The position numbers and the translations under genes were made by a program. From an uncultured Pseudomonadales bacterium (GTDB lineage: Bacteria > Patescibacteriota > Microgenomatia > UBA1400 > CAYXSR01): a stretch of DNA of 64,000 bases. Positions within the stretch are counted from its first letter, which is position 1; each line of letters opens with the position of its first letter. This document shows, one piece after another, positions 1 to 64,000 of this stretch. The DNA lies in NCBI GenBank assembly GCA_964430265.1, contig CAYSEI010000002.1:20769-84768 (forward strand). The letters run 5' to 3'. A model generated the notes under the pieces. That model did not search any database and had not been told where the DNA came from. It was given only the letters and a program-made list of their open reading frames with translations.

Positions 1-156
1 TTTCCTGTAATGGAGTAATAAAGGATGAGTAAATTCATCTATTTTACTCTAGCATAAATATAAAAAAAACAACAGCATTACTTTTATTAAAAAGTTGTTT
101 CTAAAAAAAGAATATTTTTCCGTTATTGAAATAAGCTGTCTTTTTTAATAATTTAG

Positions 157-336
157 TTATTCTGTTTCAGTATTGTTTGTTTCCTTAGGTTGATTTTCCC
201 ACTCTCTGTTTTCCCAAGCTTTGATGTCTTTCTCTCTTTCTTCTTTTCTTTCATGTTCTTTTCTTTCATGTTCTTTTCTTTCATGTTCTTTTTTTTCTTC
301 AATATGACGGTCTAGTTCGGAGCCTATTAATGGCAT
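157..336 (-). CDS. Small (59 aa) highly charged protein containing three tandem EHERK repeats. It is absent from the ORF track because it is shorter than 60 aa.
   Basis: Hand translation of the minus strand gives MPLIGSELDRHIEEKK(EHERK)x3EEREKDIKAWENREWENQPKETNNTETE. A strong Shine-Dalgarno AAAGGAGAAAAAT lies directly upstream of the ATG. The repeat is coded by the 15-bp tandem DNA repeat at 239-293. Confidence 0.3.
   Translation of the reverse strand: MPLIGSELDRHIEEKKEHERKEHERKEHERKEEREKDIKAWENREWENQPKETNNTETE
239..293. repeat. 15-bp tandem direct repeat (ttcttttctttcatg, about 3.6 copies). It is not a CRISPR array.
   Basis: Three perfect consecutive copies plus a partial copy are visible in the sequence. 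There are no spacers. The repeat lies inside the small minus-strand ORF, where it encodes the EHERK repeats. Confidence 0.7.
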
Positions 337-492
337 ATTTTTCTCCTTTTTAAATTTTGTATATATATTATCCAGTTTAACAGAAATATTTTTTTGTTAA
401 AATACCAAAGATTTTTACTGGTTTTATTGTTTCTTTTAATTATGAATTTCTGTTAGGATAAAAATAATTAAATATAAAGGAGGTGAATTAAT

Positions 493-639
493 TTGAAAAA
501 ATATGAAGGTTTATCAGGATTAGAAAATTTCTTTTATTATCTTTTTGTTTTTTTGTCATTAGGGGCATTGTGGCTGTACAAAGTTGCTTGTAAAAAGGCG
601 GTTGCGGAAGTATTAAATCAGGAACAGGGAAGTAATTGA
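493..639 (+). CDS. Small (48 aa) putative single-TM membrane protein with a TTG start.
   Basis: A near-perfect SD AAAGGAGGTG lies 7-8 nt upstream of the TTG. The translation is (M)KKYEGLSGLENFFYYLFVFLSLGALWLYKVACKKAVAEVLNQEQGSN, with a hydrophobic core and a positively charged C-terminus. It is shorter than 60 aa and so not in the track. Confidence 0.25.
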   Translation: MKKYEGLSGLENFFYYLFVFLSLGALWLYKVACKKAVAEVLNQEQGSN

Positions 640-776
640 AAGAAAAAAGAATAAAGATTGTAAAATACTATAATAATAAAAACATGTCAAATTGACAGCA
701 GTGAAAAGAGCTAGATATTAGAGAAGTTAGTTTAAATAATTAGAATAAATAAAGAAAACTAGCTAAAACAAAAAAC

Positions 777-805
777 TTGACTATCTGTTTGTTTTAAACT
801 AATCT
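777..805 (+). promoter_or_regulatory. Putative sigma70-like promoter for the 813 ORF, implying a leaderless or near-leaderless mRNA: TTGACT-17-TAATCT, with the -10 element ending about 7 nt before the ATG.
   Basis: The hexamers are seen directly in the sequence. The spacing is 17 nt. Confidence 0.25.
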
Positions 806-812
806 ATGGTTA

Positions 813-2936
813 ATGGAAGTACCTAAAAAAGAATCTGATACAAAACACATTAATCAAGAAAGCAATTCTAAAAAATTTTCAAAAAAGATAAATGTTTTTA
901 AAAACATTTATTGGTTTTTTGTTTCATTACCTCTTTTGTTGGTGATTATTTTTGTTATTTACAGTTTATTTTCTGATCCAGTTCCCGGACCTGGACCAAA
1001 AGCTTCACTAAAGCCGCCGGATAAATCTAAGTTTAATTTATCAATGAAGAAATTTACCTCTTTAGAAGAAATGAAAGCATACTTGGAGGAAGCATCTGCG
1101 GCTGAAGATTTAGGTTTTTATTCAATAATTACTCCAAGAAGTATGGAAACATTTGATATTAATTCTTCCCAGTCAGACATTAATGTTGAGGCTCCTATTA
1201 TGGGGATTCCTGAGGCAGGTGGTGGAAGAGCAGAAAGAGTTTCTGAAACCAATGTTCAAGTAGTAGGAATTGATGAGCCGGATATTGTTAAGACAGATGG
1301 AAAAGAAATATATTATTCACAAGCTGGCTACTACCAATATTTTTCAACACCGACCATAGATAGATCAGATGGGGTTGTTATGAATCAAGAAGAAAAAGAC
1401 ACAAGAGTACCTTCTAAGCCAGAATATCTTACCAGGATAATCAGGGGATTTCCTCCGGAAGATTTAAAAGAATACAGTAGTATTGATAAAACAGGAGACT
1501 TACTTTTGGTTGATAATATGCTACTTGTTTTTCCAAGCGGGTCTTACTACGGATCCAACAGTTCCCAGACAATTAACGGATTTGACGTTTCGGACCCGAC
1601 AAATGCAAAAGAAGAATGGGATATAGAACTGGATAGCCGGGTGACAATAGTGGATGCCAGACTTTACAAAGACAAAATATATTTGGTAACTCAGCAAAGG
1701 ATAAACAGAAATAAACCTTGTCCAATAAAACCGATGTTGGTAAACGGAAGAGAAATAGTGATGGAATGCAATGACATTTATTATCCCGGAGTCAATGCAC
1801 CTGCAGATGTAACTTTTAATGTGATGAAGATTAATCCCCAGAACGGAGAAATTGAAGAAAAGTCTTCATTTATTGGTTCATCCGGAATGTCTATTGTATA
1901 TATGTCTCCCAATGCCATATATACAACCTACACTTATTACAACAGTATTTTTGATTTTCTCTATGGTTTTTTTGCGGAAAATGCAGGAGATTTAATTCCC
2001 GAGTCAATTGTAGAAGATATGAAAAGAGTTAAAGAGTATGATCTTAGTGATGCAGCTAAAATGACTGAGTTTGAGAATATAATTGTGGAATGGATGGATG
2101 GTTTAAGCGAAGACGAAATGCTTAGGGTTGAAAACGAATTAACAGATAAAATGGAAAACTATGCCCAAGAAAAAGGAAGGGATTTGGAAAGTACGGGAAT
2201 AGCAAAAATTAATTTGCAAAATCTGGAAGTAGATTCAACAGGAGTTGTTCCCGGGCATCCTTTGAATCAGTTTGCTTTGGATGAGTATAAAGATAATCTA
2301 AGAATTGCAGTAACAATAAACAATGATCTGGGTGGTGAAAGCGCAAATGATGTATATGTTTTAGATTCCAGTTTGAACGAAGTGGGTTCAGTTAAAAACT
2401 TAGGATTGGACGAAAGCATTTATTCAGTCAGGTTTATTAAAGACCAAGGATATCTGGTTACTTTTAAACAAATAGATCCTTTTTATGTATTGGATCTGTC
2501 TGATCCTACAAATCCTCAAATGACTGGGGAGCTAAAAATACCTGGTTATTCTTCATATTTACATCCTTTGACTGAAGAGATGATTTTAGGAATTGGCAAG
2601 GAAGAAGGAAAAGTAAAACTTGCAGTCTTTGACGTTTCTGATCCGTCTGATCCCAAGGAAAAAGACAAGTATATGTTGGATGAATACTGGTCAGATATTT
2701 TAGATACGCACCATGCATTTTTACTTGATTCTAAACATGAGATTTTCTTTCTTCCAGGAAATAAAGGCGGATATGTTTTTTCATATGATGAAGGTAATCT
2801 TTCTTTAGAAAAAGCGGTTAAAGACGTCCAAGCAGCTAGGGCAATCTATTTAGAAGACTACTTGTATATTTTAGGCAGAGAAATAACGGTTCTGAATGAG
2901 AACGACTGGACTGAAGTTAATTCCTTAAGTTTTTAA
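813..2936 (+). CDS. Secreted or membrane-anchored beta-propeller domain protein (Beta_propel-like, about 707 aa).
   Basis: There is an N-terminal TM anchor followed by a Pro/Gly linker. Motifs such as DPFYVLDLSDPTNPQMTGELKIPGYSSYLHPL and HAFLLDSKHEIFFLPG are typical of the secreted beta-propeller family found in Bacteria and Archaea. Confidence 0.55.
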   Translation: MEVPKKESDTKHINQESNSKKFSKKINVFKNIYWFFVSLPLLLVIIFVIYSLFSDPVPGPGPKASLKPPDKSKFNLSMKKFTSLEEMKAYLEEASAAEDLGFYSIITPRSMETFDINSSQSDINVEAPIMGIPEAGGGRAERVSETNVQVVGIDEPDIVKTDGKEIYYSQAGYYQYFSTPTIDRSDGVVMNQEEKDTRVPSKPEYLTRIIRGFPPEDLKEYSSIDKTGDLLLVDNMLLVFPSGSYYGSNSSQTINGFDVSDPTNAKEEWDIELDSRVTIVDARLYKDKIYLVTQQRINRNKPCPIKPMLVNGREIVMECNDIYYPGVNAPADVTFNVMKINPQNGEIEEKSSFIGSSGMSIVYMSPNAIYTTYTYYNSIFDFLYGFFAENAGDLIPESIVEDMKRVKEYDLSDAAKMTEFENIIVEWMDGLSEDEMLRVENELTDKMENYAQEKGRDLESTGIAKINLQNLEVDSTGVVPGHPLNQFALDEYKDNLRIAVTINNDLGGESANDVYVLDSSLNEVGSVKNLGLDESIYSVRFIKDQGYLVTFKQIDPFYVLDLSDPTNPQMTGELKIPGYSSYLHPLTEEMILGIGKEEGKVKLAVFDVSDPSDPKEKDKYMLDEYWSDILDTHHAFLLDSKHEIFFLPGNKGGYVFSYDEGNLSLEKAVKDVQAARAIYLEDYLYILGREITVLNENDWTEVNSLSF

Positions 2937-2953
2937 ACATTTAAAGTGTTTAA

Positions 2954-3403
2954 ATGAAGAAAAAAGATTTACTGCCACCGCAGATTTTAATAATATTTAT
3001 GGCGGGCATGGTTTTTTTTCATTTTGTCTTTCCCATTAATAAGATTGTTTTCTATCCTTTAACATTTTTGGGTTTGGCTATTTTTTTATTAGGTATGGCT
3101 TTTAGTATTTGGACAGACAGTTTTTTTAATAAATATAAAACAACAATTAAGCCTTTTGAAGAACCGACTTCTTTAATTACGGAAGGGCCTTTTTTATTTA
3201 GTCGTCACCCGATGTATTTAAGTTTTATTTTTATCCTTATTGGGTTGGCAGTTATGTTGGGTAGTCTAACTCCGTTTGTATTTCCCCTATTACTTTTTTT
3301 AGTTCTGGAGTTTATTTATGTAAAAAAAGAAGAAGAACATATGAAAGAAAATTTTGGACAGAAATATTTAGACTACAAAAAAAGAGTCAGAAAGTGGATA
3401 TAG
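2954..3403 (+). CDS. Isoprenylcysteine carboxyl methyltransferase / phospholipid methyltransferase family membrane protein.
   Basis: The protein has multiple TM segments and an RHPMY motif. The C-terminal EEEHMKENFGQKYLDYKKRV signature is characteristic of ICMT/PEMT-family methyltransferases. Confidence 0.65.
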   Translation: MKKKDLLPPQILIIFMAGMVFFHFVFPINKIVFYPLTFLGLAIFLLGMAFSIWTDSFFNKYKTTIKPFEEPTSLITEGPFLFSRHPMYLSFIFILIGLAVMLGSLTPFVFPLLLFLVLEFIYVKKEEEHMKENFGQKYLDYKKRVRKWI

Positions 3404-3464
3404 TTTCTTTTTGATTCTCCTCCTTTTATCCTTAATGGGTTCGTAATAAAATTACTTTAGAAAT

Positions 3465-4139
3465 ATGGAAATAAAAAGAATAATTCGTTCTAAACGTAGA
3501 AGTATTGGTTTGCAAATTAATTCTAGAGGAGAGCTTATTATTCGTGCACCTAAAAGAATATCTATAAAAAAAATAAATAGGGTTATTGAAAAACATAGTA
3601 ACTGGATTAGAAAAAAAATAATCCAAGCAAAAAAGCAAAAAAGTGAAGTTCCGCAAAAGAAATTTGTCCAAGGGGAAGAATTTCTTTTTCTGGGCTTAAA
3701 ATATTGGTTGGATTTTAGAAAACAAAATAAAAAAATAGTTTTAGACAAAAAAAATTCCCTAATTTGTATAAGTGATAAAAACAAAAAACAAACTAAAAAA
3801 ATAATAAAAGAATGGTACCAAAACAAAGCTGAAGAACTATTGATTAATAAAACAAATAAATTTGCTAAAGAAAAAGATTTGAAAATAAACAAAGCCAAAA
3901 TATCTTGGGCAAAAAAGCGCTGGGGATCCTACAGTAATAAGAGTAGAAATATAAATTATAACTGGAGACTAATTATGGCACCGGAGTTTGTCATAGACTA
4001 TGTGGTAATTCATGAATTGGTCCATTCAAAACAATCTAATCACTCTCAAAAATTTTGGAAAAAAGTTGAACAAATGTATCCGGAATATAAAAAGGCTAAA
4101 AAATGGCTAAAACAAAAAGGTCATTTGTTAAAACTATGA
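3465..4139 (+). CDS. YgjP-like metal-dependent hydrolase (DUF45 / M48-like, HEXXH).
   Basis: A C-terminal HELVH zinc-binding motif sits in the typical WxxY...VIHELVH context. The basic N-terminus is characteristic of the family. Confidence 0.8.
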   Translation: MEIKRIIRSKRRSIGLQINSRGELIIRAPKRISIKKINRVIEKHSNWIRKKIIQAKKQKSEVPQKKFVQGEEFLFLGLKYWLDFRKQNKKIVLDKKNSLICISDKNKKQTKKIIKEWYQNKAEELLINKTNKFAKEKDLKINKAKISWAKKRWGSYSNKSRNINYNWRLIMAPEFVIDYVVIHELVHSKQSNHSQKFWKKVEQMYPEYKKAKKWLKQKGHLLKL

Positions 4140-4194
4140 TAAAGAATTAAATCAGGCTAAAAAAACACCCCACTTTTATATATAATAAAGTAAG

Positions 4195-4593
4195 ATGAAA
4201 AATATTCAAATTCAGAGTGATAAATCAGATCAAATTATTGATATTACAAGTAAAATAAACAAATTTTTAGACGAAGCAAAAGCTGATACTGGTCTATGTG
4301 TAGTAACAACAGCACACACTACATGTTGTTTAACCACAGCAGATTTAGATCCCGGTACTGGCAAAGATCTATTAGAAGCTTTAAGAAAAATGTTTCCTAA
4401 AGGAAACTACCGCCATCCCCATAATCCTGAACATGTAGGAGACCATATTCTTTCTTCAATTATTGGGCCATCAATCAGTTTATCAGTTAAACAAGGTGAG
4501 CTTGTTTTAGGAACTTGGCAAAAAGCAATATTGGTTGAACTGAATGGGCCCAGAAAAAGGGAACTCAATCTCTGTTTTTTGACAGAGAAATAA
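4195..4593 (+). CDS. yjbQ: YjbQ/UPF0047 family protein (secondary thiamine-phosphate synthase-like).
   Basis: TTAHTTCCLT, HxGDH and GTWQ...L.E..GPR motifs match YjbQ along the full 132-aa length. Confidence 0.85.
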   Translation: MKNIQIQSDKSDQIIDITSKINKFLDEAKADTGLCVVTTAHTTCCLTTADLDPGTGKDLLEALRKMFPKGNYRHPHNPEHVGDHILSSIIGPSISLSVKQGELVLGTWQKAILVELNGPRKRELNLCFLTEK

Positions 4594-4613
4594 TTAAGTG
4601 CTATGCTTAAATT

Positions 4614-5093
4614 GTGAAAAGGATACTGCCCTTAACTATCTTATTGTTTCTAATATTTACTTCTGTATCTTTTGCTGCCGGGTTTAGTTTAAAATCAATT
4701 AATGGTGTAAGTACGGACGGAACCTGGTCATCTCAATGGTATCATACTGACTTACAGCCGACACTTAGCGGAGATGCACCAGCAGAAACTGAATTAAAAA
4801 TTCTAGTTGACGGTCAGGAATACACAACTACAGCTACAGATGAGGGTCAATGGTCCTGGACGGCACCTGAGTCTCTTTCTGCGGGAGATCATAATATGGT
4901 TTTACAAAACAGCGGAGGAGAAATTAGTTTTACCTTAACGCTGGGTGAAGAAAATGTAGATACAAATAAGTTTGCTTCAGGTAGTGGTAGTAAAATGCCT
5001 ACTGTGGGTATAGTCAGTCCTACTTTTTTTCTTTTAGGAGCAGGGACAATTCTATTGTTAATGCCCAAATTAAAAGAAGTTCTTCTTAAATAA
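4614..5093 (+). CDS. Small secreted Ig-like surface protein with a C-terminal sorting signal (MPTVG-IVSPT + TM + basic tail). GTG start.
   Basis: A signal peptide is present. The C-terminus KMPTVGIVSPTFFLLGAGTILLLMPKLKEVLLK carries the same motif seen in the ORFs ending at 34411 and 37543. Confidence 0.55.
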   Translation: MKRILPLTILLFLIFTSVSFAAGFSLKSINGVSTDGTWSSQWYHTDLQPTLSGDAPAETELKILVDGQEYTTTATDEGQWSWTAPESLSAGDHNMVLQNSGGEISFTLTLGEENVDTNKFASGSGSKMPTVGIVSPTFFLLGAGTILLLMPKLKEVLLK

Positions 5094-5122
5094 ATAACAT
5101 TTCCTGATAAAATAAAGGGGAA

Positions 5123-5926
5123 ATGTTTAGATTTTTTAAAAAATACCAAGCTACTTTTAATACCCAAATCAAAAATACCTTTGTTTACAGAGGAATGCTA
5201 ATAATTTGGATGATTGGTTGGTTATTATCTTTTTTAACTTCTGTCTTTCTCTGGAATTCTGCCCAAACAAAAGGAAGTTTAGCCGGTTTTACTAAGGACC
5301 AAATTATAAGTTATTATTTTATTGGTATGTTTGTCTGGCAGGTAGTTGGATGGTTTCCGTTTTATACAATAATAGAGAAAATAAGAAACGGAGAAATATC
5401 TAATATGGTTATAAAACCAATCAATTTTTATTGGTATATGTTTGTTCAAGAGCTTGCTTGGCACGTAGTTAATACTTTTATTTTTTCTTTATTGTTGTTT
5501 TTTATCTTTTTTTTAGTTAGAGCTAATCTTTTTTTGCAGTTTCAATTATCTAGTGTTTTCCTCTTTATCTTAGCTTTAGCAATTGCTGCTTTTATTGTTT
5601 TTGGGATGTCTATGATTTTAAGCACACTGGCTTTTTGGTTAATTCGTGCACAAGGAGTGGCTTCTTTATTTTGGATTCTTTTGTCCCTTTTAGGAGGGCA
5701 AATGCTTCCATTACGTTTTTTTCCCAGCCAATATCAGACTTTTATCAATATTACTCCTTTTAGGTTCATGTATTCTTTCCCTATTGAAATTCTCTTGGAA
5801 GATATGGGTAAAAATGAACTAATTTATTCTTTTTCCTTGGGAATTTTTTGGGTAATATTTTTTTACTGGCTTTTTCATTTATTATGGCAAAGAGGATTAA
5901 AAAATTTTACTGCCTGGGGAAGTTAA
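5123..5926 (+). CDS. ABC-2 family transporter permease (ABC2_membrane_6-like).
   Basis: Six TM segments. The N-terminus FKKY...NTFVYRG and overall architecture resemble ABC-2 permeases. No ATPase is adjacent. Confidence 0.55.
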   Translation: MFRFFKKYQATFNTQIKNTFVYRGMLIIWMIGWLLSFLTSVFLWNSAQTKGSLAGFTKDQIISYYFIGMFVWQVVGWFPFYTIIEKIRNGEISNMVIKPINFYWYMFVQELAWHVVNTFIFSLLLFFIFFLVRANLFLQFQLSSVFLFILALAIAAFIVFGMSMILSTLAFWLIRAQGVASLFWILLSLLGGQMLPLRFFPSQYQTFINITPFRFMYSFPIEILLEDMGKNELIYSFSLGIFWVIFFYWLFHLLWQRGLKNFTAWGS

Positions 5927-6721
5927 ATGAGGATCAAAAGGTATTTAAAACTGTTTTTGGAGTTTTTTAGATTTAGTTTTAAGGCTGATATTGAATTTCG
6001 CGGTAATCTGATATTTTATACAATTGAAAATATTTTGTGGCTGATTTTAGCAGTTGTAGGTATAAACTTAATATTCGGACAGATACATTCAATTGCAGGT
6101 TGGACAAAAAATGAAGTTTTTTTAGTGTTATTTATTGGTGCATTGTTTAGTGATTTATCTTGGACTTTAATATTTCGAAATTTAAACAAGTTTTCTCAGC
6201 TAATAAGAGAAGGAACTTTAGACTATTATCTTTTGAAACCTACTAACTTGCGTTTTTTACTATCTTTTCGAATCATAGAATTTGATCACTGGATAAGAAT
6301 TGTTCTGGAATTATTTTTAATTTATAAATACACACTTTTAACTAGCGGGTATTTATCATTTTTAAACATATTGTTATTTATTTTTGTTTTTATCTGCGGT
6401 TTTATTATTTTTTATTCAATATTTTTTGCAGCAACAATAACTAATATCTGGTTTGTTAAACTGGAAAACTTGGTTCATTTGTTTCAAAATATAAAAAATA
6501 TGGGTGATCGCCCGGTATATATTTATAAAAAAGGTTTTTTATTCTTTTTTTCCTTTATTCTGCCAATTGGATATATTGCCACCTTTCCTGCTCAGGCTTT
6601 GATGGGGGAAATAAGTACAATAAAATTAATTGCTGGTCCTATTTTGGCAATATTTCTTTATTGGCTATCGCATAGATTTTTCAAATTCGCCTTAAAATAT
6701 TATTCGTCAGCTTCAAGCTAA
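5927..6721 (+). CDS. ABC-2 family transporter permease, partner of the 5123 ORF.
   Basis: The IREGTLDYYLLKP motif is a hallmark of the ABC-2 permease family. The protein is polytopic. Confidence 0.6.
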   Translation: MRIKRYLKLFLEFFRFSFKADIEFRGNLIFYTIENILWLILAVVGINLIFGQIHSIAGWTKNEVFLVLFIGALFSDLSWTLIFRNLNKFSQLIREGTLDYYLLKPTNLRFLLSFRIIEFDHWIRIVLELFLIYKYTLLTSGYLSFLNILLFIFVFICGFIIFYSIFFAATITNIWFVKLENLVHLFQNIKNMGDRPVYIYKKGFLFFFSFILPIGYIATFPAQALMGEISTIKLIAGPILAIFLYWLSHRFFKFALKYYSSASS

Positions 6722-6744
6722 AACTTAGTATTAAACCTGTTAAC

Positions 6745-6772
6745 TTGACAAAAAATAGTAAAAGAGTATAAT
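6745..6772 (+). promoter_or_regulatory. Near-consensus sigma70 promoter TTGACA-16-TATAAT upstream of the DUF134 operon.
   Basis: Both hexamers are perfect in the sequence. The promoter lies about 45 nt upstream of the 6818 start. Confidence 0.45.
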
Positions 6773-6817
6773 AAGTTATGAACCATAGTTCAAAAGTTAA
6801 TTGATTAAATTAAAAAC

Positions 6818-7327
6818 ATGGTAAGACCAAAAAAACCAAGAACAATATCGCAAAAACCAAAAAACAGGTATTTCAAGCCTCGCTCTGTCCCATTGAATAA
6901 ACTGGAGCAAATAGAGCTTAAATTTGAAGAGCTGGAAGCGATTAAACTAGCTGATTTGAAAGATATGACGCATCAACAAGCATCGAAATTAATGAATATT
7001 TCTCGGCCAACGTTTACAAGGGTATTACAGTCAGCACGTTATAAAGTTGCCAAGGCGCTTAATAATGGCCAGGCAATTGAAATTAAAGGAGGTGAATATA
7101 AAATGAGTCCAAGAGGAAGAGGGTTTGGTCCAGGAAAAAGACAAGGTAGAGGTAGAGCAGCTGGTGGAAGAGGAAGAGGTAGGATGGGAGGACCTTTTGC
7201 AGCCGGTCCAGGGGGAAAATGTGTTTGCACAAATCCGGACTGTAAAAATGAAATAGAACATTTAGTAGGACAGCCCTGTTATCAAAAAAAATGTCCTAAG
7301 TGTGGAAGTCCAATGGTAAGAGAATAA
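6818..7327 (+). CDS. DUF134/UPF0251 predicted DNA-binding protein with a C-terminal Arg/Gly-rich (RGG) tract and a four-Cys zinc-ribbon extension.
   Basis: FKPRSVP...LKFEELEAIKLADL...ISRPTFTRVLQSARYKVAKALNNGQAIEIKGG matches DUF134 end to end. The tail GRGRAAGGRGRGR...CVCTNPDCKN...CPKCGSP is an add-on. Confidence 0.8.
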   Translation: MVRPKKPRTISQKPKNRYFKPRSVPLNKLEQIELKFEELEAIKLADLKDMTHQQASKLMNISRPTFTRVLQSARYKVAKALNNGQAIEIKGGEYKMSPRGRGFGPGKRQGRGRAAGGRGRGRMGGPFAAGPGGKCVCTNPDCKNEIEHLVGQPCYQKKCPKCGSPMVRE

Positions 7328-7365
7328 GTACAATTTAATAAAATATTAAAGAAGGGATTGCTGAT

Positions 7366-7752
7366 ATGACAAAAATTGCAATTGCAGCAACTGGGAATAG
7401 TAAACAAGATCAAGTAGATTCTCATTTTGGCAGGTGTCCGTATTTTTTCTTTGTCGACACTGAAAATGAAGAATATCATGCAGTTGAAAACCAGGCACAA
7501 AAAGCTTATGGAGGTGCGGGAATTTCAGCAGCTCAATTGATTGTTGATTCAAAAGCTGAAGCAGTGATAACAAAAAATATTGGGCCCAAAGCAGTTAGTG
7601 TTTTAAGTCAAACAGATGTAGATATATATCTGGCAGAGAAAGAACAAAATATTGAGCAAGCACTTAATGCCTTTAAAAAAGGTAAACTGGAAAAAATAAT
7701 AAAAGCAAATGTAGACATGGGAAGAGGCGGAAGAAGTAGAAAAAGTATTTAA
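7366..7752 (+). CDS. NifX/NifB-like dinitrogenase FeMo-cofactor-binding domain protein (Nitro_FeMo-Co family).
   Basis: HFGRCPYFFFVD, a central GGAG and the C-terminal VITKNIGPKA are typical of this domain. Confidence 0.8.
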   Translation: MTKIAIAATGNSKQDQVDSHFGRCPYFFFVDTENEEYHAVENQAQKAYGGAGISAAQLIVDSKAEAVITKNIGPKAVSVLSQTDVDIYLAEKEQNIEQALNAFKKGKLEKIIKANVDMGRGGRSRKSI

Positions 7753-7818
7753 ATTATTAAATAGAAAATATTAAAGTTTTGTAGATTTAAAAGAACTTAA
7801 TTATCAAATAAGGGAAAA

Positions 7819-9072
7819 ATGAATAATATAATGCAACTCAAAAAAGGTGAAAAGGTAGCACGCTCAGCCTTGATTTTAGAATCAATCTTGGCTGCAAGCA
7901 AAGCTATTGTCGGATACTTAAGTGGTAGTTTGGTTTTAATATCGGATGCAGTTCACAGTGCATCTGATCTTTTGCCTATTTTTGCCAGCTATTTGGGATT
8001 AAAAATTGCACAAAAAGATCCGGATGAGAAGTTTGCTTACGGATATTATAAAGCGGAAAATATTGCTTCTGCTATGGTTTCTGTATTAGTCCTTTTTGCC
8101 GGATATAAAGTTATTAGTTCTGGAATAAATAACCTGGATAAAATATCCTCCCCTAATATTCCTTTTATTGCTATGGCGGTGTCATTAGTAGATGCAGTTG
8201 TGCTTTTCTTTTTTGGTAAGTATGAAATTAAAGTGGCGGAGGAAATTAATTCAAACAGTTTAAAAACCATGGGTAAAGAAAACCGTACTCATATTTTTAC
8301 TTCTTCTACTGTGCTTGTGGGTATTTTAGCCAGCTACTTGGGAATTCCTTATTTAGAAGGAATATTTACAATCGGAATTTCCTTTTTAATATTTGAAATT
8401 GGGTTGACTTCAGGAAAGGATGCAATATTGGCTTTAATGGATGTTGTTCCGCAAAAAGAAATTGAAGAAAAAATTGCAAAAGCAATTGCTTCAGTTCCAG
8501 GAATTGAGGAATATTATGATTTAAAATTAAGACGTTCAGGACCATATATTTTAGGTGAAACTAAGGTAGGGGTAAGAAAATCGATTGATGTTAAAAAATC
8601 TCACGAAATCTCTGAAAAAGTGGAAGAAGCTGTTAAAAAAGAAGTTCAAGTAGTAGATTCTTTTACAGTTCATGTTGAACCGTTCAAAAGTGAGTATCAA
8701 CACCTTGTTTTACCAGTTAAGAGCAAAAAGGGTTTGCAAGCAGAAATTGCTCCCCAATTCGGCAGAGCTGCGTATTTCCTTTTTGTTAATTTGAAAAAGA
8801 ATGAAGTTAAAGGACATTTTACAACTGAAAATAAATATAAAAATAAAAAGGTTAGAGCTGGATTGGAAGCTGCAAAAATGATTGTACAAAAGAAGAGTAC
8901 TGCAGTTATAACTAGTGAGATGGGTGAAATTACTTTTCATTTTCTTAGGGATAATCTTTTTGATATTTTTAAAACAAGTGATAATAAAGCAGAAGGTGCA
9001 ATTGGAAAATTTAAAAAAGGACAATTAGAAATGTTGAAGCAGCCTACTAAGAAAGCAGAAGGAAATGAATAG
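7819..9072 (+). CDS. Cation diffusion facilitator (CDF) transporter fused to a C-terminal NifX-like (Nitro_FeMo-Co) domain.
   Basis: A CDF transmembrane domain (HSASDLL, six TM) and a CDF C-terminal domain are followed by QFGRAAYFLFVN...AVITSEMGE, which resembles the 7366 ORF. Confidence 0.8.
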   Translation: MNNIMQLKKGEKVARSALILESILAASKAIVGYLSGSLVLISDAVHSASDLLPIFASYLGLKIAQKDPDEKFAYGYYKAENIASAMVSVLVLFAGYKVISSGINNLDKISSPNIPFIAMAVSLVDAVVLFFFGKYEIKVAEEINSNSLKTMGKENRTHIFTSSTVLVGILASYLGIPYLEGIFTIGISFLIFEIGLTSGKDAILALMDVVPQKEIEEKIAKAIASVPGIEEYYDLKLRRSGPYILGETKVGVRKSIDVKKSHEISEKVEEAVKKEVQVVDSFTVHVEPFKSEYQHLVLPVKSKKGLQAEIAPQFGRAAYFLFVNLKKNEVKGHFTTENKYKNKKVRAGLEAAKMIVQKKSTAVITSEMGEITFHFLRDNLFDIFKTSDNKAEGAIGKFKKGQLEMLKQPTKKAEGNE

Positions 9073-9895
9073 AAAAAAAACTAAGAAAATTGCAATTACC
9101 GGAGGAAAAGGGGGAACAGGAAAATCAACTTTTTCTGTTTTATTAGCCAACAAATTATTATCAAAAGGTAAAAAAGTTGTTTTAATAGACGCAGATATTG
9201 AATGCCCCAATGATTACTTGTTATTAGGGGTTAAACTAAAAAATTCAGTAAAAGATATTAAAGCTCAATTTCCGCAATTGAACAAAGAGCCTTGTACTAA
9301 ATGTGGTAAATGTGTTTCCCAATGTCGATCCAATGCAATATTTCAAGCTCCGGGGAAGTATCCGATTTTTATCAGGGAATTATGTTCGGGTTGTGGTTTG
9401 TGCTGGCATATTTGTCCGGAAAATGTAATTGAAGTAGAAAAGGTTGTAATCGGAAAAACTTATGTTAATAAAATAAATTCTGATTTTACTCTTGTAACCG
9501 GAAGGTCAGTAGGAGTAGTGGATGAAACCGGACCGATTGTTACCAGTGTTAGGGAATACGTAGAAAAAAATTTAGATGCAGACATTATTTTAATAGATAC
9601 TTCGGTTGGATTGCACTGCGGTGTGATTCGTGCCTTAATTAATACTGATCTTGTTTATGCTGTTACTGAACCTACTCCTTTAGGAAAGCATGATTTACAG
9701 CTTATTCTTGAGCTGATTAATAAACTTGACCTTAAAAAGAAAGTGGTTGTAAATCAGGCTGATTTAGGGGATCAAACTCTTATTGACCCATTGATAAAAA
9801 AATATCAAACAGAAATCAGTTATAAAATTCCTTACTCAAAAAAATTAGTTGGTATGTATTCTCAAGGAAAATTAGGAGATTTAAACTTTTTATGA
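9065..9895 (+). CDS. MinD/ParA-superfamily P-loop ATPase with an inserted 4Fe-4S ferredoxin domain (COG1149-like).
   Basis: Walker A GGKGGTGKST. Two CxxCxxCxxxCP clusters (CTKCGKCVSQC, CSGCGLCWHICP). The start overlaps the upstream gene by 8 nt. Confidence 0.8.
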   Translation: MNRKKTKKIAITGGKGGTGKSTFSVLLANKLLSKGKKVVLIDADIECPNDYLLLGVKLKNSVKDIKAQFPQLNKEPCTKCGKCVSQCRSNAIFQAPGKYPIFIRELCSGCGLCWHICPENVIEVEKVVIGKTYVNKINSDFTLVTGRSVGVVDETGPIVTSVREYVEKNLDADIILIDTSVGLHCGVIRALINTDLVYAVTEPTPLGKHDLQLILELINKLDLKKKVVVNQADLGDQTLIDPLIKKYQTEISYKIPYSKKLVGMYSQGKLGDLNFL

Positions 9896-10770
9896 CAAAA
9901 AAAATAGCAGTTGCCTCTGGAAAAGGAGGAGTTGGTAAATCAATGCTAGCTTCTTCTTTGGCTTTATTACTTAGTAAGAGCAATAAAATAGTTGCTGTTG
10001 ATTGTGATGTTGATGCTCCCAATCTACATCTTTGGCTTGGGCAAAAAGAAGATTGGCAGGAAACAAAAAAAATTTCCACAAATGAAATTCCTGTAATTGA
10101 TAAAGAAAAATGTGCTTTATGCGGAAAATGTGTCTCAATTTGTGCTTTTGATAGTTTATCAATTGAAAACAAAGCTGTTAAACTGAATAAATTCTTTTGT
10201 GAGGGTTGTGGGGCTTGTGAAGCTGTGTGTCCGCAAAATGCAATTAAAATGAAAAAAATTCAAAACGCAGAAATCAGAATAAAACATGATGTTTTTGGTT
10301 TTCCTTTGGTGTCAGCCCAACTCTATCCAGGAGAAACAGGGTCAGGAAAAGTTGTTGAAGAAATAAAAGAGAAAGCAAAAAATTTTGAAAAAGAAATAAT
10401 GCTTATTGATTCTCCTGCAGGGACGGGATGCCCGGTTATAGCAGCTTTAAACGGGATAGATTTTGCAGTTTTAATAACTGAGCCAACGCCGTCAGGTCTT
10501 TCTGATCTCAGACGGGTATTACAAGTAGTCGATCATTTTAATATTCCTTTTAGAGTAGTAATCAATAAATGGGATATAAACAAACAAGTGACCAAAAAGA
10601 TTGAAAATGAATTTCAAGAAAAAATAATTGGTAAAATTTCTTATAACAAAAAATTCTTTCAAGCAATAGCCGAATTAAAACCAATAATGAAAACTAAGCT
10701 TCAGACAAAAAAGGAAATTAAATCAATATATAAAAATTTGGAGGCCTCGACCGGAATCGCACCGGTGTAA
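9892..10770 (+). CDS. Second MinD-like P-loop ATPase with a ferredoxin insert, paralog of the 9065 ORF.
   Basis: SGKGGVGKS Walker A. CALCGKCVSIC and CEGCGACEAVCP clusters. It overlaps the previous gene by 4 nt (ATGA). Confidence 0.8.
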   Translation: MTKKIAVASGKGGVGKSMLASSLALLLSKSNKIVAVDCDVDAPNLHLWLGQKEDWQETKKISTNEIPVIDKEKCALCGKCVSICAFDSLSIENKAVKLNKFFCEGCGACEAVCPQNAIKMKKIQNAEIRIKHDVFGFPLVSAQLYPGETGSGKVVEEIKEKAKNFEKEIMLIDSPAGTGCPVIAALNGIDFAVLITEPTPSGLSDLRRVLQVVDHFNIPFRVVINKWDINKQVTKKIENEFQEKIIGKISYNKKFFQAIAELKPIMKTKLQTKKEIKSIYKNLEASTGIAPV

Positions 10771-10813
10771 CTGGTTTTGCAGACCAGTGCATAAACTTCT
10801 CTGCCACGAGGCC
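10739..10813 (-). tRNA. tRNA-Cys (anticodon GCA), with U73 discriminator and an encoded CCA. The D-loop and T-loop are atypical.
   Basis: A GC-rich island sits in AT-rich DNA. On the minus strand there is a perfect 7-bp acceptor stem (GGCCTCG/CGAGGCC) and U8. The D-stem is GCAG/ATGC. The anticodon stem CTGGT/ACCAG carries loop CUGCAAA (U33, GCA, A37). The variable region is 4 nt. The T-stem is ACCGG/CCGGT with loop TGCGATT, followed by TCCA. G at position 55 and a single G in the D-loop are unusual. Coordinates are +/-2. Confidence 0.55.
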
Positions 10814-10876
10814 TTTCCTGTATATTTTATCACGCTTTCTTGTCAAGGCAAAATAACTGTGTTATTATCTATTTGA

Positions 10877-11838
10877 TGAAGCTCAGAAAGATTTTTTCTA
10901 TTTTAACCCTTTTTTTATTGACTTTCCTTCTTACGGGTTGTAATTTGCCTTTTATTGGTTCCAAAAAAAAGGCGGCACTACAAGTTATGTCTGAACCCAA
11001 AGCAACAGTATTTTTAAATGGTAATCATGTTGGTCAAACTTCATATTTTGATGAAGAACTTAAGCCTGGAGAATATACCTTAAAATTAATTCCGGAAGGT
11101 CAAGAAAACAAACAGTGGCAAAAAGATGTGCAATTAACTCCGGGCGTCTTAACAGTTGCCAATTACAATTTTAAAGAAACTGAAGAACAGTCAAATGGAT
11201 ATTTACTTAGTTTGGAACCGATTTCCCAAAAAGACAAGGCTCAACTTTCTATTATTAGTATGCCTGACGGAGCAGTTGTTTCTGTAGACGGAGAACCAAA
11301 GGGCTTTACACCTTTGTCATTGGATGAAGTAAATGAAGGGGAACACGTAATTAATATTTCCACTCCGGGATATCAAGAAACAGAAATTCAAGCAAAAACA
11401 ATAGCCGGATATAAACTCATTGCTAATGTGCAACTTGGTAGAAGTTTAGAAGAAGAAGCAACGGATTCTGCAGAAACTGATGAAGAAGCAACAGCATCAG
11501 CAGAAAAAGAGGATGCTGAAGATGAAACAATAGAAGAAAGTGACACTGAAGAAGAAACAACTACGGATACAGAAGAAACAGATACAGAGGAAGATGCACA
11601 AGTTTCTGATGAAGATATGGAAAGGCCGTATGTAGAAATAAAAGAAACTTCTACAGGTTGGTTAAATTTAAGAAGTGAACCTTCAACAGCTGAAGGAGAC
11701 GAAACAGTAATTAAAAAAATAGATCCCGGAGATAAATATCCTTTTATAGAGGTTAATGATACGGGTTGGTATAAAATAGAGTATGAAGAAGGAAAAGAAG
11801 GTTGGATTTCAGGAAAATACGCTGAATTGTACCGCTAA
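10877..11838 (+). CDS. Lipoprotein with PEGA domains, an acidic linker and a C-terminal SH3b-like domain.
   Basis: The lipobox LLTGC follows the internal Met (the track ORF starts 36 nt earlier at a TTG). PEGA-like segments (PEGQEN, MPDGAVVSVDGEPKGFTPL). A D/E/T-rich tract. A C-terminal TGWLNLRSEPS...WYKI...GWISGKY SH3b-type fold. Confidence 0.65.
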
Positions 11839-11841
11839 TAA

Positions 11842-12774
11842 TTAGCGCAGTCCGTATATAATTACAAATATAAAAAGACTCCATAAAACAACAGTTCCGA
11901 ATAAGGGTTTATCTGATATAAGAACTTCGGCTGGAGAATTACCTTCATTTTTTTGATAAATAAGCTGTAAATAGCGCATTACTCCGTATATTACTAAAGG
12001 AATTGTAATCATCATCAATTTTTCGCTGCGAAATGCTAAAGGAAGATCTCCCCAAATGTGGAGCAGCCTTCCACTAGGTTTCACCGGAGGCTGCAAAAAA
12101 GTAAATAAAGAATAAGTTAACCAAGTTGTGTTTCCAAACATAGCAATATATTGATCCAAAAGCTTTTCAGTATAGGTAAATAAGACCTTGCGGTGTTTTT
12201 CCGGTTCTTTTCCTTCAAGTAAAGTGAGTTCTGATCTTCTTTTCCCAACTGCTAAGAAAAGGGAAAAAGAAATAATACAAAGAAGTAACCATCCATTTAT
12301 ATGAGTATTAATTACTACTGCACCTGCATATACTCGTAAAATAAAACCCGAGGCTATGCTTATAACATCAAGAATCGGTACTGACTTTAAATAAACAGTA
12401 TATAAGACTTGCAGGATGAGATAAGCAAGGCAAGTAAGAAAGAAAAAAAAGTTAAGCTGTGAAGATAGGAAAAGACTGATTAAGACACCAGAAAAAGAGG
12501 CAAAAAGAGCTAAAGGAATAGGGAATTTGCCAGAAGCTATAGGTCGATGCTTTTTTAAAGGATGTTTTCTGTCCGAAGGTGCATCAACAATATCATTAAA
12601 TATATAAATAGAAGAGGTCAAAAAAGAAAATATAACAGTTGCAATAACAACAGTTAAAAATTTTTCAGGTATAAAAAGCCAACCGCTAAAAACTAATCCA
12701 GCAAATAAAGCTAGATTTTTTATCCATTGTATCGGTCTTGCTGATGTAAGGATGAGATTAAATAGTTTAACCAC
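11842..12774 (-). CDS. UbiA-family prenyltransferase resembling decaprenyl-phosphate phosphoribosyltransferase (DPPR synthase-like).
   Basis: The N-terminal RPIQWIKN and the NDIVDAPSD (NDxxDxxxD) motif. The protein is polytopic. Confidence 0.7.
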   Translation of the reverse strand: MVKLFNLILTSARPIQWIKNLALFAGLVFSGWLFIPEKFLTVVIATVIFSFLTSSIYIFNDIVDAPSDRKHPLKKHRPIASGKFPIPLALFASFSGVLISLFLSSQLNFFFFLTCLAYLILQVLYTVYLKSVPILDVISIASGFILRVYAGAVVINTHINGWLLLCIISFSLFLAVGKRRSELTLLEGKEPEKHRKVLFTYTEKLLDQYIAMFGNTTWLTYSLFTFLQPPVKPSGRLLHIWGDLPLAFRSEKLMMITIPLVIYGVMRYLQLIYQKNEGNSPAEVLISDKPLFGTVVLWSLFIFVIIYGLR

Positions 12775-13805
12775 AAAAGTATTCCTCCTAGGATAAATGT
12801 TAGTAAAATGATTGTATAAAATTTATCTCTGCTATTCAATTTGAGCGCTAAAATACCTAGTATAGCAGTAATTATCCAGTAAAAAACTGCTATTTTTCTT
12901 TTACTCCATCCAATATCAATTAATTTATGGTGTAAATGTCCACGGTCGCCCCAGACAGGAGATTTTCCTTGCGTAACTCTTCTAATGATTGAGTATACAG
13001 CATCCAACATAGGGACTCCGAGAACTAGCATTAAAGTATTTATCTTACTAGTTGAAAGTATGGAAAGTACGGCTAAGAGATATCCTGCAAGCGCACCACC
13101 CCCATATCCAGGCATAATTTTTTGGGGAAAAAAATTCCATGGTAAAAAGCCAAGAAAAGCACCAGCAGTTATAAAAGCAAAAAGAATGATTGGCCATTGG
13201 GTAATATCAGCACTATAACGCAAACTAAGAAAGCCAATGGTTAAGGCAGCAATTACTGCAATTCCGGGAAGTTGTCCGTCCAAACCTTTAGACCAATTAA
13301 CAAAATTCATGCACCAAACAATCCAGATTAAAGCTACAATATCAGAAAGTATCCAGACTGTATGCATTTTTCCAAAAAGATAAAAAGGTATTTGAGGTTG
13401 GTTTAAATGGATGATTCCATTAAAAGGGTTACTAATAAAAGCAATCCCGATACCGCCAGAGACAACAGCACCTGCAGCTAAAAAACCAGCAATTAAGCGT
13501 AAATAAGGATTTAAATCATAAAGATCATCCAAAACACCAATAATTACAATAATCAAAGCCCCTGCAAGTATTCCAATTAGATGTTTATCAATCGGAAGAA
13601 AAAAAATTACGGAAACTAGTAAAGACAGAAAAATAGGAATTCCTCCACCTCTGGGAACAGGATATTTATGGATTACTTTAGGATGATCATTTTCTTGCGG
13701 GTCATCCAACCAGTTATTTTTTTTATAAAACCAAATGGTTAACGGAGTAATAAGAAATGAAATTAAAAAAGAGACAGCCAGTGTTAAAATTAGATTGAGC
13801 TTCAT
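12720..13805 (-). CDS. Polyprenyl-phosphate N-acetylhexosamine-1-phosphate transferase (MraY/WecA/TagO-like GT4 family).
   Basis: HKYPVPRGGG, the DDLYDL Asp-rich motif, the NxxNxxDGLDG-like segment (NFVNWSKGLDGQ) and 10-11 TM segments. Confidence 0.8.
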   Translation of the reverse strand: MKLNLILTLAVSFLISFLITPLTIWFYKKNNWLDDPQENDHPKVIHKYPVPRGGGIPIFLSLLVSVIFFLPIDKHLIGILAGALIIVIIGVLDDLYDLNPYLRLIAGFLAAGAVVSGGIGIAFISNPFNGIIHLNQPQIPFYLFGKMHTVWILSDIVALIWIVWCMNFVNWSKGLDGQLPGIAVIAALTIGFLSLRYSADITQWPIILFAFITAGAFLGFLPWNFFPQKIMPGYGGGALAGYLLAVLSILSTSKINTLMLVLGVPMLDAVYSIIRRVTQGKSPVWGDRGHLHHKLIDIGWSKRKIAVFYWIITAILGILALKLNSRDKFYTIILLTFILGGILLWLNYLISSLHQQDRYNG

Positions 13806-14215
13806 TAGAAAACAGTTAGGCTAAAAATCATAAAAACATCAATAACGATTAATAGCACTATTAAGAAATTAGTCCAAATAGTAATTTGTGATAATATTTT
13901 ATTTCTTTTAAAAAAGATTGATGCTAGTCTTAGATTAATAATTACCATGATTAAGGAAGCTATAATTACTATAAGAAAAGTCTGTTTACTTACTAATTGT
14001 TCTTCTCCCCAAGGGCGATTATAAAAAAGAGGCATTTCTGGCGGCATTTGGTTATAAAAAATTAAGGTTGCTAAAAAAGTAGCTAAGATAAAGATAAGAG
14101 AAAAAATAATTGCCAGCCGAGAATTCTTCTGTGCAAACAGAGTATTAAATTCTTGCTTAGCTTTTTCCAAGGAATTGGATTGGAAAAATTTTAGTTGTTG
14201 GATGTTTTCAGCCAT
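13805..14215 (-). CDS. Small polytopic membrane protein (3 TM) of unknown function, inside the glycan operon.
   Basis: Hydrophobic profile only. It is tightly packed between the GT-C and MraY-like genes. Confidence 0.4.
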   Translation of the reverse strand: MAENIQQLKFFQSNSLEKAKQEFNTLFAQKNSRLAIIFSLIFILATFLATLIFYNQMPPEMPLFYNRPWGEEQLVSKQTFLIVIIASLIMVIINLRLASIFFKRNKILSQITIWTNFLIVLLIVIDVFMIFSLTVF

Positions 14216-15666
14216 GGTTTTCTTTTATAAATTGTGAAATTATCAAATTCTTTGATTTGAGAATATCCAGTAAGCAGCAGTTTATCCAGTTGTTCAAACT
14301 CTCTGTGTTCTTCCGTATCAGTAATAATAAGTTTGGGCGGATTATTATTTAAATCCTGGGTAGTCTCTTTGATCCCGTTAAAATCAGTGATATGAAAGTC
14401 TGTGACATATTTACCTGGAGGCAAACGGTCGGTCAATGCATATATACAGGAAGAACTATTGCTCCAGACAAAGATGTTTTCTTTTGGATTTGTAATTGAA
14501 CGAATATATCTGGCCATTTGGTATTCTAAATGAGTTTTATTTTCAAAATAATCAAAATACTGTTGGCGATTTTTTTTGCCGACTGCAAAAGAATAAAAGT
14601 TTTTGTAATAAGGAGCAACAGGATACCACCAAAACTCATACTTAAAAACTCCCCAAGACATTAATCCTATAAAAAACAAGCCTCCAGTTATTTGTACAAG
14701 TTTGTGATTAAATAAAATCTGTGTAATTAATAAAGCAATCCAAGGTGTCACTTGGATTAAATAGTGGGGATAAGGGCGTTCAGAAAGAAAAACGCCAAAT
14801 CCGCCCATTAAAGCCATCAAAAGAATCAAATAAAATTTAAAGCCAAGTTTTTTTCTAAAGATGTAAACAGCAATTAAAGAAGCAAGTAAAATAAGTGCCC
14901 GATAATATAGTTCGCTACCACTACTAGTATCTCCGCTCCAAGAAGAGATGTAACCAATATTTTGTAAAAGAGCAGAACGAATATAAGGTTCTGCAGCTCC
15001 ATGAAACCAATAGTATATTATTGATACTAAAATGGGAGTAAAAAAACCGATTAAAAGAAGATATATTTTTTTATTTTTGAAAATGGAAAGAAATTCTTTA
15101 ATACTTTTTTTTCTATAAAGAAAAAATGCTAAGCAAAGACCGGCAAATTCAAGTGCGATTGGTGGTTTATACAAAAACGCAATACTGAAGCTTAAGCCAA
15201 CCCAAGCCCAAAGATTAGGCTTTTGCAATTTTTCTGCTTTTAAAGCCAGGTAAAGTCCCAAAGTAGCAGGCATAATCATAAACAATTCGCCATTGGAAAC
15301 CCAACCCTCAGGAAGAAATGAAAAAACAGCAAAAAGAAAAGCTGCAATCAAACCTGCTGTCTTTCTTTGCTTTTTAACTAACATTTCTCCAACCTTGTAT
15401 ACCAAATAAACGTTAATCAAATTCCAAATGAGGCCAAATGCTCGGAAATAAGTAATTTTTCCTTGAGCTAGAGCTGTAGTTAAGAATATCAATGGTGGTT
15501 TATGGTCAAATATACGTTTATAAAAAACAAAACCTTTATTAAATGCCTGACCTAGGGTAATATAAATACATTCGTCTCCGTAATATAGCGGTTCAAACAA
15601 AGAAGGAATTCTTATTAAGAAAGTAAATAAAATAATCAGAAGCAAAATAAGTTTATACTTTTTCAT
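14191..15666 (-). CDS. GT-C fold glycosyltransferase (ArnT/PMT_2-like polyprenyl-phosphate-sugar dependent transferase).
   Basis: The N-terminal FLIRIPSLFEPLYYGDECIYITLGQAF loop with a DE motif, more than 10 TM segments and a C-terminal soluble domain. Confidence 0.65.
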   Translation of the reverse strand: MKKYKLILLLIILFTFLIRIPSLFEPLYYGDECIYITLGQAFNKGFVFYKRIFDHKPPLIFLTTALAQGKITYFRAFGLIWNLINVYLVYKVGEMLVKKQRKTAGLIAAFLFAVFSFLPEGWVSNGELFMIMPATLGLYLALKAEKLQKPNLWAWVGLSFSIAFLYKPPIALEFAGLCLAFFLYRKKSIKEFLSIFKNKKIYLLLIGFFTPILVSIIYYWFHGAAEPYIRSALLQNIGYISSWSGDTSSGSELYYRALILLASLIAVYIFRKKLGFKFYLILLMALMGGFGVFLSERPYPHYLIQVTPWIALLITQILFNHKLVQITGGLFFIGLMSWGVFKYEFWWYPVAPYYKNFYSFAVGKKNRQQYFDYFENKTHLEYQMARYIRSITNPKENIFVWSNSSSCIYALTDRLPPGKYVTDFHITDFNGIKETTQDLNNNPPKLIITDTEEHREFEQLDKLLLTGYSQIKEFDNFTIYKRKPWLKTSNN

Positions 15667-15673
15667 AAATTCA

Positions 15674-17161
15674 TTATACTTTTTCTGTTACTCGGTATTC
15701 AATATATTTGCCTAGCATTAATCTAGTATGGGCATCCAAGCCTGGCAAAGCTGAGAAAAAGAAACCAGCAACCGGTAATAATATTAATTCTATTGGTGTA
15801 ACAATCCAACGCCATAAAGGAATTTCTTTTTTCTTTGGACGCTGTTTTAAATCAACAAATACAATAAAAAGCATGGAAAGTAATGAAAAAGTTAAGATTG
15901 TGGAAGACACTTGGGGTAAAGTTTTTCCTAACACAGTTTGATTAAACTCTTGGTTTAAAAGGGGAGGAAGTGAAGCACCAATAGTAATTGCAAACCAATA
16001 TACGGGCCACAAAAAATGGTCCTCAATAACTCGGAGAACTTTGACTGTTTTTTTCCAAAAAGGTAAGTTTGGTACAGTTAGCCAATTTTTGATGATGTAT
16101 GCGTCATCTGCAGTTCCCCAAGCCCAGCGCTTAACTTGTTCATATTGATTAACTAAAGTTTTCCATAAAGTAGTTGATTGGGCGGCATCTTCATAAACTG
16201 GAAGGTAGATAGGATGGACTTCAAGTTCACCTTCAAGCTTAAAAAAGCTTTTAAAAAAGAGGCGGTAGTCTTCCGGTATAACATCTGTGTCCCAGTAGCC
16301 GATTTTATCAATCATTTTTAAAGAAGATGAATAGGTTGAGAAATTAATTAACCTATCTTTTCGGTAAAGCAGACCTAATTGGAATACACTAGAGTTTGCA
16401 TTAAAAACACGGGTTAAAATTGGAACTTCCCAGATATTATTATAAAAAAGAATTGCAGGCTGAAAAATCCGTCGGTATCTGTCAGGATCATCTAAAAATT
16501 TAAAGGTTAAACAAGAAAAGTAGTCTTTATGAAGAATTGCATCTGCATCTTCACTGGTTATTGTTATATAGTCTATGTTCCATCCATCTTCGTCCACTAT
16601 TTTTTTCTTAGCGATTTTTGCTGCCCAAGAAGTATTTGAAGACTTACCTTTTACCTCTCCGGGTAAATCAGGGTGAAAAGTAGTAATAAAATAGCCAAAT
16701 TTATCTTTAAATTCCTTTTTCAATTGTTCTGCTTTTTCAAAAGCATCTTTTCCCTCCCTTTTTTCAAAGGCCAAAACAACAGCAATGCGCTTATTGGGAA
16801 AACTTTGTTTAGTCAACTTACTTAAAGTTCTACGAAGAATATAGTCAGGTTCTTTATAAGTAGGTATGATAGTTATATGTAAGACTTTTTCCCAACCCGG
16901 AAAACTTTTGATTTCTCCTAACCAATCAAAATTTTGATATGCTTTAAGTTTAAAGTGTGCAAGTAAAGCACATAAAGCAATTGATATTGATCGATAAAAC
17001 CAGTAAACATCAAAAGCCAAAATATAATAAGCAACTGCAGTAGGAATAACAAAAGATCCCCAAAAGGGAAACAAGATTAATGACCAGGATACAAAACCCG
17101 GCAAGATTTCCAAAAATCTATTAACTCTTTTTTCGTTGTTTTCTACAAACTTTTTAATCAT
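15674..17161 (-). CDS. Processive family-2 glycosyltransferase (cellulose/chitin synthase-like) with flanking TM segments.
   Basis: DxD (DADAILHKD) and the QxxRW motif (QYEQVKRWAWG). TM helices at both the N- and C-terminus. Confidence 0.75.
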   Translation of the reverse strand: MIKKFVENNEKRVNRFLEILPGFVSWSLILFPFWGSFVIPTAVAYYILAFDVYWFYRSISIALCALLAHFKLKAYQNFDWLGEIKSFPGWEKVLHITIIPTYKEPDYILRRTLSKLTKQSFPNKRIAVVLAFEKREGKDAFEKAEQLKKEFKDKFGYFITTFHPDLPGEVKGKSSNTSWAAKIAKKKIVDEDGWNIDYITITSEDADAILHKDYFSCLTFKFLDDPDRYRRIFQPAILFYNNIWEVPILTRVFNANSSVFQLGLLYRKDRLINFSTYSSSLKMIDKIGYWDTDVIPEDYRLFFKSFFKLEGELEVHPIYLPVYEDAAQSTTLWKTLVNQYEQVKRWAWGTADDAYIIKNWLTVPNLPFWKKTVKVLRVIEDHFLWPVYWFAITIGASLPPLLNQEFNQTVLGKTLPQVSSTILTFSLLSMLFIVFVDLKQRPKKKEIPLWRWIVTPIELILLPVAGFFFSALPGLDAHTRLMLGKYIEYRVTEKV

Positions 17162-17963
17162 TTACTTTAAATAATTGAATAGTGTTTTTTGTTGTGATAT
17201 CTTCTACTTTAGATAAGGAAAGTCGTTTTATGTCGGCAATAGTTTGAGCCACAATTTTAACATTTTCAGGCTTATTTGGAAAGCGCTTTTCTTGACGTAT
17301 GGGTTCGGGTGTCAAATACGGAGCATCGGTTTCAATTAAAAGTTTCTCAATAGGGGTCATTGAAACGACTTCTTGCATCTGCTTACTAAATGTAACTATG
17401 CCTGTAATTCCAATATAAAAATCATTATTAAATGCCCATTTTAAAAGAGACTTTCTGCCTTGAAAACAATGGATAACTCCAAAGTGTCCAATTTCTTTTA
17501 ATGACTCCAACAGATCTACGCTTGCATCCCGGTTATGCACAATTAATGGCAGGTGGTGCTTTTTAGCCAATTCAATTTGTGCGCTAAAGAGTTTTTTTTG
17601 ATTTTGTTTGAATTTAGGGGTTATTTGATAATCATTGTATTTTGTTTTTTGGTAGCGATAATAATCTAGACCGCATTCACCAACTGCAACAGGATTGTAT
17701 TTTTTAATTAATTCAGTTAACTGATCAACTATTTTATTTAGTCCCGTACTTTCGATTAATGCAGTATGATGCGGATGTATGCCCACAGAAGCATAAATTT
17801 CCGGATATTTTTCTGCCAAAAAAACAGCTTGTTTGCTTGTTTTTAAATTTGATCCGGGAACAATAATTTTTTCAATGCCTTGCTGAACTGCACTGGTAAT
17901 AATTTTATTTCTCTGATTCTTGAAAGCTTTAAAATTAAGATGGCAGTGAGTATCAATCAACAT
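17154..17963 (-). CDS. tatD: TatD-family metal-dependent hydrolase/DNase.
   Basis: MLIDTHCHLNF start and conserved His/Glu/Asp positions (GIHPHH, GECGLDY, ETDAPYL). Confidence 0.85.
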   Translation of the reverse strand: MLIDTHCHLNFKAFKNQRNKIITSAVQQGIEKIIVPGSNLKTSKQAVFLAEKYPEIYASVGIHPHHTALIESTGLNKIVDQLTELIKKYNPVAVGECGLDYYRYQKTKYNDYQITPKFKQNQKKLFSAQIELAKKHHLPLIVHNRDASVDLLESLKEIGHFGVIHCFQGRKSLLKWAFNNDFYIGITGIVTFSKQMQEVVSMTPIEKLLIETDAPYLTPEPIRQEKRFPNKPENVKIVAQTIADIKRLSLSKVEDITTKNTIQLFKVND

Positions 17964-17982
17964 ATTTTTTTCATTTTAGCAT

Positions 17983-19413
17983 TTAAGAGATACGTGGGAA
18001 AAGAGGCTTTTCAGGAGACTTTATTTGTTTTCCTGTAAACACTTTTACAATTTTTTCTGCTGTTTCAGGAAGAAAAATTTTTATTGCGGAGCTTAATTTT
18101 AGGATTTCTTCACTTAAAGATAATAACAATGTCTTCAACTCTTTTCCTTCTTTTTCCCATGGTTTTTGTTTGTCAATTCTTTTATCCAGTTTTTTTACAA
18201 TTTTCCAGGTTTCTGTAATGGCCTTGTTAAATTCATAACTTTCAATGTATTTTGAAACCTTATTTTCTGTAGTGTAATAATTATAAACTGGATCAATTCC
18301 CTTTAGTTTTGCAATCTGACAAAGTTTGGCAGTTCTTTGAACCAGGTTACCCAATCCATTGGCAAGATCGGCATTATATACTTCTTCAAAATGTTGATAT
18401 GTAAAATCTCCGTCCCTTGTAGGAGGAATTTCTTTAAGAAAATAATAGCGAACTGCGTCAGTTCCATATTTATCTACTAATTCTTTAGGACTAATCACGT
18501 TTCCCAAAGATTTACTCATTTTTTGTCCGTTTGAGTTAATGAATCCGTGAATTAGTATTTGTTTAGAATTCTTTAATCCGGCTGACATTAGCATTGCCTG
18601 CCAAATTGCGGATTGCTGTCTGAGATTGTCTTTTCCTGCAACTTGAAAAGCAGGCCACCATTTATTAAATTTATCCATATTTTCAGGCCAACCAATAGTG
18701 GAAATGTAGTTTACTAGTGCATCAAACCAGACATACATAACATGTTTAGGATCACCGGGGACCTCTATTCCCCAAGGCATTTTTTCTTTTAGGCGGGAGA
18801 TGGAAAAATCTTTTAACCCGGATTTTACAAATTTCGTAATCTCTTTTAAACGGTGTTGAGGAACCACAAATTCAGGATTTTCTTTATATAGTTCTAAAAG
18901 TTTATCTTCGTACTTTGAGAAGCGAAAAAAATAGTTTTCTTCTTTATAAATTTCAATTTCTTTATTAGGATGAAGAGGACAGCGCCCGTTTTTAAGTTCA
19001 GATTCTGTTTTTTCCATTTCACAGCCGACACAGTATTTAATTTTTTGTTTTGCTTTGTAAATATCACCTCTTTTTTTACAGATTTTCCAAAATTTTTTGG
19101 CAGCTTTTATGTGTTGTTTTTGTGTTGTTCTTATAAAATTATTAAAATCCAGATTAAGAAGCTTTTTTAGTTCTTTAAATTTTTGTGAATATTGGTCTAC
19201 AAATTCCTGCGGAGTCTGGTTTGCTTTTTCTGCTTTCCGAGTTATTTTAAGTCCGTGTTCGTCAGTTCCCGTATTAAAAAACACATTATTACCTTTTTCT
19301 TTATGGTATCTTGCCAGGACATCCGCTTGGATGATTTCTAGGGCAAAACCAATGTGGGGTTCTGCATTTACATAAGGAAGGGTAGTAGTAATATAATAAT
19401 TATTTTTACTCAT
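17983..19413 (-). CDS. metG: Methionine--tRNA ligase.
   Basis: HIGH-like PHIGFALE and KMSKSLGN motifs. The CxxC...C knuckle CVGCEME...CPLH. Confidence 0.9.
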   Translation of the reverse strand: MSKNNYYITTTLPYVNAEPHIGFALEIIQADVLARYHKEKGNNVFFNTGTDEHGLKITRKAEKANQTPQEFVDQYSQKFKELKKLLNLDFNNFIRTTQKQHIKAAKKFWKICKKRGDIYKAKQKIKYCVGCEMEKTESELKNGRCPLHPNKEIEIYKEENYFFRFSKYEDKLLELYKENPEFVVPQHRLKEITKFVKSGLKDFSISRLKEKMPWGIEVPGDPKHVMYVWFDALVNYISTIGWPENMDKFNKWWPAFQVAGKDNLRQQSAIWQAMLMSAGLKNSKQILIHGFINSNGQKMSKSLGNVISPKELVDKYGTDAVRYYFLKEIPPTRDGDFTYQHFEEVYNADLANGLGNLVQRTAKLCQIAKLKGIDPVYNYYTTENKVSKYIESYEFNKAITETWKIVKKLDKRIDKQKPWEKEGKELKTLLLSLSEEILKLSSAIKIFLPETAEKIVKVFTGKQIKSPEKPLFPRIS

Positions 19414-19781
19414 TTGTCTCTTTTTACTATTTTATCAACTGTTTTAGTAATTTTCTTAGCCCATTCTTCTGCCCAACGTTCTGTTCTGATTTTATCAATA
19501 GCTAATTGAAAGCCTTTTTCTTTTCTGATTTTTTCCACATTGGCAATTGTAGCGCTGGAAACCTTAAGTTCTTCTTCTATTTTTTCATAAGATGCATTGT
19601 TTTCCAAATAAACTGCTATTGCCAGTCTTTTTGCGAGATTTAAAAGTTCGGTCTCAGTAAAAAAAGACTGCATGAATTTTTTTGCTTCAATGGATGAATT
19701 TAAGTCCGCTATTAACTGAAAAAGGGTATGATAAATGTAATCTTTAGTTTGTTGATCAACCTTTTTTTTAGAAATTTGCAT
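19410..19781 (-). CDS. TrpR-like (YerC/YecD family) small DNA-binding protein.
   Basis: Its length (123 aa) and the helix-turn-helix region LKVSSATIANVEKIRKE resemble Trp-repressor-family YerC proteins. It overlaps the metG start by 4 nt. Confidence 0.45.
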   Translation of the reverse strand: MQISKKKVDQQTKDYIYHTLFQLIADLNSSIEAKKFMQSFFTETELLNLAKRLAIAVYLENNASYEKIEEELKVSSATIANVEKIRKEKGFQLAIDKIRTERWAEEWAKKITKTVDKIVKRDK

Positions 19782-19880
19782 AAAAACCTCCCCAACGGAC
19801 AGGCTTTAAATAAATAAACAGAAAACTTTAATTATTTAAATTAATTTATCAAAATATTACTTTAATTTCAATCTAGATAC

Positions 19881-20219
19881 TTAGTTATTTGTTTGATTAA
19901 AGTAGACTTCCAAAGCAATTATTGCGGCCAATATTAAAATTAAATTGAGAGGATTTCCCAATCCTTGACTTTGTAATACTAGATAAAAGATTATACCGCT
20001 GGTAATAATTAGACTGTGTTTTGAATCAGCCAAAATAATAGCAATTGTGAAAAAAAGAGCCAAAAAAAGATTGAGAAAAAATAAAAAGTAGGAATTTGGC
20101 AGAATCAGATTTTTTATAGTTTCTGGTTCTACAAAAAAAATCATAAAAACCTGTAAAGTCCAAAAAAGAAGAATTAAAATTAGTGTTCCTAAAAAATTCT
20201 TTCTTTTTGTATTACGCAT
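19881..20219 (-). CDS. Small membrane protein (3 TM), unknown function.
   Basis: Hydrophobicity only. Confidence 0.35.
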   Translation of the reverse strand: MRNTKRKNFLGTLILILLFWTLQVFMIFFVEPETIKNLILPNSYFLFFLNLFLALFFTIAIILADSKHSLIITSGIIFYLVLQSQGLGNPLNLILILAAIIALEVYFNQTNN

Positions 20220-21266
20220 TTAATTAATAAAAGGGATTTTCTTTTTTAGGTCCAGCCATTTCCAACGCAAATTGTTGAGGGTTGTATAAATTTGGTATTT
20301 TGCCGGGTCCAAAATTAGGTCATAAGTACCCACAAATTCAATTAATTGAGGCTGATAGCCTTCTTTAAAACGGTGAAACCCATACCATGGATGGTCAGGG
20401 TCGGGATTAGGTCCAAGACTGCCCCACATGTCAAAGGTATGGCAGCCGATCTTTTTACCATATTTTATTACTTCCCACATCATTAGGTTAGACGGCATTT
20501 TTTTTCTATGTTTTCTGGAAGAGGCTCCATAAGGATAATAAATTACATTATTAAAAACAAAAATAACCCAAGTAACAACAGTTTCCCCTTCACATACTGC
20601 TTTAAAAAGTCGAGCAATTCCTTTTGGTTGTAATGTTTCCCACATTTGTTTATGATATTTTTGATTGTGAGCATAAAAACCTTGTCTGGATGTAGTTTTG
20701 CCCATTAGTTTTAAATATTCTTCAAAGGCTTGATCTGAATTATCTTCAACAATCTTAACACCGTTTCTTTTGGCATAGCGGACGTTGTAGCGTGTTTTTG
20801 ATTTCATATCCATCAAAATTTCTTCTTTGTCTTTAGTTAAATCAATTTGGAAAGTATAGTGTGTAAAATGAGGTCTGCCTTTTACAGCTCCTTGTTTCTT
20901 AAAAAATTTTTGGGTTTCTTCGAATTCAGGATTTGTTTGTTTTTGATCAGCAGGCTTGCCTATGTTTGGTTCAAATTTATAAAAAATACAACTTTCCTCA
21001 TTGCCTATTTTTTTTAATGCATTGATAAAATTTTCATTTATGGCATTGCATTTAGGAACATAAGCGATCTGATAATCAACTTTTGGTAGCGGGTGTAATG
21101 TAAACTGCAAACCATTTACGATTTTATCGTTTTCAAAAGCACCCAGTCTAATTGGCATAACACCGGTCTTTTTCCTGAATTCACCCCATTCCCAAGTTTG
21201 CAATGGATGATTAACAGTTTGATTAAAAGCTTCTTTTTCTTCTGGATAAATTTTGCGGACAATCAT
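20220..21266 (-). CDS. FemAB-family aminoacyltransferase (peptidoglycan interpeptide bridge formation).
   Basis: The N-terminal Q.WEWGEFRK and the C-terminal YYPYGASSRKHRK...MWEVIKYGKKIGCHTFDMWG match FemABX signatures. Confidence 0.65.
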   Translation of the reverse strand: MIVRKIYPEEKEAFNQTVNHPLQTWEWGEFRKKTGVMPIRLGAFENDKIVNGLQFTLHPLPKVDYQIAYVPKCNAINENFINALKKIGNEESCIFYKFEPNIGKPADQKQTNPEFEETQKFFKKQGAVKGRPHFTHYTFQIDLTKDKEEILMDMKSKTRYNVRYAKRNGVKIVEDNSDQAFEEYLKLMGKTTSRQGFYAHNQKYHKQMWETLQPKGIARLFKAVCEGETVVTWVIFVFNNVIYYPYGASSRKHRKKMPSNLMMWEVIKYGKKIGCHTFDMWGSLGPNPDPDHPWYGFHRFKEGYQPQLIEFVGTYDLILDPAKYQIYTTLNNLRWKWLDLKKKIPFIN

Positions 21267-21288
21267 ATTTATTTGATTTTAACAAGCT

Positions 21289-23106
21289 TTAAAAAAGAAA
21301 ACTAGGGTTTTCCGCCAGTTCCAGTAATTCGGGAGGTATTTCGCTGACAAACCTTGAGATTTGATTATATGTGCGGGAGCCGAAATATAGACGGTTTTGA
21401 GTATAGGTCAAAAATAGTTTTTTTCTGGCTCTAGTCATTCCTACATAACAAAGCCTTCTTTCTTCTTCGAGTTCCTCTTTATTTTTCATTGAACGTGAAT
21501 GGGGAAAAAGTCCTTCTTCCATTCCAACAATAAAAACAATATCAAATTCCAAGCCTTTAGCTGAATGCAGGGTCATTAACTTAATAGGCTCTTCTTTTTC
21601 GTTATGTTTGTCTGGAAAATATTGATTTTGTACTAAAGAAACATTTTCCAGAAAACTTTGTAGATCCGGAAATTCTATTGCTACAGATAGAAGTTCTTTA
21701 ATATTTTCAATACGAGAGTAATCTTCACTATCTTCAGGATCATATAAATCCCAATAACCGGATTTTTTCAAAACTTGATCCAGTATCTGATAAGTTTCAA
21801 TTTCTTTGTCATTGTCAATCAATTGCTTGCGAAACTTCTTGAATTTTTTAAATCTTCTTTTACCAAGTTTTTCAATTCGTTCATGCGAAACTGTATCTTT
21901 TGGATTAGCTATCAAGCGCAAATAGGCAATACAATCTTTTATTTCTTTTCTTTCATAAAAGCCGAAGCCGCCTACTAAAGAATAAGGGATGCTGTAGCGC
22001 AAGAAAGCTTCTTCTAAAGGTCGAGATTGAGCATTTGTTCGATAAAGAATTGCAATGGAAGGTTGATTATGAGTCTCACGTAATCTGTTTATTTTTTGAA
22101 TTATGAACTCTGCTTCTTTTTTTTCATTGCGTGCTTCATGGAGTTTGATCTTTTCACCGGTATTTTTATTGGTCCAAAGTTTTAAAATTGGATGTGTAGT
22201 GTTTTTATTGATTACTGCATAGGCAGCATCCAAAATGTTTTGTGTAGAACGGTAATTTCTTTCTAAATTGATTGTTTCCAAATTGGGAAAGTCTTTGTGT
22301 AATCTATTTAAATTTCGGTAATCAGCTCCGCGCCAGGCATAAATTGATTGGGAAGCATCTCCTACAACCGTGAGATTTTTCCATTTTTTTGCCAGAAGCT
22401 TTGTTAGACGGTATTGTGCTTGATTTGTGTCTTGATATTCATCAACTAAAATCCAGCGATATTGATTTTGGTATTTTCTTAGAACCTGGTCTTTTTGCTG
22501 AAAAAGTTTGACAGTTTTAAAAAGTAAATCACCAAAATCAAGCGCATTACTTTTTTTTAGTGCTTTTTGATATTGAAGGTATATTTTTGCAACTTCCTCT
22601 TCAAAGCCGGAAGAGACAAATTGTGGATATTCAAGTTCGGAAACTAATTCATTTTTGGCGGCGTTTATCATATACAAGATTTTTGAAGGGTTGTATTTTC
22701 TGGTAGAAAGATCCATTTGCTTAATAATTTGTTTCATCAATGCTTTTTGGTCATTGGTATCATAAATTACAAAGGAAGGTGGAATATCAATATTTTTTCC
22801 GTCTTTTCTCAAAATTCTTGCACCTAAGGCATGAAAAGTAGAAGCCAAGGGTGGTTTTTTTACCTTTTCTTTAACAATAATTCTTTTAATGCGTTCCTTC
22901 ATTTCACCCGCAGCTTTATTAGTAAAAGTTACCAAAAGAATTTGATTAGGATTGATTTCTTTTTCCAACACAAGCCAGACTGCACGATAAGTTAAAGTAC
23001 GGGTTTTGCCGCTACCGGCGCCTGCAAGAATAGAAAGAGGACCTTCACCGTAGGTGACTGCTTTTTTCTGTTCTTGGTTCAATTCTTTCAAAAGGTCTAG
23101 GGCCAT
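21289..23106 (-). CDS. uvrD: UvrD/PcrA/Rep-family SF1 DNA helicase (compact, 605 aa).
   Basis: Walker A GAGSGKTRTL. DEYQDTN, VGDASQSIYAWRGA, YRST and VGMTRARKKL motifs. Confidence 0.85.
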   Translation of the reverse strand: MALDLLKELNQEQKKAVTYGEGPLSILAGAGSGKTRTLTYRAVWLVLEKEINPNQILLVTFTNKAAGEMKERIKRIIVKEKVKKPPLASTFHALGARILRKDGKNIDIPPSFVIYDTNDQKALMKQIIKQMDLSTRKYNPSKILYMINAAKNELVSELEYPQFVSSGFEEEVAKIYLQYQKALKKSNALDFGDLLFKTVKLFQQKDQVLRKYQNQYRWILVDEYQDTNQAQYRLTKLLAKKWKNLTVVGDASQSIYAWRGADYRNLNRLHKDFPNLETINLERNYRSTQNILDAAYAVINKNTTHPILKLWTNKNTGEKIKLHEARNEKKEAEFIIQKINRLRETHNQPSIAILYRTNAQSRPLEEAFLRYSIPYSLVGGFGFYERKEIKDCIAYLRLIANPKDTVSHERIEKLGKRRFKKFKKFRKQLIDNDKEIETYQILDQVLKKSGYWDLYDPEDSEDYSRIENIKELLSVAIEFPDLQSFLENVSLVQNQYFPDKHNEKEEPIKLMTLHSAKGLEFDIVFIVGMEEGLFPHSRSMKNKEELEEERRLCYVGMTRARKKLFLTYTQNRLYFGSRTYNQISRFVSEIPPELLELAENPSFLF

Positions 23107-23146
23107 GTTAAAATCATAACGTAAAAGAATTAATCACTCAACAACA

Positions 23147-24175
23147 ATGTTTGGTAAAAAAAATAAAAGTTTAATTTATATTATCTTAGCAATTATCCTC
23201 ATCCCTCTTTTCTATTTAGGAGGACGTTTTTTATACAAAAAAATAAAAGCACCACAATTGGCTTATTCAATCATCTCTGCTGATACTTCTGTTTTGGCAT
23301 CTGACGATAACCATACTAATTTTTTAATTTTAGGCACAGGCGGAGAAAATCATACATCGGGTGATTTAACAGACACTATTATTTTTACATCGATAAATAT
23401 TAAAACAGCAGATGTTGTGATGTTATCAATTCCTCGAGATATATGGTTAAAATCTTTGAAAGCAAAAATTAATACTGCTTATCATTATGGAAATGAAAGA
23501 GGTGAGGGATTTGAATTAATAAAAGAATCCATAAAAGAAATTACGGGACAGCCTGTTCATTATTCGGTTTTAATTGATTTTCAAGGGTTTGTTGAATTAA
23601 TAGATTTATTAAATGGGATTGAAGTTGACGTGGAAAACAGCTTTGACGACTACAAATATCCAGTTCCGGGAAAAGAAAATGCGGACTGTAACGGTGATCC
23701 GGAGTATCAGTGTCGCTATCAACACCTGCATTTTGAAAAAGGATTACAGCATATGGATGGTAAAAGAGCGCTGAAGTTTGTACGTTCGCGCAATGCAGAA
23801 GGAGATGAAGGGACAGATTTTGCCCGCAGTAAAAGGCAGCAAAAAGTAATGCTGGCAATCAAAAAGAAAATCTTGTCCTATAAAACTTTATTAAATCCAC
23901 AAAAGCTTTTGGAAATCAAAAAGAATTATGAAAAAAACGTCAAAATAGAACCACAACTAGATGAAAAGGAAATGGGTGCTTTAGTATCTCTTTTTAGAAA
24001 ATTTACCAAAGAGAATAAAGACTTGCAAACAGTAAACTTAGATACAGGAACGGAAGAGAATCCGGGCTTTTTAATCAATCCTCCAATTGAAGAATATGAA
24101 CAATGGGTTTTGGTTCCCCGCAGTGGAAATTGGAAAAATTTTCATCGAGAAATAGAAGAAAAAATTTTTCAGTAG
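23147..24175 (+). CDS. LytR-CpsA-Psr (LCP) family cell-wall glycopolymer phosphotransferase.
   Basis: An N-terminal TM anchor. DTIIFTSIN...VMLSIPRD...VHYSVLIDFQGF...ALKFVRSR motifs. Confidence 0.8.
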   Translation: MFGKKNKSLIYIILAIILIPLFYLGGRFLYKKIKAPQLAYSIISADTSVLASDDNHTNFLILGTGGENHTSGDLTDTIIFTSINIKTADVVMLSIPRDIWLKSLKAKINTAYHYGNERGEGFELIKESIKEITGQPVHYSVLIDFQGFVELIDLLNGIEVDVENSFDDYKYPVPGKENADCNGDPEYQCRYQHLHFEKGLQHMDGKRALKFVRSRNAEGDEGTDFARSKRQQKVMLAIKKKILSYKTLLNPQKLLEIKKNYEKNVKIEPQLDEKEMGALVSLFRKFTKENKDLQTVNLDTGTEENPGFLINPPIEEYEQWVLVPRSGNWKNFHREIEEKIFQ

Positions 24176-24193
24176 AGAAAAACAAAATTACAA

Positions 24194-25129
24194 ATGGCGA
24201 AAAACAAAAGAAAAATAGATTTTATTGGAATTGGTGCGCCGCGCAGTGGTTCTACATGGCTGGCTCAATGCTTATATGAACATCCAGAGATTGAATTTCC
24301 CGGCAAAAATACTGCAAAAAAACTGCATCCTTTTGATAAGGAAATAAATTTTTTTTGTGAAACTCTTTTAAGAAGCAGTTATTCACAGAAAAATCGTTAT
24401 TCAAAAGGAATTGATTGGTATCTTAATTTATTTGATTGGAAAAATACTGAAAGAATAAGGGGAGAGTTTAGTGTAGGGTACTTTGCTGATAAAAAAGCTC
24501 CTAAAAGAATAAAAAAGCATTTTCCTAAAATTAAACTAATAGCTATTTTGAGAAATCCCGTTGAAATGGTGTATTCAATTTATCATCATCTTTGTGCTTT
24601 AGTACACACAGAAATGCCTAAGAATTTTGAAACAGCTCTAGAGCAAGAAAAATATAAAAAATTACGTCTGCATTGGGGATTGTATTACAAACAACTTTCA
24701 TATTATTTAAAGTTTTTTGACCAAGATCAGTTTTGTATTGTTTTATTGGATGACGTGAAAAAAAGTCCTAAAAAAGTTGTGCAGCAAGTATATTCATTTT
24801 TAAACGTTGAATCTGATTTTCAACCTTCGGTTTTAACGCAAAAAGAAAATCAAGCTGTGAGGCCTAATTCAAAAATCTTACAAAGAGTTGGTTATAAAAT
24901 GCTAAAAGCTACAGAGAAGCTAGGGTTTAAAAGTGTTCACAACGAATTAAGCAGAAATAGGTTTCTTAAATACATTTACAACAGATATAATCTTAAAAAA
25001 CACAAATATCCTCATTTAAAATTTCAAACAAGAAAAAAACTTTTTAAATACTATAAAAAAGATATTGAAAAACTTGAAGTATTATTAGATCGTTCGTTAA
25101 ACGATTGGCTAAAATATAAAACAAATTAG
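24194..25129 (+). CDS. PAPS-dependent sulfotransferase family protein.
   Basis: 5'-PSB motif GAPRSGSTWL. 3'-PB-like LRNPVEMVYSIYHH. Confidence 0.8.
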   Translation: MAKNKRKIDFIGIGAPRSGSTWLAQCLYEHPEIEFPGKNTAKKLHPFDKEINFFCETLLRSSYSQKNRYSKGIDWYLNLFDWKNTERIRGEFSVGYFADKKAPKRIKKHFPKIKLIAILRNPVEMVYSIYHHLCALVHTEMPKNFETALEQEKYKKLRLHWGLYYKQLSYYLKFFDQDQFCIVLLDDVKKSPKKVVQQVYSFLNVESDFQPSVLTQKENQAVRPNSKILQRVGYKMLKATEKLGFKSVHNELSRNRFLKYIYNRYNLKKHKYPHLKFQTRKKLFKYYKKDIEKLEVLLDRSLNDWLKYKTN

Positions 25130-25139
25130 AAAGGGAAAT

Positions 25140-26333
25140 TTGTTTGCAGAAATAATAATATTTATAAGCGTCTTTTTTATTTATTATATTTTAGGCAATA
25201 ATATTAATACAGGCCACGATTTTTTTGTTCCTCTTGCAGAGGCTTTTTTAAAAGGACGGCTTTATGTTAATAAAATGGCTTATGAGTTACACGAAATGGT
25301 CTCACTGGAGGAAGTAAAAACAGGGATATATAAACAGGTTGCTGACGGAAGCAAAGGAATTTTTTATGTTATTTATCCGCCAATGCCGGCAATTTTATTG
25401 ATGCCTCTTGTTTTAATTTGGGGTCAAGATTTTAACCAAAGCCTTTTTTCCATGCTTATTTGTTCTTTGAGTTCAGTTTTTGCTTTTAGACTTTTTAAAT
25501 CACTCAATTTAAGCATAAAAAAAAGCTTTTGGCTCTTAGCTCTTTTAGTCTTTGGATCAATGCAGTGGTATCACGGAACAATAGGATCCTCTTGGTATCT
25601 TTCTTTGGCATGCGCAATGCTTTTTTTATGGATAGCAATTAGTCTGACCCTAAAAAATAAATCACTTATTTTAATTGGTTTATTTTTAGGATTTGCATAT
25701 TTATCTAGGTTTTCCGTTATATTAAGCTTTCCTTTTTTCTTGATTAACACTCAAAAATTTTGGTTTAAGAAAAAAGGATTTAAAATTAAGCCATTACTTA
25801 TGTTTTTTTCGGGAATATTTTTATGTTTAGCTATTTCTTTTTTATACAATTATTTGCGTTATGGAACAATCTGGCATATTGGATATCACTTACTTGAAAA
25901 ACGTTGGTACAATATTGCAAATGAATATGCAGACGGTTCATATAGTCTGAGTTATTGGCCTCGTCACATCAAAGCTTTATTCTGGAGTTTTCCGCATAAA
26001 ATTAATGGATTTCCCTTTTTTGAACCCAATTATCATTCAATGGCAATTTGGATAGTTATGCCGGCTGTGATTTTGGCATTTTGGGCTCCCTTTAAGAAAA
26101 AGATTGTTTGGAGTAGCTGGTTAGTAATTATTTTAATTGCCTTATCACATTTTTTTCACGGCGGAGTTGGTGCAACTCAATTTGGATATCGATATGCAAT
26201 GGATTACTTTCCATTTTTATTCATTCTTTTTGTGCAGGCAATAAAAAAGAAATTTTACTGGTGGCAAAAAGTATTGATTATATTGAGTATTATTATTAAT
26301 TTGTGGGGCGTATATTTTAGTTTCTGGAGATGA
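25140..26333 (+). CDS. Polytopic membrane protein, probable GT-C-like glycosyltransferase or accessory protein.
   Basis: About 10 TM segments. It sits in the GT-C array. No diagnostic motif was recognised. Confidence 0.4.
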   Translation: MFAEIIIFISVFFIYYILGNNINTGHDFFVPLAEAFLKGRLYVNKMAYELHEMVSLEEVKTGIYKQVADGSKGIFYVIYPPMPAILLMPLVLIWGQDFNQSLFSMLICSLSSVFAFRLFKSLNLSIKKSFWLLALLVFGSMQWYHGTIGSSWYLSLACAMLFLWIAISLTLKNKSLILIGLFLGFAYLSRFSVILSFPFFLINTQKFWFKKKGFKIKPLLMFFSGIFLCLAISFLYNYLRYGTIWHIGYHLLEKRWYNIANEYADGSYSLSYWPRHIKALFWSFPHKINGFPFFEPNYHSMAIWIVMPAVILAFWAPFKKKIVWSSWLVIILIALSHFFHGGVGATQFGYRYAMDYFPFLFILFVQAIKKKFYWWQKVLIILSIIINLWGVYFSFWR

Positions 26334-27835
26334 AAATAAACTACAAATATTTAACTTTTGAAGTGCTAATTCTAATTTTAATTCTTGGATTACCTTTGTT
26401 GCTAATGTATCAGAGTATAGGCAAAAAAGGACCAACAATTGATGAACAAAATACATATATTCCAATAGTAGAAAATTTAATTCAAGGAAATAAATATTAA
26501 AATATATCCAAGAGCTATTTTCATCCACCATTGTCTTTTTATATTTCCTCTTTGACCTCTAAAATTTTTAAAACAAAAACATCTAGAATTACAATGTTGT
26601 CTGTTTTTATAACATTAGGAGTATTTTTTTTCTATGTTTCTAAGGCTAGCTTTAATAAGCTAACGGCTTTTTTATTATTGTTAATATATGCTTGGTTTCC
26701 GGAAATTTTAGCTCATTCTCGCTTAATAACGCCTGATATGACATTAGCATGTACGACTTTTATTTATCTTTATTTCTTATATTTGCTTTTGCAAAAGCAA
26801 AACTGGAAAAGAACTTTGTTTACGGGGCTAAGTTTAGGACTGGCTTTTATAAGTAAATATACAGCTTTAATGTTGATCCCTATCTCTTTATTATTACTTT
26901 TTGTAAATTTAATAAAACCCAAAAACAATATAAAAATGAAAATTTTTAGTTTGTTTGTAGTAATAATAACTGCTTTGTTTGTTATTAATTTCAGTTATAA
27001 TTTTCAGCAAAGTTTTTCTTTACCTGAATTTGAAAGTAGAACTTTTCAAAGATTAGAATCAAATCTTATAACTAATAAATTATTAAAAACAACACCATCT
27101 TTATATTTAAAAGGCTTAGATTTTCAACTTTATCAGTCAAGTTTGGATAATAGAAGAAATTTTTTTATGCAGCAAAGATCGTCCAAAGGAATTCCTCAAT
27201 ATTTTATTGGAACTTTTTTATTTAAAACTCCTTTACCGCTGTTAATTTTATTCTCAGCTAATATTTTATTTATAATTTTTATAAGTAAGGAAAAAAACTC
27301 TTTGCATTTTTTAATTCCGGTTTTGTTCTTTTTTGTTTACTTTAGTTTTTTTAATAATTTAAATATTGGTTTTCGTTACTTACTGATGATTTATCCATTA
27401 CTTATTTTTAGTTTAGGGGAATTTTTTGATTACATTTGCAAACAAAAAAAACAAATTTTTAAAATTATTCTTTTTTTATTGATAGCTTGGAATATATTAG
27501 AAACAATCAAAATACACCCTCATTATTTAGCTTATGCTAATCAATTAGCAGGAGGACCTCAAAATGGATATAAAATTTGGGCAGATTCTTCATTAGACTG
27601 GTTTCAAGACAATGATGCTTTTGGTAGATATTTAGACAAGAAACAGATTGATATCCCAATTGATCCACAACATCCTATTTTAGGAAAATTTGCTGTAAGT
27701 GTTTTTTCAATGAATAAAGAGAATTATTACGAATATCAGTGGTTAAGAGATTTAGAAAAAAAGCCTGTTGATCAATATGGATATACATGGTTAATTTTTG
27801 ATATAACAAAAGAAGATTTAGGGAAAATAGATTAA
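26330..27835 (+). pseudogene. GT-C (ArnT/PMT_2-like) glycosyltransferase gene interrupted by a single in-frame TAA at 26498-26500. It is either a pseudogene, a sequencing error or a recoding site.
   Basis: A 56-aa upstream ORF (MKINYKYLTFEVLILILILGLPLLLMYQSIGKKGPTIDEQNTYIPIVENLIQGNKY) lies in the same frame as the 26531 ORF. Reading through the TAA gives ...GNKY*NISKSYFHPPLSFY..., which restores the canonical TM1, DE-loop and HPPL N-terminus of GT-C enzymes. The ATG at 26330 overlaps the upstream TGA stop (ATGA). Confidence 0.55.
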
Positions 27836-27849
27836 ATAAATACTAATAA

Positions 27850-29502
27850 ATGAATAAGAAAATAAGAATACTGATACTTTTAATTTTTTTTACTTTAGGT
27901 TTAGTTTTAAGATTGTATAAATTAGGGTTAATACCGCCCGGTACTAATTGGGATGAAACAGTCGTTGGTTATACCGGTTATTCAATTCTAAAAACTGGGA
28001 AAGATGAATGGGGGAAAAAAATACCTATTTTTACTAAAGGTTTTGGTGATTATCGTTCCGCGGTATATTCTTATCTAACGACTGTTCCTATTAAGATATT
28101 TGGATTAACGCCTTTTGCTATACGGTTTCCTGCAGCTGTTTTAGGTTCAACCGGAATAATTGCCTTTTATTTTTTAATAAAAAATTTATTTGAATTTTAT
28201 AACTTAAAGGGGAAATCAAAGAATATCGCTGTTATTGGTGCGTTTTTATTTACAATTAATCCTTGGAACTTCTTTTTTAGCCGTTATGGCTTTGATGTGA
28301 GTAGTTGTTTTATATTTGGATTGTTCTCACTGACGTTTGTTTTTTTATTTTTAAACAAAAAAAAATATCTGCATTTATTTTTTTCAATTATTTTTGCTTG
28401 TTTAAGCATATATAGCTATCATAATGCAAGAATTGTGATTCCTTTTGTTTTTTTATTTTTATTTGTACAGAATTTTTCTATATTTATTAAAAATAGAAAG
28501 CAAATAGCATTAGTTTTTTTAACGGGTATTCTTTTATTTTTGCCTTTTTTGATATATGTAAAAACAGGCTTTCTATCAATAAGAACAAAAGAGCTTTCAA
28601 TATTTTCTAATTATTGGAAAAAACATGAATTAGAAAAATTACTAGTAAAAAGCACATTTTTAAGAAGTTTTGCTTTTTTTTATAAATATTTTTTTTACTT
28701 TCAGGAAATATTTAAAAATATCTTAAGAAATCTTTCTTTAAAATTTCTTTTCTTAGGAGAGGATTTACATTATCGTTTTGGAATTAAATACTACGGAAGG
28801 TTTTTATATCCTAGTTTAATTTTTTTGTTTTTAGGACTTTTCAAAATATGGACCAGGAATAAAAAATTGTTTGCTTTTTTAACATCTTTTATTTTAGTAT
28901 CTACGTTGCCAGCGGCATTAACAGTAGACAGCCCTCATCCTTTAAGAGTATATTTTCTTTTAATTCCTTTATTAATAATCATAACTTTTGGTATTTATTA
29001 TTCATTTAAAGGAAAAGCTATTAAATTTAAGCGCAGATTCTTAACAGGTGCTTTTATAGTCTATATGTTGTTTTTATCTTTATATATAAATGCTTACTTT
29101 AATTTTTTTAATGAGGAAGCGGATCAAAATTGGCAGTATTTTTATAGAGAATTAGTAGAATCTATAGATAATCAGTATAAAGATTATAATAGGATTTTAT
29201 TTGATATTCATTGGGGACAACCACATATATTTATGTTTTTTTATCAAAAAATAGATCCTTTAATTGTACAAAAAGAAATGAACAGAAAGGATCAGCTTAG
29301 CGAATCTCGTGGGGTTGTTAGCAGATTTCAAAATATTCATTTCAAAGATGTCCATGAGAGTGATATATTAAATTGTCATAATTGTTTAATAATTGAAGAT
29401 GAAAAGAGAACAAAGTTAGAGAAAAATAAAGTTGTAAAGGAATTAGAAAACATAAAACTGAATAACGGAAATACTATTTTTTGGATATATAAAACGATAT
29501 GA
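27850..29502 (+). CDS. GT-C fold glycosyltransferase, family 39/83-like (ArnT/PMT_2).
   Basis: The first loop NWDETVVGYTGYSILKTGKDEWGKKIPIF, a polytopic N-terminal half and a C-terminal soluble region. Confidence 0.7.
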   Translation: MNKKIRILILLIFFTLGLVLRLYKLGLIPPGTNWDETVVGYTGYSILKTGKDEWGKKIPIFTKGFGDYRSAVYSYLTTVPIKIFGLTPFAIRFPAAVLGSTGIIAFYFLIKNLFEFYNLKGKSKNIAVIGAFLFTINPWNFFFSRYGFDVSSCFIFGLFSLTFVFLFLNKKKYLHLFFSIIFACLSIYSYHNARIVIPFVFLFLFVQNFSIFIKNRKQIALVFLTGILLFLPFLIYVKTGFLSIRTKELSIFSNYWKKHELEKLLVKSTFLRSFAFFYKYFFYFQEIFKNILRNLSLKFLFLGEDLHYRFGIKYYGRFLYPSLIFLFLGLFKIWTRNKKLFAFLTSFILVSTLPAALTVDSPHPLRVYFLLIPLLIIITFGIYYSFKGKAIKFKRRFLTGAFIVYMLFLSLYINAYFNFFNEEADQNWQYFYRELVESIDNQYKDYNRILFDIHWGQPHIFMFFYQKIDPLIVQKEMNRKDQLSESRGVVSRFQNIHFKDVHESDILNCHNCLIIEDEKRTKLEKNKVVKELENIKLNNGNTIFWIYKTI

Positions 29503-30743
29503 AAATTTGGATAAAAACTCTAGTTGTATTTGGAATTTGTTTGCTAAGTTTATTATTGCGTTTTAAAGTCTTTCCATACAAAACTCATTGGTCGGACATG
29601 TTTTTTTGGAAGGACTGGGGAAGAGGAATACTTGAATATGGTACTAAAGGTTTTTATAAACAATTCGGCTCAGATTATCTACCATTTTATCCGCTTGTTT
29701 TGGGTGTAGTTAAAACAATTTATAATTATACACACGAACTTCTTAATATAAAAGATATTTATTACTACAAATTTCCCGCGGCAATTTCCGATATTTTTTT
29801 TGGTTATTTAATTTTTAGATTTTTAAAGGAAGTAAAGAATTATAAAGCCGGAATTTTAGGAATGATTTTATTTCTTTTTAATCCCGCTGTATTTGCAAAC
29901 TCAAGTATGTGGGGGCAAGTGGATGTGATAGGTACTTTATTTTTATTTGCCGGTTTTTATCTTTTATATAAGAAGAAATATTGGGTATCCGGATTGTTTT
30001 TGGGGTTATCTTTAGTTACTAAAGCCTTGTATTTAATAGCTATCCCGTATTTATTTTTACTATTTTTTAGAAAAGAGGATTTTTACATAAATATACATAG
30101 GAAAATTCTTAAAAAATGTTTCTTAGTTTTTCTGGGAATATTAGTTTCAATAATAGTTATTACTTTGCCTTTTGTAGAAGGTGGTCTTTTTGCAGTTTTT
30201 AAGTTTTTGTTTGAACGCTATAAGATTATTAGTGAAAGATATCCTTATACTTCAGTAAATGCATTTAATTTTTGGGGATTGGTGGAAAAAGAATTCTGGC
30301 TTTCTGATAAAAGAGGACCTTCCTTTTTGACTTATAACAAATGGGGAACACTAATTACTCTTTTATTGATTGCAGCTGTTTATATAAAAGGTTTTTTAAA
30401 TGCAATAAGAAAAAAATGGTTTTATTCTTTAGTTTTGGGGATATCTTTATTATTTTATTCCAGTTTTTTATTTTTGACCCGGATGCATGAACGGCACTTT
30501 TTTTATGTTATTCCCTTTTTAGCAGTTGCTGCGGTTATTAAGCACAGATTAATAATTGCTTATTTAATTACTAGTTTAACTTACTTATTAAGTTTGCACT
30601 TTGCTCTGGAATATTATTATCAGGCCAAAGCATATGTTTTTTCGTCTTTGCAGATCAATTTAATCAGCGGAGCCAATGTACTAGTGTTTTTTTGGTTATT
30701 GTTTGAGTTTTTACTTTTGACAAAAAATGAAAAAAAAATATAA
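29499..30743 (+). CDS. GT-C-like polytopic membrane protein, paralog A of a three-member tandem family.
   Basis: Shares YKFPAAISDIFFG, YPYTSVNAFNFW and LFLTRMHERHFFY motifs with the next two ORFs. Confidence 0.6.
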   Translation: MKIWIKTLVVFGICLLSLLLRFKVFPYKTHWSDMFFWKDWGRGILEYGTKGFYKQFGSDYLPFYPLVLGVVKTIYNYTHELLNIKDIYYYKFPAAISDIFFGYLIFRFLKEVKNYKAGILGMILFLFNPAVFANSSMWGQVDVIGTLFLFAGFYLLYKKKYWVSGLFLGLSLVTKALYLIAIPYLFLLFFRKEDFYINIHRKILKKCFLVFLGILVSIIVITLPFVEGGLFAVFKFLFERYKIISERYPYTSVNAFNFWGLVEKEFWLSDKRGPSFLTYNKWGTLITLLLIAAVYIKGFLNAIRKKWFYSLVLGISLLFYSSFLFLTRMHERHFFYVIPFLAVAAVIKHRLIIAYLITSLTYLLSLHFALEYYYQAKAYVFSSLQINLISGANVLVFFWLLFEFLLLTKNEKKI

Positions 30744-31938
30744 AAAACTTCTTATTTATTTAATAGTTGGATCAGTTATTTTAGTTATCCGCTATATTCT
30801 CAGTTTAAGAAAATATAATCTAGACATCTTAAATCATGCAGTTTGGACAGAAAAAGCCTTAGCTGATGGATTAAAAGGGTATTATAAAAGAATATATTCT
30901 CCCTATGCAGAAGCAAACTATCCGCCTTTTGCAAACCTGCTTTTTTATTTGTCACATAAAACTTATAGGATGCTAGGTTATTCCGGAGGTTTGAATAATC
31001 TTTTGGCTGCTTTTTATAAAATTCCTTTGATAATTGCTGATTTAATAATTGTTTTTTTATTGTTTAATATTTTTAAAAATAAAAAGAAAAAATTTAAAAA
31101 ATATTTTTATCCTTTCTTTTTTTTAATTAATATTGCTTTAGTTTATAACAGTGTTTACTGGGGGCAGTTGGAAAGTGTGATAACCCTGTTTTGTATGCTT
31201 TCCTTATATTTTCTTTTTAAAGAACCCAATTTATTAGCCTATGTTTTTTTTGCTTTGGCAGTTCTGACAAAACAGACAGCACTGGTTTTAACGCCGCTGT
31301 TTTTTTTACTCAGCTTAAAAAAACTTAATATAAAAAAAACAATTGTAGGAATGGGAATAATATATTTGATCATTTTTATCTTTTTTATTCCTTTTACAGG
31401 CAAAATTGATTTTTTTTATCCAGTGAGATTTTATTTGCAAACTTCAGGCGGACAACTTCACCAGAATCAAGCGACCGTAAATGCTTTTAATTTCTGGTTT
31501 TTATTAGGACAAAACAAAATTTCAGACAGCACCACCCTTTGGAAGTTGATTGATTATCGTCTGGTTTCAATTCTGATATGTTTATTATTTTTCTTGCCGA
31601 TATTAATAAAAGTATATAATAAAAAGCCTAAAATAATTTCAGTTTTTAAAGCTGCAGGACTTTTATTTTACATAGTCTTTCTTTTTTTAACCCGGATGCA
31701 TGAAAGGCATCTTTATCCTGCATTAGCGTTTTTAATTCCCGGTTTAAATTCAATTATTAGTCTATTATTGTATGTTATAATTTCATTTATACATTTTTTT
31801 AATATGGATTTTGTTTGGCAGGAAATGATGGCAGATCCTATACCTTCAACAATTTTTAAAGGTAAAATAATGGCAGGGATTCTTTTAGCAATGTTCGTTT
31901 ATTTTTATACAAATTTTTTGATAAGAAAAGAAAAATGA
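30727..31938 (+). CDS. GT-C-like polytopic membrane protein, paralog B.
   Basis: FYKIPLIIADL, QATVNAFNFW and LFLTRMHERHLYPAL motifs. Confidence 0.6.
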   Translation: MKKKYKKLLIYLIVGSVILVIRYILSLRKYNLDILNHAVWTEKALADGLKGYYKRIYSPYAEANYPPFANLLFYLSHKTYRMLGYSGGLNNLLAAFYKIPLIIADLIIVFLLFNIFKNKKKKFKKYFYPFFFLINIALVYNSVYWGQLESVITLFCMLSLYFLFKEPNLLAYVFFALAVLTKQTALVLTPLFFLLSLKKLNIKKTIVGMGIIYLIIFIFFIPFTGKIDFFYPVRFYLQTSGGQLHQNQATVNAFNFWFLLGQNKISDSTTLWKLIDYRLVSILICLLFFLPILIKVYNKKPKIISVFKAAGLLFYIVFLFLTRMHERHLYPALAFLIPGLNSIISLLLYVIISFIHFFNMDFVWQEMMADPIPSTIFKGKIMAGILLAMFVYFYTNFLIRKEK

Positions 31939-34406
31939 TCTTATGGGTTTTAGGTATTAGCTTCTTATTTCGTTTGTTTATTGCTCAATATGGCACTTTG
32001 CAACTGGATATGAATGCTTTTATTTATTGGAGCAACCGTCTGATTCAAGTAAATTGGACTAGTTTTTATGAAGTCTGGTGTGATTATTTACCTACGTATT
32101 TATATATTCTTGCAGGTTTAGGCTATTTAAAGAATTTTTTCGTTTCCGTTGGAATTAATCTACCGGAATTTGTAATTTATAAATTGCCTTCGATTTTTGC
32201 AGACATCGGTATGGGTTGGATGATTCATAAAATATTTAAGCAAAATAATAAAAAAAAGCTGGGAATAATTGCTGCGCTTGTTTATTTGCTAAACCCGGCT
32301 ATATTTGGCAATTCAACTTTATGGGGACAAGCAGATAGTTTATTTGCTTTTGCAACTCTATTAAGTTTTTATCTTTATTATAAAAAAAATTATTTATCTG
32401 CCAGTATGTTATTGGCGGCTACAAGTTTACTTAAACCTTTAGGATTTTTATTGGTACCAGTTTTTGTTTTTGATCTTTGGAAAAAAGAGAAAATAAAAGA
32501 AATAATCTATTCCGGTACAGTTTTTATTCTTTTTTCTTTTCTGCTTTTTTTGCCTTTTTCCAGTGGAAACATGTTAAATTTTATAATTTCTAGATTTTCA
32601 CAAACCTTTAACCAGTACCCTTATACTACTCTTAATGCTTTTAATTTCTGGCAGTTTCTTGATATGAACTGGGTTAAAGACTCGCTTAAGTTTATTGCGA
32701 TGAGCTATCAAAACTGGGGGATAATATTGTTTGCGCCTTTTTATTTTACTTTTTTAAAGCAGTTTTCCCAACAAAAAAGTATTTTTAAAAAGAGTTTAAT
32801 AATCGGTTTGGTTTTCTATTTTAATTTTTTGTTTACCACCCGAATGCATGAAAGACACTTGTTTACTGCCCTGCCTTTTTTACTGCTAGGAATGGGAGAA
32901 GATAAAACAATCGGATTTTTTTATGTTTTAGCTTCTTTAACTTACAGTTTGAACCTTTATTATGCCTGGCGTTCAATTGAAAAAAGGAATTTTGTTTTAA
33001 GCAGTTTTTTAATTAAAACACTTTCTTTAACAAACATTTTAAACGCAATGGCTTTATTTTTAAAAAATTCATTTGCTTTTATTAAAAACAATTGTGAAAA
33101 TTTATGCAGTAAAATATCTATTCTAGTACAGAGAATTGGATTAAAATCCAAACAAAAAAAATTAAATTATGAGAATATATTTTTATTAATTTTTGTTTTG
33201 TTTATTTTGTTTACCCGCTTTTATCAACTGGGTTATCCGCAAGACTATATTTATGATGAGGTTTATCATGCATTTACTGCCGGAGAAATGGCGGAAGGCA
33301 ATGTTAAAGCATGGGAATGGTGGAATAATGCACCGGAAGGCTTTGCATATGAATGGACCCATCCTCATCTTGCTAAGATTCTTATGTCTTTAGGAATCAA
33401 GGTTTTTGGTAATAATTCGTTCGGATGGCGGTTTGGTTCTGCTGTTTTTGGAACCGGAGTAATATTATTAACCTATTTGTTAGGTAAAGAAATATTTAAA
33501 AACAAAAAAATTGCTGTTGTTGCTGCTGTTCTGTTTTCTTTGGACGGAATGCTTTTAACAATGTCAAGAATTGGAATGACTGACGTTTATCTGGTATTTT
33601 TTATCCTTTTGACAATTTTATTATCCCTTAAAAAAAGAATATTTTTAGCATCCGTCAGTTTGGGAATGACAATCGGAGCCAAATGGACAGGGATTTATTT
33701 AATTCCCATAATAGGGTTAATATTAATTTGGAAGCAAGAAAAACATGACATCTTCAGTAAAAGCCTTTTAAAAAACATTTTGACATTTGTGTTTATAACA
33801 CCACTGGTTTATACAGCAACATACTTGCCTTTTTTTCTTACAGAACACACATTAACTCAGTTTTTTGAATTACAAAAAAGCATGTGGGGATATCATACAA
33901 AGCTAAAAGCAACCCACGGGTTTCAATCAGAAGCATATACTTGGCCGTTTATGATCAGACCTGTCTGGTTTTGGGTAGATTATCAAAAAAATAAAATAGC
34001 CAATATTTATAATTTAGGTAATCCTTTACTTTGGTGGAGTAGTTTAACAATTTTGCCAATATATATTTATCGTAGTATTGAAAAATATATGGAAAAAAAG
34101 AAAAAGAACATGCTTATTTTAATACCTGCATATTTTGTGTTCTGGGTTCCTTGGATTTTTTCACCCCGAGTTATGTTTTTGCATCATTATCTTCCAGCAC
34201 TGCCGTTTTTGTTTCTTATGAATGCGTGGTTTTGGGTTAAAGAGATAAAAGAATTAGTAACTGAAAATAAAACCTATTATTTAATTACCCTAACTTATTT
34301 GGCCATTATATTTATTACCTTTTTATATTTTTTACCGATTTATATAGGAATTCCTCTGCCAAAAAATCGCCTTGATTGGTGGTTTTGGTTTTCAACTTGG
34401 AAGTAA
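31935..34406 (+). CDS. Fusion protein: an N-terminal paralog-C GT-C domain fused to a C-terminal PMT-family (GT39) protein O-mannosyltransferase-like domain.
   Basis: The N-terminal half has IYKLPSIFADIG, YPYTTLNAFNFW and LFTTRMHERHLF. The C-terminal half has DEVYHAF...THPHLAKIL...FSLDGMLLTMSRIGMTD, typical of the PMT family, and a PMT_4TMC-like tail YHTKLKATHGFQSEAYTWPF. Confidence 0.75.
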   Translation: MILWVLGISFLFRLFIAQYGTLQLDMNAFIYWSNRLIQVNWTSFYEVWCDYLPTYLYILAGLGYLKNFFVSVGINLPEFVIYKLPSIFADIGMGWMIHKIFKQNNKKKLGIIAALVYLLNPAIFGNSTLWGQADSLFAFATLLSFYLYYKKNYLSASMLLAATSLLKPLGFLLVPVFVFDLWKKEKIKEIIYSGTVFILFSFLLFLPFSSGNMLNFIISRFSQTFNQYPYTTLNAFNFWQFLDMNWVKDSLKFIAMSYQNWGIILFAPFYFTFLKQFSQQKSIFKKSLIIGLVFYFNFLFTTRMHERHLFTALPFLLLGMGEDKTIGFFYVLASLTYSLNLYYAWRSIEKRNFVLSSFLIKTLSLTNILNAMALFLKNSFAFIKNNCENLCSKISILVQRIGLKSKQKKLNYENIFLLIFVLFILFTRFYQLGYPQDYIYDEVYHAFTAGEMAEGNVKAWEWWNNAPEGFAYEWTHPHLAKILMSLGIKVFGNNSFGWRFGSAVFGTGVILLTYLLGKEIFKNKKIAVVAAVLFSLDGMLLTMSRIGMTDVYLVFFILLTILLSLKKRIFLASVSLGMTIGAKWTGIYLIPIIGLILIWKQEKHDIFSKSLLKNILTFVFITPLVYTATYLPFFLTEHTLTQFFELQKSMWGYHTKLKATHGFQSEAYTWPFMIRPVWFWVDYQKNKIANIYNLGNPLLWWSSLTILPIYIYRSIEKYMEKKKKNMLILIPAYFVFWVPWIFSPRVMFLHHYLPALPFLFLMNAWFWVKEIKELVTENKTYYLITLTYLAIIFITFLYFLPIYIGIPLPKNRLDWWFWFSTWK

Positions 34407-34410
34407 AGCC

Positions 34411-35013
34411 TTAAAACATTAAACCCAGAGCCATTAATAATGCGCCACCAATAGCCAATAAAATGGTTGGTGAAACAATGCCTGCTTCCGGCATTTCTTG
34501 CTGCGGTTCTACAAACTCGGGAGAAGGAGAAGCTTGAGCAATAAATACGCTTTCTTCCGGTGTTGGTTCAGGAGTTGGAGAAGGGCTTGGGTTTGGTTCC
34601 TCTGACGGTGATAAACTGGGTGATGAAGAGGGGGATATGTTTGGCGAAGGTGTTGGTGATGGACTTGGAGAGGGGGATGGCGACGGAGAAGGATTTAATG
34701 ATGGGATTGGACTCGGTGATGGTGATGGAGAGGGGGTTAATGAGGGACTTGGATTGGGTGAAATAGATGGAGAAGGTGATGGAAGAAGAGAAGGTGAGGG
34801 GTTGGGTTGACCGACTGTAAAAGATATTTCGCAGGTTCCGTCAGCTTGGTAAAATGTTTCCGGTTCTTTGGGTGCTTCACTGACTGCTGGCTTTGGTGAT
34901 TCTTCCGGAAGTTTCTTTGATTGATAAAGTTTAAAAGCAGTATAAGCAGCAACAACTGCTAAAACAATAGTTACTGTAATAATACTAATACTTAATACTT
35001 TGTTTTTATTCAT
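34411..35013 (-). CDS. Ser/Pro-rich repeat surface protein with a C-terminal sorting signal (MPEAG-IVSPT + TM).
   Basis: An N-terminal signal anchor. A tract of about 90 aa made of (N)PSPSxS repeats. The C-terminus EMPEAGIVSPTILLAIGGALLMALGLMF. Confidence 0.65.
   Translation of the reverse strand: MNKNKVLSISIITVTIVLAVVAAYTAFKLYQSKKLPEESPKPAVSEAPKEPETFYQADGTCEISFTVGQPNPSPSLLPSPSPSISPNPSPSLTPSPSPSPSPIPSLNPSPSPSPSPSPSPTPSPNISPSSSPSLSPSEEPNPSPSPTPEPTPEESVFIAQASPSPEFVEPQQEMPEAGIVSPTILLAIGGALLMALGLMF
34560..34800. repeat. Degenerate short tandem repeats encoding the (PSPS)n tract.
   Basis: Repeated ggtgatgg/ggagaggg-type units on the plus strand. The region lies inside the 34411-35013 CDS. Confidence 0.55.
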
Positions 35014-35015
35014 AT

Positions 35016-36359
35016 TTAATTACCCGATTTACTATTCCAGCCACCTGCCTTACCCCAATCTGTGCATAGAGGAAATCCTTCAGTTGCACAAGCTCTGCAC
35101 TGAACAACATATTCACCTGCTCTTGACGGCACTGTTAAAGTGGCAGGAACACTTTGTCCTAGATTATCACTGTCTTCAGCAATATCTGTGGCAAATTCAA
35201 CTGTTTGTGTATTTCCTTCTTCAGTAATAAAATAACGGAAATCATAAACATTTGTAGCGTTGTAGGATACATTTAATGAATTGTGTTTACAAACCAGTTC
35301 AATTTCATCCCCAAACTGGTATTCTTCTTTGACCGGAGAATATTCTAAATTATCACATACAAAGTTTTGTTCTAGTTCTAAGGAGAGAGAATTACTACAG
35401 GCGGTACAAGCAGTTGTTGCTGTATTACAATGTCCCCCCGGATTACCGGTACACCATAAATTTTTCTGATCAAAGACATTAGCAATAACAGTATATGTGC
35501 CAGGCTTTAAATTGGAAGTATCCCAAGTAACTTGGTTATCAGATTCATTAGGATCAGAAATTTTCTGCCATGAAGCCTTGCAAAAATCTCCGGTATCAGT
35601 AGTGTAATGAAAAGTTGTTTTTTGCAATTGACCTTCAGGATCACTGATGGTAGCAGTAAGCAATTTTTGATTGTCTCCTTCACCTGTGTTTGTCACACTT
35701 AAGTTTGTACAGTCAGGTGGTTGATTTGCAGGAGGTTCTATCCACATCCACCAAGTTTTAAGATTTTTTTCTTGATTATGACTATGGTTAAAACTAAAGC
35801 AATCTAAATAGTTATCATCATCATTGTCTGGAGTTTCCCATCCAGGATCCCAGGAATAGTCACCTCTTTTGGCATTAAGATCACCTTCATTGTCCGCACA
35901 TAACCACCAAAATCCTTCTTCAGAGTTTTCGGCTGCTGAAGGTGGAGCATATCTGCCTATTTCAGAACGCATGGGATGAAGATAAGAGCGACTACCCCCA
36001 CAGGAAAAATCAGCATCACCATCTTCGTAAAATCTTCCATCTTCATTTGTTTGTTTTAGTTTACACCACTGGGTATCACTGCAAGCATCCTCATTTTCAT
36101 AACCGCCACAACCTCCGTCTGTATTAGTTTTATCTTTATTTAGCATCATAAACTTTTCATCAGTAATTGGAAAAAAGGTTTCTGTTGCATTATCTTTATT
36201 CTTCATTAAGTTGGTATCGCATTTGTTTACACAGTTTGCTGCTCCTTCTTTACAAATCCATGCCCATCCGGTCCATTCCCAATAAGCAAAAGCAGAATGA
36301 GGTTTAAATATGAAAAAGAAGAAGATTAAAAAAAATGGTAAGTATCTTAATTTTTTCAT
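35016..36359 (-). CDS. Secreted Cys/Trp-rich protein with an Ig-like domain. Possibly an adhesin.
   Basis: A signal peptide MKKLRYLPFFLIFFFFIFKPHSAFA. About 28 Cys residues. An Ig/PKD-like segment NLKPGTYTVIANVFD. Confidence 0.6.
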   Translation of the reverse strand: MKKLRYLPFFLIFFFFIFKPHSAFAYWEWTGWAWICKEGAANCVNKCDTNLMKNKDNATETFFPITDEKFMMLNKDKTNTDGGCGGYENEDACSDTQWCKLKQTNEDGRFYEDGDADFSCGGSRSYLHPMRSEIGRYAPPSAAENSEEGFWWLCADNEGDLNAKRGDYSWDPGWETPDNDDDNYLDCFSFNHSHNQEKNLKTWWMWIEPPANQPPDCTNLSVTNTGEGDNQKLLTATISDPEGQLQKTTFHYTTDTGDFCKASWQKISDPNESDNQVTWDTSNLKPGTYTVIANVFDQKNLWCTGNPGGHCNTATTACTACSNSLSLELEQNFVCDNLEYSPVKEEYQFGDEIELVCKHNSLNVSYNATNVYDFRYFITEEGNTQTVEFATDIAEDSDNLGQSVPATLTVPSRAGEYVVQCRACATEGFPLCTDWGKAGGWNSKSGN

Positions 36360-36360
36360 T

Positions 36361-37530
36361 TTATTTAATTCTTTTTATTAAGTAATAACAACTGATATAT
36401 ATATCATCATTCACTTCAATATCATCGTCTAAATATTCACCGTCATAAACAGGAGCTATTTCGTATTCACCTATATTCATTGTTTTTGCTGTGTTTTTTA
36501 ATTCTTCATTTTGGCTATTATAAGAGTCGTTCCCGATATTTTCTTCAAAAGCAACAGTATAATCACTATTTTGAGAAGTTAATTCTTGTTTTTTTTGCTC
36601 ACAAAGTTCAGAAAAGTTTTCTCTGTTTTCAGCTTTTTGTTTAATATCTTCCAATACGTTTTGAGTTTCTTGTTTTAATTGTTCTACCGGACTTATTGGT
36701 GGTTTAACGTTCCAAAAGCATATTCGACATTGATCTACCCAGGCAGAGCTTTCATCAACAGTTTTTGTTTTGATTAAAGCTGGATCGGCTTGAGATATTG
36801 GTTTTACTTGCTTTTCACTTTCTTGTTCTTGTTGAGAGTCTTCTTTTTGTTCTAAAGTATTATTCTGATTTTTATTCTGAGTTTCTTGAATATAATTTTC
36901 ATTTTTACTGAATAAGAAAGAGAAATTCATTTTGTTTTTTAAAATAAAGAAAAAAATTGCAATTAAAATAAGAGTTATTAGTAAGGGTAATAGAAAAATA
37001 ATTTTAGGTATACCTTTTGATTTTTGTTTTTCAGGTGTTTTAATATCATTTGGGGAAGTGTTATCGTTGTTCTGAATTTTGTGTGGTTTCTGAGGTGTTT
37101 CTAATTCCTTGTCTTGATTACTTTGTTTATCAGGTGATATTTTGTCATTTTGTATATTGTTTGATTCTGTTTTTGAGGTTTCCGGATTTTCCTTTGGAAC
37201 AGTAGAATCAATTCCTTCTTTTTCAATTTGTTTATCTACAAAGTTATTAGATACACTTTTATTATTAATAGGTTTTGTTACTGGTTCTGAGTTTTTTTTG
37301 CTCTTGTTTGATTTTTTTTTATTATGCCCTTCCGATGTTTCAGAGTCGGTTTTATTAGTAGAATTATCAAATGTATTTTCCATATTTTTATTCATAGGCT
37401 TAGGAGGCTCTGTTATTTTTTGCCCATTATCTGGGTTAGATTTTAGACTTGAATTTATTGCTTTCTGTGCCTGCTCTTCAAGATTAGATAATGAGTTATT
37501 TGAATTATTTGTTTCTTTTTGTTTATTCAT
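36361..37530 (-). CDS. Low-complexity N/K/Q/S/E-rich protein with a single central TM helix.
   Basis: A central IPKIIFLLPLLITLILIAIFFFILK helix. The compositional bias creates an antisense ORF, which is rejected. Confidence 0.5.
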   Translation of the reverse strand: MNKQKETNNSNNSLSNLEEQAQKAINSSLKSNPDNGQKITEPPKPMNKNMENTFDNSTNKTDSETSEGHNKKKSNKSKKNSEPVTKPINNKSVSNNFVDKQIEKEGIDSTVPKENPETSKTESNNIQNDKISPDKQSNQDKELETPQKPHKIQNNDNTSPNDIKTPEKQKSKGIPKIIFLLPLLITLILIAIFFFILKNKMNFSFLFSKNENYIQETQNKNQNNTLEQKEDSQQEQESEKQVKPISQADPALIKTKTVDESSAWVDQCRICFWNVKPPISPVEQLKQETQNVLEDIKQKAENRENFSELCEQKKQELTSQNSDYTVAFEENIGNDSYNSQNEELKNTAKTMNIGEYEIAPVYDGEYLDDDIEVNDDIYISCYYLIKRIK

Positions 37531-37542
37531 TATTTAGCTTAA

Positions 37543-38976
37543 TTATTGCTTTTTATAACTTTGCTTGTCAATTGAAAAAGATATAAATGACCCTCCTGCA
37601 AGTAAAATTAATCCAAAGATCAGTGTAAAAAATGTAGGACCAACAATTCCAGTTTCTGGAACACCACTATCTGTTGCAGGCATAGTGGCTCTGCTATCTG
37701 GTGATGGAGAGGGTGAAGGCTGAGGACTAGGTGATGTTTGAGCAGATGGGGTAGCTGTAAACTCGGGTTCATTTTCGGATGTTTCTAATATTTCAAAACT
37801 ACGGCTAATATTTTTTTGTGATCCACTATCGTCAATATATGTAATAGAAACACTATTCCTTCCGGTTGTAAGATTTTGACTTGGCTGAAACTCCCAATTC
37901 TTCTCTTCATTAATAGTTACAGTTTTAACAATTTCAGGGTCTTCAATTTCAACTGTTAAGACTTTTCCGACTGGTCCAGTCCCTCTAAATCTGGGTTTTT
38001 GCGTTGATAATTTTTGATTTGCTTCCGGATAAGTTATTTTTACTGAATTAATTGTCTCCCCTGAGTTATCAACGGGATCTAGAGGAAAGCTTTCAGGGGT
38101 TTGTCCTCCAGTTTCTGGTTGTTCCTGCTCTGATTCACTGGGAACAACGTTCTCTTCGTTTTCGTTTGGCTTAGCTGCTAGTTGATTGTTCTCATCAGAT
38201 TCCGGAGTTTCTGTAAAATTATAAGAAGCTTGTGCAAGGTTTATTACTTGAGGTAAAGGGGAAATATTTCCAGAACTTGCAATTATATCCGTTTTTTGTT
38301 CTCCGCCAAAAACCTCTATACTAATAGTAGTGTTTTTTTCATCTATTATTGCCCAACTGCCTAAATCTTTGCTGCGGCTTTTATTAAGCATAAGTACCCA
38401 TCCACCTTGTTTGTCACTTAAGGTTGCTTGTGGTGCGCTGTTAGGAGTAGTTAAAACAACAATTGCTCCTTCAGCAGGAGATTTGTCTTGATTAATAATA
38501 GTTCCGCTTGCCATTTGTGCTTTTCCCGGACTTCCTAAGGACGGACCGGTAACAATTTCATATGAAGATCCTTCATTATCATATAAGTTTTCTTTGATCC
38601 CTGTTCCTGCTCCAATTTTAAAATAATATTTTTTTTCCGGTTCCAAGTTTTTAATAGTTGCCAGATGGGTTTTAAACTCACTTTTTTCTCCGCTTTGTTC
38701 ATCACGATTATCGTTTGCAACTTGATCCAGTTTTGACGGGCTCTCGCCGTATTTGATAAACCCGACTTCAGGCTTATCTGTTGTCCAGCTAACGGTAAAT
38801 TCATTATCAGTAACTGAACTTATACGAATGTTTTTAGGAGATGAGGTTGTGGTTGGGGTAATATTTTTTAAAAAAGAATTCTTTCCCAAGATAAAAACTG
38901 CAACTGCAATACCAGCAGCTAAAATTGAAAGCCCAATAAGAGTGGGAATTCTTTTTTCAAAAAAACTTTTATTCAT
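37543..38976 (-). CDS. FN3-domain surface protein with a C-terminal sorting signal (VPETG-IVGPT + TM + KKQ tail).
   Basis: The start is taken at MNKSFFEKRI (internal Met, 8-nt overlap with the upstream gene). An FN3-like block ISSVTDNEFTVSWTT...YYFKIGAG. A PSPQPSPSPSP linker. The C-terminus GVPETGIVGPTFFTLIFGLILLAGGSF...KQSYKKQ. Confidence 0.65.
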   Translation of the reverse strand: MNKSFFEKRIPTLIGLSILAAGIAVAVFILGKNSFLKNITPTTTSSPKNIRISSVTDNEFTVSWTTDKPEVGFIKYGESPSKLDQVANDNRDEQSGEKSEFKTHLATIKNLEPEKKYYFKIGAGTGIKENLYDNEGSSYEIVTGPSLGSPGKAQMASGTIINQDKSPAEGAIVVLTTPNSAPQATLSDKQGGWVLMLNKSRSKDLGSWAIIDEKNTTISIEVFGGEQKTDIIASSGNISPLPQVINLAQASYNFTETPESDENNQLAAKPNENEENVVPSESEQEQPETGGQTPESFPLDPVDNSGETINSVKITYPEANQKLSTQKPRFRGTGPVGKVLTVEIEDPEIVKTVTINEEKNWEFQPSQNLTTGRNSVSITYIDDSGSQKNISRSFEILETSENEPEFTATPSAQTSPSPQPSPSPSPDSRATMPATDSGVPETGIVGPTFFTLIFGLILLAGGSFISFSIDKQSYKKQ

Positions 38977-39436
38977 TTTGATCTTCGCTTTCTGTTTCTT
39001 GTTCAGTATTTGATTCGTTAGTCTCTTCAGTCTCATTTTGATTTTCCGTGTCTTCCTCTGCTAGTGTTTCCTCTTCTCCTTCTTGTTGATTGTTTTCTGT
39101 TTCTGCTTCTGCTTTGTTGTTTTGTTCTGCACTTGGAGAAGAACTAAGATCTATAAATTCGCTTGAGGCAGTAGATTCCTCATTACTGAGTTCCAGGTTT
39201 TCTATGGAAACAAGCTGTTTTACTGTATCCAATTTACCTTCGGTGATATGTCTTTTTTGTTTAAGTGTGTCAATTGTTGTTGTACTGAGTTTGGGATCTA
39301 TGGGTTTAATTAATTTTTCCACATCTTCTGGTATTTCAGGATTTGTCAAAGTAATATAAATTTCCAATCCAACCCAGATGAAAATTGTGATAAAGGTTAG
39401 GATAGCAGCAGTAATTATTTTCTTATTTTTTTTCAT
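38969..39436 (-). CDS. Bitopic protein with an N-terminal TM helix and an acidic low-complexity ectodomain. Possibly a PilP-like pilus accessory protein.
   Basis: An N-terminal TM anchor. An E/T/N-rich C-terminus. A 4-nt overlap with the PilO-like gene. Confidence 0.45.
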   Translation of the reverse strand: MKKNKKIITAAILTFITIFIWVGLEIYITLTNPEIPEDVEKLIKPIDPKLSTTTIDTLKQKRHITEGKLDTVKQLVSIENLELSNEESTASSEFIDLSSSPSAEQNNKAEAETENNQQEGEEETLAEEDTENQNETEETNESNTEQETESEDQNE

Positions 39437-40053
39437 TTTTCATACCAATATAAGTAACCGGTTATATTTAATTTTAGTATATTTTGATCAGAAGTGTCTT
39501 TTGAAGAAAAAGAAAAACTTTCTAATTGATAAATTCGTCGTAAATTTTCAATTTCGGAAATAAAATTTACCAGGTTTTGATATTCACCACTAGCTATGAA
39601 AGTATAACTAAGTTTATTGAGTTTAGATTCTGTTTGTTCTATATTAGAAGATTGAATTGCCTGAAATCCTTCTGTTGATCCAGTTTCTAATGCTACACTT
39701 TGTTCTTTTGCTAAAAGTGCGATTTTTTTTAAAGCAGAAATAAAATAGATTTTTTCGGGCAAGGCTTCGTTTAAATAAATAAAGTTTGGTTTTAATAAAT
39801 TATAATTTTTTTCAGCCTCTTCCAATTGACTAATTTTTGTACTAAATTTCTGACTGATTTCTTGCTTTCTTTTTATTTTGTTTTGCAGATCAGCAATTGT
39901 TCTAACAGTCGGTCTAATGGCGACTAAAGTGAAAAAAGAAATTACAAATAGGGTTAAAGCGATTTCCAATGTTGCTTTAGTAATCGGGTTTTCATAAACT
40001 CGACTTATTTTATCTAAATATCCTTGTGTGTATTTTTTGTAATCCCAGTCCAT
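39433..40053 (-). CDS. PilO-like type IV pilus assembly protein.
   Basis: A short cytoplasmic N-terminus, a single TM, a coiled-coil segment and then an alpha/beta domain. It lies immediately downstream of a PilN-like gene. Confidence 0.45.
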   Translation of the reverse strand: MDWDYKKYTQGYLDKISRVYENPITKATLEIALTLFVISFFTLVAIRPTVRTIADLQNKIKRKQEISQKFSTKISQLEEAEKNYNLLKPNFIYLNEALPEKIYFISALKKIALLAKEQSVALETGSTEGFQAIQSSNIEQTESKLNKLSYTFIASGEYQNLVNFISEIENLRRIYQLESFSFSSKDTSDQNILKLNITGYLYWYEK

Positions 40054-40054
40054 T

Positions 40055-40639
40055 CTATTCTTTTAAGTTTTTACTTTCTAAGTTTATATTAATAATAAAG
40101 TTAATTTTAGGGTCTTTTTTACCGCCAGAAGTAATATTTTCTAAACTGATTTCTTTAAATTGTTCTTGCTGTTTAAGTCCTTCAAGAAAAATCTTTAGTC
40201 CTTGTGTAGAAAAAGAATACCCGTTAATAATAATAGTATCAGCTTTTTTTTGCAGGTCTGTAAATACGATATCTTTGGGAGTTACCTTTGCAACTTCTTG
40301 AGGAAGTAAAGAAAGGTGCAAGTAATTAGAGTGTAGATTTTCGATTTCTTCAACTCTTTTCTGAGTATTCAGAAATTCCTTTTCAAAGTCTGCATAGGCA
40401 ATTACTGTTTCTTTTTTTGATTTAATTATTTGGTTAAGTTCTTTGTGTTCCAAATCTAATTTGAAACGGAACAAAAAACAGGCTACAGCTACTAACTCTG
40501 TAAATATAATAATATAGCGACCAATTTGAATTGCCCACTTTATTATTCTTCCACCTAAGGTTTTATCCAAACCTGTTTTTGGTACTAGATTGATTTCTTT
40601 ATTTCGGGCAGTATTCACATCTCTAGTATAAGGAGTCAA
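40055..40639 (-). CDS. PilN-like type IV pilus assembly protein.
   Basis: An N-terminal EINLVP motif (PilM-binding INLLP-like), a TM helix and a periplasmic coiled-coil with a C-terminal domain. Confidence 0.5.
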   Translation of the reverse strand: MTPYTRDVNTARNKEINLVPKTGLDKTLGGRIIKWAIQIGRYIIIFTELVAVACFLFRFKLDLEHKELNQIIKSKKETVIAYADFEKEFLNTQKRVEEIENLHSNYLHLSLLPQEVAKVTPKDIVFTDLQKKADTIIINGYSFSTQGLKIFLEGLKQQEQFKEISLENITSGGKKDPKINFIININLESKNLKE

Positions 40640-40670
40640 AATTGGTTTGTAAAGAAGAAGTGATAGAAGA

Positions 40671-40907
40671 TTACTTCTTTAATTTTTTAGCGAGTTTAGC
40701 TTTTAATCTTCCAGCCTTATTTTTGTGGATTACTTTCTTTTTAGCTGCTTTATCGATTTCCGAGTATGCAGCTTGTAGGGTTTTTTTTGTTGGTTTCTCT
40801 TCAAAGTTTTTTATTGCTTGACGGTGGGTTTTCTTGACTTTGATATTTTGTTTTTCCCGTCTTTTGTCTCTTCTTAGTGCTTTTTTTGCTGAACTAGTAA
40901 TTGGCAT
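40671..40907 (-). CDS. rpsT: 30S ribosomal protein S20.
   Basis: SAKKALRRDKRREKQN...HRQAIKN is typical of S20. The protein is 78 aa and basic. Confidence 0.85.
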   Translation of the reverse strand: MPITSSAKKALRRDKRREKQNIKVKKTHRQAIKNFEEKPTKKTLQAAYSEIDKAAKKKVIHKNKAGRLKAKLAKKLKK

Positions 40908-40993
40908 TTTGTATCTTGAATTTGGTATTATACATCCTGTATATTAACATTTCTATCTTTAAAATACAACCAGGATAATTTATCATATACAAT

Positions 40994-42697
40994 ATGGTAC
41001 TTAAATTTTTTAAAAAGACGTTTTTACCATTTTGGAAGAACGGAAAAGCACTATTAATAAGAAGACAAAATAATATCCTTTCTGCGGCAATGGTTTTAAT
41101 GGTAATGATCTTTTCCTCCGGAATTTTGGGATTATTAAGGGATCGCTTGCTTGCTGGATATTTCTTTGCGCAAGGTGAACAATGGAAGCTTGATATATAT
41201 TTTGCTGCATTTCGTCTACCGGATATGCTTTTTCAGATTCTAGTACTTTCTGCATTATCTGCTGCTTTTATTCCTGTTTTTAGCGAATATTTGACAAAAG
41301 ACAAAAAAGAAGCAAACTATTTTGCTTCTTTGGTCTTAAACATTGGAACAATTTTGTTTTTGTTTGTTGCTGCACTAGTGTTTATATTTTCTAACTTTTT
41401 AAACGGACTGATTACTCACGGATTTGAACCAGAGCAAATGCAGGTTCTTAACCAATTAACCAGAATGCTTTTAGGAGCACAGTTTTTCTTTTTGCTTTCC
41501 AATTTCCTGAGTGGAATACTCCAATCAAACCAGAGATTTTTAATGCCGGCCTTTTCTTCTGTTTTGTATAATCTGGGAATCATATTGGGAATAGTTTTTT
41601 TAACTCCTCCAATGGGAATTTATGGACCTGTTTTAGGCGTTATTTTTGGTTCATTTCTTCATTTTATTATTCAGCTTCCGATTGCAAAAAGATTAGGATT
41701 TAATTATCAGTTTGTATTTAATTGGAATCACCCGGGTGTAAAAAAAGTAGGTCGTTTAATGCTTCCCAGGGTTATTTCTTTTACTGTTAACCAGCTGCGG
41801 TTAAATGTGATTGTTTATTTGGCAACTACTTTAAGTTCTGGTTCATTGGCAATGTATAATTTCGCGCAACATTTAAATTCATTACCTGTTAGTTTGTTTG
41901 GTTTAACAATTGGTCAAGCTGCACTTCCTACACTTTCTCGGGAGATAAAAAATAATCTAAAGAATTTTTCTGATTTATTTCTTTCTTCTCTTTTACAGAT
42001 AATATATTTTGCTTTTCCTGTGGGAATAATCCTGTTAGTTTTAAGAGTTCCAATGGTCAGATTAGCTTTTGGAGCTAAAAATTTTCCTTGGGAGGCGACC
42101 CTAACAACTGCCAAAGTTGTGGGTGTTCTGTCAATCTTTTTAGTTGCTAAAAGTACAACTCAGCTTCTAATTAGAACTTTTTATGCAATTCAGGATACAG
42201 TTATTCCTCTACTTTTAAGAGTAATTAATGTTTTGATCAATATTGTACTGGCTCTTGTATTTATCTATTCAATGGATATGGGTATTGTAGGCTTGGCGCT
42301 TGCTGAGGGAATTGCAGAAGTGGTGTTTGCTCTTACACTATTTTTACTTTTACATGTTAAAGTTGGCGGATTAATAAAAAGGGATTTTTTGCTTTCTTTG
42401 GGAAAGATAGTTTTAGGAGTATTTTTAACAGCCTTGTTTTTATGGATTCCAATGCGGATTTTAGACCGTTTTGTTTTTGATACTACTCTTACCTTAAATC
42501 TAATTCTTTTAACAATAATAACCTTATTAATTGGTGGAGGAGTATATGTTTTCTTTTCCTTCATACTGGATATTTCACAATTTAAAAGTTTGCTTGCGGT
42601 ATTAAAAAGATTTGGCAAGTGGAAAGAAATATTGGCAGAATCAGGAGAAGTTTTTGAAACCAGTCAGCCAGCCTCATTGCCACCGGAAAAAGATTAA
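40994..42697 (+). CDS. murJ: Lipid II flippase MurJ (MviN).
   Basis: 14 TM segments and N-terminal motifs (LLGLLRDRLLAGYF, DIYFAAFRLPDMLF). Confidence 0.85.
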   Translation: MVLKFFKKTFLPFWKNGKALLIRRQNNILSAAMVLMVMIFSSGILGLLRDRLLAGYFFAQGEQWKLDIYFAAFRLPDMLFQILVLSALSAAFIPVFSEYLTKDKKEANYFASLVLNIGTILFLFVAALVFIFSNFLNGLITHGFEPEQMQVLNQLTRMLLGAQFFFLLSNFLSGILQSNQRFLMPAFSSVLYNLGIILGIVFLTPPMGIYGPVLGVIFGSFLHFIIQLPIAKRLGFNYQFVFNWNHPGVKKVGRLMLPRVISFTVNQLRLNVIVYLATTLSSGSLAMYNFAQHLNSLPVSLFGLTIGQAALPTLSREIKNNLKNFSDLFLSSLLQIIYFAFPVGIILLVLRVPMVRLAFGAKNFPWEATLTTAKVVGVLSIFLVAKSTTQLLIRTFYAIQDTVIPLLLRVINVLINIVLALVFIYSMDMGIVGLALAEGIAEVVFALTLFLLLHVKVGGLIKRDFLLSLGKIVLGVFLTALFLWIPMRILDRFVFDTTLTLNLILLTIITLLIGGGVYVFFSFILDISQFKSLLAVLKRFGKWKEILAESGEVFETSQPASLPPEKD

Positions 42698-42698
42698 T

Positions 42699-44522
42699 AT
42701 GAAAAAAGACAGGATTCGCAATTTTTGTATTGTGAGCCATATTGACCATGGGAAAACTACTTTAACAGACCGTTTTTTAGAAGAGACAAAAACAATCGGT
42801 AAAAGAGACATGAAACAAAGAATTTTAGATTCACATCCGATTGCACAAGAAAAAGGTGTTACCATTAAACTTGCTCCTGTTAGAATGATTCATCCACTTC
42901 CAAGTGTGCATGAAGAATTATTTGGTTTTTCTGAAGCAATTTACAATCTTATAGACACCCCGGGACACGTGGATTTCTCTTATGAGGTTTCTCGTTCGCT
43001 TGCAGCTTGCGAGGGGGCAATTCTTTTAGTTGATGCTTCGCAAGGAATTGAAGCGCAAACCATGGCTACTGCAAGAGAAGCAATCAAACATAATTTGTTA
43101 ATGATTCCGGTAATAAACAAGATTGATTTGGATGAAGCACAAATTAAGGATACGGAAAGACAAATAGAGGATGCATTTGGCTTTAATAAGGAAGAAATAA
43201 TAAAAGTTTCGGCTAAATCAGGTGAGAATGTTACTAAATTGCTCAATGAAATAGTAATAAGAATTCCTCCGCCAAAAGGAGAGTTGAAAAAACCTTTTAA
43301 AAGTTTAGTGTTTAGTTCTGTTTATAGTCTTCATCAGGGAGTTATAGCTTATATTCGAGTTTTTCAGGGTCAAATAAAAAAAGGAGATAAGATAAGATTG
43401 CTTGCTTCGGAAGCAGAAAAAGAAATTGTTGACCTTGGCTATTTTGTTCCCCAGATGAAATCAACTGAAGTATTAGAAGCAGGAGAAGTTGGATGGATAG
43501 CTACTGGGCTAAAGGATGTCTCTCTCTGTCGTGTAGGTGATACGATTGTTAAAGCAGAGGATTACCAACAAGAAAAAATCCAGCCGCTCCCCGGATATAA
43601 AGAACCACAGCCAATGGTGTTTATTGATTTTTATCCTACGGATGATGAACGTTATGAAAGATTATTAAAAGCAGTGCGTAAACTTAAGTTAAATGACGCG
43701 GCTTTATATTACAAAGGAATTCATTCACCTCTTTTTGGACAAGGATTACAAATGGGGTTTTTGGGTGTTTTTCATGCAGAAGTTGTCCAGGAACGCTTGG
43801 AAAGGGATTTTGATATATCAGTTATTGCTACTACACCATCGGTTGGTTATAAGATTGTAACCCAGGATGATGAGGAAAAACTTATTTATTCTGCACAAAA
43901 ATGTCCACCTATGTATCAGATTAAAAAAGTGCTTGAACCTTATGCAAAAGTATCAATTTTTACACCGGTTGAATATATTGGCGGAATTTTACAGATCTGT
44001 CAAAGACACAGGGCTGAGATGATTGAACAGAAATCATTTGGTAAAAGAACACAAATTACTTATGAAATGCCCTTAATGGAAATGGTTTCCGGTTTTTATG
44101 ACCAGTTAAAGTCGGTCTCTTCTGGTTACGCAAGTATGGATTGGGAGCCTATTGATTTTAAAGAATTAAATGCAGCGCTTCTGGAAATATTAGTCAATCA
44201 GAATAAAATACCACCTTTAACTTTTATTGTTCCCAAAGAAAAAGCACAGGACAAAGCAAAAAAAATGGTTAAAAAACTAAAAAAAGAAATACCCCGCCAA
44301 CTATTTGAGGTAAATATACAAGGTTCAGTTGACGGTAGGATCATCTCTAAAGAACGTATTCCGCCTTTCAGAAAAAACGTAACTGCAAAACTGTATGGTG
44401 GTGATCAGACAAGAAAAGACAAACTCTTAAAAAAGCAGAAAAAAGGCAAAAAAAGAATGAAAGCTGTAGGGGAAGTGAATATTCCTCAGGAAGCTTTTAT
44501 GGAAGTCTTTAAAGAAGAATAA
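42699..44522 (+). CDS. lepA: Elongation factor 4 (LepA).
   Basis: IRNFCIVSHIDHGKTTL G1 motif, DTPGHVDF and NKID. The LepA-specific C-terminal domain ends the protein. The start is placed at the internal ATG (MKKDRIRNF) rather than the 42612 track start. Confidence 0.9.
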   Translation: MKKDRIRNFCIVSHIDHGKTTLTDRFLEETKTIGKRDMKQRILDSHPIAQEKGVTIKLAPVRMIHPLPSVHEELFGFSEAIYNLIDTPGHVDFSYEVSRSLAACEGAILLVDASQGIEAQTMATAREAIKHNLLMIPVINKIDLDEAQIKDTERQIEDAFGFNKEEIIKVSAKSGENVTKLLNEIVIRIPPPKGELKKPFKSLVFSSVYSLHQGVIAYIRVFQGQIKKGDKIRLLASEAEKEIVDLGYFVPQMKSTEVLEAGEVGWIATGLKDVSLCRVGDTIVKAEDYQQEKIQPLPGYKEPQPMVFIDFYPTDDERYERLLKAVRKLKLNDAALYYKGIHSPLFGQGLQMGFLGVFHAEVVQERLERDFDISVIATTPSVGYKIVTQDDEEKLIYSAQKCPPMYQIKKVLEPYAKVSIFTPVEYIGGILQICQRHRAEMIEQKSFGKRTQITYEMPLMEMVSGFYDQLKSVSSGYASMDWEPIDFKELNAALLEILVNQNKIPPLTFIVPKEKAQDKAKKMVKKLKKEIPRQLFEVNIQGSVDGRIISKERIPPFRKNVTAKLYGGDQTRKDKLLKKQKKGKKRMKAVGEVNIPQEAFMEVFKEE

Positions 44523-44527
44523 TAACC

Positions 44528-44565
44528 TTGACAAATAATTAGCACTCGTGTTATCCTTTTGCTAA
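44528..44565 (+). promoter_or_regulatory. CIRCE-like HrcA operator (TTAGCACTC-N9-TTTTGCTAA, arms TTAGCA/TGCTAA) overlapping a TTGACA -35 box upstream of hrcA.
   Basis: A perfect left CIRCE half. The right half matches 6 of 9 positions with a perfect 6-bp inverted arm. TTGACA lies 5 nt upstream. Confidence 0.5.
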
Positions 44566-44589
44566 GTATGTTTAAAATTTTCAATAAAA

Positions 44590-45321
44590 ATGATTGATCT
44601 TAATGACAGGCAAGTTCAAATACTTAAAGCGATTGTTCAGGAATATATTGAAACCGCAGAGCCGGTTGGTTCTGAAACTTTAGAAAAAAAGTATGGAGTG
44701 GGTGTATCACCGGCAACAATTAGAAATGAAATGGCAGTACTGGCAAGAGAAGGATTGCTGAATAAACCACATCCTTCAGCAGGAAGAATTCCTACACCTA
44801 TGGCTCTCAAGTTCTACATCAATCAGTTAATGGAGGAAAGAGAACTTTCTGTTTCCGAAGAAGTTGCAGTAAAGGAAAGAATCTGGGATTACCGCCACAA
44901 AATGCGTCGTTTGCTCAGAGAAGCAGCAAGGGTTTTAGCAGAACAATCTAAAACCTTAGCTTTAGTAACCACAAATAAAGGGAATATATACCACTCGGGT
45001 TATGCAAATATCTTAAATGCGCCGGAATTTTATGATATTGATGTTACCCGGGAAGTTCTAAGACTTATAGATGATGTTAATAGAATCAATAAATTGTTTT
45101 CCAAAACGTTTACTGAAAGATCGGTTCACATTTTGTTGGGGGAAGAATTGGAAGATCAGTATTTACGTTCTTGCGGAGTAGTTTTTACTGAATTCAAAGC
45201 AGGAAAAGACACAACAGGATACGTAGGTATAATTGGACCTTGCAGACTTAATTATTCACAAACAATTCCGACTGTCAGGTATTTGGGCAATTTGATTGAG
45301 GAAGTAATTGGAGGATGGTAA
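44590..45321 (+). CDS. hrcA: Heat-inducible transcription repressor HrcA (compact form).
   Basis: RQVQILKAIVQEYIETAEPVGSETL...VSPATIRNEM...GLL.KPHPSAGRIPT is the HrcA N-terminal wHTH signature. Confidence 0.8.
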   Translation: MIDLNDRQVQILKAIVQEYIETAEPVGSETLEKKYGVGVSPATIRNEMAVLAREGLLNKPHPSAGRIPTPMALKFYINQLMEERELSVSEEVAVKERIWDYRHKMRRLLREAARVLAEQSKTLALVTTNKGNIYHSGYANILNAPEFYDIDVTREVLRLIDDVNRINKLFSKTFTERSVHILLGEELEDQYLRSCGVVFTEFKAGKDTTGYVGIIGPCRLNYSQTIPTVRYLGNLIEEVIGGW

Positions 45322-45324
45322 GAG

Positions 45325-45777
45325 ATGGTTATTAAAAAGGGAAATGAAAATTCAAAAGAAAATATTAGAAACCTAAAAGCTAAAGTTGAAGAGCTGACAG
45401 ATAAATGGAAAAGGGCTTTGGCAGACTACCAAAACCTGGAAAAAAGAGTTGAAAGAGAAAAAAAAGAATTCGTAAAATTCTCAAATGCATCATTGCTTGA
45501 TAAACTTCTGGGTGTATTGGATGATCTGGAAAGAGCAGACAAACATTTGGATGATGAAGGTTTAAGCTTAGCAGTTAAGCAGTTTCATTCAATATTGGAA
45601 ACTGAAGGAGTTGAAGAAATTAAAGCAGAAGGAAAAGAGTTCGATCCAGAAATAATGGATTGCTCAGAACTTGTGCCCGGAGGTAAAAACAAAGTAGTTG
45701 AAGTTGTTCAAAAAGGATATTTATTAAATAACAAAGTTTTAAGACCAGCAAAAGTTAAAGTTGGCAAAGGAGGCTAA
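45325..45777 (+). CDS. grpE: Nucleotide exchange factor GrpE.
   Basis: [17 protein letters not shown] and the C-terminal [13 protein letters not shown]. An SD GGAGGA lies upstream. Confidence 0.85.
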
Positions 45778-45778
45778 A

Positions 45779-47671
45779 ATGGGAAAAATTATTGGAATTG
45801 ATTTAGGAACCACAAACTCGTGTGTGGCAGTTATGGAAGGGGGAAAACCCAAGGTTGTTCCTACTTCTGAAGGTGGAAGGTTAATCCCTTCAGTTGTAGA
45901 ACCGGAAAAGAATTTGGTTGGTGAAGTAGCTAAAAGGCAGATGGTTCTCAATCCGGAAAGCACAATATACAGTATTAAAAGATTAATGGGAAGAAGAATT
46001 GAAGATAAACAGGTAGAAAAAACAAAAAAAATGGTTTCGTATGAAATCAAAGCAGGTAAAAATGATATAGCAGTTGTGGAAGTTGAAGGTGAAGAGTATA
46101 CACCGCAGGAAATATCAGCAAAGATACTGCAAAAAGCAAAAGCAGATGCAAAAGACTATCTTGACGAAGAGATTGAAGAAGCAGTAATTACGGTTCCTGC
46201 ATATTTTGATGATGCACAACGACAGGCAACAAAGCAAGCAGGTAAAATAGCTGGATTAAAAGTAAAAAGAATATTAAATGAGCCAACTGCAGCAGCACTT
46301 GCTTATGGACTGGAAAAAAAAGAAGCAGAAAAGATTGCTGTGTATGATTTAGGCGGCGGAACATTTGATATTTCAGTTTTGGAACTAGGAGACGGAGTTT
46401 ATGAGGTAAAAGCTACAAATGGAGATACTTTTTTAGGCGGTGACGATTTTGACCAGAGGATTATCGATTGGATAGCAAAAGAGTTTAAAAAAGAACACGG
46501 TGTTGATCTGCGTAAAGATAAAGAAGCTTTACAAAGGCTTAAAGATGCTGCTGAAAAAGCCAAAATTGAATTGTCTTCTAAGCAGGAAACAGAAATTAAT
46601 CTGCCATATATAACGCAGGGAGAAAATAAGCAGCCGGTTCATTTAACGCAAAAATTAAGCCGTGCCAAACTGGAAAAACTTGTTGATGATTTGATTGATA
46701 AAACAATGGATCCGGTTAAATCTTGTTTAAAAGACGCGGATTTAGATCCTAAGGATATTGATGAGGTTATTTTAGTCGGGGGTCAAACAAGAATGCCTAA
46801 AATTCAGGAAAAAGTTAAAGAATATTTTGGCAAAGAACCAAATAAAACAGTTAATCCGGATGAAGTAGTCGCTATAGGTGCAGCTGTACAAGCAGGTGTT
46901 TTGTCAGGAGAAGTAAAAGATGTTCTTCTTTTGGATGTTACACCTTTAACACTAGGTGTTGAGACACTTGGTGGAGTAATGACTCCTTTGATTGAGAGAA
47001 ACACAACAGTGCCTACCAGCAAGTCAAAAGTATTTTCTACTGCTGAAGCAAACCAGACTCAAGTGGAAATTCATGTTTTGCAGGGTGAAAGACCAATGGC
47101 AAAAGACAATAAGTCCCTTGGCAGGTTTGTTCTTGACGGCATTCCACCAGCACCCAGAGGCATACCCAAGATTGAAGTAACTTTTGATATTGATGCTAAT
47201 GGTATTTTGACTGTAACTGCTGAAGATAAAGCAACTGGGAAGAAACAGGATATTATTATCAAAGACTCAACTGACCTGTCAGAAGATGAGGTTGAAAAGA
47301 TGAAAAAAGAGGCAGAAAAACATGCAGAAGAAGACAAGAGGAAAGAGGAATTGGTTAAAGTAAGAAACCAAGCAGACAGTTTAACTTTTCAAGCAGAAAA
47401 AACCTTGGATGAAGCAGGAGATAAAATAAGCAAAGACAAAAAAGAAGAAATGCAAAAAGAGATAGACAAAGTTAAAAAACTTTTAAAAGAAGAAGATATA
47501 AGCAAAGATAAGATTGAATCAGCAACAGAATCCTTATCGGAAAAACTGCAAAAAGTGGGAGCAGAAATGTATCAAGCACAGCAGGCAGAAGAATCAGAAA
47601 GTAAAGGAAAAAAAGAAGAGAAAGGTAAAAAGGAAGGAGATGTTGAAGAAGGGGAAGTAGTTGAAGAATAA
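45779..47671 (+). CDS. dnaK: Chaperone DnaK (Hsp70).
   Basis: [17 protein letters not shown] and [11 protein letters not shown] motifs. The start is chosen at MGKIIGID, with a perfect SD AAGGAGG 5 nt upstream. Confidence 0.95.
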
Positions 47672-47731
47672 TAGAGATTAAGAAACAGCGGACTTGTTAG
47701 ATTGTTAGACATTAATTTAGTAAACTAGTAG

Positions 47732-47760
47732 GGGACGCAGATTTGCGTCCCTTACAATTT
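47732..47760 (+). terminator. Rho-independent terminator after dnaK (GGGACGCA-gatt-TGCGTCCC followed by a T-rich tract).
   Basis: A perfect 8-bp GC-rich stem, a 4-nt loop and a downstream TTACAATTTTAATTTTT tract. Confidence 0.6.
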
Positions 47761-47783
47761 TAATTTTTAAATTGAAATAAAAT

Positions 47784-48656
47784 ATGGCAGACGAAAAAGA
47801 CTATTACCAAATCTTGGGAGTTTCAAAAAATGCAAGCAAAGATGATCTGAAAAAAGCTTATAGAAAGTTAGCGCTTAAATGGCATCCGGACAAAAACGAC
47901 TCCAAAGAAGCGGAAAAAAAGTTTAAGCAGATTAACGAGGCATACGAAATTCTTTCCGATCCGGAAAAAAGAAAAATGTATGATCAGTTTGGTCATACAG
48001 CTTTTGATCAAAGTCAAGGTTTTGGAGGTGCGCAATCAGGTGGAGGCCCTTTTACCTGGACTTACCGCTATTCAACCGGAGAAGGTCCACAGCAAGCAGG
48101 TTATCAAGATTTTGGCGGTTTTAGTGATCCATTTGAAATTTTTAGGGAGTTTTTTGGTGGTGGAAGTCCATTTGGTGGTGCAGCAAGACGGCAGCCAAGA
48201 CCGGGATACCAGTTGGAAATTGATTTTAAGGAGGCAGTAGAAGGAATAGAGAAAACTCTTGTTCACAGGGGAGAAGAAAAAAAGATCAAGATACCAGCAG
48301 GTATAAAATCTGGTTCAAGGATTAGATTTGAGGATTTCTATGTACGAATTAAAGTTAAGCCAGATAAAATATTTAAAAGAGAAGGAGACGATGTTATTGT
48401 GGAAAAGAAAATTTCTTTAACAACCGCTGTTTTAGGTGGGAGAGTAGAAGTTCCCACATTAGAAAATAAGGTAAAAATCAAAATCAGACCGGGAACCAAA
48501 ACAGGCACATTAATTCGTTTAAAAAATAGGGGAATTCCTCATTTAAGAGGCAGAGGCAAGGGAGATCAGTACGTAAAGATAGATGTTAATATACCCGAAA
48601 AATTAAACAAAGAACAGGAAAAAATTTTTAAAAAACTTCAGGATAGCGGATTATAA
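47784..48656 (+). CDS. dnaJ: DnaJ-family co-chaperone lacking the zinc-finger domain (CbpA/type-II-like).
   Basis: A J-domain (DYYQILGV...HPDKN), a G/F-rich region and C-terminal beta domains. There is no CxxCxGxG repeat. Confidence 0.8.
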
Positions 48657-48700
48657 TATTGTTTCTGGACAGAACGCGGAAAATATGCGAGAATTAAAAT

Positions 48701-49774
48701 ATGTTCCGTCCGAAATACAATATCTCCAATCAGATCTTAAAAAATGTATCTGCAATTGAAGCAGGCCGTGAAGTAATTGAACGTGCTCCCTTAATACCTG
48801 CATGGGAAGCCAAATTTAAAAAAGATGCCCAATTAAGAAGTATCCACTATGGAACACACATTGAAGGAAATAAGCTTTCTTTTTCCCAAGCCAAAAAAGT
48901 AGTGGAAGGAGAAGAAATAATTGGGAGAGAAAGAGATATACAAGAGGTAATTAACTACCGCAATGTTTTGGAATATATTGATAAACAAGGTGAAAAGAAA
49001 GCAGAGGGATTTAAAAAAGACAATAAAGTAAAGTATCAAGAGAAAACCCTTAAAAAAATACACAAGCTGACATTAGAAAAAATTTTAGACAAAGGTGAAT
49101 CTGGTAAATATCGCAAGAAAAAAGTAGTTATTCGTAACGGTAGTACAGGAAAAATTGCTTTTTCCCCTCCTCTTCCGCTGGAAGTTCCTTATCAGGTAGA
49201 AGATTTTTTAAAATGGCTAAATTCAGATATTAGTCAAAATATACATTCAGTACTCCGTGCAGGTATAACACATTATGAATTAGTCAGAATTCATCCCTTT
49301 ATTGACGGAAACGGACGTGTAGCAAGAGCTTGGGCAACATATATTTTATTTGTAGAAGGATATGATATAAAGAAACTTTTTTCTTTAGAAGAACATTTTG
49401 ATACAGATGCGCCCGCATATTATCAGGCATTACAGTCGGTTTCTAATATGGACGGAGATTTAACCAGTTGGCTGGAATATTTTACTCAAGTTCTAGCAGT
49501 TGAATTGGAACGCGTAAAAAGCAAGATAGAAGAACTATCATTGGATAAAAGGTTTAAAGACAAATTAGGTAGGCAGATTGCGCTTTCAGATAGGCAAATA
49601 AAGTTAGTGGAATATTTAAAAGATCATCAAAATCTACGTATGAATAAAGCAACGGAGTTATTGTCCATGGTTTCTGAAGATACAATTCTTAGAGATTTGA
49701 AGGACTTAATAAAAAAAGGTATAGTTAAAAAGAAAGGTAAAACAAAAGGAGCTCGATATTTGTTAGCTCAATGA
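48701..49774 (+). CDS. Fic-family protein (AMPylator) with a C-terminal winged-helix domain.
   Basis: The Fic motif HPFIDGNGRVARA. Confidence 0.85.
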   Translation: MFRPKYNISNQILKNVSAIEAGREVIERAPLIPAWEAKFKKDAQLRSIHYGTHIEGNKLSFSQAKKVVEGEEIIGRERDIQEVINYRNVLEYIDKQGEKKAEGFKKDNKVKYQEKTLKKIHKLTLEKILDKGESGKYRKKKVVIRNGSTGKIAFSPPLPLEVPYQVEDFLKWLNSDISQNIHSVLRAGITHYELVRIHPFIDGNGRVARAWATYILFVEGYDIKKLFSLEEHFDTDAPAYYQALQSVSNMDGDLTSWLEYFTQVLAVELERVKSKIEELSLDKRFKDKLGRQIALSDRQIKLVEYLKDHQNLRMNKATELLSMVSEDTILRDLKDLIKKGIVKKKGKTKGARYLLAQ

Positions 49775-49959
49775 ATACGGAAAGTACAGAATTTTTATTT
49801 ATGTCTTTAATACTTCCAAGTTTGTTTGGTTTGACTTTAATTGGAGAGGGACTTAATAAAATTCTTAAGAGTGAAGTAGCTGGATGGGTAAGCGTTATTA
49901 TGGGGATATTATTTATCATTGTGGTTATGTTTGCTTACAATATGATCACTCATATATAA
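49771..49959 (+). CDS. Small two-TM membrane protein (62 aa).
   Basis: Hydrophobic helices. A 4-nt overlap with the Fic stop. Confidence 0.3.
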   Translation: MNTESTEFLFMSLILPSLFGLTLIGEGLNKILKSEVAGWVSVIMGILFIIVVMFAYNMITHI

Positions 49960-49986
49960 CATATATAAAATAAGACGAAATTAAAT

Positions 49987-51750
49987 ATGAAATTTTCAGA
50001 ATTTTCCCGGTATTTACAGAATCTGGAAAATACAACATCCCGCAACAAGATGACTAATATACTTGGGGAGATGTTTAATAACCTTTCTTCAGAAGAAATT
50101 GAAAAAGCTTGCTATTTATCTCTGGGAAGACTAGCTCCAAAATATGAAGGTTTAAGACTTGATATGGCAGAAAAATTAATGATTAGGGCGATTGCACAAG
50201 CATTAAATATTAGTGAAGAAAAGATAGACCGAGAATACAAAAAAATAGGAGATCTAGGAGATACAATCTTTGAGTTAAAGAAGAAAAATAATAACAAAGA
50301 GAATAAAAAAATTACAGTTGCAGATGTCTATGCAATTTTACTTGAAATAGCAGAAGAAGAAGGAATTGGTAGTCAGGAAAGAAAAATTAACAGGATGGCG
50401 GTACTTATTCAAAACTTGGATAAATTAGGTGCAAAATATTTAGTAAGAATTCCGTTAGAAAAATTAAGACTAGGATTTTCAGATGTTACTGTTTTGGATG
50501 CTTTATCTTGGATGGAAAAAGAAAATAAATCTTTGCGACCAGAACTGGAAAGAGCTTTTAATGTTTTGGCAGATATTGGCAAGATTGCCAGTATTTTTAA
50601 AGAGTATGGAATTGAAAAAATAAAGGAAGTTAAGAGTGAAGTTGGCATTCCGATTAGAGCAGCTTTAGCAGAAAGACTTAATACGCCTGAAGAAATTTTG
50701 GAAAAGATGGACGGAAAATGTGCTCTGGAACCCAAATATGACGGGTTTAGGGTACAGATCCATTTTGATAAAAATAAAAAGCACAAAATTAAAAGAAAAG
50801 ACCAGAAAAGTCTTTTCAAAATAAATGAAGAAAAGCAATTTGTCAAAGTTTTTTCTCGTAATTTAGATGATACTACTCACATGTTTCCGGAGATTGTTGA
50901 AGCTGTACAAAAACTACCAGTTGAATCAATAATTTTGGATGGTGAGGCAATTGCATATAACGAAGAAACCGGAGAATTTTTGTCTTTTCAAAAAACGGTG
51001 CAAAGAAAGCGCAAATACGATATTAAACAAAAAGCAAAAGAATTACCTTTAAAAGTTTTTGTATTTGACGTATTGTATTTAAATGGAAAACCACAGCTTA
51101 ATAAAAGTTTTAAAAAGAGAAGAAAGGTTTTAGAAGATATATTGGATATAAAAAAAGACACGATTCTTTTAACAAAACAAAAAATTGTTAATAAAAAAGA
51201 ACAATTTAAAGAATTTTTTAATGCGGTTGTAAGTGAAGGATTGGAAGGATTAATGGCAAAAAAAATTCAAGCAGAATATCAAGCTGGAGCACGTAATTAC
51301 ACTTGGGTAAAGTACAAAGCAGCCATGCAGTCAGAATTAGCTGATACAGTTGATTGTGTTGTAATGGGATATTATCGAGGAAAGGGGAAGCGGTCTAAAT
51401 TTGGAATCGGTGCATTTTTAGTCGGAGTAAAACAAAAAGAAAAGTTTTTAACTGTTTCAAAAATAGGTACCGGAGTTACTGATGAACAATGGGAAGATAT
51501 TTACAAAAGACTTGAAAAAATTAAAACTGAAAAAAAACCCAAACAATATAAATTAGACAAAAATATTACTCCTGATGTTTGGTGTGCTCCCGAATTAGTA
51601 ATGGAAATTGAAGCTGATGAAATAACAGAATCTCCTTTGCATACTGCAGGTTTAGCATTGCGTTTTCCACGTTTGAAAAAAATTCGTGATGATAAAGATC
51701 CGGACCAGATAACAACAAAAAGTGAACTAAAAAAATTATATAATTTATAA
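49987..51750 (+). CDS. lig: ATP-dependent DNA ligase (archaeal/eukaryotic-type).
   Basis: The adenylation motif I EPKYDGFR (KxDG). The overall N-terminal DBD, NTase and OB architecture. Confidence 0.85.
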   Translation: MKFSEFSRYLQNLENTTSRNKMTNILGEMFNNLSSEEIEKACYLSLGRLAPKYEGLRLDMAEKLMIRAIAQALNISEEKIDREYKKIGDLGDTIFELKKKNNNKENKKITVADVYAILLEIAEEEGIGSQERKINRMAVLIQNLDKLGAKYLVRIPLEKLRLGFSDVTVLDALSWMEKENKSLRPELERAFNVLADIGKIASIFKEYGIEKIKEVKSEVGIPIRAALAERLNTPEEILEKMDGKCALEPKYDGFRVQIHFDKNKKHKIKRKDQKSLFKINEEKQFVKVFSRNLDDTTHMFPEIVEAVQKLPVESIILDGEAIAYNEETGEFLSFQKTVQRKRKYDIKQKAKELPLKVFVFDVLYLNGKPQLNKSFKKRRKVLEDILDIKKDTILLTKQKIVNKKEQFKEFFNAVVSEGLEGLMAKKIQAEYQAGARNYTWVKYKAAMQSELADTVDCVVMGYYRGKGKRSKFGIGAFLVGVKQKEKFLTVSKIGTGVTDEQWEDIYKRLEKIKTEKKPKQYKLDKNITPDVWCAPELVMEIEADEITESPLHTAGLALRFPRLKKIRDDKDPDQITTKSELKKLYNL

Positions 51751-51763
51751 TAGAATTGTATTT

Positions 51764-54274
51764 ATGACTGCCCTAGATAAAGGACTTACACAGCAAGAAG
51801 CAGAAAAAAAGTTGCAAGAATATGGTTTTAATCAAATACAAAAAAAGAAAAGAATTTCTGTTTTAAAATTAATTTGGGATCAGTTGAAGTCTCCATTAAT
51901 ATATATTTTAATTTTTGCAGGAGTTATTACTCTTTTTCTTCATGAATATAGTGATGCAATTGTAATTTTTCTAGCTGTGGGAATAAATGTTATTTTAGGA
52001 TTTATCCAGGAGTTTAAAGCGGAAAAGTCTTTGCAGGCTCTAAGAAAAATGGTTGTACCGCATGCTAAGGTGATTAGAAGTGGAAAAAGAAAAAAAATCG
52101 AGGCCAAGCATATTGTTCCCGGAGATGTTGTAATTGTAAATGCAGGAGACAGAATTCCTGCTGACGGAATATTGTTGGAATGTGTTGAAATGCAAGTAAA
52201 TGAAGCTATTTTGACGGGAGAATCCCGGCCCGTAGAAAAAAAAGTTTATGATAAAAAAAAAGATTATGATCAAATAGAAGATAGACACAAGGTTTTTATG
52301 GGAACAGCTGTAGTGGCAGGGAGGGGTAAAATTTTAATTAAAAGAACTGGGAAAAATACAAAAATGGGCAGAATTGCTAAAAAACTTGTACAAACAGCTG
52401 ACGAAGATACTCCTTTACGCAGAAGAATTAAATCTTTTTCTCAATTACTGACTTTTGTGTTTGTCGGTGCATGTACTGTGATTTTTATTGGTGGGCTTTT
52501 AAGAGGAGAAAGTCTAATTGAGATCTTTGAACTTTCAGTAGCAATTGCAGTAGCAGCAATTCCAGAGGGTTTGGCAATATCTTTGACTGTTATTTTGACT
52601 TTGGGTATGCGCAGGATTTTAAAAAGAAAAGGATTAGTCAGAAGGTTGTTAGCAGCAGAAACCTTGGGTTCAGTGGATGTAATTTGTGCAGATAAAACAG
52701 GGACATTAACACAAGGAAAAATGCAGTTGGTGGATATTGATACAGGAGAAAATAACAAAAAAGAAGTAATGCTACAGGCTGCAATACTTTGTAATAACCA
52801 AGATAATCATTTAGCTAGTGCAATGCTAGATTGGGTAAAAAAGGAAGGGCAAGATACTAAGAAAATTAACCAAGAATTTCCTCGTGAAATGGAAGTCCCT
52901 TTTTCTTCCCAAAGAAAATTTATCTCAGTTTTGGTTAAAGAAAACGAACAAGAAGGCAGAATAATATTAGGAGGAGCTCCAGAAAAAGTATTAAAAATGG
53001 CAAACGTAGCCGAAAAGGAATACTGGCACAAAAAATTGGAAGAATATACAAGCAAGGGGTTAAGATTAATTGCTTTTGCGCAGAAAAAAGATGAACTTGA
53101 AAACCTAAAAGAAAAGTTTAAACAAAATATAAAAAAAGGAAAAGCAATAGATATGGAATTTTTAGGGTTATTATTGTTTGAAGATCCTGTGCGTTTAGAA
53201 GTTAAAAATGCCTTAAAAGAGACGAAAAAAGCAGGTATTGATCTAAAAGTAATTACTGGCGACTACCAAAATACAGCAGAAGTAGTTTTAGAAAAGCTAG
53301 ACATTGTTGGAAGAAAATTAAAAGAAGAAGAAATGATGTCGGGTAATGAGTTAAAAGAAATTTCTCAAGATGAATTAAGAAAAGATATAAAGAAAATTAT
53401 TCTTTTTTACAGGACTACTCCGGAACAAAAGATACGTATTGTTGAAGCTTTACAAAGTTTAGACCATATAGTGGCAATGATGGGAGACGGTGTAAACGAC
53501 TCACTGGCTTTAAAAAAAGCAGATATTGGAGTGGTGGTTGGGGAAGCGTCAGAAGTTTCCAAAGAAACGGCGGATATGGTTTTATTGGATTCTAATTTTC
53601 AAACCATTATTGCTGCGATTGAAGAAGGCAGGGGGATTTTCAACAATTTAAGAAAAGTAGTTTTGTACCTTCTTTCGGATAGCTTTACTGAAGTTGTTTT
53701 GATCGGGGGTAGTTTGTTACTTGGATTACCTATGCCAATACTTCCGGCACAGATATTGTGGATAAATCTGGTTGAAGACAGTTTACCGGGACTGGCATTG
53801 GCATTTGAACCCAAAGAAGAAGGGCTGATGCAGGAAAAGCCTCGTAAAAAGGATGCACCCATTATTGACCAGGAAGTAAAAGATATTATTTTAATTGTGG
53901 GAGGAATAACAAATATTTTGTTATTTGCATTTTTTTATTATCTCTTAGGGCAAAATTTGGCAATAGAAAAAATTCGAAGTTTAATGTTTGCTTCATTTGC
54001 AATTGATTCTATACTTTACTTGTTTTCCTGCAAAACTTTAAAAAAGAATTTATGGGAAGACGATCTTTTGGATAACAAATTTTTGCTTGTTAGTGCTGTA
54101 ATTTCTTTCGGATTACTTTTAATAGGAATTTATCTGCCTTTTTTCAACTATTTATTAGGAAGTGTTCCTTTTGAAATTTATTACTGGCTTCTGATTTTTG
54201 CCATTGGTATTATTGGAGTAATTGGTATTGAATTTATCAAATGGATATTTAAAACTAAAAGTAGAAGAGTTTAA
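51764..54274 (+). CDS. P-type cation-transporting ATPase, probably Ca2+ (type II).
   Basis: DKTGTLTQ phosphorylation motif, TGES, MMGDGVNDSLALKKADIG and 10 TM segments. Confidence 0.9.
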   Translation: MTALDKGLTQQEAEKKLQEYGFNQIQKKKRISVLKLIWDQLKSPLIYILIFAGVITLFLHEYSDAIVIFLAVGINVILGFIQEFKAEKSLQALRKMVVPHAKVIRSGKRKKIEAKHIVPGDVVIVNAGDRIPADGILLECVEMQVNEAILTGESRPVEKKVYDKKKDYDQIEDRHKVFMGTAVVAGRGKILIKRTGKNTKMGRIAKKLVQTADEDTPLRRRIKSFSQLLTFVFVGACTVIFIGGLLRGESLIEIFELSVAIAVAAIPEGLAISLTVILTLGMRRILKRKGLVRRLLAAETLGSVDVICADKTGTLTQGKMQLVDIDTGENNKKEVMLQAAILCNNQDNHLASAMLDWVKKEGQDTKKINQEFPREMEVPFSSQRKFISVLVKENEQEGRIILGGAPEKVLKMANVAEKEYWHKKLEEYTSKGLRLIAFAQKKDELENLKEKFKQNIKKGKAIDMEFLGLLLFEDPVRLEVKNALKETKKAGIDLKVITGDYQNTAEVVLEKLDIVGRKLKEEEMMSGNELKEISQDELRKDIKKIILFYRTTPEQKIRIVEALQSLDHIVAMMGDGVNDSLALKKADIGVVVGEASEVSKETADMVLLDSNFQTIIAAIEEGRGIFNNLRKVVLYLLSDSFTEVVLIGGSLLLGLPMPILPAQILWINLVEDSLPGLALAFEPKEEGLMQEKPRKKDAPIIDQEVKDIILIVGGITNILLFAFFYYLLGQNLAIEKIRSLMFASFAIDSILYLFSCKTLKKNLWEDDLLDNKFLLVSAVISFGLLLIGIYLPFFNYLLGSVPFEIYYWLLIFAIGIIGVIGIEFIKWIFKTKSRRV

Positions 54275-54297
54275 AAAGCTATGTTATATTTAAAATT

Positions 54298-55299
54298 ATG
54301 ATTTTAATATTTTATCTAATCCTTTTAATCTTTTTCTCTTTTCTGCTTATTAAAGCAACAGAAATACTTATTGAGGCCTTAAATAGACTTTCCCGGATTT
54401 CTCAAATTAGACAATTTGCTTTGACTTCCTTTCTTTTGGCTTTAGCAACTTCTTTACCAGAAATTTTTGTGGGAGTTACTTCCGCTCTTGAAGGAAAACC
54501 AAGTTTATCTTTAGGGAATGTATTAGGTTCTAATATTGCAAATTTATCTTTGGTAATTGGAGGTTCTGCAGTGATTGGAGGAACTTTAAGTGTTGCGGGT
54601 GAGTTCTTAACCAAGGATGTTTTTTATGGATTTATAGCAGGAACTTTACCTCTTGTTCTTTTACTGGATGACAAACTGACTCAACCCGAAGGCTTGTTTT
54701 TAATATTGGTATACGGAATCTATAATTTTACGGTTTTAAAAGGCAAAAGAAGATTAAATCAAAAAGGATTTTTAAAAAGGATAGTTAAAAAATTGCAGCA
54801 TAAAGAAATGGATCGGCATATTGCCTGGGTTTTTGCAGGCGCAGCTTTACTGGTTTTTAGTGCAGATGGCCTTGTCAGGGTTTCGACAGCAATTGCCAAG
54901 AGTTTTAATGTTCCTATACTTTTGATTGGTTTGTTTTTGGTGTCAGTCGGGACAAGCTTGCCGGAGCTTTCTTTTGGACTTAAAGCAATTTCAAAAAAAC
55001 AGGTGGGCATGGTTTTTGGAAATCTTTTAGGCAGTATTGTTGCAAATTCAACCATTGTTTTAGGAATAACTGCTTTAATTGAACCAATATTTTTGGACGG
55101 GGGATTTCAAGTATATTTAACTGCCAGTTTAGTATTTGTTATGGTATTTTTCTTGTTCTGGTTTTTTGTTAGAACCAAGAAAAAACTGGAACGCTGGGAA
55201 GGTCTAGTTTTGTTTATACTCTATATCCTTTTTGTAATTTTTGAGTTTATGCGGGTGAGCGGAAACATTCCTCAATTACCGATTAGTGTTAAGCATTAA
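54298..55299 (+). CDS. CaCA-family Na+/Ca2+ exchanger (YrbG-like).
   Basis: Two alpha-repeats (GNVLGSNIANLSLVIGGSA and GTSLPELSFG...GNLLGSIVANSTIVLG). Confidence 0.8.
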   Translation: MILIFYLILLIFFSFLLIKATEILIEALNRLSRISQIRQFALTSFLLALATSLPEIFVGVTSALEGKPSLSLGNVLGSNIANLSLVIGGSAVIGGTLSVAGEFLTKDVFYGFIAGTLPLVLLLDDKLTQPEGLFLILVYGIYNFTVLKGKRRLNQKGFLKRIVKKLQHKEMDRHIAWVFAGAALLVFSADGLVRVSTAIAKSFNVPILLIGLFLVSVGTSLPELSFGLKAISKKQVGMVFGNLLGSIVANSTIVLGITALIEPIFLDGGFQVYLTASLVFVMVFFLFWFFVRTKKKLERWEGLVLFILYILFVIFEFMRVSGNIPQLPISVKH

Positions 55300-56443
55300 T
55301 AAGAGTACAAACCTTTTTCAAAAGTCTCATTTCTGCTTTTTGATTGTATTCTTTTTGTTTTTTTAAAGGCTTTTTAAAATTCTCAAGTTGTTGAGGATTT
55401 CTAATAATATTTTTTATTAATTTATTTGCTTTAAGCGGATTTTCTTGGACATAACCTAATTTTTTTTCTTTAATAATATCCAAATTTCCATCTTCCTGTC
55501 CGCTGATATGAGTAATTGCAAAAAAGGGTTTTTTACAGGCAACTGTTTCAAATAGTAAGTTTGGTCCGGCCTTTCCCACAACAATATCGGAAACATTAAT
55601 TAATTGAGGCATTTGGTTTGTGAATTGAAATATTTTTAGTTTTAAACGGTTATTAATGTTTTTTAAATGCTTGATGTCCAAGTTTTTAAATTTATTTAAC
55701 AAATTTTTAAAAGAATTAGCTGCTTTATATAATTCATTGTTGTTCCCGCATATAATAATTAATTGCATTTTTTTGTCCATTGAAAGTAAACTAGGCAGAA
55801 TTTTTAAAATCATGCTGGTACCCTCGCTACCGCCGCAAATCAAGGCAGTAAAACATTTTGGATCAAATCCAAGTTGATTGTTTATTTTCTCAATTTCATG
55901 GTTCTTGTAAAATTGTTTGCGTACAAACCATCCGCCAGCAAAAAGTTTTTCTTTTTTGAGTCCAAACTTATTTCCCAGTTCTAATGCTTTTGAATCATAA
56001 ACCCAGTTTAAATCTGCTTTAGAAGAAAATTCTAAAGGGTGTAAAACCCAAGTATTTGCAAGAATATTTATGAACGGAATAGGGTGAGTTTGAAAATTAT
56101 TTATTTTTTCAATTACGGGATTATAAAGAAAATATGTGGAAATAATTAAATCAGGTTTAAATGATTTAATTACTTTAATAGTCTCTTCTTTTAACCGATT
56201 GGTCATTAACTTATTAACAGCTTTTTGAATGTGGTCTTTTTTGGCAAGGTTATAGGGAAATTTAACCAAGTTGGGAAAATAACGGTATAAGGTAGTGTAA
56301 AAATCAAAAATTTTAAAATCATAAGGATTAGTTATTTTAACCTCGTAATCTTTATCAAGAATTTGCTTAACTGCTTTTGCTATACTTACATGTCCTTGTA
56401 CGGCTGTGAAAATTAATATTTTTTTCATCTGATTATCTCCCAT
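55289..56443 (-). CDS. GT28-family glycosyltransferase (MGDG synthase / UgtP-like diacylglycerol glycosyltransferase), paralog 1.
   Basis: The C-terminal DIVVGKAGPNLLFETVACKKPFFAITHISGQEDGN is the MGDG_synth/GT28_C signature. A paralog is at 57190-58326. Confidence 0.75.
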   Translation of the reverse strand: MGDNQMKKILIFTAVQGHVSIAKAVKQILDKDYEVKITNPYDFKIFDFYTTLYRYFPNLVKFPYNLAKKDHIQKAVNKLMTNRLKEETIKVIKSFKPDLIISTYFLYNPVIEKINNFQTHPIPFINILANTWVLHPLEFSSKADLNWVYDSKALELGNKFGLKKEKLFAGGWFVRKQFYKNHEIEKINNQLGFDPKCFTALICGGSEGTSMILKILPSLLSMDKKMQLIIICGNNNELYKAANSFKNLLNKFKNLDIKHLKNINNRLKLKIFQFTNQMPQLINVSDIVVGKAGPNLLFETVACKKPFFAITHISGQEDGNLDIIKEKKLGYVQENPLKANKLIKNIIRNPQQLENFKKPLKKQKEYNQKAEMRLLKKVCTLINA

Positions 56444-57186
56444 TCACCCAAGTTTTTCCCGGTAATTTTGACCCACAAATTATTTATAACATACAAAAAA
56501 ACAACTTCCTTAATAATCCATTTTAAAAATCTTCCCTTGGTTCTGCGCGGAGAGGAAACAACCTCCAATTTAGGGTCAAGAACTGATTTTCCACCAATTT
56601 TATTTAATTTTTTTAAAATTGACAGCTGGTCAGTGTGGTAGCGCAAATCATAACCGCCGATTTTAATAAAGGCGGACTTTTTGATTGCGACGTTTCCGCC
56701 GTAATAAGCAGGTGGTTTTTTAAAAATATTTTGCCAGTTTAAAATAATTTTGGTAAGAAACTTGTTCCAGTTATCTTTTTCTTCTTTTTTTGAAATACAA
56801 CGGTACGGTCCGGTAACCAAAGCTATTTTTTCATCATTTTTAAAATGAGAGTAAATATTTTGCAGCCAATTTTTGGGCACTAAACAATCAGCATCTAAAT
56901 TAATAAAATATTTACCTTTTGATTTTTTAAACCCAGCATTGCGTGCATATAGCAAACCTTTCCTTGACTCGTCAATCAATTTTACAGGAAATTTTTTGGC
57001 TATTTCAGCACTATTATCAGTTGAGTTATTATTAACTACAATAACTTCATAACTTTTTCGAGGAAAATCTTGATGAAAAAGATTATTTAAACAAGAAGCA
57101 AGAATCTTTTCCTCATTGTAGACCGGAATTATCACAGAAAAAAGCAGAGACTTTTCTTTATTCATAAAAAAATTATAGCACAGCAA
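56425..57186 (-). CDS. Family-2 glycosyltransferase (DPM/DPG synthase-like).
   Basis: FSVIIPVYNEE...NNNSTDNS and the DAD motif. Confidence 0.8.
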   Translation of the reverse strand: MLCYNFFMNKEKSLLFSVIIPVYNEEKILASCLNNLFHQDFPRKSYEVIVVNNNSTDNSAEIAKKFPVKLIDESRKGLLYARNAGFKKSKGKYFINLDADCLVPKNWLQNIYSHFKNDEKIALVTGPYRCISKKEEKDNWNKFLTKIILNWQNIFKKPPAYYGGNVAIKKSAFIKIGGYDLRYHTDQLSILKKLNKIGGKSVLDPKLEVVSSPRRTKGRFLKWIIKEVVFLYVINNLWVKITGKNLGEWEIIR

Positions 57187-57189
57187 AGT

Positions 57190-58326
57190 TTAGATTAGCT
57201 GTTCAACAGTTTTCAGTAATTTTATGCCGGAAGCTAAATTGTATTGCTTTTCTTTGGCTATGCTTTTTTCAAATTTTCTTAGTTCATTTGGATTATTAAT
57301 GATTTTATTCAATAGTTTGCGTGCTTTAAGGGGATCTTCTTCAACAAATCCTAATTCCTTTTTTTGTATCAGCTCCAAATTTCCAGTTTCTTGTCCTTCA
57401 ATATGTGTAATAGCAAAAAAGGGTTTTTTTGAAACCACAGTTTCAAAAAGTAAGTTGGGACCGGCTTTACCAATAACCATATCTGCCACCTGCATTAACT
57501 GTGGTATTTTGTCAGTAAAATTTAAAATTTCCATTTTACAATTTTTAGCTATAAAGCCATTTAATTTTTTTATTAGTTCTTTAAAGGACTTTGCTGCTTT
57601 ATAAAGATCTTTGTTTTTACCACAGATGACAATAATCTGTAAAGGCTTTTCTGTTTCTAAAAAGGTAGGAAAGACTTTTAATATTTGATTTGTTCCTTGA
57701 CTCCCCCCGCAAATTAAAAATGTAGGAGTGTCTTCTTCAAATTTAAAGCGTTGATAATATTTTTTTAAATCATATTTGTTATAAAATTGATTTCTTATAA
57801 ACCAGCCGGTTTTTAATAACTTTTCCGGTTTTATCCCATATTTTTGGGCTTGTCTTATTGTCTCTTGATCATAAACTAAGTTTAAATCAGCTTTTATACT
57901 TAAACTTAAAGGATGAATTGTCCAGGGATCAGTAACAATGTTAATAAAAGGTATAGGTTGTTTTTGGTAGCTTAGAAATTCTTCAATTGCTGGATTAAGA
58001 AATAAATAAGTAGAAATAATTAAATTTGGTTTTTCTTTTTTGATAATTTTTTTAATTACTTCTAACAGCTTTTTTTTCAAAAATTTTTTAAATGCTTTTT
58101 GTAGTGAGTCTTTTTTACCCAGTTCAAATGGAATTTGTATTAGATTGGGAAAATAACGATATAAAGGAGAATAAAATTCAAACATATTTAAACTTTTACG
58201 CATGTCGATTAACCGAGTTTGATATTTTTGTTGCAGAGTCTGTTGCACAGATTTAGCAATGCTGTAATGTCCTTGTGGAGCAGTAAAAATAAGGATTTTT
58301 TTCTTAGTTGCAGGTTTTGCTTGCAT
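57190..58326 (-). CDS. GT28-family glycosyltransferase (MGDG synthase/UgtP-like), paralog 2.
   Basis: VADMVIGKAGPNLLFETVVSKKPFFAITHIEGQETGN. It is collinear with the 55289 ORF. Confidence 0.75.
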   Translation of the reverse strand: MQAKPATKKKILIFTAPQGHYSIAKSVQQTLQQKYQTRLIDMRKSLNMFEFYSPLYRYFPNLIQIPFELGKKDSLQKAFKKFLKKKLLEVIKKIIKKEKPNLIISTYLFLNPAIEEFLSYQKQPIPFINIVTDPWTIHPLSLSIKADLNLVYDQETIRQAQKYGIKPEKLLKTGWFIRNQFYNKYDLKKYYQRFKFEEDTPTFLICGGSQGTNQILKVFPTFLETEKPLQIIVICGKNKDLYKAAKSFKELIKKLNGFIAKNCKMEILNFTDKIPQLMQVADMVIGKAGPNLLFETVVSKKPFFAITHIEGQETGNLELIQKKELGFVEEDPLKARKLLNKIINNPNELRKFEKSIAKEKQYNLASGIKLLKTVEQLI

Positions 58327-58344
58327 ATGAGAAAATTATAACAT

Positions 58345-59655
58345 ATGCGAGTAGTTACAGATCTTCATATTCATTCAAAATATTCTCGTGCTGTATCGCC
58401 GAAGATGACTTTAAATGGATTGGCAGAATGGGCGGATAGGAAAGGTATTGATTTGATTGCCAGTGGAGATTGGACCCATCCTATTTGGATAAGAGAAATT
58501 AAAAGTAAGCTTGACCAAACAAGTGAAGGAATATATAGTCTTAAGCAAAGCAAAAGTAAAGCAAATTTCTTGTTGTCAACGGAAATTTCTTCTATATACA
58601 GAGAAGGAAACAAAACTCGAAAGATCCATAATCTTGTTTGGGTGCCTTCAATTGAAACAGCTCAAAAAACAAGTGAAAAGCTTTTAAAACAAGGAGTAAA
58701 TTTAATGAGCGACGGCAGACCGATTATTGGTCTGAGCTCCAAAGAATTAGCAGAACTTGTTTGGTCAGTTAATAAAAATTCAATAATTATTCCAGCGCAT
58801 ATTTGGACGCCTTGGTTTGCTATGTTCGGCTCCAAATCTGGGTTTGATTCCTTAAAGGAATGTTGGGGAGAATATGCAGAAAAAATCTATGCAGTGGAAA
58901 CCGGTTTGTCTTCAGATCCGGAAATGAATTGGAGTGTAAGTGATTTAGACAATTGCAGCTTAGTTTCTTTTTCGGATGCGCATTCTCCGTCTAAACTTGG
59001 CAGGGAATTAACAATTTTTGAACTAGAAAATTTGTCTTTTGAAAATATTTCAAAGGCGATAAATAAAAATATAAAAGATGAAAATAATAAGATTATAAGT
59101 ACAATAGAATTTTATCCTGAAGAAGGTAAATATCATCTATCCGGCCATAGAAAATGTGACATTACCTTTTCATCAAAAGACATTGAAAAAAGAGGAACTA
59201 CATGTCCGGTTTGTGGTAAAACATTGACTTTAGGTGTTGTTTACCGTGTAGCTGAGCTGGCAGATCAAGAAGTGAAAATAATGAAAAAGAAAAATGAAAA
59301 TGGTTTAATGCAGTATTTTAATGAAAATGCACAAGAAAGAGCACCTTATGTGAAACTAGTTCCTTTGGCAGAAATTCTTTCACAGGTTTTGGATGTTGGT
59401 GTTAATACAAAAACTGTAAAAACAGAGTATGACAAGCTTCTTGATAGAATTGGGTCTGAACTGAAAATATTAACCAGAAGTAAGATTAAAGATATTGTCA
59501 AAGTTTCAGGTAAAAAAATTGGCAATGCAATCAAAAAGGTTAGAGAAGGGGAAATATTTGTAAAGCCGGGATTTGATGGTGTATTCGGAGAAGTAAAAAT
59601 ATGGGCGGACGAAGAAGAAAAAAACCAAGAAGAGCAAATGTTTATGTTTTCATAA
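58345..59655 (+). CDS. Endonuclease Q-like PHP-fold nuclease with a C-terminal zinc finger.
   Basis: The N-terminal VTDLHIHSKYSRAVSPKMT...GIDLIASGDWTHPIW resembles the EndoQ family. A C-terminal CxxC...C/H cluster (TCPVCGK). Confidence 0.55.
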   Translation: MRVVTDLHIHSKYSRAVSPKMTLNGLAEWADRKGIDLIASGDWTHPIWIREIKSKLDQTSEGIYSLKQSKSKANFLLSTEISSIYREGNKTRKIHNLVWVPSIETAQKTSEKLLKQGVNLMSDGRPIIGLSSKELAELVWSVNKNSIIIPAHIWTPWFAMFGSKSGFDSLKECWGEYAEKIYAVETGLSSDPEMNWSVSDLDNCSLVSFSDAHSPSKLGRELTIFELENLSFENISKAINKNIKDENNKIISTIEFYPEEGKYHLSGHRKCDITFSSKDIEKRGTTCPVCGKTLTLGVVYRVAELADQEVKIMKKKNENGLMQYFNENAQERAPYVKLVPLAEILSQVLDVGVNTKTVKTEYDKLLDRIGSELKILTRSKIKDIVKVSGKKIGNAIKKVREGEIFVKPGFDGVFGEVKIWADEEEKNQEEQMFMFS

Positions 59656-59694
59656 AAATTATAAGCTTAAGTATAATAAATAAAAATTGAAAAT

Positions 59695-60345
59695 ATGTTT
59701 AAAAACAGAAAAGTAGCAGCACAAAAACTAGCTCAAGAAATCCAAAAACATAAGGAAATACAAAAAAAAGGAAACTTGGTTATTATGGGAATTCCTAGAG
59801 GAGGTGTAATCCTTTCGCAAGTAATAAGTCATAAGCTTAAATGTCCAATGGATGTGATTGTAGTTAAAAAAATTAACCCACCGCATAATGAGGAACTGGC
59901 AGTGGGTGCAATTGGAGAGACAAAAGGATCACAGCACTTAAATAACAGAATAATTGATGAACTAAATATAAAAAAAGAATATTTGAAAAAAGAAATTGTC
60001 AGAAAAGAAAAAGAAATAAAAAAAAGAGAAAGTTTTTATCGGCAAAAAAGAAAAGTATTGAAGTTAAAAAACAGAACAGTAATTATTGTTGATGACGGTG
60101 CTGCTACAGGAGAAACTATGATAGCTGCTGCCAGAGAAGTTTGGAACCATCAGCCGCAAAAAGTAATAGCAGCAGTTCCAGTTATATCCCGAGAGGCACT
60201 GGAAAAATTAGAAAAAGAAGTAGATGAAGTAATATATTTAAATTCACCAGAACTATTTTTTGCAGTCGGACAATTTTATAAACAATTTAATCAAATAAAC
60301 GATCCTCAGATATTAGAAATATTAGAGAAAGGTAAAGATGAGTAA
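59695..60345 (+). CDS. Phosphoribosyltransferase-family protein.
   Basis: PRPP-binding motif RTVIIVDDGAATGETM. Confidence 0.7.
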   Translation: MFKNRKVAAQKLAQEIQKHKEIQKKGNLVIMGIPRGGVILSQVISHKLKCPMDVIVVKKINPPHNEELAVGAIGETKGSQHLNNRIIDELNIKKEYLKKEIVRKEKEIKKRESFYRQKRKVLKLKNRTVIIVDDGAATGETMIAAAREVWNHQPQKVIAAVPVISREALEKLEKEVDEVIYLNSPELFFAVGQFYKQFNQINDPQILEILEKGKDE

Positions 60346-60643
60346 GAAAATTAAAGGAATGCAGTCTTTAAAAAATATATTGGATAATTATGATTATGAA
60401 GATAGTAAAAAATATATATCCCGTGAATTTCAAGATTATGGGCTAAGACTGGCAAAAGAACTGAATGATGAGCAGCATAAAAGTTTATATATAAAACTGG
60501 CAAAGGAGATATCACGGGGATTACTTGAAGAAGCAAGGACTTTTGTTAAAGATGCGTACAATGTTCGCAGTAAAGCAAAGCTTTTTATGTGGAAGTTAAA
60601 ACAACTACGTAAAGAAACAAATAAAGAAAAAGAGGAAAAATGA
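60338..60643 (+). CDS. Small K/E-rich hypothetical protein.
   Basis: ORF only. It is translationally overlapped with the genes on both sides. Confidence 0.4.
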   Translation: MSKKIKGMQSLKNILDNYDYEDSKKYISREFQDYGLRLAKELNDEQHKSLYIKLAKEISRGLLEEARTFVKDAYNVRSKAKLFMWKLKQLRKETNKEKEEK

Positions 60644-60909
60644 AAGCAGTACATGTATATGTATCTGGCAAAGTGCAGGGTGTATTTTATCGAGCAAATA
60701 CAAAAAACAAAGCAAATGAATTGGGAATAAATGGATGGATTAAAAACCGCAAAGACGGCAGGGTTGAAGCTTTTTTTGAAGGTGAAGATGAGAAAGTACA
60801 ACAAATGATAAGTTGGTGTTGGAAGGGATCGCCTATAGCGGAAGTTGATGATGTAATGGTGGAAGTATCAAAGTCTCAAAATTTGCAATCTTTTGAAATA
60901 AAAAGATGA
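60640..60909 (+). CDS. acyP: Acylphosphatase.
   Basis: VSGKVQGVFYR signature and GWIKNRKDGRVEAFFEG. Confidence 0.85.
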   Translation: MKAVHVYVSGKVQGVFYRANTKNKANELGINGWIKNRKDGRVEAFFEGEDEKVQQMISWCWKGSPIAEVDDVMVEVSKSQNLQSFEIKR

Positions 60910-61817
60910 AAAACAAAAAGTCCTTAGTTTTAACTTCAGGAGGGCTGGATTCTTTATTAGCAATAAAACTTCTCTTGTTAAGCAATGTTCAAGTAACCGG
61001 ATTAGTTTTCCGCTCCTGTTTTTTTGGTACAAAAAAAGCAGAAAAAGGCTGTCGGCAATTAAATATTGATTGTGTTATAAAAGATATTTCAGAAGAACAT
61101 CTGGAAATAGTTAAGAATCCTGTTTTTAACAAAGGCAAAGGAATAAATCCTTGTATTGACTGTCATTTATTAATGCTTAAAAAAGCCAAAAAAATTAAAA
61201 AAGAAAAAAACTTTGACTTTGTTGCAACAGGAGAAGTTTTAGGACAAAGGCCTTTTTCACAGAATAAAAAAGCCTTAGAAATTTTAAAAAATCAATCCAA
61301 TTTAGATGGATGTTTACTTAGGCCCCTTTCTGCTAAGCTTCTGCGTAAAACCATACCGGAAAAAAAAGGATGGGTAGATGAAAAAAACCTTTTAAATATC
61401 CAAGGGCGTTCAAGAAGTAGACAAATATATTTAGCAGAAAAACATCAAATTCATTATCCCCAGCCTGCTGGTGGTTGTATATTAACTGATTTACATTTTG
61501 CAACCGAATTAAAAAAAATGTTTTTAAAATGGCCGAATTGCAGATGCGAAGATATTAATCTTTTAAAACTAGGAAGACATTTTTGGGAAAGAAGAACATT
61601 AATTACTTTAGGCAGAAACGAAAAAGAAAACAAAAGACTTGAATTAATAAAAAAAGAGAAAGATAAATTTGTTGATCCCAAAAATTTTCCTGGACCTAGT
61701 GCATTGTTAAGAAATCTAGCTACAAAAGTTATTTCCAAAGATGTTAAAAAAGCCAGAAAATTAATTTTAAAATATTCAAAAGAAAACAAAATGAAATCTA
61801 ATCCTAGGTTCAAATAA
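60906..61817 (+). CDS. PP-loop ATPase related to tRNA 2-thiouridylase MnmA (truncated or divergent).
   Basis: SGGLDS PP-loop. NPCIDCH and FVATGE resemble MnmA's PNPCxxCN and ATGHY. The protein is about 60 aa shorter than MnmA. Confidence 0.5.
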   Translation: MKNKKSLVLTSGGLDSLLAIKLLLLSNVQVTGLVFRSCFFGTKKAEKGCRQLNIDCVIKDISEEHLEIVKNPVFNKGKGINPCIDCHLLMLKKAKKIKKEKNFDFVATGEVLGQRPFSQNKKALEILKNQSNLDGCLLRPLSAKLLRKTIPEKKGWVDEKNLLNIQGRSRSRQIYLAEKHQIHYPQPAGGCILTDLHFATELKKMFLKWPNCRCEDINLLKLGRHFWERRTLITLGRNEKENKRLELIKKEKDKFVDPKNFPGPSALLRNLATKVISKDVKKARKLILKYSKENKMKSNPRFK

Positions 61818-61837
61818 CTTATGTTATACTAGATTCA

Positions 61838-62395
61838 ATGAACAAAAAGAAAAAACTTTTACTTGCTTATTTGTCAATAATTTTTATTAAAATTACATTT
61901 AGTAATTTCAGTTTGAACTCAGTGCTTTCTTTATCTACAGTATATAACTTTATGGCTTGGTTTTTAGGTGGATTTATTGGTTGGAATCTTTTGCTTGTGG
62001 ACCAATTTGTTTGGGTTTATTTCACTCACCCAGAGGAAAACTTATCTTTTAATACTAAACACTTTATAGAAAAAGGAAATTATCTTAAAGCCATCAGATA
62101 TTTACTTCAAAATAAAGACAAACAAAATCATTTAGCGTTCAGAAATCTTTATTTTCAAATTGCTTGGCTAGTTTTGGCTTTATTTACAATCACAACTACA
62201 ATTACACTTTTTGGAAAGGCGCTTGTAATGGCAGTAGGTTTGCATTTACTTTTGGACCAGTGGTTTTCATACAAGGAAAAAGGTCATTTTGATTGGCTTT
62301 TCTGGCAATTGAATAAAAAATTAGCACAAGACGGTCAAAAGGCCTATCTTTACCTCATAACTAGCTTATTTGCAATTTTTTCTTTGATGCTGTGA
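61838..62395 (+). CDS. Polytopic membrane protein, unknown function.
   Basis: 4-5 TM helices. A 4-nt overlap with lgt. Confidence 0.4.
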   Translation: MNKKKKLLLAYLSIIFIKITFSNFSLNSVLSLSTVYNFMAWFLGGFIGWNLLLVDQFVWVYFTHPEENLSFNTKHFIEKGNYLKAIRYLLQNKDKQNHLAFRNLYFQIAWLVLALFTITTTITLFGKALVMAVGLHLLLDQWFSYKEKGHFDWLFWQLNKKLAQDGQKAYLYLITSLFAIFSLML

Positions 62396-63171
62396 ATTTA
62401 TACGGTTTGTTAATCGTTGCTGGGATAATTGCTTCTTTATCAGTTGCTCAAAGATTGAAACCGCAAAATATAAAAAAAATAGATTTATTCAACATCTTAC
62501 CCTACATTCTTTTACCGGCAATCATTGGTGCACGGCTTTACCATGTAATTGATTTTTTTAGTTATTACTCACAAAAGCCCTTACAAATTCTATATATTTG
62601 GCAGGGTGGCTTGGGAATTTTGGGGGCAATTCTTGGTGGAATAATTGGACTCTTTATTTATGCCAGAAAAGAAAAATTGGATGTTAAACAAAGAAAGGCT
62701 TTACTTAATTTAGTAAGTTTAGTAATGCCTTTGGGTCAGGCAATTGGCAGATTGGGCAACTATTTTAATCAAGAGCTTTATGGCAAGCCAACTCAATTAC
62801 CTTGGGGGATATATATAAATCTGGAAAACAGAGTAATGAAATTTAAAAAATTTTTGTATTTTCACCCTCTTTTCTTTTATGAAAGCCTTTTTAACTTAAT
62901 TGTTTTTGCTTTTTTAATTTGTTTATTGAAATACAAAAAAATAAAAATAAGTTCAGGTATATATTTCTATTTATATCTTTTGTTCTATTCTTTTGCTAGA
63001 TTTATGCTTGATTTTTTAAGAGTCAGAAATTGGGAAATATCATTACCATGGGTTGGTATGGTTGCAGTCAGCCAAGTAATTGCTATAGGTTTAATAGTTT
63101 TTTCTCTGACTCAAATAGTTCGTATTGTGCACAGAAATTTGCTGATTTTAGATGTTTTTGCAAAAAAGTAA
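62392..63171 (+). CDS. lgt: Prolipoprotein diacylglyceryl transferase.
   Basis: Lgt signature GRLGNYFNQELYG and WQGGLGILGAILGG. Confidence 0.85.
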   Translation: MNLYGLLIVAGIIASLSVAQRLKPQNIKKIDLFNILPYILLPAIIGARLYHVIDFFSYYSQKPLQILYIWQGGLGILGAILGGIIGLFIYARKEKLDVKQRKALLNLVSLVMPLGQAIGRLGNYFNQELYGKPTQLPWGIYINLENRVMKFKKFLYFHPLFFYESLFNLIVFAFLICLLKYKKIKISSGIYFYLYLLFYSFARFMLDFLRVRNWEISLPWVGMVAVSQVIAIGLIVFSLTQIVRIVHRNLLILDVFAKK

Positions 63172-63913
63172 AATCTATAGTAGAATAAACAACGGTATGC
63201 CTAAGCCTAAATATAAACGAATCTTACTCAAACTTTCTGGAGAAACCTTTTTAGGAAACCGAGAATACGGTATTGACCCTAATTTTGTAATATCCTTAGC
63301 TAAAAGAATTAAAGCAATTCAAGACCTAGGTATAGAAGTTGCAATTGTAGTAGGCGGCGGCAATATTTTCCGAGGGCTAGCAGGTGCAAAAAAAGGGATG
63401 GATAGGGTTACAGCTGACTATATGGGTATGTTGGCAACGATTTTAAACGCTTTGTCTTTAAGGTCTGCTTTTGACAATTTAAATATAGAAAATAGGGTAA
63501 TGACTGCAATTGAGATGCGTGCAGTTGCTGAACCGTATATTTATTTACGTGCAATCAGACATATGGAAAAAGGTAGAATTGTGATACTTGGAGGCGGTAG
63601 TGGACTTCCATATATGACTTCGGATACACCGGCGGTTCTAAGAGCATTAGAATTAAAATGCGATTTAATTTTAAAGGCTACGAAAGTAAATGGTGTTTAT
63701 GATAAGGATCCGGAAAAATATCCGGAAGCAAAAAAATATGCAGAAATCTCACATATTGATGCTTTAAATAATCAGGATATTACAGTAATGGATGCTTCAG
63801 CAATTTCTTTATGTATGGAAAATGATCTACCCGTAATTGTATTTAACCTATTAAAAGAAGGAAATATTAAGAGAGTTGTAATGGGAGAAGACGTAGGAAC
63901 GATAATCAAATAA
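63152..63913 (+). CDS. pyrH: UMP kinase.
   Basis: KRILLKLSGE and VVGGGNIFRG. An alternative start is the ATG at about 63197 (MPKPKYKRILL), which would remove the overlap with lgt. Confidence 0.9.
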   Translation: MFLQKSKIYSRINNGMPKPKYKRILLKLSGETFLGNREYGIDPNFVISLAKRIKAIQDLGIEVAIVVGGGNIFRGLAGAKKGMDRVTADYMGMLATILNALSLRSAFDNLNIENRVMTAIEMRAVAEPYIYLRAIRHMEKGRIVILGGGSGLPYMTSDTPAVLRALELKCDLILKATKVNGVYDKDPEKYPEAKKYAEISHIDALNNQDITVMDASAISLCMENDLPVIVFNLLKEGNIKRVVMGEDVGTIIK

Positions 63914-63943
63914 TTAAAAATATTCTGATTAACAAAGAAAATA

Positions 63944-63966
63944 GCCCCGAAAGCGGGGTTTTTTTA
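63944..63966 (+). terminator. Rho-independent terminator after pyrH (CCCCG-aaag-CGGGG followed by T7).
   Basis: A GC stem followed by a 7-T run, visible in the sequence. Confidence 0.6.
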
Positions 63967-64000
63967 ATATGAAAACATTTAAAATTATTACCTTTGGCTG

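Follow-up and report, generated by a model that had tools for sequence, protein, structure and literature searches.

To our knowledge, the acyl-donor residue before the Gly of an LPXTG-type signal is Thr in every characterised sortase substrate. Position 1 varies among pilin sortase substrates (IPQTG, VPDTG, YPRTG), and several LPXTG tails begin their helix with Pro (…ENPF…, …ANPFF…). As far as we know, class C pilin signals and class E LAXTG signals all retain the Thr and none has a P-T extension; the sortases that act on them are usually encoded beside their substrates. In another system, archaeosortase A attaches lipid to PGF-CTERM proteins; exosortases have not, as far as we know, been reported from the candidate phyla radiation (CPR). 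CPR/Patescibacteria are believed to spend their lives attached to other microbes, which makes their surface proteins central to their biology. According to Méheust et al. 2019 (PMC6744442), over half of CPR genomes and almost all Microgenomates carry a sortase family, and a closed Microgenomates genome encodes a sortase (PMC7143001). No description of the recognition motif of CPR sortases was found in a search of 7.7 million PMC papers and 0.34 million preprints.

The stretch of DNA analysed here (64 kb, the window) derives from a small, low-GC bacterium, probably of a CPR/Patescibacteria lineage, and contains three ORFs with a shared C-terminal tail, [M/V]PxxG-IVxPT and then a hydrophobic helix. 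Protein 1 (4614-5093, + strand, 159 aa) ends in ...KMPTVGIVSPTFFLLGAGTILLLMPKLKEVLLK, protein 2 (34411-35013, - strand, 200 aa) in ...EMPEAGIVSPTILLAIGGALLMALGLMF, and protein 3 (37543-39036, - strand, 497 aa as the longest ORF) in ...GVPETGIVGPTFFTLIFGLILLAGGSFISFSIDKQSYKKQ, all three exactly as spelled in the original prediction, letter for letter. The start assumed there for protein 3, the Met at 38976, also agrees with its homologues and gives a protein of 477 aa. The tail of protein 1 (4995-5093, + strand) is composed of MPTVG-IVS-PT (4995-5024), the helix and a terminal KLKEVLLK, and that of protein 2 (34411-34494, - strand) of MPEAG-IVS-PT (34465-34494) and the helix, without a basic end. 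In protein 3 the tail (37543-37683, - strand) starts with an LPXT-like MPATDSG (37663-37683), followed by VPETG-IVG-PT (37633-37662), the helix and DKQSYKKQ. The residue before the Gly is therefore Val in protein 1 (MPTVG) and Ala in protein 2 (MPEAG), and only protein 3 reads VPETG.

Besides the tail, protein 1 has a cleavable Sec-type signal peptide (…SVSFA/AGF) and one Big_13 Ig-like domain (PF19077, 28 bits). Protein 2 has an N-terminal membrane helix and a long Pro/Ser-rich linker, and protein 3 (37543-38976) a conserved N-terminal KRIPTLIGL membrane anchor, FN3/purple-acid-phosphatase-N, CarboxypepD_reg-like and Big_13 domains, and a Pro/Ser linker; the N-terminal anchors of both appear to be uncleaved. 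Protein 3 has 46 homologues, and its gene always comes after those for PilN, PilO and a membrane protein of small size, which in the window are a PilN-like gene (40055-40639, - strand, PF05137, 7e-11), a PilO-like gene (39433-40053, - strand, PF04350, 6e-10) and a gene for a small membrane/acidic protein (38969-39436, - strand). Protein 2 is encoded by the last gene of this cluster, and the two genes between the tail proteins (35016-37530, - strand) encode a protein of 389 aa, which has low-complexity sequence and a membrane helix at its centre, and a Cys-rich secreted protein of 447 aa, both without the tail. The cluster is flanked, in the window as in related contigs, by cell-envelope genes, namely FemAB (20220-21266, - strand), LytR-CpsA-Psr (LCP; 23147-24175, + strand), a sulfotransferase (24194-25129, + strand) and six GT-C/PMT_2/GT87-type membrane glycosyltransferases (25140-34406, + strand).

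That these tails coincide by chance, or through simple paralogy of recently duplicated genes, is highly improbable and in effect refuted. In the six-frame translation of the window, P..GIV.PT occurs in the three ORFs and nowhere else, against an expectation of 0.0 in shuffled DNA or shuffled proteins, and for [LMV]P..G...PT the same shuffles give an expectation of 0.01-0.035. Proteins 1 and 3 do have the Big_13 domain in common as well (E = 4e-5), as paralogy would predict, but protein 2, which within the window is the only unrelated carrier, shares with the other two the tail and no other sequence. Codons also differ throughout the three tails (for example AGT versus TCA for Ser), so that their identity is maintained at the protein level and does not reflect a recent DNA copy, and the tail is conserved both in orthologues of 26-48% identity and in other families.

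The tail is retained in orthologues of all three proteins, and although the adjacent linkers cannot be aligned among orthologues, the motif is kept. Six homologues of protein 1 maintain [M/L]PTVG-x3-PT, the helix and K/R. Orthologues of protein 2, encoded at the same place in related loci, have LPSAG-IAL-PT (L004), LPVVG-TSW-PT (L011/L012) and VPVAG-TGPS (L017). Among 27 homologues of protein 3, residues T455, P460, G463 and T468 show little or no variation, and the FN3 family has a pair of LPXTG-like motifs in tandem, MP[A/S]T[D/E]SG and then VPxxG, before a single helix. The consensus of 131 non-redundant tails is [V/I/L/M]-P-x-[S/T/A/P/V]-G-x3-[P]-T-x6-G, then the membrane helix and usually K/R. 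In this set position 1 is V49/I16/L13/T9/M2 (%), the Pro is present in 85%, and the residue before the Gly is S35/T23/A19/P13/V5 (%); the Gly itself is invariant in unforced alignments. The G-x3-P-T spacing is fixed, with almost no indels, and a further Gly follows seven residues later (+12) in 89% of the tails. Every tail has the helix, with a hydrophobic stretch of at least 17 residues, and in 107 of the 131 a K/R is found among the last 12 residues. The original prediction had regarded GIV as part of the conserved extension, which does not hold, since only this genome and its 97% relative have GIV; the orthologues have GTTSPT, GFTLPT, GYLTPT, GVIENT or GSVGTT in this region, and what persists is the core P-x-x-G-x3-(P)-T-x6-G.

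A profile search with the tail retrieved 80 matches among 1.84 billion proteins, all at the extreme C-terminus, and in these and the window proteins the chain ends 17-47 residues past the motif. The majority of the matches belong to one FN3/Big_13 family, and the other carriers include small Big_13 proteins, a Pro/Ser-rich protein, a plastocyanin-like cupredoxin (P0122/P0134) and a cohesin-Big_13 protein (P0135). In P0095 there is nothing more than a signal peptide, a linker and the tail, and P0118 has the same composition with a canonical LPETG-FFG-PT. Since it is found on several unrelated families, the tail is a portable module. In this respect the original prediction is supported: the tail is a real, conserved and modular C-terminal signal on surface proteins.

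Compared with the models of known sorting signals, the tail is nearest to LPXTG_anchor (TIGR01167), in agreement with the resemblance proposed at the outset. This is the only sorting-signal model with repeated matches (9 of 33 tails), and VPxTG falls on the LPXTG columns of its alignment. The tail of protein 1 matches none of the NCBIfam and Pfam signal models, while those of proteins 2 and 3 score 12.9 and 13.3-13.6 bits with TIGR01167 (curated cutoff 15.9 bits), and 13.5 and 13.9-14.3 bits with PF00746 Gram_pos_anchor (cutoff 20 bits). The suggestion that no named family fits is therefore correct for the window tails, which are below every cutoff tested, but not for two orthologue tails that reach that of TIGR01167 (P0002, 15.9 bits; P0016, 17.7 bits), so the separation from LPXTG is not a clean one. 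Among the same 33 tails, PEP_CTERM (E = 8.3 with NCBIfam, 0.1 with Pfam), PFE_CTERM (best E = 0.22, 3 of 33 tails) and VPDSG-CTERM (best E = 6.5) all remain far below cutoff, and the tail does not match any other signal of the exosortase/archaeosortase group either (PGF-CTERM, IPTL-CTERM). GlyGly-CTERM, the signal of rhombosortase, was rejected, having no model match and no rhomboid gene in the window.

The window has no sortase-like gene, as originally noted: a TLxTC-type motif is absent from every ORF of at least 70 aa, and about 36 ORFs, including every one of sortase size or with many helices, gave no Pfam or NCBIfam match to sortase (PF04203), exosortase/archaeosortase, rhomboid or CPBP families. 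The multi-pass membrane proteins of the window, with no exosortase or archaeosortase among them, are all of glycosyltransferase, ABC-2, UbiA or MraY types, and its single unannotated membrane protein (185 aa) lacks cysteine. Sortase, exosortase and rhomboid genes are likewise absent from 17 related loci (~250 kb; ~310 kb with the window). A processing enzyme, if there is one, must be encoded outside the 64-kb window, as had been supposed.

In our view there is about an even chance that the tail is a relaxed and extended, lineage-specific form of the LPXTG (sortase) anchoring signal. The signal exists, is conserved, always C-terminal and portable between families, and its motif, hydrophobic stretch and K/R reproduce the tripartite layout; the conservation of the motif beside unalignable linkers, the portability and the TIGR01167 matches support this reading, as do the Gram-positive-type wall genes of the window (FemAB, LCP and MurJ) and the wide distribution of sortases in CPR (PMC6744442). 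From these we infer cleavage, the nature of the enzyme and wall attachment. The proteins would be exported by Sec and held in the membrane by the C-terminal helix and basic end, until a sortase in the membrane, the product of a gene elsewhere in the genome, cuts within P-x-x-G, or in the FN3 family possibly at the upstream MP[A/S]T, and joins the new C-terminus to a peptidoglycan precursor; the Pro/Ser-rich stalk would then cross the wall, probably O-glycosylated by the adjoining PMT-type transferases. Several observations point away from a sortase: Thr precedes the Gly in 23% of the tails and the fixed P-T is absent from LPXTG signals, the window tails are sub-cutoff, neither the window nor the 17 loci have the gene, protein 2 and several orthologues lack the basic end, and the N-terminal anchors of proteins 2 and 3 are apparently uncleaved. 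The CPR placement is itself deduced.

The residues that are invariant, P, G and the Thr at the helix start rather than the Thr of LPXTG, would also suit a distinct sorting system, in which a fixed-spacing P-x-x-G-x3-P-T at the helix edge is read by a non-sortase enzyme encoded elsewhere. This enzyme could be archaeosortase/exosortase-like, rhomboid-like, a CPBP-type intramembrane protein or one not yet described, and might attach a lipid. We judge this unlikely, even though, like that of PEP-CTERM and PGF-CTERM, the motif adjoins the helix, the stalks ahead of it are Pro/Ser/Thr-rich and probably glycosylated, archaeal-type glycosylation genes are adjacent (PMT_2, with an Agl23-like match), and no sortase is present in the ~310 kb looked at: the exosortase-type models, each matching 1-3 of 33 tails, give no meaningful score, a candidate enzyme is as absent from the window and related loci as a sortase, exosortases are, as far as we know, unreported in CPR, and some members have canonical LPETG/VPETG tails that pass the LPXTG model. 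Slightly less likely still is an unprocessed, permanent C-terminal membrane anchor, whose conserved residues beside and inside the membrane (P-T at the boundary, Gly every seven residues) would serve helix packing or docking to the neighbouring PilN/PilO-like membrane proteins. The conserved N-terminal helices of proteins 2 and 3 suggest such a two-anchor topology, two of the three genes lie in tight, conserved synteny with PilN/PilO, and some tails have no basic end. The in-helix Gly pattern (+12) is typical of helix-helix contacts, but a Gly-rich helix is also found in LPXTG tails, the strongest conservation lies upstream of the helix, outside the membrane, and the carriers of the tail include unrelated proteins that have soluble domains and cleavable signal peptides and are encoded far from the PilN/PilO cluster (protein 1, P0134, P0118).

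More tentatively, the tail may be a Patescibacteria-type signal in its own right, [V/I/L/M]PxxG-x3-PT-CTERM, with a possible partner in either a divergent CPR sortase, for which the P1 Thr is dispensable and the site spans 10 residues, or a non-sortase enzyme, and with envelope-spanning PilN/PilO-linked proteins as core clients. That would make it the first surface-anchoring code to be defined for the CPR. A defined tail motif would allow surface-anchored proteomes of uncultured CPR to be predicted from sequence, would account for CPR tails being missed by standard LPXTG models, and would offer a peptide substrate to test on CPR sortases, whose P1 specificity may be relaxed and hence of possible use in sortase-based protein ligation. 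Should the partner be an ordinary sortase, the result would be a modest refinement of annotation.

In comparison with known systems, the tail shares with PEP-CTERM, PGF-CTERM, VPDSG-CTERM and PFE-CTERM a short conserved motif right at the helix start, and some tails read VPDSG outright; the motif of exosortase/archaeosortase signals also often follows a Thr/Ser/Pro-rich glycosylated linker. The tandem motifs of the FN3 family recall LPXTG_double (NF033073), but there is just one motif in proteins 1 and 2, and membership was rejected (13 bits against a cutoff of 48). As in the class C pilin and class E LAXTG signals, positions 1 and 2 tolerate variation and residues other than Leu. The tail resembles LPXTG signals in its place at the extreme C-terminus of exported proteins, in the hydrophobic-Pro-x-x-Gly pentapeptide, in the Gly-rich hydrophobic helix and the positive end that usually follows, and in its carriers, surface proteins with Ig-like/FN3 domains and Pro/Ser/Thr stalks; among the family tails, some that read VPETG, VPVTG or LPETG attain the curated cutoff. 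It differs from them in the pentapeptide, where Thr before the Gly is the minority and position 1 is mainly Val or Ile, and in the fixed G-x3-P-T and the Gly that is conserved seven residues into the helix.

Three surface proteins of the window end in the same C-terminal tail, a P-x-x-G-x3-(P)-T motif followed by a hydrophobic membrane helix and usually by K/R, and their open reading frames and C-termini are exactly those of the original prediction, including the start of protein 3 at 38976. In protein 1 (4614-5093, + strand, 159 aa) a Sec-type signal peptide and a single Big_13 Ig-like domain precede the tail; in protein 2 (34411-35013, - strand, 200 aa) a long linker rich in Pro and Ser joins an N-terminal helix to it. 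The longest ORF of protein 3 (37543-39036, - strand) codes for 497 aa and shares 68 bases (38969-39036) with the gene upstream; the Met at 38976, which is the start in all homologues, gives 477 aa and an 8-base overlap. Protein 3 combines a conserved membrane anchor at the N-terminus (KRIPTLIGL…) with FN3/purple-acid-phosphatase-N, CarboxypepD_reg-like and Big_13 domains, a Pro/Ser linker and the tail. Its N-terminal membrane segment (38892-38976, K-R-I-P-T-L-I-G-L-x-x-L) is very conserved in the FN3 family, formed by protein 3 and its homologues, with I30, P31 and T32 invariant in the eight closest homologues, and P31 invariant and T32 nearly so in 27; no obvious signal-peptidase site was found in this segment. 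The tail is absent from another large surface protein, of 707 aa (813-2936, + strand), which has a membrane helix at its N-terminus and strongly matches Beta_propel (PF09826, E = 4e-108).

The third of protein 3 that holds Big_13 and the tail can be aligned with protein 1 (E = 4e-5); the tail is the sole sequence that protein 2 has in common with either protein. In the six-frame translation of the window P..GIV.PT occurs three times, in these proteins only, against 0.0 matches in shuffled DNA or shuffled proteins, where the looser [LMV]P..G...PT gives 0.01-0.035. Since codon choice differs among the three tails, with Ser, for instance, encoded by AGT or TCA, their likeness has been kept at the protein level and does not stem from a recent DNA copy, and the same differences rule out gene conversion as the origin of the common GIVxPT. 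That chance or plain paralogy explains the three similar tails is exceedingly improbable.

The motif is not confined to these proteins, as homologues of all three keep the tail. The 46 homologues of protein 3, at 26-48% identity except for one relative at 97%, present …R-x-x-MP[S/A]T[D/E]SG-VP-x-x-G-x3-[P]-T-helix, with P460, G463 and T468 (protein 3 numbering) invariant or nearly so after an unalignable linker; more distant members of the FN3 family keep the upstream MP[A/S]T and have lost the Pro of the second motif. The motif is kept as [M/L]PTVG-x3-PT in six homologues of protein 1. In orthologues of protein 2, which hold the corresponding place in the gene cluster of related loci, it reads LPSAG-IAL-PT (L004), LPVVG-TSW-PT (L011/L012) and VPVAG-TGPS (L017). 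Among 131 non-redundant tails anchored on G-x4-T, which fixes Gly 0 and Thr +5 by construction (in two unforced alignments, too, neither residue varies), position -4 is V (49%), I (16%), L (13%), T (9%) or M (2%), position -3 is P (85%), position -1 is S (35%), T (23%), A (19%), P (13%) or V (5%), position +4 is P (66%), T (13%) or N (6%), and position +12 is G (89%); K/R is found among the last 12 residues of 107 tails. The extension GIV, originally predicted to be conserved, turned out to be particular to the window genome and its 97% relative, and in loci L004 and L011 the three variable positions do not agree among tails within one genome.

A 37-position tail profile built from 33 tails was searched against 1.84 billion representative proteins and retrieved 80 at E ≤ 0.001, each matching at the extreme C-terminus. 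Most are FN3/Big_13 family members or fragments, because the profile included the upstream residues of that family, so that the diversity of carriers is underestimated. The other carriers include a plastocyanin-type cupredoxin (P0122/P0134, QPVSG-ISG-PT), a cohesin-Big_13 protein (P0135), other Big_13 proteins, one with the GenBank label 'uncultured bacterium', a fragment with no Pfam match and a GSxDxGxSW stretch resembling a BNR repeat (P0092), and two tiny proteins made of signal peptide, linker and tail only, with LPVSG-TTT-PT (P0095) and the canonical LPETG-FFG-PT (P0118). Since carriers include non-FN3 proteins and the match is always C-terminal, the tail is, judging from sequence, a modular C-terminal signal rather than a feature of one family. 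A word-indexed protein database queried with the three-tail alignment returned four candidates, none scoring. In addition, one groundwater contig (L014) encodes, between S20 and LCP, a 67-aa protein (10001-10204) consisting of signal peptide, 12-residue linker and tail; in other genomes this position is occupied by the whole PilN-PilO-FN3 cluster, and the protein may be a deletion remnant.

The genes of proteins 3 and 2 lie in a cluster whose order is kept in eight related contigs, of which several come from groundwater metagenomes. A DnaJ-DnaK-GrpE-HrcA-LepA-MurJ block is followed by a second block with S20, PilN-like, PilO-like, a small membrane protein, the FN3 tail protein, a variable membrane protein, a Cys-rich secreted protein and protein 2. 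The order from MurJ to the Pro/Ser-rich protein is strict in the window (34411-42697) and in L001, L003/L004, L007, L009-L013 and L017. No PilM, PilB, PilC or pilin genes were found within the PilN/PilO-like cluster, and the pair may serve in some envelope complex that is not a type IV pilus. The Cys-rich secreted protein (window 35016-36359, - strand; L004 3807-4484; L001 11437-12645) has no Pfam match and a conserved C-terminal motif, …V(Q)C(R/Q)xCxxxxxxxC(T)xWGxxxGW.

Adjoining the cluster are PMT_2/GT87-type glycosyltransferases, LCP, UvrD and FemAB. The FemAB-family gene (20220-21266, - strand) implies that this organism's peptidoglycan contains an interpeptide bridge, and, together with MurJ and the LytR-CpsA-Psr (LCP) gene (23147-24175, + strand), indicates a Gram-positive-type wall with a cross-bridge, the acceptor for sortases. 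Downstream of a sulfotransferase gene (24194-25129, + strand), six consecutive multi-pass GT-C type glycosyltransferases (25140-34406, + strand), including PMT_2, GT87, an Agl23-like match and an 823-aa PMT-like protein, directly adjoin the Pro/Ser-rich tail proteins; the neighbouring PMT-type transferases suggest that the Pro/Ser stalks are O-glycosylated wall-spanning linkers. A GC content of 32%, the genes described above and the sources of the related contigs lead us to infer that the organism is a member of the CPR/Patescibacteria; Rfam and tRNA scans gave tRNA-Cys only and no rRNA. The related contig CAYXSR010000001.1 (L008/L001, GCA_964467735.1) has the same CPR-like synteny and also 32% GC, because of which its label 'uncultured Pseudomonadales bacterium' looks wrong.

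As originally predicted, the window holds no sortase-like gene. A TLxTC motif scan, Pfam/NCBIfam searches of ~36 of its ORFs and the Pfam annotation of 17 related loci gave no sortase, exosortase/archaeosortase, rhomboid or CPBP genes, and an unannotated 185-aa membrane protein (61838-62395) was rejected as a sortase for having no cysteine. The search thus covered the window and these loci. The window genome is not among the GTDB representatives, where a single-protein scan returned one locus, already among the related ones; an exact look-up of the 497-aa ORF matched no recorded protein, and in the protein collection the lineage of the window genome is apparently represented only by the 97% relative, on contigs under 5 kb. 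According to Méheust et al. 2019 (PMC6744442), over half of CPR genomes and almost all Microgenomates encode a sortase family; other CPR genome papers likewise note a sortase. In the literature on CPR sortases we found no description of the sorting signal of their substrates.

We give about even chances to the tail being a lineage-specific variant of a sortase sorting signal. A plain sortase signal is harder to reconcile with the loss of the Thr before Gly, where Pro stands in 13% of tails, with the rigid spacing of the extension, with the apparently uncleaved N-terminal anchors of proteins 2 and 3, with the tails that miss the basic end, and with the lack of a sortase in the window and the 17 loci; cleavage in the FN3 family could in fact take place at the upstream MP[A/S]T, which is strictly conserved. 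That a distinct processing enzyme reads a fixed P-x-x-G-x3-P-T site is doubtful, and it is unlikely that the tail permanently anchors the C-terminus, with its conserved residues used in helix packing or in docking to PilN/PilO. The motif itself is solid, reproducible and missed by current models, and no prior description of it was found in the literature. The importance of a sortase-type or other signal here would rest on which enzyme is its partner and on how specific that enzyme is.

When the tails were scanned alone against signal models at E ≤ 10, the LPXTG_anchor model TIGR01167 was the sole recurring match (9 of 33 family tails). Of the window tails, that of protein 2 scores 12.9 and that of protein 3 13.3-13.6 bits versus its cutoff of 15.9, and that of protein 1 gives no match; for them, the original view of a core that resembles LPXTG, with an extension foreign to the named families, stands. 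The tails of the related proteins P0002 (15.9 bits) and P0016 (17.7 bits) reach the cutoff with V-P-x-T-G on the LPXTG columns. Gram_pos_anchor (PF00746) gives 13.5-14.3 bits versus a cutoff of 20, the doubled-LPXTG model NF033073 13 bits versus 48, and the PEP-CTERM, PFE-CTERM and VPDSG-CTERM models single, insignificant matches only. These scores place the tail, as a putative signal, at the edge of the LPXTG class, from whose models it differs in a relaxed pentapeptide and in a fixed-spacing extension that lies outside their description.

Follow-up and report, generated by a model that had tools for sequence, protein, structure and literature searches.

An ultra-small CPR bacterium carries, in the 64 kb stretch of DNA analysed here (the window), five plus-strand genes (6818-10770) for a DUF134 regulator, a stand-alone NifX-type protein, a CDF::NifX fusion and two MinD-type Fe-S ATPases. 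The explanation that we prefer, and put forward tentatively, is that this operon is an iron–sulfur module of the ORP/IssA type combined with an Fe/Mn-clade exporter, its expression being controlled by a metal-sensing regulator that it encodes itself; both the metal and the mechanism are ones that we infer. A metal or Fe-S/metallocluster handling system, as originally predicted, is still the best reading, and the predicted domains, operon and fusion were confirmed. The parts of the operon are linked to one another by domain fusions, namely CDF::NifX, DUF134::Cys6His and, in an archaeon, NifX::Cys6His.

Operon organization and promoter

The genes are closely spaced, with gaps of 38 nt between the first and second and 66 nt between the second and third. 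The overlaps claimed for the last three genes, of 8 nt (9065-9072) and 4 nt (9892-9895), agree with the ORF coordinates. Upstream lies a sigma-70-type promoter (6745..6772, plus strand) with its −35 element TTGACA at 6745-6750, a 16-nt spacer and its −10 element TATAAT at 6767-6772. The original prediction had called this promoter near-consensus; the promoter itself stands, but it matches the consensus exactly (12/12) and is the sole perfect match within 6500-11200. TTGACAA-N16/17-TATAAT also precedes the first gene in related loci, among which the spacer sequence differs. ORF coordinates and promoter together uphold the five-gene operon, which is kept in independent genomes with differing flanks; the exact architecture of the window recurs in 18 of the 44 loci having both flanks, and the remainder are mostly permutations of the same parts. 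HMM searches placed every domain call, DUF134 and Nitro_FeMo-Co included, above its Pfam gathering cut-off. Three NifX-related modules had been proposed, but Nitro_FeMo-Co is detected in no more than two places, once as the stand-alone protein and once within the fusion; the two are 34% identical.

The CDF::NifX fusion

The third gene (7819..9072, plus strand) encodes a protein of 417 residues in which a six-helix transmembrane domain (7819-8439) is followed by a cytoplasmic dimerisation domain (8449-8685) and a NifX-type domain (8695-9033). These score 134.7 bits (Cation_efflux), 62.9 bits (ZT_dimer) and 38.5 bits (Nitro_FeMo-Co), all above the Pfam gathering cut-offs, and TIGR01297 scores 197 bits (cut-off 82). 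All three domains are present in the best 120 homologues of the window protein (50-73% identity) and in the best 120 homologues of a 43%-identical relative, and the NifX domain lies directly 3' of the CDF, in frame, in all 93 independent loci fetched. The junction motif HVEPFKSxxxHLVIPV is conserved, with P288 and P299 invariant and E287 and H295 near-invariant. Judged from these homologues, which span Microgenomates and Parcubacteria, the fusion is a large CPR-wide protein family and no peculiarity of this genome. An assembly chimera or frameshift, which the original prediction had allowed for, is excluded by the conservation of the homologues, loci and junction. An artefact of this kind combined with chance adjacency has practically no probability, since 240 of the 240 listed homologues (NCBI, JGI, ENA, Logan) and 93 of 93 loci agree, and the AlphaFold2 (AF2) model (pLDDT 87.8, pTM 0.68) is confident across the junction (pLDDT 90-96 for residues 281-410). 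The top Foldseek match, YiiP (8f6e), covers only ~280 residues, and Foldseek returned no solved CDF structure bearing a NifX-type domain. Because the fused domain directly follows the cytoplasmic dimerisation domain, it should itself be cytoplasmic, as follows from CDF structures.

The six-helix transmembrane domain, the cytoplasmic dimerisation domain and the TM2 H/D-x3-D motif are shared with FieF/YiiP, MamM/MamB and MntE. In contrast to these, the window protein has a C-terminal NifX-type domain and E-x3-H rather than H-x3-D in TM5. D43, H46, D50, E154 and H158 are invariant; the transmembrane site is thus H46-D50/E154-H158, unlike the DD-HD of YiiP, so the metal specificity is unreadable from the site. 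Three of the five residues of the YiiP cytoplasmic site are kept, H262, H285 and E287 aligning with H261, H283 and D285. Profile scores, which are best for MamM (150.7) and MamB (141.1) at the family level, are 115.7 for MntE, 99.1 for FieF, 34.7 for ZitB and 24.5 for DmeF. Every Fe/Mn equivalog score is nevertheless far below its cut-off, and the protein therefore belongs to none of FieF/YiiP, MamM/MamB and MntE. One iron-handling process in Desulfovibrio magneticus RS-1 likewise employs both a NifX-type domain and a CDF of the MamB type: FmpB, a protein with magnetochrome and NifX/NifB domains, acts there alongside the CDF MamB (PMC4287615). FmpB differs in being separate from MamB, in its magnetochrome and PDZ domains and in working in the magnetosome. 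We know of no evidence for a mineral compartment in CPR bacteria.

The regulator, its Cys6His module and a candidate operator

The first gene (6818..7327, plus strand) encodes a regulator of 169 residues, with 335 full-length homologues, composed of a DUF134 helix-turn-helix (PF02001, 96.1 bits; cut-off 27), a linker that is disordered and rich in Arg/Gly, and a Cys6His module. AF2 models the helix-turn-helix at pLDDT 80-92 and the tail at ~81-85, with residues 97-125 falling below 50; the helix-turn-helix can be laid over the DeoR DNA-binding domain and sigma region 4 with an rmsd of ~0.7 Å over ~41-50 residues.

The original prediction missed two conserved elements, the Cys6His module and a candidate operator palindrome. 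The Cys6His mini-domain (residues 123-169; 7184..7324, plus strand; MGGPFAAGPGGKCVCTNPDCKNEIEHLVGQPCYQKKCPKCGSPMVRE) has C135, C137, C142, H148, C154, C159 and C162 invariant in 59 sequences; G121 and R122, just N-terminal to it, are invariant too. No Pfam family covers it, and zinc-ribbon matches are sub-threshold only. Within 1.84 billion proteins the module is represented by 401 clusters, whose representatives are for the most part free-standing and 50-110 residues long, and it lies upstream of CDF::NifX in 66 of 71 loci, which makes it the most constant neighbour of the fusion. An archaeal protein (P0327) joins it to a NifX domain, and two MinD-Fer4 genes adjoin. The module resembles rubredoxin or a zinc ribbon and may bind Fe or an Fe-S species, but it could be merely a structural zinc ribbon.

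The candidate operator is a perfect palindrome, TGAACCATAGTTCA (TGAA-N6-TTCA; 6779..6792, no strand assigned), which begins 7 nt past the −10 element and thus covers the predicted transcription start. The motif occurs once in the window, and TGAATATATATTCA or GGGTATATATTCA takes the equivalent position in relatives. It is present in 24 of the 28 loci whose DUF134 carries the Cys-rich module, compared with 4 of 10 with a divergent DUF134 and 5 of 29 that contain no DUF134 within the locus; the association with DUF134 presence has a Fisher p of 6e-6 over loci that are partly redundant. This co-occurrence suggests that the palindrome is the DUF134 binding site.

The NifX-type modules and the nature of the cargo

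The stand-alone protein (128 residues; 7366..7752, plus strand) scores 83.6 bits against PF02579 (cut-off 26.3) and ends in a short cationic tail, MGRGGRSRKSI. Of the solved structures, MTH1175 (1eo1, 70.2 bits) matches it best, followed by TM1290 (51) and the Desulfovibrio ORP 2wfb (42.8), and NifX and NafY chains are missing from its solved matches at E <= 1. The nitrogenase cofactor carriers NifX, NafY and the C-terminal domain of NifB share PF02579 and the fold with it, but neither the 40 further window ORFs inspected nor the neighbours of the operon in related loci include a nif, suf, isc or feo gene. By sequence, the NifX label is valid at the superfamily level only.

MTH1175 is also the best solved match of the fused domain, and Vaccaro et al. 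placed the MTH1175-type NifX domain in the IssA iron–sulfur storage clade (PMC5524996). Both modules thus appear to be of the IssA type, an assignment drawn from the ranking of best hits rather than from a tree that includes IssA. IssA of Pyrococcus furiosus is an Fe- and S-binding protein that stores thioferrate (PMC5524996), and growth of M. voltae on FeS2 raises the proteins of the IssA clade (PMC9431491). Besides this globular domain, the likeness extends to the cationic Gly/Arg-rich tails of the stand-alone orthologues, which are longer than that of the window, and to the regulator linker, which is of similar character. The tail of IssA, which forms nanoparticles, has 70 residues, compared with only ~12 in the window, where one module is joined covalently to a transporter. 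The fused domain has no conserved Cys, so it would offer no thiolate ligation to a classical cluster.

We consider it distinctly improbable that the system carries a metal that is not iron, be it a thiomolybdate/tungstate-copper cluster of the orange-protein kind, or else Zn, Co or Ni exported by the CDF with the NifX domain as chaperone or sensor. Most characterised CDFs do move Zn, Co or Cd, but the window CDF scores far better with the Fe/Mn types than with ZitB or DmeF. The orange protein, which binds a Mo-Cu cluster (cited in PMC6345978), is the detectable relative 2wfb, but it ranks under MTH1175 and TM1290. MoaA, MoaC and MoCF genes lie near the archaeal NifX::Cys6His locus, and a Ni/F430 link was proposed for the ANME-2a neighbourhood in which an unfused CDF adjoins NifX-family, Fer4 and P-loop genes (PMC12622379); in the bacterial loci, however, no molybdopterin or F430 genes adjoin the operon.

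Paired MinD-type ATPases and the ORP complex

The last two genes encode MinD/ParA-type P-loop ATPases of 276 (9065..9895) and 292 residues (9892..10770), both on the plus strand and 33% identical. Each is a CbiA/ParA P-loop protein (CbiA 59.9 and 69.7 bits; Fer4 39.5 and 42.7 bits, respectively) with two Fer4 motifs inserted at approximately residues 66-125, forming 2x[4Fe-4S] ferredoxin inserts at ~9275-9439 and ~10087-10257. The first has a deviant Walker A, GGKGGTGKST, and the Cys residues of ECPN and DTSVGLHCGV are conserved, as is the DSPAGTGCPV motif of the second. The final 32 nt of the second ORF overlap an antisense tRNA-Cys. Among the 58 loci with enough flank, the first ATPase lies downstream of the fusion in 48 and both occur together in 46.

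The neighbourhood had been described as recurrent but uncharacterised. It does recur, but it is not wholly uncharacterised: MinD-like ATPases and NifX-like proteins form the core of the Desulfovibrio ORP complex, in which MrpORP passes clusters to the paralogous Fe-S ATPases Orp3 and Orp4 and an Fe-S redox sensor governs the orp operons (PMC6345978, PMC8359166). The function of this complex is still called unclear (PMC8359166). Shared features are two paralogous MinD-like ATPases (41% similarity for Orp3/Orp4) with two [4Fe-4S] ferredoxin motifs each, small NifX-type proteins, a dedicated regulator with a Cys-rich sensory part and a link to anaerobic life. Unlike the ORP system, which has two divergent sigma-54 operons with OrpR and IHF, the window has one sigma-70 operon with a DUF134 regulator; it lacks the Mrp/NBP35::NifX protein (Orp9), adds the CDF::NifX membrane protein and the Cys6His module, and belongs to a CPR bacterium.

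These parallels raise the rather unlikely possibility of a machine for Fe-S maturation or delivery, a simplified ORP/Mrp-like route rather than storage or overflow, in which the NifX modules would be cluster carriers, the ATPases a scaffold or insertase and the CDF a membrane anchor or local Fe(II) tuner. The NifX-type domain of MrpORP itself binds an Fe-S cluster (PMC6345978), IssA reconstitutes ferredoxin in vitro (PMC5524996), the window ATPases bear NifH-like switch-II Cys residues, and suf or isc genes are not seen within the 64 kb. On the other hand, there is no Mrp/NBP35 protein (MrpORP matches are partial, at 35-50 bits against a cut-off of 450), a cysteine desulfurase or scaffold is absent from every related locus inspected, and about one-fifth of loci have the fusion without the ATPases. 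The invariant CDF transport residues, moreover, favour a working exporter over a mere anchor.

Far less probable is that the ATPases are MinD-like positioning or cell-division factors, the metal genes merely supplying or regulating their clusters. Such a role was first proposed for the ORP complex. Desulfovibrio shows morphological defects when orp expression is lost, and a C-terminal amphipathic helix like that of MinD is reported for Orp3/Orp4 (PMC6345978, PMC8359166); the C-terminal helix of the second window ATPase is possibly amphipathic too. MinD models nevertheless score 45-60 bits against cut-offs above 200, minC, minE or fts are linked in none of the loci, and the conserved fusion and Cys6His module would be left unexplained.

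Proposed mechanism

In our preferred reading of iron–sulfur handling, the DUF134 protein, which has a DNA-binding fold and a conserved candidate site, would bind TGAA-N6-TTCA at the transcription start and repress the operon, and Fe or an Fe-S species on the Cys6His module, tethered by the Arg/Gly linker, may alter DNA binding. By analogy with IssA, the stand-alone NifX-type protein (MTH1175/IssA type) with its cationic tail would hold inorganic Fe-S species in the cytoplasm. The two ATPases, which together have eight predicted [4Fe-4S]-binding motifs, may form an ATP-dependent dimer, as do other deviant-Walker-A proteins, and act on the NifX modules, either by moving cargo onto or off them or by reducing it, a role suggested by Orp3/Orp4 and by NifH/CooC/Mrp-type proteins. 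The CDF would be a proton-coupled exporter of divalent cations of the Fe/Mn clade, whose fused NifX domain may supply the transport path with Fe(II) drawn from the Fe-S pool, or else gate the pump by Fe-S load.

The similarity of the CDF to MamM/MamB/MntE/FieF and its aligned YiiP cytoplasmic-site residues point towards this reading. The lack of a conserved Cys in the fused domain, the low Fe/Mn equivalog scores and the short tail speak against it, and iron export looks odd where the ATPases would need ~32 Fe per dimer. The net effect would be that iron and iron sulfide are buffered and the surplus exported in anoxic sulfidic habitats, a reading of the operon as iron and iron–sulfur handling that is open to laboratory testing.

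Operon organization

The five genes lie on the + strand and were called as open reading frames at 6818-7327 (DUF134-Cys6His regulator), 7366-7752 (stand-alone NifX-type protein), 7819-9072 (CDF-NifX fusion, 417 aa), 9065-9895 (ATPase 1) and 9892-10770 (ATPase 2). The first three are separated by gaps of 38 nt (genes 1-2) and 66 nt (genes 2-3), and the coordinates of the last three give overlaps of 8 and 4 nt, in agreement with the original prediction. The promoter that it proposed is likewise present as a perfect TTGACA-16-TATAAT element at 6745-6772, the sole 12/12 match in the region, and every domain name that it assigned was recovered by Pfam well over the gathering score. A search against Rfam gave no riboswitch or leader in the operon, its sole match being a tRNA. 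This tRNA-Cys(GCA) gene (10739-10813, - strand) converges on the operon, whose fifth ORF overlaps it by its final 32 nt; the C-terminus of ATPase 2 (…EASTGIAPV) is a few residues longer than in most orthologues, apparently owing to read-through into the antisense tRNA-Cys gene.

The limits of the operon were set from the flanks, since these differ between relatives. The flanking genes (5123-6721 and 10840-12774) are unrelated to the operon: two ABC-2 permease genes lie upstream, a PEGA/SH3 protein whose N-terminus, judged by eye, may hold a lipoprotein signal lies downstream, and a UbiA prenyltransferase is encoded on the - strand. Of the other ORFs of the window, 40 were scanned: their products are housekeeping and envelope proteins of the kind typical of CPR bacteria, and nif, suf, isc and feo genes were absent from them. 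Elsewhere in the window, several PMT-like glycosyltransferase genes fall in a stretch where GC is 0.26-0.28 (26000-32000), the GC content peaks at 0.38 (34000-36000) over ORFs without a Pfam match (34411-37530, - strand), and an ATP-dependent DNA ligase with DNA_ligase_A_N, _M and _C domains is encoded at 49987-51750.

The CDF-NifX fusion and its predicted metal sites

The original prediction had named an assembly chimera joining the CDF and NifX parts as one finding that would overturn it; this was not borne out. All of the best 120 homologues of the fusion (50-73% identity) carry the three domains, as do all of the best 120 homologues of a 43%-identical relative. A metagenome scan with an alignment found 393 stretches encoding a relative of the query, and in 93 of the 93 loci fetched the NifX domain directly follows the CDF part in frame. 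The junction, HVEPFKSxxxHLVIPV, is conserved among relatives, and the AlphaFold model (pLDDT 87.8 overall) reaches 90-96 over residues 281-410, which span it. On this evidence the chimera was rejected, and the probability that the fusion is an artefact is negligible. The source names of the homologues are Microgenomates, Shapirobacteria, Wolfebacteria, Portnoybacteria and 'Patescibacteria group', with single records labelled Firmicutes and Aenigmatarchaeota. A single-protein scan of genome contigs returned at least two loci, both labelled as Gammaproteobacteria MAGs, a label that we doubt.

The transporter part is a cation diffusion facilitator by TIGR01297 (197.4 bits, cut-off 82.35), with matches to PF01545 Cation_efflux (134.7 bits, cut-off 26.6) and PF16916 ZT_dimer (62.9 bits, cut-off 26.7), and in Foldseek its model matches YiiP (E 5e-15). 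Its best NCBIfam scores were to MamM (150.7 bits), MamB (141.1), MntE (115.7) and FieF (99.1), each below the respective equivalog cut-off (350, 350, 500 and 420); it scored poorly against ZitB and DmeF. From this ranking, which stays under the cut-offs of the named equivalogs, the protein is predicted to be an exporter of the Fe/Mn clade. The residues equivalent to the transmembrane metal site, H46, D50, E154 and H158, are polar and invariant in 65 sequences, and the E-x3-H pattern in TM5 is non-canonical; the corresponding TM2/TM5 quartet is DD-HD in YiiP and HD-HD in ZitB and ZnT. Three residues of the YiiP cytoplasmic site are also kept. A cargo other than iron, for example Mo-Cu or Zn/Co/Ni, ranked second among the rival explanations and is improbable. 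The fused NifX domain follows the cytoplasmic dimerization domain and is therefore expected, by the known topology of CDF proteins, to be cytoplasmic; its alignment contains no conserved Cys.

NifX-type modules and the ATPase pair

The claim that three NifX-type modules sit together does not stand: a third was rejected, and just two are detectable in the operon, the stand-alone protein (83.6 bits to Nitro_FeMo-Co, cut-off 26.3) and the fused domain (38.5 bits), which are 34% identical to each other. Among solved structures MTH1175 is the best match for both (70.2 and 39.7 bits), ahead of TM1290 and the Desulfovibrio orange protein ORP; TM1816, PH0822 and MJ0327 are the other solved relatives, and a NifX or NafY chain does not occur among them at E <= 1. 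Although the Nitro_FeMo-Co domain is common to NifX and NafY sensu stricto, the modules differ from these in their closest similarity and in their surroundings, as nif genes were found neither in the flanks of related loci nor in the 40 further window ORFs. MTH1175 has been placed in the clade of IssA, the iron-sulfur storage protein of Pyrococcus furiosus, which stores thioferrate, forms nanoparticles and uses its NifX-type domain together with a cationic Gly-rich tail to bind Fe and S (Vaccaro et al. 2017, PMC5524996). The window modules are tentatively likened to this clade from the best-match ranking to MTH1175. Whereas the IssA tail comprises 70 residues (PMC5524996), that of the window protein, MGRGGRSRKSI, has about 12; its orthologues carry GRG-rich tails of about 15-25 residues.

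ATPases 1 and 2 are 33% identical, and Pfam assigns to each a CbiA/ParA P-loop domain that is interrupted at about residues 66-125 by two Fer4 motifs. Both have a deviant Walker A motif with the signature lysine and a Cys at the NifH-like switch-II position; no solved structure with this combination of P-loop and Fer4 insert was found. Against the MinD models TIGR01968 and TIGR01969 they scored 45-60 bits, far from the cut-offs of 212.9 and 201.75, and so fall outside MinD; minC and minE were lacking among the Pfam matches for the flanks of related loci and the 40 further window ORFs. A MinD-like positioning role for the pair, third among the rivals, is very improbable.

NifX-type proteins outside nitrogen fixers, with adjoining ORP-type ATPases, are widespread in anaerobes, and their role is called unclear even after more than a decade. 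The ORP complex of Desulfovibrio resembles the present operon in combining a pair of MinD-like ATPases, paralogues that bear two [4Fe-4S] motifs apiece, with small NifX-type proteins (Orp5/Orp8). Compared by description, the window ATPases fit Orp3/Orp4 as published (PMC6345978). However, there are distinguishable differences. The first is that the Mrp/NBP35-NifX protein of the complex (Orp9/MrpORP) is missing from the operon and related loci; NF041136 MrpORP gave partial matches only (35-50 bits, cut-off 450). The second occurs in transcription: the ORP operons have sigma-54 promoters activated by OrpR with IHF, whereas the window operon has a consensus sigma-70 promoter and a DUF134 regulator. 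An Fe-S redox sensor controls the ORP operons, and published work still describes the role of the complex as unclear (PMC6345978, PMC8359166). In an ANME-2a genome, an unfused CDF adjoins NifX-family, Fer4 and P-loop genes (PMC12622379).

Conservation of the neighbourhood

HMMs built from six orthologous operons with differing flanks were applied to the 93 loci. Both ATPases follow the fusion in 46 of the 58 loci with at least 1.9 kb downstream, the stand-alone NifX gene precedes it in 45 of the 58 with at least 1.3 kb upstream, and the exact window architecture occurs in 18 of the 44 having both flanks; these counts are approximate because the loci are partly redundant. A sixth gene, of the YibE/F family, follows the second ATPase in 16/48 related loci and is absent from the window. 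It encodes a membrane protein of about 370 aa with a signal peptide, often overlaps the ATPase 2 gene, and is found, for example, in the metagenome loci L007 (10172-11278), L011 (8936-10039) and L012 (8926-10044). L007 also has an extra 395-aa gene between the two ATPase genes (8063-9250), and a similar gap occurs in L016, L017, L020, L028 and L032. Read by eye, the L007 protein begins with a thioredoxin-like part containing CPHC and also has a membrane part that resembles CcdA/DsbD; Pfam gave a weak SfLAP match only.

The regulator, the Cys6His module and a candidate operator

The regulator contains a DUF134 domain (PF02001, UPF0251; 96.1 bits, cut-off 27) and is 169 aa long, not about 100. 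After its helix-turn-helix (HTH), a disordered Arg/Gly-rich linker (pLDDT <50 for residues 97-125) leads to a small C-terminal module, predicted to be beta-rich (pLDDT about 81-85), with the pattern GRMGGPxAAGPGGxCxC..C..H..PC..CPxCG. Its C135, C137, C142, H148, C154, C159 and C162 do not vary across 59 sequences. This Cys6His module has no Pfam or NCBIfam family, its zinc-ribbon matches being sub-threshold, and a fold search with the regulator model matched the HTH and left the module without a match.

An exhaustive search of 1.84 billion representatives gave 401 relatives of the module, most of which stand alone as proteins of 50-110 aa and have an RG-rich N-terminal part. It is the most constant neighbour of the fusion, lying upstream in 66/71 loci. 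Where it is not fused to DUF134 it stands by itself, in loci whose DUF134 is absent or divergent; some loci contain no component besides the module and the fusion. An archaeal contig with Cdc6 and RFC genes close by encodes a protein in which a Gly/Arg/Met-rich linker joins the module to a NifX domain, and its gene lies directly upstream of two overlapping MinD-ferredoxin genes. Together with the bacterial linkage, this ties the Cys6His module, NifX-type domains and the ATPase pair to one another across both prokaryotic domains.

The module also occurs inside larger proteins of 240-340 aa (P0265, P0293, P0382, P0313 and P0344) whose N-termini follow a common pattern, MPAELE..IKREHPGM, and in tandem copies (P0242, P0247 and P0249); P0241 (1514 aa) matches part of it 26 times. 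On a contig labelled Cloacimonetes (L094, 7001-8412), two small genes without Pfam matches (152 and 147 aa) come after a DUF134-Cys6His regulator and stand in place of the CDF-NifX operon, so this type of regulator appears to control other cargo too.

Directly after the consensus promoter, relatives carry GGGTATATATTCATA or the perfect palindrome TGAATATATATTCA. The candidate operator in the window, TGAACCATAGTTCA at 6779-6792, has the TGAA-N6-TTCA half-sites in common with them and is the only such site in 64 kb. Its count is not significant (1 found, 3.5 expected), and the weight of the site comes from its position and its conservation in relatives. Of 28 loci with a fused regulator, 24 have the motif at 15-50 nt ahead of the start codon; it is present in 4/10 loci whose regulator is divergent and in 5/29 that lack a regulator (Fisher p = 6e-6; loci partly redundant). 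In structure comparison, the regulator HTH could be superposed on the DeoR DNA-binding domain as well as on sigma region 4. Since the motif tracks the regulator and the HTH resembles DNA-binding folds, we infer, with good support, autoregulation at the transcription start via the predicted operator. A literature search for DUF134 yielded three mentions in passing, and a functional study was not among them.

Functional implications

The most economical reading is an ORP/IssA-type module for iron-sulfur handling, joined to an exporter of the Fe/Mn clade and under autoregulation by a DUF134 protein that senses metal or Fe-S; it is held tentatively, at somewhat under an even chance. Within this reading, which metal is moved, what the NifX domains carry, what the Cys6His module binds and which way regulation runs are all inferred. 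The proposal of a metal or Fe-S/metallocluster handling system is thereby kept, whereas its description as uncharacterized is only partly right, in view of the known ORP/IssA-type neighbourhoods. A route for Fe-S maturation, which ranked first among the rivals, is unlikely. Less probable still is a previously unrecognized route in which inorganic Fe-S, held on the NifX/IssA-type domains and the Cys6His module, would be processed by the ATP-driven pair of ferredoxin-ATPases and handed directly to a membrane transporter. In ultra-small bacteria such a route would serve Fe-S overflow or export, or else would supply Fe-S in a primitive, SUF/ISC-independent manner; if true, it would also account for the ORP-type clusters of anaerobes, whose function has long lacked an explanation.

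A literature search found no publication describing the CDF-NifX fusion, the Cys6His module or DUF134 function, and public databases annotate the operon proteins only as CDF transporters, DUF134 or hypothetical. The operon makes ORP/IssA-type neighbourhoods testable with respect to the metal moved, the ligand of the NifX domain and the signal of the regulator. It offers three handles: a NifX-type domain covalently tied to a predicted iron/manganese-clade metal exporter, a Cys6His module, new and invariant, that accompanies NifX-type domains in both Bacteria and Archaea, and a simple pair of promoter and candidate operator. CDF transporters have been reported as rare in CPR bacteria (PMC6744442), yet here one is conserved and elaborated in their reduced genomes, which suggests that the balance of iron and iron sulfide is a real constraint on the lifestyle of these organisms.

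Follow-up and report, generated by a model that had tools for sequence, protein, structure and literature searches.

The gene at positions 7819 to 9072 of the 64,000-nucleotide stretch of DNA analyzed here (the window) encodes a genuine, ancient fusion of a cation diffusion facilitator (CDF) transporter and a Nitro_FeMo-Co domain of the MTH1175/ORP type. This fusion lies in a five-gene cluster that is conserved with it across CPR bacteria and DPANN archaea. We favor, with a probability of roughly 45%, the reading that the protein is a divalent-metal exporter whose C-terminal tail would serve as a tethered carrier or sensor of anionic metal-sulfide species, either feeding efflux or gating it. 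The gene and its three domains are as follows:

7819..9072, + strand: CDF-Nitro_FeMo-Co fusion gene, an ORF running from ATG to stop (417 aa)
7867..8439, + strand: transmembrane domain (TMD) of six helices, residues 17-207 (Pfam Cation_efflux, model, Foldseek)
8449..8685, + strand: CDF cytoplasmic C-terminal domain (CTD; ZT_dimer), residues 211-289 (Pfam, YiiP alignment, model)
8695..9018, + strand: fused Nitro_FeMo-Co (IPR003731) domain of the MTH1175/ORP type, residues 293-400 (Pfam, profile search against the PDB)

The ORF is directly preceded by an AAGGG stretch resembling a ribosome-binding site, and its 3' end overlaps the ATG of the next gene (9065) by 8 nt. Pfam placed Cation_efflux, ZT_dimer and Nitro_FeMo-Co in this order along the protein: PF01545 at residues 17-207 (E 4.7e-39, 134.7 bits against a cut-off of 26.6), PF16916 at residues 211-289 (E 2.8e-17, 62.9 bits against 26.7) and PF02579 at residues 308-399 (E 1.5e-9, 38.5 bits against a gathering score of 26.3). 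The first-pass annotation had described a TM domain followed by a CDF CTD and a PF02579 domain of about 120 aa, and this architecture proved exact by Pfam, by comparison with homologues and in the AlphaFold2 model. That annotation had staked its reading on the C-terminal domain matching PF02579, which it does at 38.5 bits, above the gathering score. The AlphaFold2 model has a mean pLDDT of 88.5 and a pTM of 0.69, which leaves the placement of the domains relative to each other unfixed; a Foldseek search with the whole model returned CDF chains only among the top 50 listed.

The junction between the CTD and the appended domain falls at about nt 8680-8700. The linker is very short, since the CTD finishes at P288 and P299 already lies inside the first strand of the appended domain. 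Junction residues are kept across homologues, and their alignments contain no indels at this point. The three-domain architecture was present in all 120 of the 90%-identity clusters among the matches listed (50-73% identity), in 93 of 103 long 50%-identity representatives reaching down to 25% identity, and in 79 of the best 80 independent genome loci; the remaining locus lacks a complete ORF. Both the architecture and a length of about 414 aa are the same in hundreds of assemblies obtained independently by different studies from different phyla. The recurrence of the uninterrupted three-domain protein in homologues, with no indel at the junction, rules out both a chimeric join and a missed stop codon.

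The best genome loci belong to CPR bacteria and DPANN archaea. By record titles, the bacterial hosts include Nealsonbacteria, Portnoybacteria and Paceibacterota, and the archaeal hosts include Aenigmatarchaeota, Woesearchaeota, Micrarchaeota, Iainarchaeum, Bathyarchaeota and Thermoplasmata; one Desulfobacteraceae MAG also carries the fusion. Labels of TPA_asm MAGs ("uncultured Gammaproteobacteria", "Saccharibacteria") were left out of this taxonomy as unreliable. The fusion is not rare and is conserved in hundreds of tiny-genome anaerobes. The first-pass annotation had called the architecture one not known to be described. This holds for the literature searched, in which we found no description of a fusion between a CDF and a NifX-type domain (PF01545 with PF02579/IPR003731). 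It does not hold for the databases, where hundreds of homologues are entered under the automatic name "cation diffusion facilitator family transporter".

The transporter and its appended domain

The protein scored 197.4 bits against TIGR01297 (cut-off 82.35), which places it in the CDF family. The model has the CDF fold, with six TMD helices (2-35, 38-64, 78-104, 115-143, 146-174 and 178-206) and an alpha-beta-beta-alpha-beta CTD (H213-224, E229-240, E243-252, H258-275, E279-288). YiiP/FieF matched the protein in sequence at 8e-20, and the best Foldseek matches of the model were YiiP and ZnT (E 7e-14). The closest NCBIfam equivalog models were MamM and MamB, followed by MntE and FieF. At NCBIfam cut-offs the protein belonged to none of the named CDF equivalogs MamM (150.7 bits against 350), MamB (141.1 against 350), MntE (115.7 against 500), FieF (99.1 against 420), ZitB (34.7 against 408) and DmeF.

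Alignment with YiiP predicts a transport-site (A-site) quartet made of H46 and D50 in TM2 and E154 and H158 in TM5, at the positions of YiiP D45, D49, H153 and D157. In the close family (the query and 119 homologues), H46, D50 and E154 are invariant and H158 is present in 119 of 120 sequences; distant members retain D50, D158 and either E or D at 154. The HD-EH composition is an unusual variant of the quartet, which is HD-ED in most distant relatives, DD-HD in YiiP and HD-HD in ZnT8. Selectivity in CDFs is not determined by the A-site alone (PMC8341793). Judged from the alignment, the metal is not identifiable from the HD-EH quartet. The fusion shares its six-helix TMD, its alpha-beta-beta-alpha-beta CTD and its four-residue TM2/TM5 site with YiiP/FieF and with the Fe/Zn/Mn branch of CDFs, including the magnetosome proteins MamB and MamM, and differs from this branch in carrying an additional C-terminal domain of 125 aa. 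The CTD metal site of YiiP is partly retained: H262, H285 and E287 align with YiiP H261, H283 and D285. Unlike YiiP, the fusion lacks the histidines of site B and two of those of site C; Y and K occupy the positions of YiiP H232 and H248.

The appended domain was modeled as a beta/alpha fold with pLDDT values of 90-95. Its profile, searched against the PDB, matched MTH1175 (1eo1, 1e-22), TM1290 (1o13, 1e-21), 1t3v (1e-21), 1rdu (6e-20) and ORP (2wfb, 4e-9), and also TM1816, PH0822 and MJ0327. The domain is therefore of the MTH1175/ORP/IssA type (COG1433), its nearest relatives being MTH1175, TM1290, TM1816 and ORP, of which the first three are far closer than ORP. With a pI of 9.8 the domain is basic, and like 82% of the close family it lacks cysteine, which makes a classical Fe-S cluster unlikely. 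It reads QFGRA where the family consensus is HFGRA. Since the His position, Gln in the fusion protein, is variable in the close family, the role of that residue is not essential here. Mean pairwise identity in the close family was 55% for the appended domain, 64% for the TMD and 60% for the CTD, and among distant representatives 27%, 33% and 29%, respectively. N324, N338, G348 and G369 are invariant in the close family and P299 nearly so. By these alignments the appended domain is under selection.

The first-pass annotation had called this domain NifX-like. At the level of the superfamily, the PF02579 match bears this out. It does not extend to NifX, NafY or NifB proper: searched against the PDB at E<=1, the domain profile found none of their chains, and the NCBIfam models for NifX and NafY did not match the full fusion protein at E<=0.01. 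The NifB model reached just 14.9 bits against a cut-off of 344, and this solely for the free-standing paralogue encoded nearby (see below). A scan of ORFs of 150 aa or longer in the first 35 kb of the window turned up no nif genes, and there were none among the recurrent neighbors in about 75 related loci.

What such domains bind has been described for several relatives. The IPR003731 domain of IssA binds Fe and S, and MTH1175 was grouped with IssA in an IssA-type clade by Vaccaro 2017 (PMC5524996). The IPR003731 domain of MrpORP binds an Fe-S cluster (PMC6345978), and ORP holds a Mo-Cu-S cluster non-covalently (PMC6345978). The fused domain and its free paralogue matched small proteins of the MTH1175, TM1290 and TM1816 kind at 1e-22 to 1e-18. 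Like MTH1175 and IssA, the fused domain is basic with few or no cysteines. We consider binding of anionic metal-sulfide species by the appended domain to be a putative property of this kind. MTH1175, TM1290 and TM1816 are soluble single-domain proteins, whereas here the domain is joined to a transporter. IssA ends in a Gly/Arg/Trp tail, whereas the fusion has a short, Lys-rich one; inspection of residues 401-417 revealed no long cationic Gly/Arg/Trp tail of the IssA type. Another parallel is offered by FmpB (DMR_41100) of Desulfovibrio magneticus RS-1, described as an iron-handling, membrane-associated protein with a NifX/NifB-type domain, whose system also relies on CDF transporters (MamB) (PMC4287615). 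There, the partner of the domain is a magnetochrome/PDZ protein and not the CDF itself.

Gene neighborhood and comparison with the ORP system

The fusion gene is the third of a compact, same-strand cluster of five genes, a context missing from the first-pass annotation. Its four companions are:

6818..7327, + strand: DUF134 (UPF0251) HTH protein, 169 aa (Pfam DUF134 E 2e-27, weak HTH/Sigma70_r4 matches)
7366..7752, + strand: free-standing Nitro_FeMo-Co protein of the MTH1175/orange-protein type, 128 aa (Pfam E 1.2e-23)
9065..9895, + strand: MinD/ParA-type P-loop ATPase with a 2x[4Fe-4S] ferredoxin insert, 276 aa (Pfam CbiA/ParA and Fer4)
9892..10770, + strand: second MinD/ParA-type ATPase with a ferredoxin insert, 292 aa (Pfam)

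This context is the source of most of the functional information on the fusion. The free-standing paralogue matched MTH1175 (2e-18) and ORP (2wfb, 6e-10) in the PDB and shares 34% identity with the fused domain (E 2e-15). The two ATPase genes overlap by 4 nt (9892 against 9895), and the PDB matches of the first were MinD, FleN and polyferredoxin. A free NifX-like gene accompanied the fusion within 4 kb in 62 of 79 loci, a MinD/Fer4 gene in 61, a DUF134 gene in 57 and all three in 46; at least two MinD/Fer4 ATPase genes were present in 37 of the 79. The same partner set was also seen in a distant clade (locus L087). The fusion occurs with no partner genes in 6 of the 79 loci and in L003, L086 and L088, and the protein can therefore work without them. 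Other genes that recur in the approximately 75 related loci encode DUF5320 proteins (24), thioredoxin (17) and a Trx-like membrane protein (25), and there are also ZIP, ABC metal-type transporter and EncFtn/rubrerythrin-like genes. The DUF5320 protein is Gly/Arg/Trp-rich and recalls the tail of IssA, here as a separate gene in those 24 related loci and absent from the window.

By domain architecture, the cluster contains the same kinds of parts as the Desulfovibrio ORP complex (Orp3, Orp4, Orp5, Orp8 and Orp9/MrpORP). An ORP-type IPR003731 protein is common to both gene sets, being Orp8 in Desulfovibrio, and Orp3 and Orp4 resemble our two paralogous ATPases in their domain architecture, with two [4Fe-4S] ferredoxin motifs each (PMC6345978). 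Here, the ORP-type protein (7366-7752) and two paralogous 2x[4Fe-4S] ATPases (9065-9895 and 9892-10770) occur together, a correspondence at the level of architecture. MrpORP offers a further likeness, since its IPR003731 domain, which binds Fe-S, is a module fused to a P-loop Fe-S carrier. The two systems also differ: a CDF is not described in the ORP system and is present here, and the window has no orthologue of MrpORP (Orp9), its proteins scoring 35-50 bits against a cut-off of 450.

Possible functions of the fusion

The first-pass annotation had proposed that metal export is coupled to a module binding a cluster or cofactor, and this is still the most reasonable reading. In the mechanism that we favor, the transporter would move a divalent transition metal, most likely Fe(II), from the cytoplasm outward in exchange for protons. 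The basic, cysteine-free domain resembles relatives that hold an anionic metal-sulfide species non-covalently or electrostatically (the Mo-Cu-S cluster of ORP, the thioferrate of IssA) and could, tethered at the transporter's cytoplasmic mouth, work as a carrier or sensor. There, it would receive or sense a metal-sulfide cargo on which the two Fe-S ATPases act and which is swapped with the soluble paralogue. The domain might then either feed the released cation to the transport site or, at a high cytosolic iron-sulfide load, turn efflux on. The fusion would in this way be the membrane-bound end of an ORP-like system for handling metal sulfides. Since CDFs move metal out of the cytoplasm, an overflow valve is a better fit than a supply line for cluster assembly; the link to assembly-type ATPases is therefore not self-evident.

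How CDFs acquire their metal in a cytoplasm nearly devoid of it in free form is an acknowledged open question, and a dedicated metallochaperone has been speculated (PMC8341793). The fusion may be a built-in form of such a chaperone and could reveal how CDF transporters are handed metal. It covalently ties a candidate carrier domain to a CDF, with a soluble paralogue alongside, and thus provides a ready-made system for tests of hand-off or gating. It would also add a membrane component to the poorly understood ORP/MTH1175/MinD-ferredoxin clusters of anaerobes. Its cluster is one of few multi-gene modules common to CPR bacteria and DPANN archaea, and this sharing may bear on the metal economy of ultra-small symbionts in sulfidic, iron-rich habitats. 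A bolder version, which we regard as unlikely, is that the fusion, its paralogue, the Fe-S ATPases and, in many genomes, DUF5320 and thiol-redox partners make up an unrecognized membrane-coupled iron-sulfide machine common to CPR bacteria and DPANN archaea. In it, a cluster-carrier domain wired to the transporter would let metal pass directly between a protein-bound metal-sulfide store and the transport site. Such a machine might be a storage-release valve, or might even deliver metal to the membrane's outer face in support of a symbiotic lifestyle; if real, it would be the first defined metallochaperone-to-CDF hand-off.

There are several alternatives to the carrier-or-sensor reading. One is that the fusion serves as a membrane anchor that tethers a soluble ORP-like complex, for positioning or cell division, with metal transport secondary or lost. 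Two reports describe the ORP complex as "putatively involved in cell division" and MrpORP as polar (PMC6345978, PMC3897727). The partner ATPases are of the MinD/ParA type, the fusion is tightly associated with the partner genes, and the fused domain, being paralogous to one of the subunits of the complex, could dock by mimicking it. However, the conservation of the transport quartet, nearly complete in the close family and extending at D50, D158 and E/D154 to distant members, is unexpected in a mere anchor, the CTD ligands H262, H285 and E287 are also retained, and some genomes have the fusion with no complex partners to tether. We therefore consider an anchoring role quite improbable.

A purely allosteric role, to which we give similarly low odds, would make the appended domain an extension of the CTD that responds to sulfide, a nucleotide or pH, with no cargo and no exchange with the paralogue. 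The CTDs of CDFs are known allosteric metal sensors (PMC8341793), and the very short link from P288 to P299 suggests a rigid regulatory extension. The added domain, itself free of cysteine, could compensate by additional sensing for the Y and K found in place of YiiP H232 and H248. Against this, all of the characterized superfamily members cited above bind metal-sulfur species, and the adjoining paralogue and Fe-S ATPases are conserved with the fusion.

It is also conceivable, at a still lower probability, that the domain, like the D. gigas orange protein, holds a cluster of thiomolybdate or thiotungstate with a metal, and that the partner cation (Cu, Zn or Cd) is exported for detoxification. 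ORP (2wfb) does match both the fused domain and the free paralogue, and it holds an S2MoS2CuS2MoS2 cluster for which Fe, Co, Ni or Cd analogues are possible (reference list of PMC6345978). Three observations run counter to Mo/W-Cu handling: (i) MTH1175, TM1290 and TM1816 are much nearer to the domain than ORP; (ii) the recurrent neighbors include no Mo/W transport or molybdopterin genes, and instead include thiol-redox and Fe/Zn-type transport genes; and (iii) the closest CDF models (MamM, MamB, MntE and FieF) are of the Fe/Mn type.

That the domain is a true NifX/NafY-like module for FeMo-co or NifB-co, with the transporter serving nitrogenase maturation, is suggested by the name of the Pfam family and by the above-threshold PF02579 match, and is effectively refuted by the lack of similarity to NifX, NafY or NifB and of nif genes in the regions scanned. 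Small-genome hosts of the CPR/DPANN type are not known for nitrogen fixation. Finally, separate NifX-like genes adjoin CDF genes in this system, so that a mis-assembly, or a sequencing error removing a stop codon between two such genes, is conceivable in principle; this is refuted by the conservation of the three-domain protein, with its constant length and junction residues, and by a confident, continuous AlphaFold2 model.

Candidate regulatory elements of the cluster

Two sequence elements precede the DUF134 gene:

6745..6772, + strand: promoter-like TTGACA-16 nt-TATAAT upstream of the five-gene cluster, a consensus match only (12 of 12 positions)
6779..6792, + strand: palindrome TGAACCATAGTTCA, a candidate operator between the -10 hexamer and the DUF134 start codon

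In the form TGAA-N6-TTCA, the palindrome occurred 8 times in 14 kb upstream of DUF134 genes and 29 times in the remaining 904 kb of the related loci. By these counts, TGAACCATAGTTCA is a lead for an operator of DUF134 clusters. The DUF134 protein itself is the presumed regulator of the cluster. Its tail is Gly/Arg-rich, Cys-rich and zinc-ribbon-like, although matches to zinc-ribbon families were weak; assignment of this tail to DUF5320 was rejected since it gave no match to that domain. The cluster differs from the ORP system in its putative regulatory parts, having a sigma-70-like promoter and a DUF134 gene in place of a sigma-54 activator: Pfam and NCBIfam detected neither MrpORP nor a sigma-54 enhancer-binding regulator among the five genes. 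In the Desulfobacteraceae locus, a gene for a MerR regulator lies directly 5' of the fusion.

The fusion gene and its transporter part

The gene proposed by the first-pass annotation as a cation-diffusion-facilitator (CDF) transporter fused to a NifX-like domain is the third of five tightly packed genes on the same strand. At the coordinates given there, a single open reading frame encodes, as had been claimed, the Pfam domains Cation_efflux, ZT_dimer and Nitro_FeMo-Co in that order, and the last of these matches PF02579 with 38.5 bits, over the gathering score of 26.3.

The five-gene cluster and the domains of the fusion
6745-6772, upstream of the cluster: promoter-like perfect match to TTGACA-16-TATAAT
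6818-7327 (+, same strand as the fusion): DUF134 HTH protein whose tail is rich in Gly/Arg and Cys
7366-7752 (+): free-standing MTH1175/ORP-type protein, sharing 34% identity with the fused domain (E 2e-15)
7819-9072 (+): the fusion, one ORF of 417 codons, ATG start, ribosome-binding-like AAGGG upstream
Fusion residues 17-207: Cation_efflux (Pfam E 4.7e-39)
Fusion residues 211-289: ZT_dimer, the cytoplasmic C-terminal domain (CTD) (Pfam E 2.8e-17)
Fusion residues 308-399: Nitro_FeMo-Co (Pfam E 1.5e-9)
9065-9895 (+): MinD/ParA-type ATPase with an inserted 2x[4Fe-4S] ferredoxin domain, start overlapping the fusion stop by 8 nt
9892-10770 (+): second MinD/ParA-type ATPase with an inserted 2x[4Fe-4S] ferredoxin domain, start overlapping the preceding stop by 4 nt

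The fusion is a bona fide CDF protein with an intact transport site. It scores 197 bits against the NCBIfam CDF superfamily model (cut-off 82), and its best solved relatives are YiiP/FieF of E. coli and Shewanella (8e-20 and 5e-13). In alignment, the A-site residues D45/D49/H153/D157 of YiiP correspond to H46/D50/E154/H158, of which the first three are invariant in the 120 close-family sequences (the query and 119 homologues) and H158 is present in 119; distant fused relatives mostly carry H(N/D)-D / E(D/H)-D. At the C-site, H262, H285 and E287 align with YiiP H261, H283 and D285, while the positions of YiiP H232 and H248 are occupied by Y and K, and none of the YiiP site B histidines is found. 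The nearest NCBIfam equivalog models (MamM, MamB, MntE and FieF) all score far under their cut-offs; the fusion belongs to none of them, and its metal is not readable in this way. A review stresses that the A-site by itself does not set CDF selectivity (PMC8341793). Our guess, from the nearest equivalog models and the gene context, is that Fe(II) is the substrate.

An AlphaFold2 model built with the 119 homologues as input is predicted with confidence (mean pLDDT 88.5, pTM 0.69). Six long helices come first, followed by an alpha-beta-beta-alpha-beta CTD and a C-terminal beta/alpha domain with pLDDT 90-95; at this pTM the predicted inter-domain geometry is only moderately supported. Foldseek placed the model in the company of YiiP and ZnT transporters.

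Conservation and spread of the architecture

The same three Pfam domains occur in 120/120 of the 90%-identity clusters among the matches listed (50-73% identity, ~414 aa). Searching the 50%-identity representatives exhaustively gave 253 clusters at E<=1e-30; of the 103 long representatives scanned, 93 combine Cation_efflux with Nitro_FeMo-Co, at identities to the query as low as 25%. Contigs, taken at one genome per species, yielded 366 relatives; the best 80 loci span query residues ~6-414, and in 79 of them the ORF is complete and fused. The link to the appended domain is short and conserved: the CTD ends at P288, P299, nearly invariant, lies within the appended domain's first strand, and homologue alignments contain no indels at the junction. 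Conservation of architecture and link among homologues rules out misassembly or a frameshift as the source of the fusion, and the artefact explanation is effectively refuted.

Relatives were assigned from record titles, leaving out TPA_asm MAG labels, which look unreliable. Those close relatives that carry a name are Microgenomates and Shapirobacteria, which makes a Microgenomates-group CPR bacterium the most likely source of the window. Further CPR titles are Nealsonbacteria (including one complete genome), Portnoybacteria, Paceibacterota and Parcubacteria, and archaeal titles, DPANN and other, are Aenigmatarchaeota, Woesearchaeota, Micrarchaeota, Parvarchaeota, Iainarchaeum, Bathyarchaeota and Thermoplasmata. 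Some MAGs are labelled Actinomycetota. A Desulfobacteraceae MAG belongs to a distant clade, and in it a MerR-family regulator gene lies immediately 5' of the fusion.

The architecture had been called one not known to be described, and our literature search, as far as the literature was searchable, likewise found no paper joining a CDF protein with an IPR003731-type domain. Since no paper combines the two and database annotation, being automatic, names these proteins plain CDF transporters, the architecture is, as far as could be searched, already in databases yet undescribed and uncharacterised.

The appended domain and its gene partners

A profile made from 25 diverse members of the appended domain matches MTH1175 (1e-22), TM1290 (1e-21), TM1816 (1e-21 and 6e-20) and the orange protein (ORP) of Desulfovibrio gigas (4e-9), as well as PH0822, MJ0327 and Ta1041. 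At E<=1 it picks up no chain of NifX, NafY or NifB, and the fusion matches neither the NifX nor the NafY NCBIfam model. The label "NifX-like" is therefore good at the superfamily level (IPR003731) and fails as a specific likeness to NifX, NafY or NifB. Vaccaro et al. grouped MTH1175 with the IssA-type clade; they showed Fe and S binding by the IPR003731 domain of IssA and suggested that thioferrate, an anion, is bound electrostatically (PMC5524996). The IPR003731 domain of MrpORP binds an Fe-S cluster; for ORP the ligand is a Mo-Cu-S cluster, held non-covalently (PMC6345978).

With a pI of 9.8 (family median 9.9), the fused domain is basic, and like 82% of the close family it lacks cysteine; these traits fit non-covalent binding of an anionic ligand rather than a Cys-ligated cluster. 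It carries QFGRA in place of the family consensus HFGRA. Mean pairwise identity is 55% for this domain vs 64% and 60% for the transporter parts in the close family, and 27% vs 33% and 29% among distant members. Being nearly as conserved as the transporter, the domain is therefore probably functional. On its cytoplasmic side, then, the transporter bears an MTH1175/ORP-type domain that is conserved and tightly tethered.

Within 4 kb of the fusion, a free NifX-like gene is found at 62/79 loci, MinD/Fer4 genes (the ATPases with ferredoxin inserts) at 61/79 and DUF134 at 57/79; all three kinds occur at 46/79 and none at 6/79, and a few genomes have the fusion without partners. The fusion is co-inherited with the soluble paralogue and the Fe-S ATPases. 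Even L087, the locus of a very distant fused homologue, has the same gene set, plus radical-SAM and MBL-fold genes. In gene kinds the cluster matches that for ORP in Desulfovibrio, where ORP itself is Orp8 and the paralogues Orp3 and Orp4 each carry two [4Fe-4S] motifs (PMC6345978); unlike that cluster, ours has neither an MrpORP orthologue nor a sigma-54 activator.

We propose that the fusion exports a divalent metal, probably Fe(II), and that the tethered domain, as part of the transporter itself, may carry or sense anionic metal-sulfide species and swap cargo with the soluble paralogue. The domain would either pass the cation to the transport site or turn efflux on at high iron-sulfide load. 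Two alternatives are each unlikely: that the fusion is a membrane anchor for a MinD-type complex, and that the appended domain is purely an allosteric sensor. Mo/W-Cu handling is more doubtful still. A nitrogenase cofactor carrier is effectively refuted by the lack of NifX, NafY and NifB among the matches of the domain profile. The fusion makes a speculated chaperone-to-CDF hand-off (PMC8341793) testable and gives the ORP/MTH1175 clusters of anaerobes a membrane component.

Other neighbours and the rest of the window

A DUF5320 gene is present in 24 of ~75 related loci, usually directly upstream of the free NifX-like gene. In its product (e.g. locus L033, 1702-2067; Pfam E 2e-25) the N-terminal half is rich in Gly, Arg and Trp and the C-terminus is a coiled coil; the composition recalls the thioferrate-binding tail of IssA. 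No separate DUF5320 gene occurs in the window, where the DUF134 protein instead has a Gly/Arg-rich and Cys4 tail. In 25 loci a Trx/Grx-like multi-TM protein of ~390 aa lies between the two MinD/Fer4 genes (e.g. L025 9934-11097, L001 10063-11250), with an N-terminal CPHC motif, a multi-helix membrane part that has conserved cysteines, and weak Pfam matches only (Glutaredoxin, SfLAP). The window lacks such a protein, its two ATPase genes directly adjoining each other. A thioredoxin gene is near the fusion in 17 loci, and other recurrent neighbours are ABC metal-type transport, ZIP, EncFtn/rubrerythrin-like, AhpD-like and P-type ATPase genes. In L087, a 248-aa radical-SAM protein (5422-6168) is encoded between the MinD/Fer4 genes and an MBL-fold protein after the fusion; an MBL-fold gene recurs in 10 further loci.

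A palindrome, TGAA-N6-TTCA, lies upstream of DUF134 genes, as TGAACCATAGTTCA at 6779-6792 of the window and elsewhere mostly as TGAATATATATTCA or TGAACATATGTTCA, often in tandem pairs (loci L014, L023, L026, L027, L028, L057, L064, L065, L071, L075, L082 and L083). It is a candidate operator for the presumed DUF134 regulator; there are 8 copies in 14 kb of DUF134-upstream sequence vs 29 in 904 kb elsewhere, as raw counts unadjusted for AT-rich intergenic composition.

Directly upstream of the cluster are two adjoining ABC-2 (ABC2_membrane_6) permease genes (5123-6721), for which no ATPase gene was identified at 4.6-6.8 kb. A tRNA-Cys (GCA) gene at 10739-10813 (-) covers the final 32 nt of the second MinD/Fer4 ORF; the real 3' end of that gene may fall short of 10770. 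The window (G+C 31-33%), annotated over 0-35 kb, otherwise holds housekeeping genes and many glycosyltransferases, including a run of PMT_2/PMT/GT87-type membrane enzymes (14191-15666, 26531-34406), one of them 823 aa long and containing both PMT and PMT_4TMC. Among them lie a sulfotransferase gene (24194-25129) and several ORFs of ~400-500 aa without Pfam matches (15674-17161, 25140-26333, 29499-30743). Across 26-32 kb, G+C falls to 26-28%.

Follow-up and report, generated by a model that had tools for sequence, protein, structure and literature searches.

The window, the whole 64-kb stretch of DNA analysed here, carries a single tRNA gene, which ARAGORN calls on the minus strand as tRNA-Cys(gca) at exactly the boundaries proposed in a preliminary description of the locus (Table 1). 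The Rfam covariance model also calls it as a tRNA, matching RF00005 over the full model (positions 1-71) at 10742-10813 of the same strand with 60 bits against a gathering score of 29 (E = 1.8e-10). The element is a GC-rich island in AT-rich DNA, as had been described, with a GC fraction of 0.57 against 32% for the window as a whole. It is convergent to a reading frame for a CbiA/MinD-type P-loop ATPase, the second of two such genes that follow a fusion of a cation-efflux gene with a Nitro_FeMo-Co domain. Upstream, a promoter-like site ends 10 nt before the 5′ end of the tRNA; it stems from a consensus scan with 4 hits in the region where 1.9 were expected. Looking for a second copy of the tRNA 3′ end, as an integration scar would leave, gave the gene itself as the sole match. 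The best named homologues of the window MetRS belong to Woesebacteria, Pacebacteria, Amesbacteria and the ‘Patescibacteria group’, and the window therefore belongs to a Microgenomatia-like CPR genome, in agreement with the CPR origin assumed at the outset. We consider it very probable, for the explanation developed below as a whole, that the gene is a cysteine tRNA gene of such a Microgenomatia-like Patescibacteria (CPR) genome.

Table 1. Features of the tRNA-Cys locus and of the window genes discussed in the text, in window coordinates.
Feature	Position	Strand	Basis or remark
CbiA/MinD-type P-loop ATPase ORF, two 4Fe-4S motifs	9892..10770	+	convergent to tRNA-Cys
ATPase ORF, last 32 nt	10739-10770	+	antisense to tRNA-Cys
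ATPase stop codon TAA	10768-10770	+	sequence
tRNA-Cys(GCA) gene, 75 nt including CCA	10739..10813	-	ARAGORN, Rfam RF00005, homologue cloverleaf
Encoded CCA	10739-10741	-	sequence
Discriminator U73	10742	-	sequence
T loop UGCGAUU	10755..10761	-	sequence
T-loop positions	U54 10761, G55 10760, C56 10759, G57 10758, A58 10757	-	
Anticodon loop CUGCAAA	10776-10782	-	ARAGORN and sequence
Anticodon GCA (positions 34-36)	10778..10780	-	ARAGORN and sequence
D loop AGAAGUUU	10793..10800	-	register: Rfam alignment, canonical tRNA-Cys comparison, 19:56 covariation
D-loop positions	A14 10800, G15 10799, A16 10798, A18 10797, G19 10796; then U20, U20a, U21	-	
Promoter-like site TTGCCT-16 nt-TAAAAT, TG before TAAAAT	10824..10851	-	consensus scan only
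MetRS gene	17983-19413	-	best named homologues in Patescibacteria
FemAB-family gene	20220-21266		10 kb from tRNA-Cys

Read from its 5′ end, the tRNA is GGCCUCG-U-G-GCAG-AGAAGUUU-AUGC-A-CUGGU-CUGCAAA-ACCAG, continued by UUAC-ACCGG-UGCGAUU-CCGGU-CGAGGCC-U-CCA. The acceptor (7/7), anticodon (5/5) and T (5/5) stems are fully paired, and the D stem consists of three Watson-Crick pairs and a G13.A22, so that the cloverleaf once called perfect is so in its acceptor, anticodon and T stems and departs from perfection in the D stem. A mismatch at 13:22 is known in E. coli tRNA-Cys as well. U8, the anticodon loop CUGCAAA, the discriminator U73 and the encoded CCA are all present as claimed, and the CCA is not conserved, being absent from the tRNA-Cys of two related loci (L218 and L049). 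The minimum-free-energy fold of the single sequence (z = -2.3) shows neither the D arm nor the anticodon arm of the cloverleaf, which is common among tRNAs; this fold was dropped as a criterion, and the covariance model and comparative data were used instead. The unusual residues are in the loops, where the preliminary description had placed them: the T loop UGCGAUU has a G at position 55, and the D loop AGAAGUUU lacks a GG, containing G15 and just one more G. The canonical G18 and U(Psi)55 are thus absent, their places being taken by A and G, while the remaining D-loop G and the C at 56 fit the G19:C56 platform of the canonical elbow and U54 and A58 could form a reverse-Hoogsteen pair.

The overlap between the ATPase reading frame and the tRNA, earlier put at about 30 nt on the opposite strand, is confirmed at 32 nt. 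The overlapping segment encodes the tail EASTGIAPV, its stop codon is the complement of tRNA residues U44-U45-A46, and no in-frame stop precedes it. This overlap is a recent, local accident that is not conserved and has no evident function, because in L218, the closest relative sharing this gene order (MetRS 72% identical), the stop codon of the orthologous ATPase (71% identical) falls 4 nt short of the tRNA, because homology between the two ATPases ends at window residue 283, precisely at the start of the overlap, and because other genes lie 3′ of the tRNA elsewhere (an M23 peptidase in L106 and L224, a NUDIX gene in L222). Beyond residue 283 the two tails are unrelated (EASTGIAPV against VRVIE in L218). 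The upstream stop of the window reading frame was lost, which lengthened it by nine codons read antisense to the tRNA. An exact-protein look-up of the ATPase returned only one 998-bp Logan contig, with the same reading frame and tRNA and no extra context. The case carries a lesson for annotation, namely that gene callers can extend a coding sequence into a tRNA gene that lies on the other strand.

The interpretation of the elbow depends on the register in which the D loop is read. The preliminary description took both G18-Psi55 and G19-C56 to be altered, which corresponds to a register with the lone D-loop G as G18 and U at position 19; the elbow would then be loosened or built differently. 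Taken on its own, AGAAGUUU can indeed be numbered both ways, but the comparative data favour the other register. The Rfam covariance model aligns the A-G of the D loop to model positions G18-G19, and canonical tRNA-Cys with the same anticodon arm have a D loop of equal length, AGUGGCUU, in which G18 stands against the A and G19 against the G of the window sequence. The A-G is, moreover, the sole dinucleotide common to all variant D loops, including the orthologous AGGAGUU and AGUAGCCCA, and C56 is invariant alongside the D-loop G, the pair G19:C56 occurring in 60/60 distinct variant tRNA-Cys. This register is further supported because, in other tRNAs on these contigs, positions 19 and 56 show Watson-Crick covariation: the data set contains 311 G:C, 10 U:A and 7 A:U combinations, with U19:A56 in tRNA-Gly(GCC) and A19:U56 in Ala, Asp and Val tRNAs and in one Cyclobacteriaceae tRNA-Cys. 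We therefore regard the loss of both pairs as improbable. As aligned, one tertiary pair is changed and not two: G19:C56 is kept, and G18-Psi55 alone is replaced, in a coupled manner, by A18 with G55.

Three surveys provide the comparative framework for this assignment. The first examined one genome per GTDB species using the anticodon arm only (ACTGGTCTGCAAAACCAGT), leaving the D and T loops free. Its matches came mostly from Bacteroidota, which serve as canonical controls rather than as close relatives and whose tRNA-Cys combine the GG-containing D loop AGUGGCUU with a T loop of the UUCRANU type (UUCGAAU or UUCAAUU). The same survey returned eight Saccharimonadia tRNA-Cys with the D loop AGAAGUU and the T loop AGCGUUA or GGCGGUA, and it returned L049, a contig mislabelled Pseudomonadales whose MetRS is 66% identical to that of the window and whose tRNA-Cys has the window's D arm and UGCGAUU together with other acceptor and T stems. 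The second survey, a metagenome scan by D loop and anticodon in which the T loop was left free, found G at T-loop position 2 in 113/113 tRNA-Cys (55 distinct sequences). The third sampled loci by MetRS synteny and was therefore blind to tRNA sequence. Within this sample the tRNA-Cys of L218 repeats the AGAAGUUU and UGCGAUU of the window, L222 (MetRS 64% identical) has AGGAGUU with UGCAAAU, L224 (65%) has AGUAGCCCA with UGCAAAU, and L220 (69%) has AAGUGGAAA with UUCGAUU, which is the canonical GG/U55 state. These four genes occupy one locus, beside PEGA-UbiA, where in L218 and L222 an inserted HSP20 gene separates the tRNA from the PEGA gene. The state thus flips between close relatives at an orthologous locus, and positions 18 and 55 always change together. 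In the loci derived from tRNA patterns, tblastn with the window proteins recovered synteny on the PEGA-UbiA-MraY side only (L106, L135 and L187) and found no ATPase neighbour.

Pooling these samples gave 715 tRNAs, 436 of them distinct, from 246 sequences, with the D region read generously. The combination of GG with U55-C56 accounts for 340 distinct tRNAs and G55-C56 for 70, all of the latter with A-G at 18-19; A18 with U55 occurs in 2 (Trp and Phe) and G18 with G55 in none, in a tally that is inflated by related sequences and by the choice of two of the three samples via tRNA patterns, so that independent events are overstated. Two of the 70 G55 tRNAs have the D loop AGGAG, whose GG corresponds to positions 15-16. 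By family the 70 comprise 65 Cys, 3 Phe, 1 Gly and 1 His tRNAs, and A18/G55 appears to have arisen independently in the Phe, Gly and His families. We regard the coupling as structurally real because it is found in four isoacceptor families independently, because L220 provides a reversal and because the G18/G55 combination is absent, and the tally suggests a mutational path through A18/U55. Judged from the aligned genes, A18/G55 is a coupled, lineage-conserved alternative state and not damage.

The distribution of this state is broad. As identified by its loop residues, it is common to Saccharimonadia, the Microgenomatia relatives of the window, a contig of 64% GC and viral tRNA clusters from IMG/VR. 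On the contigs with a variant tRNA-Cys, adjoining Leu, Ala and Ile tRNAs are canonical. The contig of 64% GC (L115) bears an array of 43 tRNAs in which the lone tRNA-Cys is the only tRNA with G55, and the flanks of this array gave no match to PHROGs. Clusters of about 20 tRNAs lie on several IMG/VR viral contigs, each with a Saccharimonadia-type variant as its sole tRNA-Cys and with canonical tRNAs otherwise.

A structural rationale for the coupling is offered by known RNA modules. In the canonical elbow G18 intercalates between residues 57 and 58, from where it contacts the ‘universally conserved’ Psi55, a contact treated as universal in cytosolic tRNAs, while G19:C56 provides the flat outer face that the ribosome, RNase P and T-boxes recognise (PMC4810234). 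Interdigitated T loops of the AGNNA/UGNNA type occur in the L1 stalk, RNase P and T-box stem I; in them the space between positions 4 and 5 is taken by an adenosine, which makes a trans Watson-Crick/sugar-edge pair with the conserved G at position 2 (Lehmann et al. 2013, PMC3664808). The window's UGCGA together with A18 fits this pattern of UGNNA plus an intercalating A, and the two are coupled in 70/70 G55 tRNAs. By analogy with these modules, and from the covariation, we infer that A18 may intercalate between G57 and A58 and pair with G55 in trans Watson-Crick/sugar-edge geometry. The A18.G55 contact would then amount to the double-T-loop solution transplanted into a tRNA elbow, with the G19:C56 face and U54-A58 kept. 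The likeness to the L1 stalk, the RNase P J11/12-J12/11 module and the T-box stem I apex is one of sequence, in the U-G-N-N-A motif and its conserved position-2 G; unlike in those double T-loop modules, the intercalating A would come from the tRNA D loop. The Saccharimonadia T loops (AGCRUUA) depart from this pattern in that their AGCRU lacks the final A of UGNNA; they also swap 54:58 to A:U or, in a few cases, G.G; across the homologues 54:58 is U:A in 31, A:U in 27 and G.G in 2.

Expression of the window gene would probably begin with minus-strand transcription from its own promoter-like site just upstream, and RNase P would be expected to mature the 5′ end, the CCA being already encoded. 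The pseudouridine synthase TruB needs U55 and the methyltransferase TrmH needs G18, and the A18/G55 state therefore predicts a tRNA-Cys that cannot receive Psi55 or Gm18. It also links the T loop of a tRNA to the UGNNA loops known from rRNA, RNase P and T-box RNAs, and it amounts to a clean double-mutant cycle that evolution has carried out on the tRNA elbow.

Why the change should be concentrated in tRNA-Cys admits two answers. The simplest is that small, fast-evolving genomes have undergone compensated drift in a tRNA whose codons are rare; that 19:56 is often swapped on these contigs is consistent with an elbow that is fluid in general. It is possible, if rather unlikely, that A18.G55 is instead a selected, tRNA-Cys-specific signature of Patescibacteria, a T loop of the rRNA/RNase P type that is refractory to Psi55 and Gm18 and acts as a determinant or anti-determinant for some partner. 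Candidates for such a partner include CysRS, a FemAB-like aminoacyl-tRNA transferase, a tRNA-targeting toxin and a phage factor. A selected signature, if true, would explain both the copying of the state by the tRNA clusters of viral contigs and its persistence across deeply diverged classes. Whichever of the two applies, the gene itself is an ordinary tRNA-Cys, and what appears to be new lies in the conserved A18/G55 elbow of Patescibacteria and of the viral-contig clusters: a natural, recurrent and tightly coupled alternative, concentrated in one amino-acid family, that extends over a large bacterial radiation and viral tRNA clusters. Our full-text literature search found no description of an A18/G55 elbow as a conserved state of Patescibacteria tRNA-Cys, though one may still be published. 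The finding should be of interest to tRNA structural biologists and to annotators alike.

Several features argue that this tRNA-Cys functions in the usual way. Bacterial cysteine identity elements comprise the GCA anticodon, U73, G2:C71 and C3:G70 (Giege and Eriani 2023, PMC9976931), all of which the window tRNA possesses, and CysRS should therefore charge it. With canonical tRNA-Cys (E. coli; RF00005) it shares, beyond these elements, the cloverleaf, a non-Watson-Crick 13:22, U8, A14, G15, G19:C56, U54-A58 and the encoded CCA, and it differs in having A18/G55 for G18/U(Psi)55 and a Levitt pair G15:C48 (variable region UUAC) rather than the G15:G48 of E. coli; the Saccharimonadia versions have G48 (UUAG). 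Since G15:G48 is conserved in only a few bacteria (PMC9976931), it is not family-defining for tRNA-Cys. The gene is most likely used in ordinary translation, being orthologous to canonical tRNA-Cys and represented in the tRNA sets of phages.

A precedent for a different fate exists in staphylococci, where the tRNA-Gly NP1, NP2 and NEW lack G18, G19, U55 and C56, have U18U19 or C18U19 in the D loop, feed FemXAB peptidoglycan synthesis and coexist with proteinogenic isoacceptors (PMC4574755). By this analogy the window tRNA would be non-proteinogenic, escaping the ribosome and giving its cysteine to another pathway, for example to an enzyme of the FemAB family. Both systems are bacterial tRNAs naturally without canonical D- and T-loop nucleotides, a FemAB-family gene lies in the window, and 1-2 FemAB-family copies occur in each of the MetRS-syntenic loci L218, L220, L224, L226, L227 and L228. 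We nevertheless judge this fate highly improbable. Rather than an extra copy, the variant is the syntenic orthologue of the canonical tRNA-Cys that a close relative has, and no second tRNA-Cys was found among the 246 sequences, which are individual loci, contigs and tRNA arrays. Unlike the staphylococcal tRNAs, it retains G19:C56 and its 18/55 change is compensatory, and in the IMG/VR viral clusters and the 43-tRNA array the variant is the only tRNA-Cys present.

The fallback considered at the outset, that the element is a pseudogene or tRNA remnant, or a terminator, with the GC-rich hairpins serving the convergent ATPase operon, could draw on the non-consensus D and T loops, the position at the 3′ end of that operon and the modest single-sequence fold score, but it is effectively refuted by conservation and by the Rfam match, with intact stems and extensive compensatory changes among 60 homologues, a terminator scan that found no terminator-like site on either strand, and 3′ neighbours that vary between relatives, from an ATPase after a 4-nt gap to an M23 peptidase or a NUDIX gene, leaving it a practically negligible probability. 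Genes for A18/G55 tRNAs should for this reason not be flagged as pseudogenes in annotation. The conservation that the preliminary description had proposed to look for is evident: across the 60 distinct variant tRNA-Cys, 99.4% of cloverleaf cells are paired and 16/22 pairs show double-sided changes, while U73 (60/60), the GCA anticodon and A18/G55 are invariant. The covariation score of this set is 0.63, against 0.15 for shuffles and at most 0.09 for slid registers; not one of 500 shuffles came up to the real set in pairing or in covariation score, and pairing in slid registers is only 29-42%.

The variant tRNA-Cys genes, defined by A18 and G55 in place of the canonical G18-Psi55 contact, divide further by their T-loop 54:58 pair (alignment A1, columns 56 and 60), which is U:A in 31, A:U in 27 and G.G in two. 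Members of the A:U class also carry G48, giving a G15:G48 Levitt pair that resembles the one in E. coli, and those of the U:A class have C48.

The A18/G55 state extends beyond tRNA-Cys to a tRNA-His on a viral contig (D loop AUGCAGUA, T loop UGCAAAU), to three tRNA-Phe from the collected contigs L176/L240, L177 and L186 (AGUUAGUA with GGCGGAA, UGCGAAU or UGCAAUU) and to a single tRNA-Gly(GCC) in L204 (AGGAGUA with UGCGAAU). Two further tRNAs combine A18 with a retained U55, namely tRNA-Trp of L165 (AGUAGUA with UUCGAAU) and tRNA-Phe of L164 (AGGAGAUA with UUCAAAU), and these are possible evolutionary intermediates. The reverse combination, G18 with G55, occurred in none of the 436 distinct tRNAs collected. 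At the neighbouring 19:56 elbow position the two nucleotides covary as a Watson-Crick pair, with U:A in ten and A:U in seven distinct tRNAs. T loop UUAGAGU accompanies D loop AGUUGUUUA in the U19:A56 form, and T loop UUUGARU accompanies D loops ending in ..GAU.. in the A19:U56 form.

Dense tRNA clusters place the variant beside many other tRNAs. In the array on contig L115 (Ga0102962_1000022, 99 kb, 64% GC), 43 tRNA genes within 6.6 kb represent all 20 amino acids, and A18/G55 is confined to tRNA-Cys; ten flanking ORFs tested gave no PHROG matches. On six IMG/VR viral contigs (L230, L236, L242, L243, L244 and L245; 38-39% GC), tRNA genes stand in clusters of about 20, among them a Saccharimonadia-type tRNA-Cys (AGAAGUU with AGCGUUA), and every other tRNA is canonical. 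A 96-nt tRNA-Ile(UAU) call adjoins tRNA-Cys in these viral clusters.

A tRNA-Ile(UAU) is also found on L049 (CAYPXO010000003.1, 76,806 bp), a contig labelled 'uncultured Pseudomonadales' that bears a Microgenomatia-type tRNA-Cys and a MetRS 66% identical to that of the window (P0016). L049 probably belongs to a CPR genome and was misbinned or mislabelled.

Within the window, a conserved cluster of four genes spans 6818-10770 (+), where the cation-efflux gene and the two ATPase genes overlap successively by 8 and then 4 nt; its ATPase-ATPase-CDF portion recurs in L218 and L219. The surroundings of the tRNA-Cys gene form a rearrangement hot spot. In the relatives L218 and L222, PEGA and tRNA-Cys are separated by an HSP20 gene, which the window lacks. 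Near MetRS, a gene with PcrA on its other side belongs to the FemAB family (Pfam PF02388, E = 1e-31), and the MetRS-syntenic relatives L218, L220, L224, L226 and L228 hold one or two copies each. FemAB enzymes are aminoacyl-tRNA-dependent peptidoglycan-bridge enzymes.

Locations of genes and tRNA features in the window and in collected contigs (L-numbers)
Feature	Location	Strand
DUF134 gene	window 6818-7327	+
Cation-efflux protein fused to Nitro_FeMo-Co domain	window 7819-9072	+
CbiA/MinD ATPase with 4Fe-4S motifs, first	window 9065-9895	+
CbiA/MinD ATPase with 4Fe-4S motifs, second	window 9892-10770	+
FemAB-family gene	window 20220-21266	-
FemAB-family gene(s), relatives	L218 8150-9196; L220 1161-3104; L224 2644-4498; L226 1279-3023; L228 3312-5188	
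HSP20 gene	L218 18658-19068; L222 19539-19964	
43-tRNA array	L115 4826-11457	
tRNA-His, A18/G55	L231 2794-2868	
19:56 Watson-Crick swap, tRNA-Gly(GCC)	L119, L141, L130, L142, L144, L149, L173, L193, L195, L217	
19:56 Watson-Crick swap, tRNA-Ala(GGC)	L016, L121	
19:56 Watson-Crick swap, tRNA-Asp	L115	
19:56 Watson-Crick swap, tRNA-Val	L230	
19:56 Watson-Crick swap, tRNA-Cys	L097
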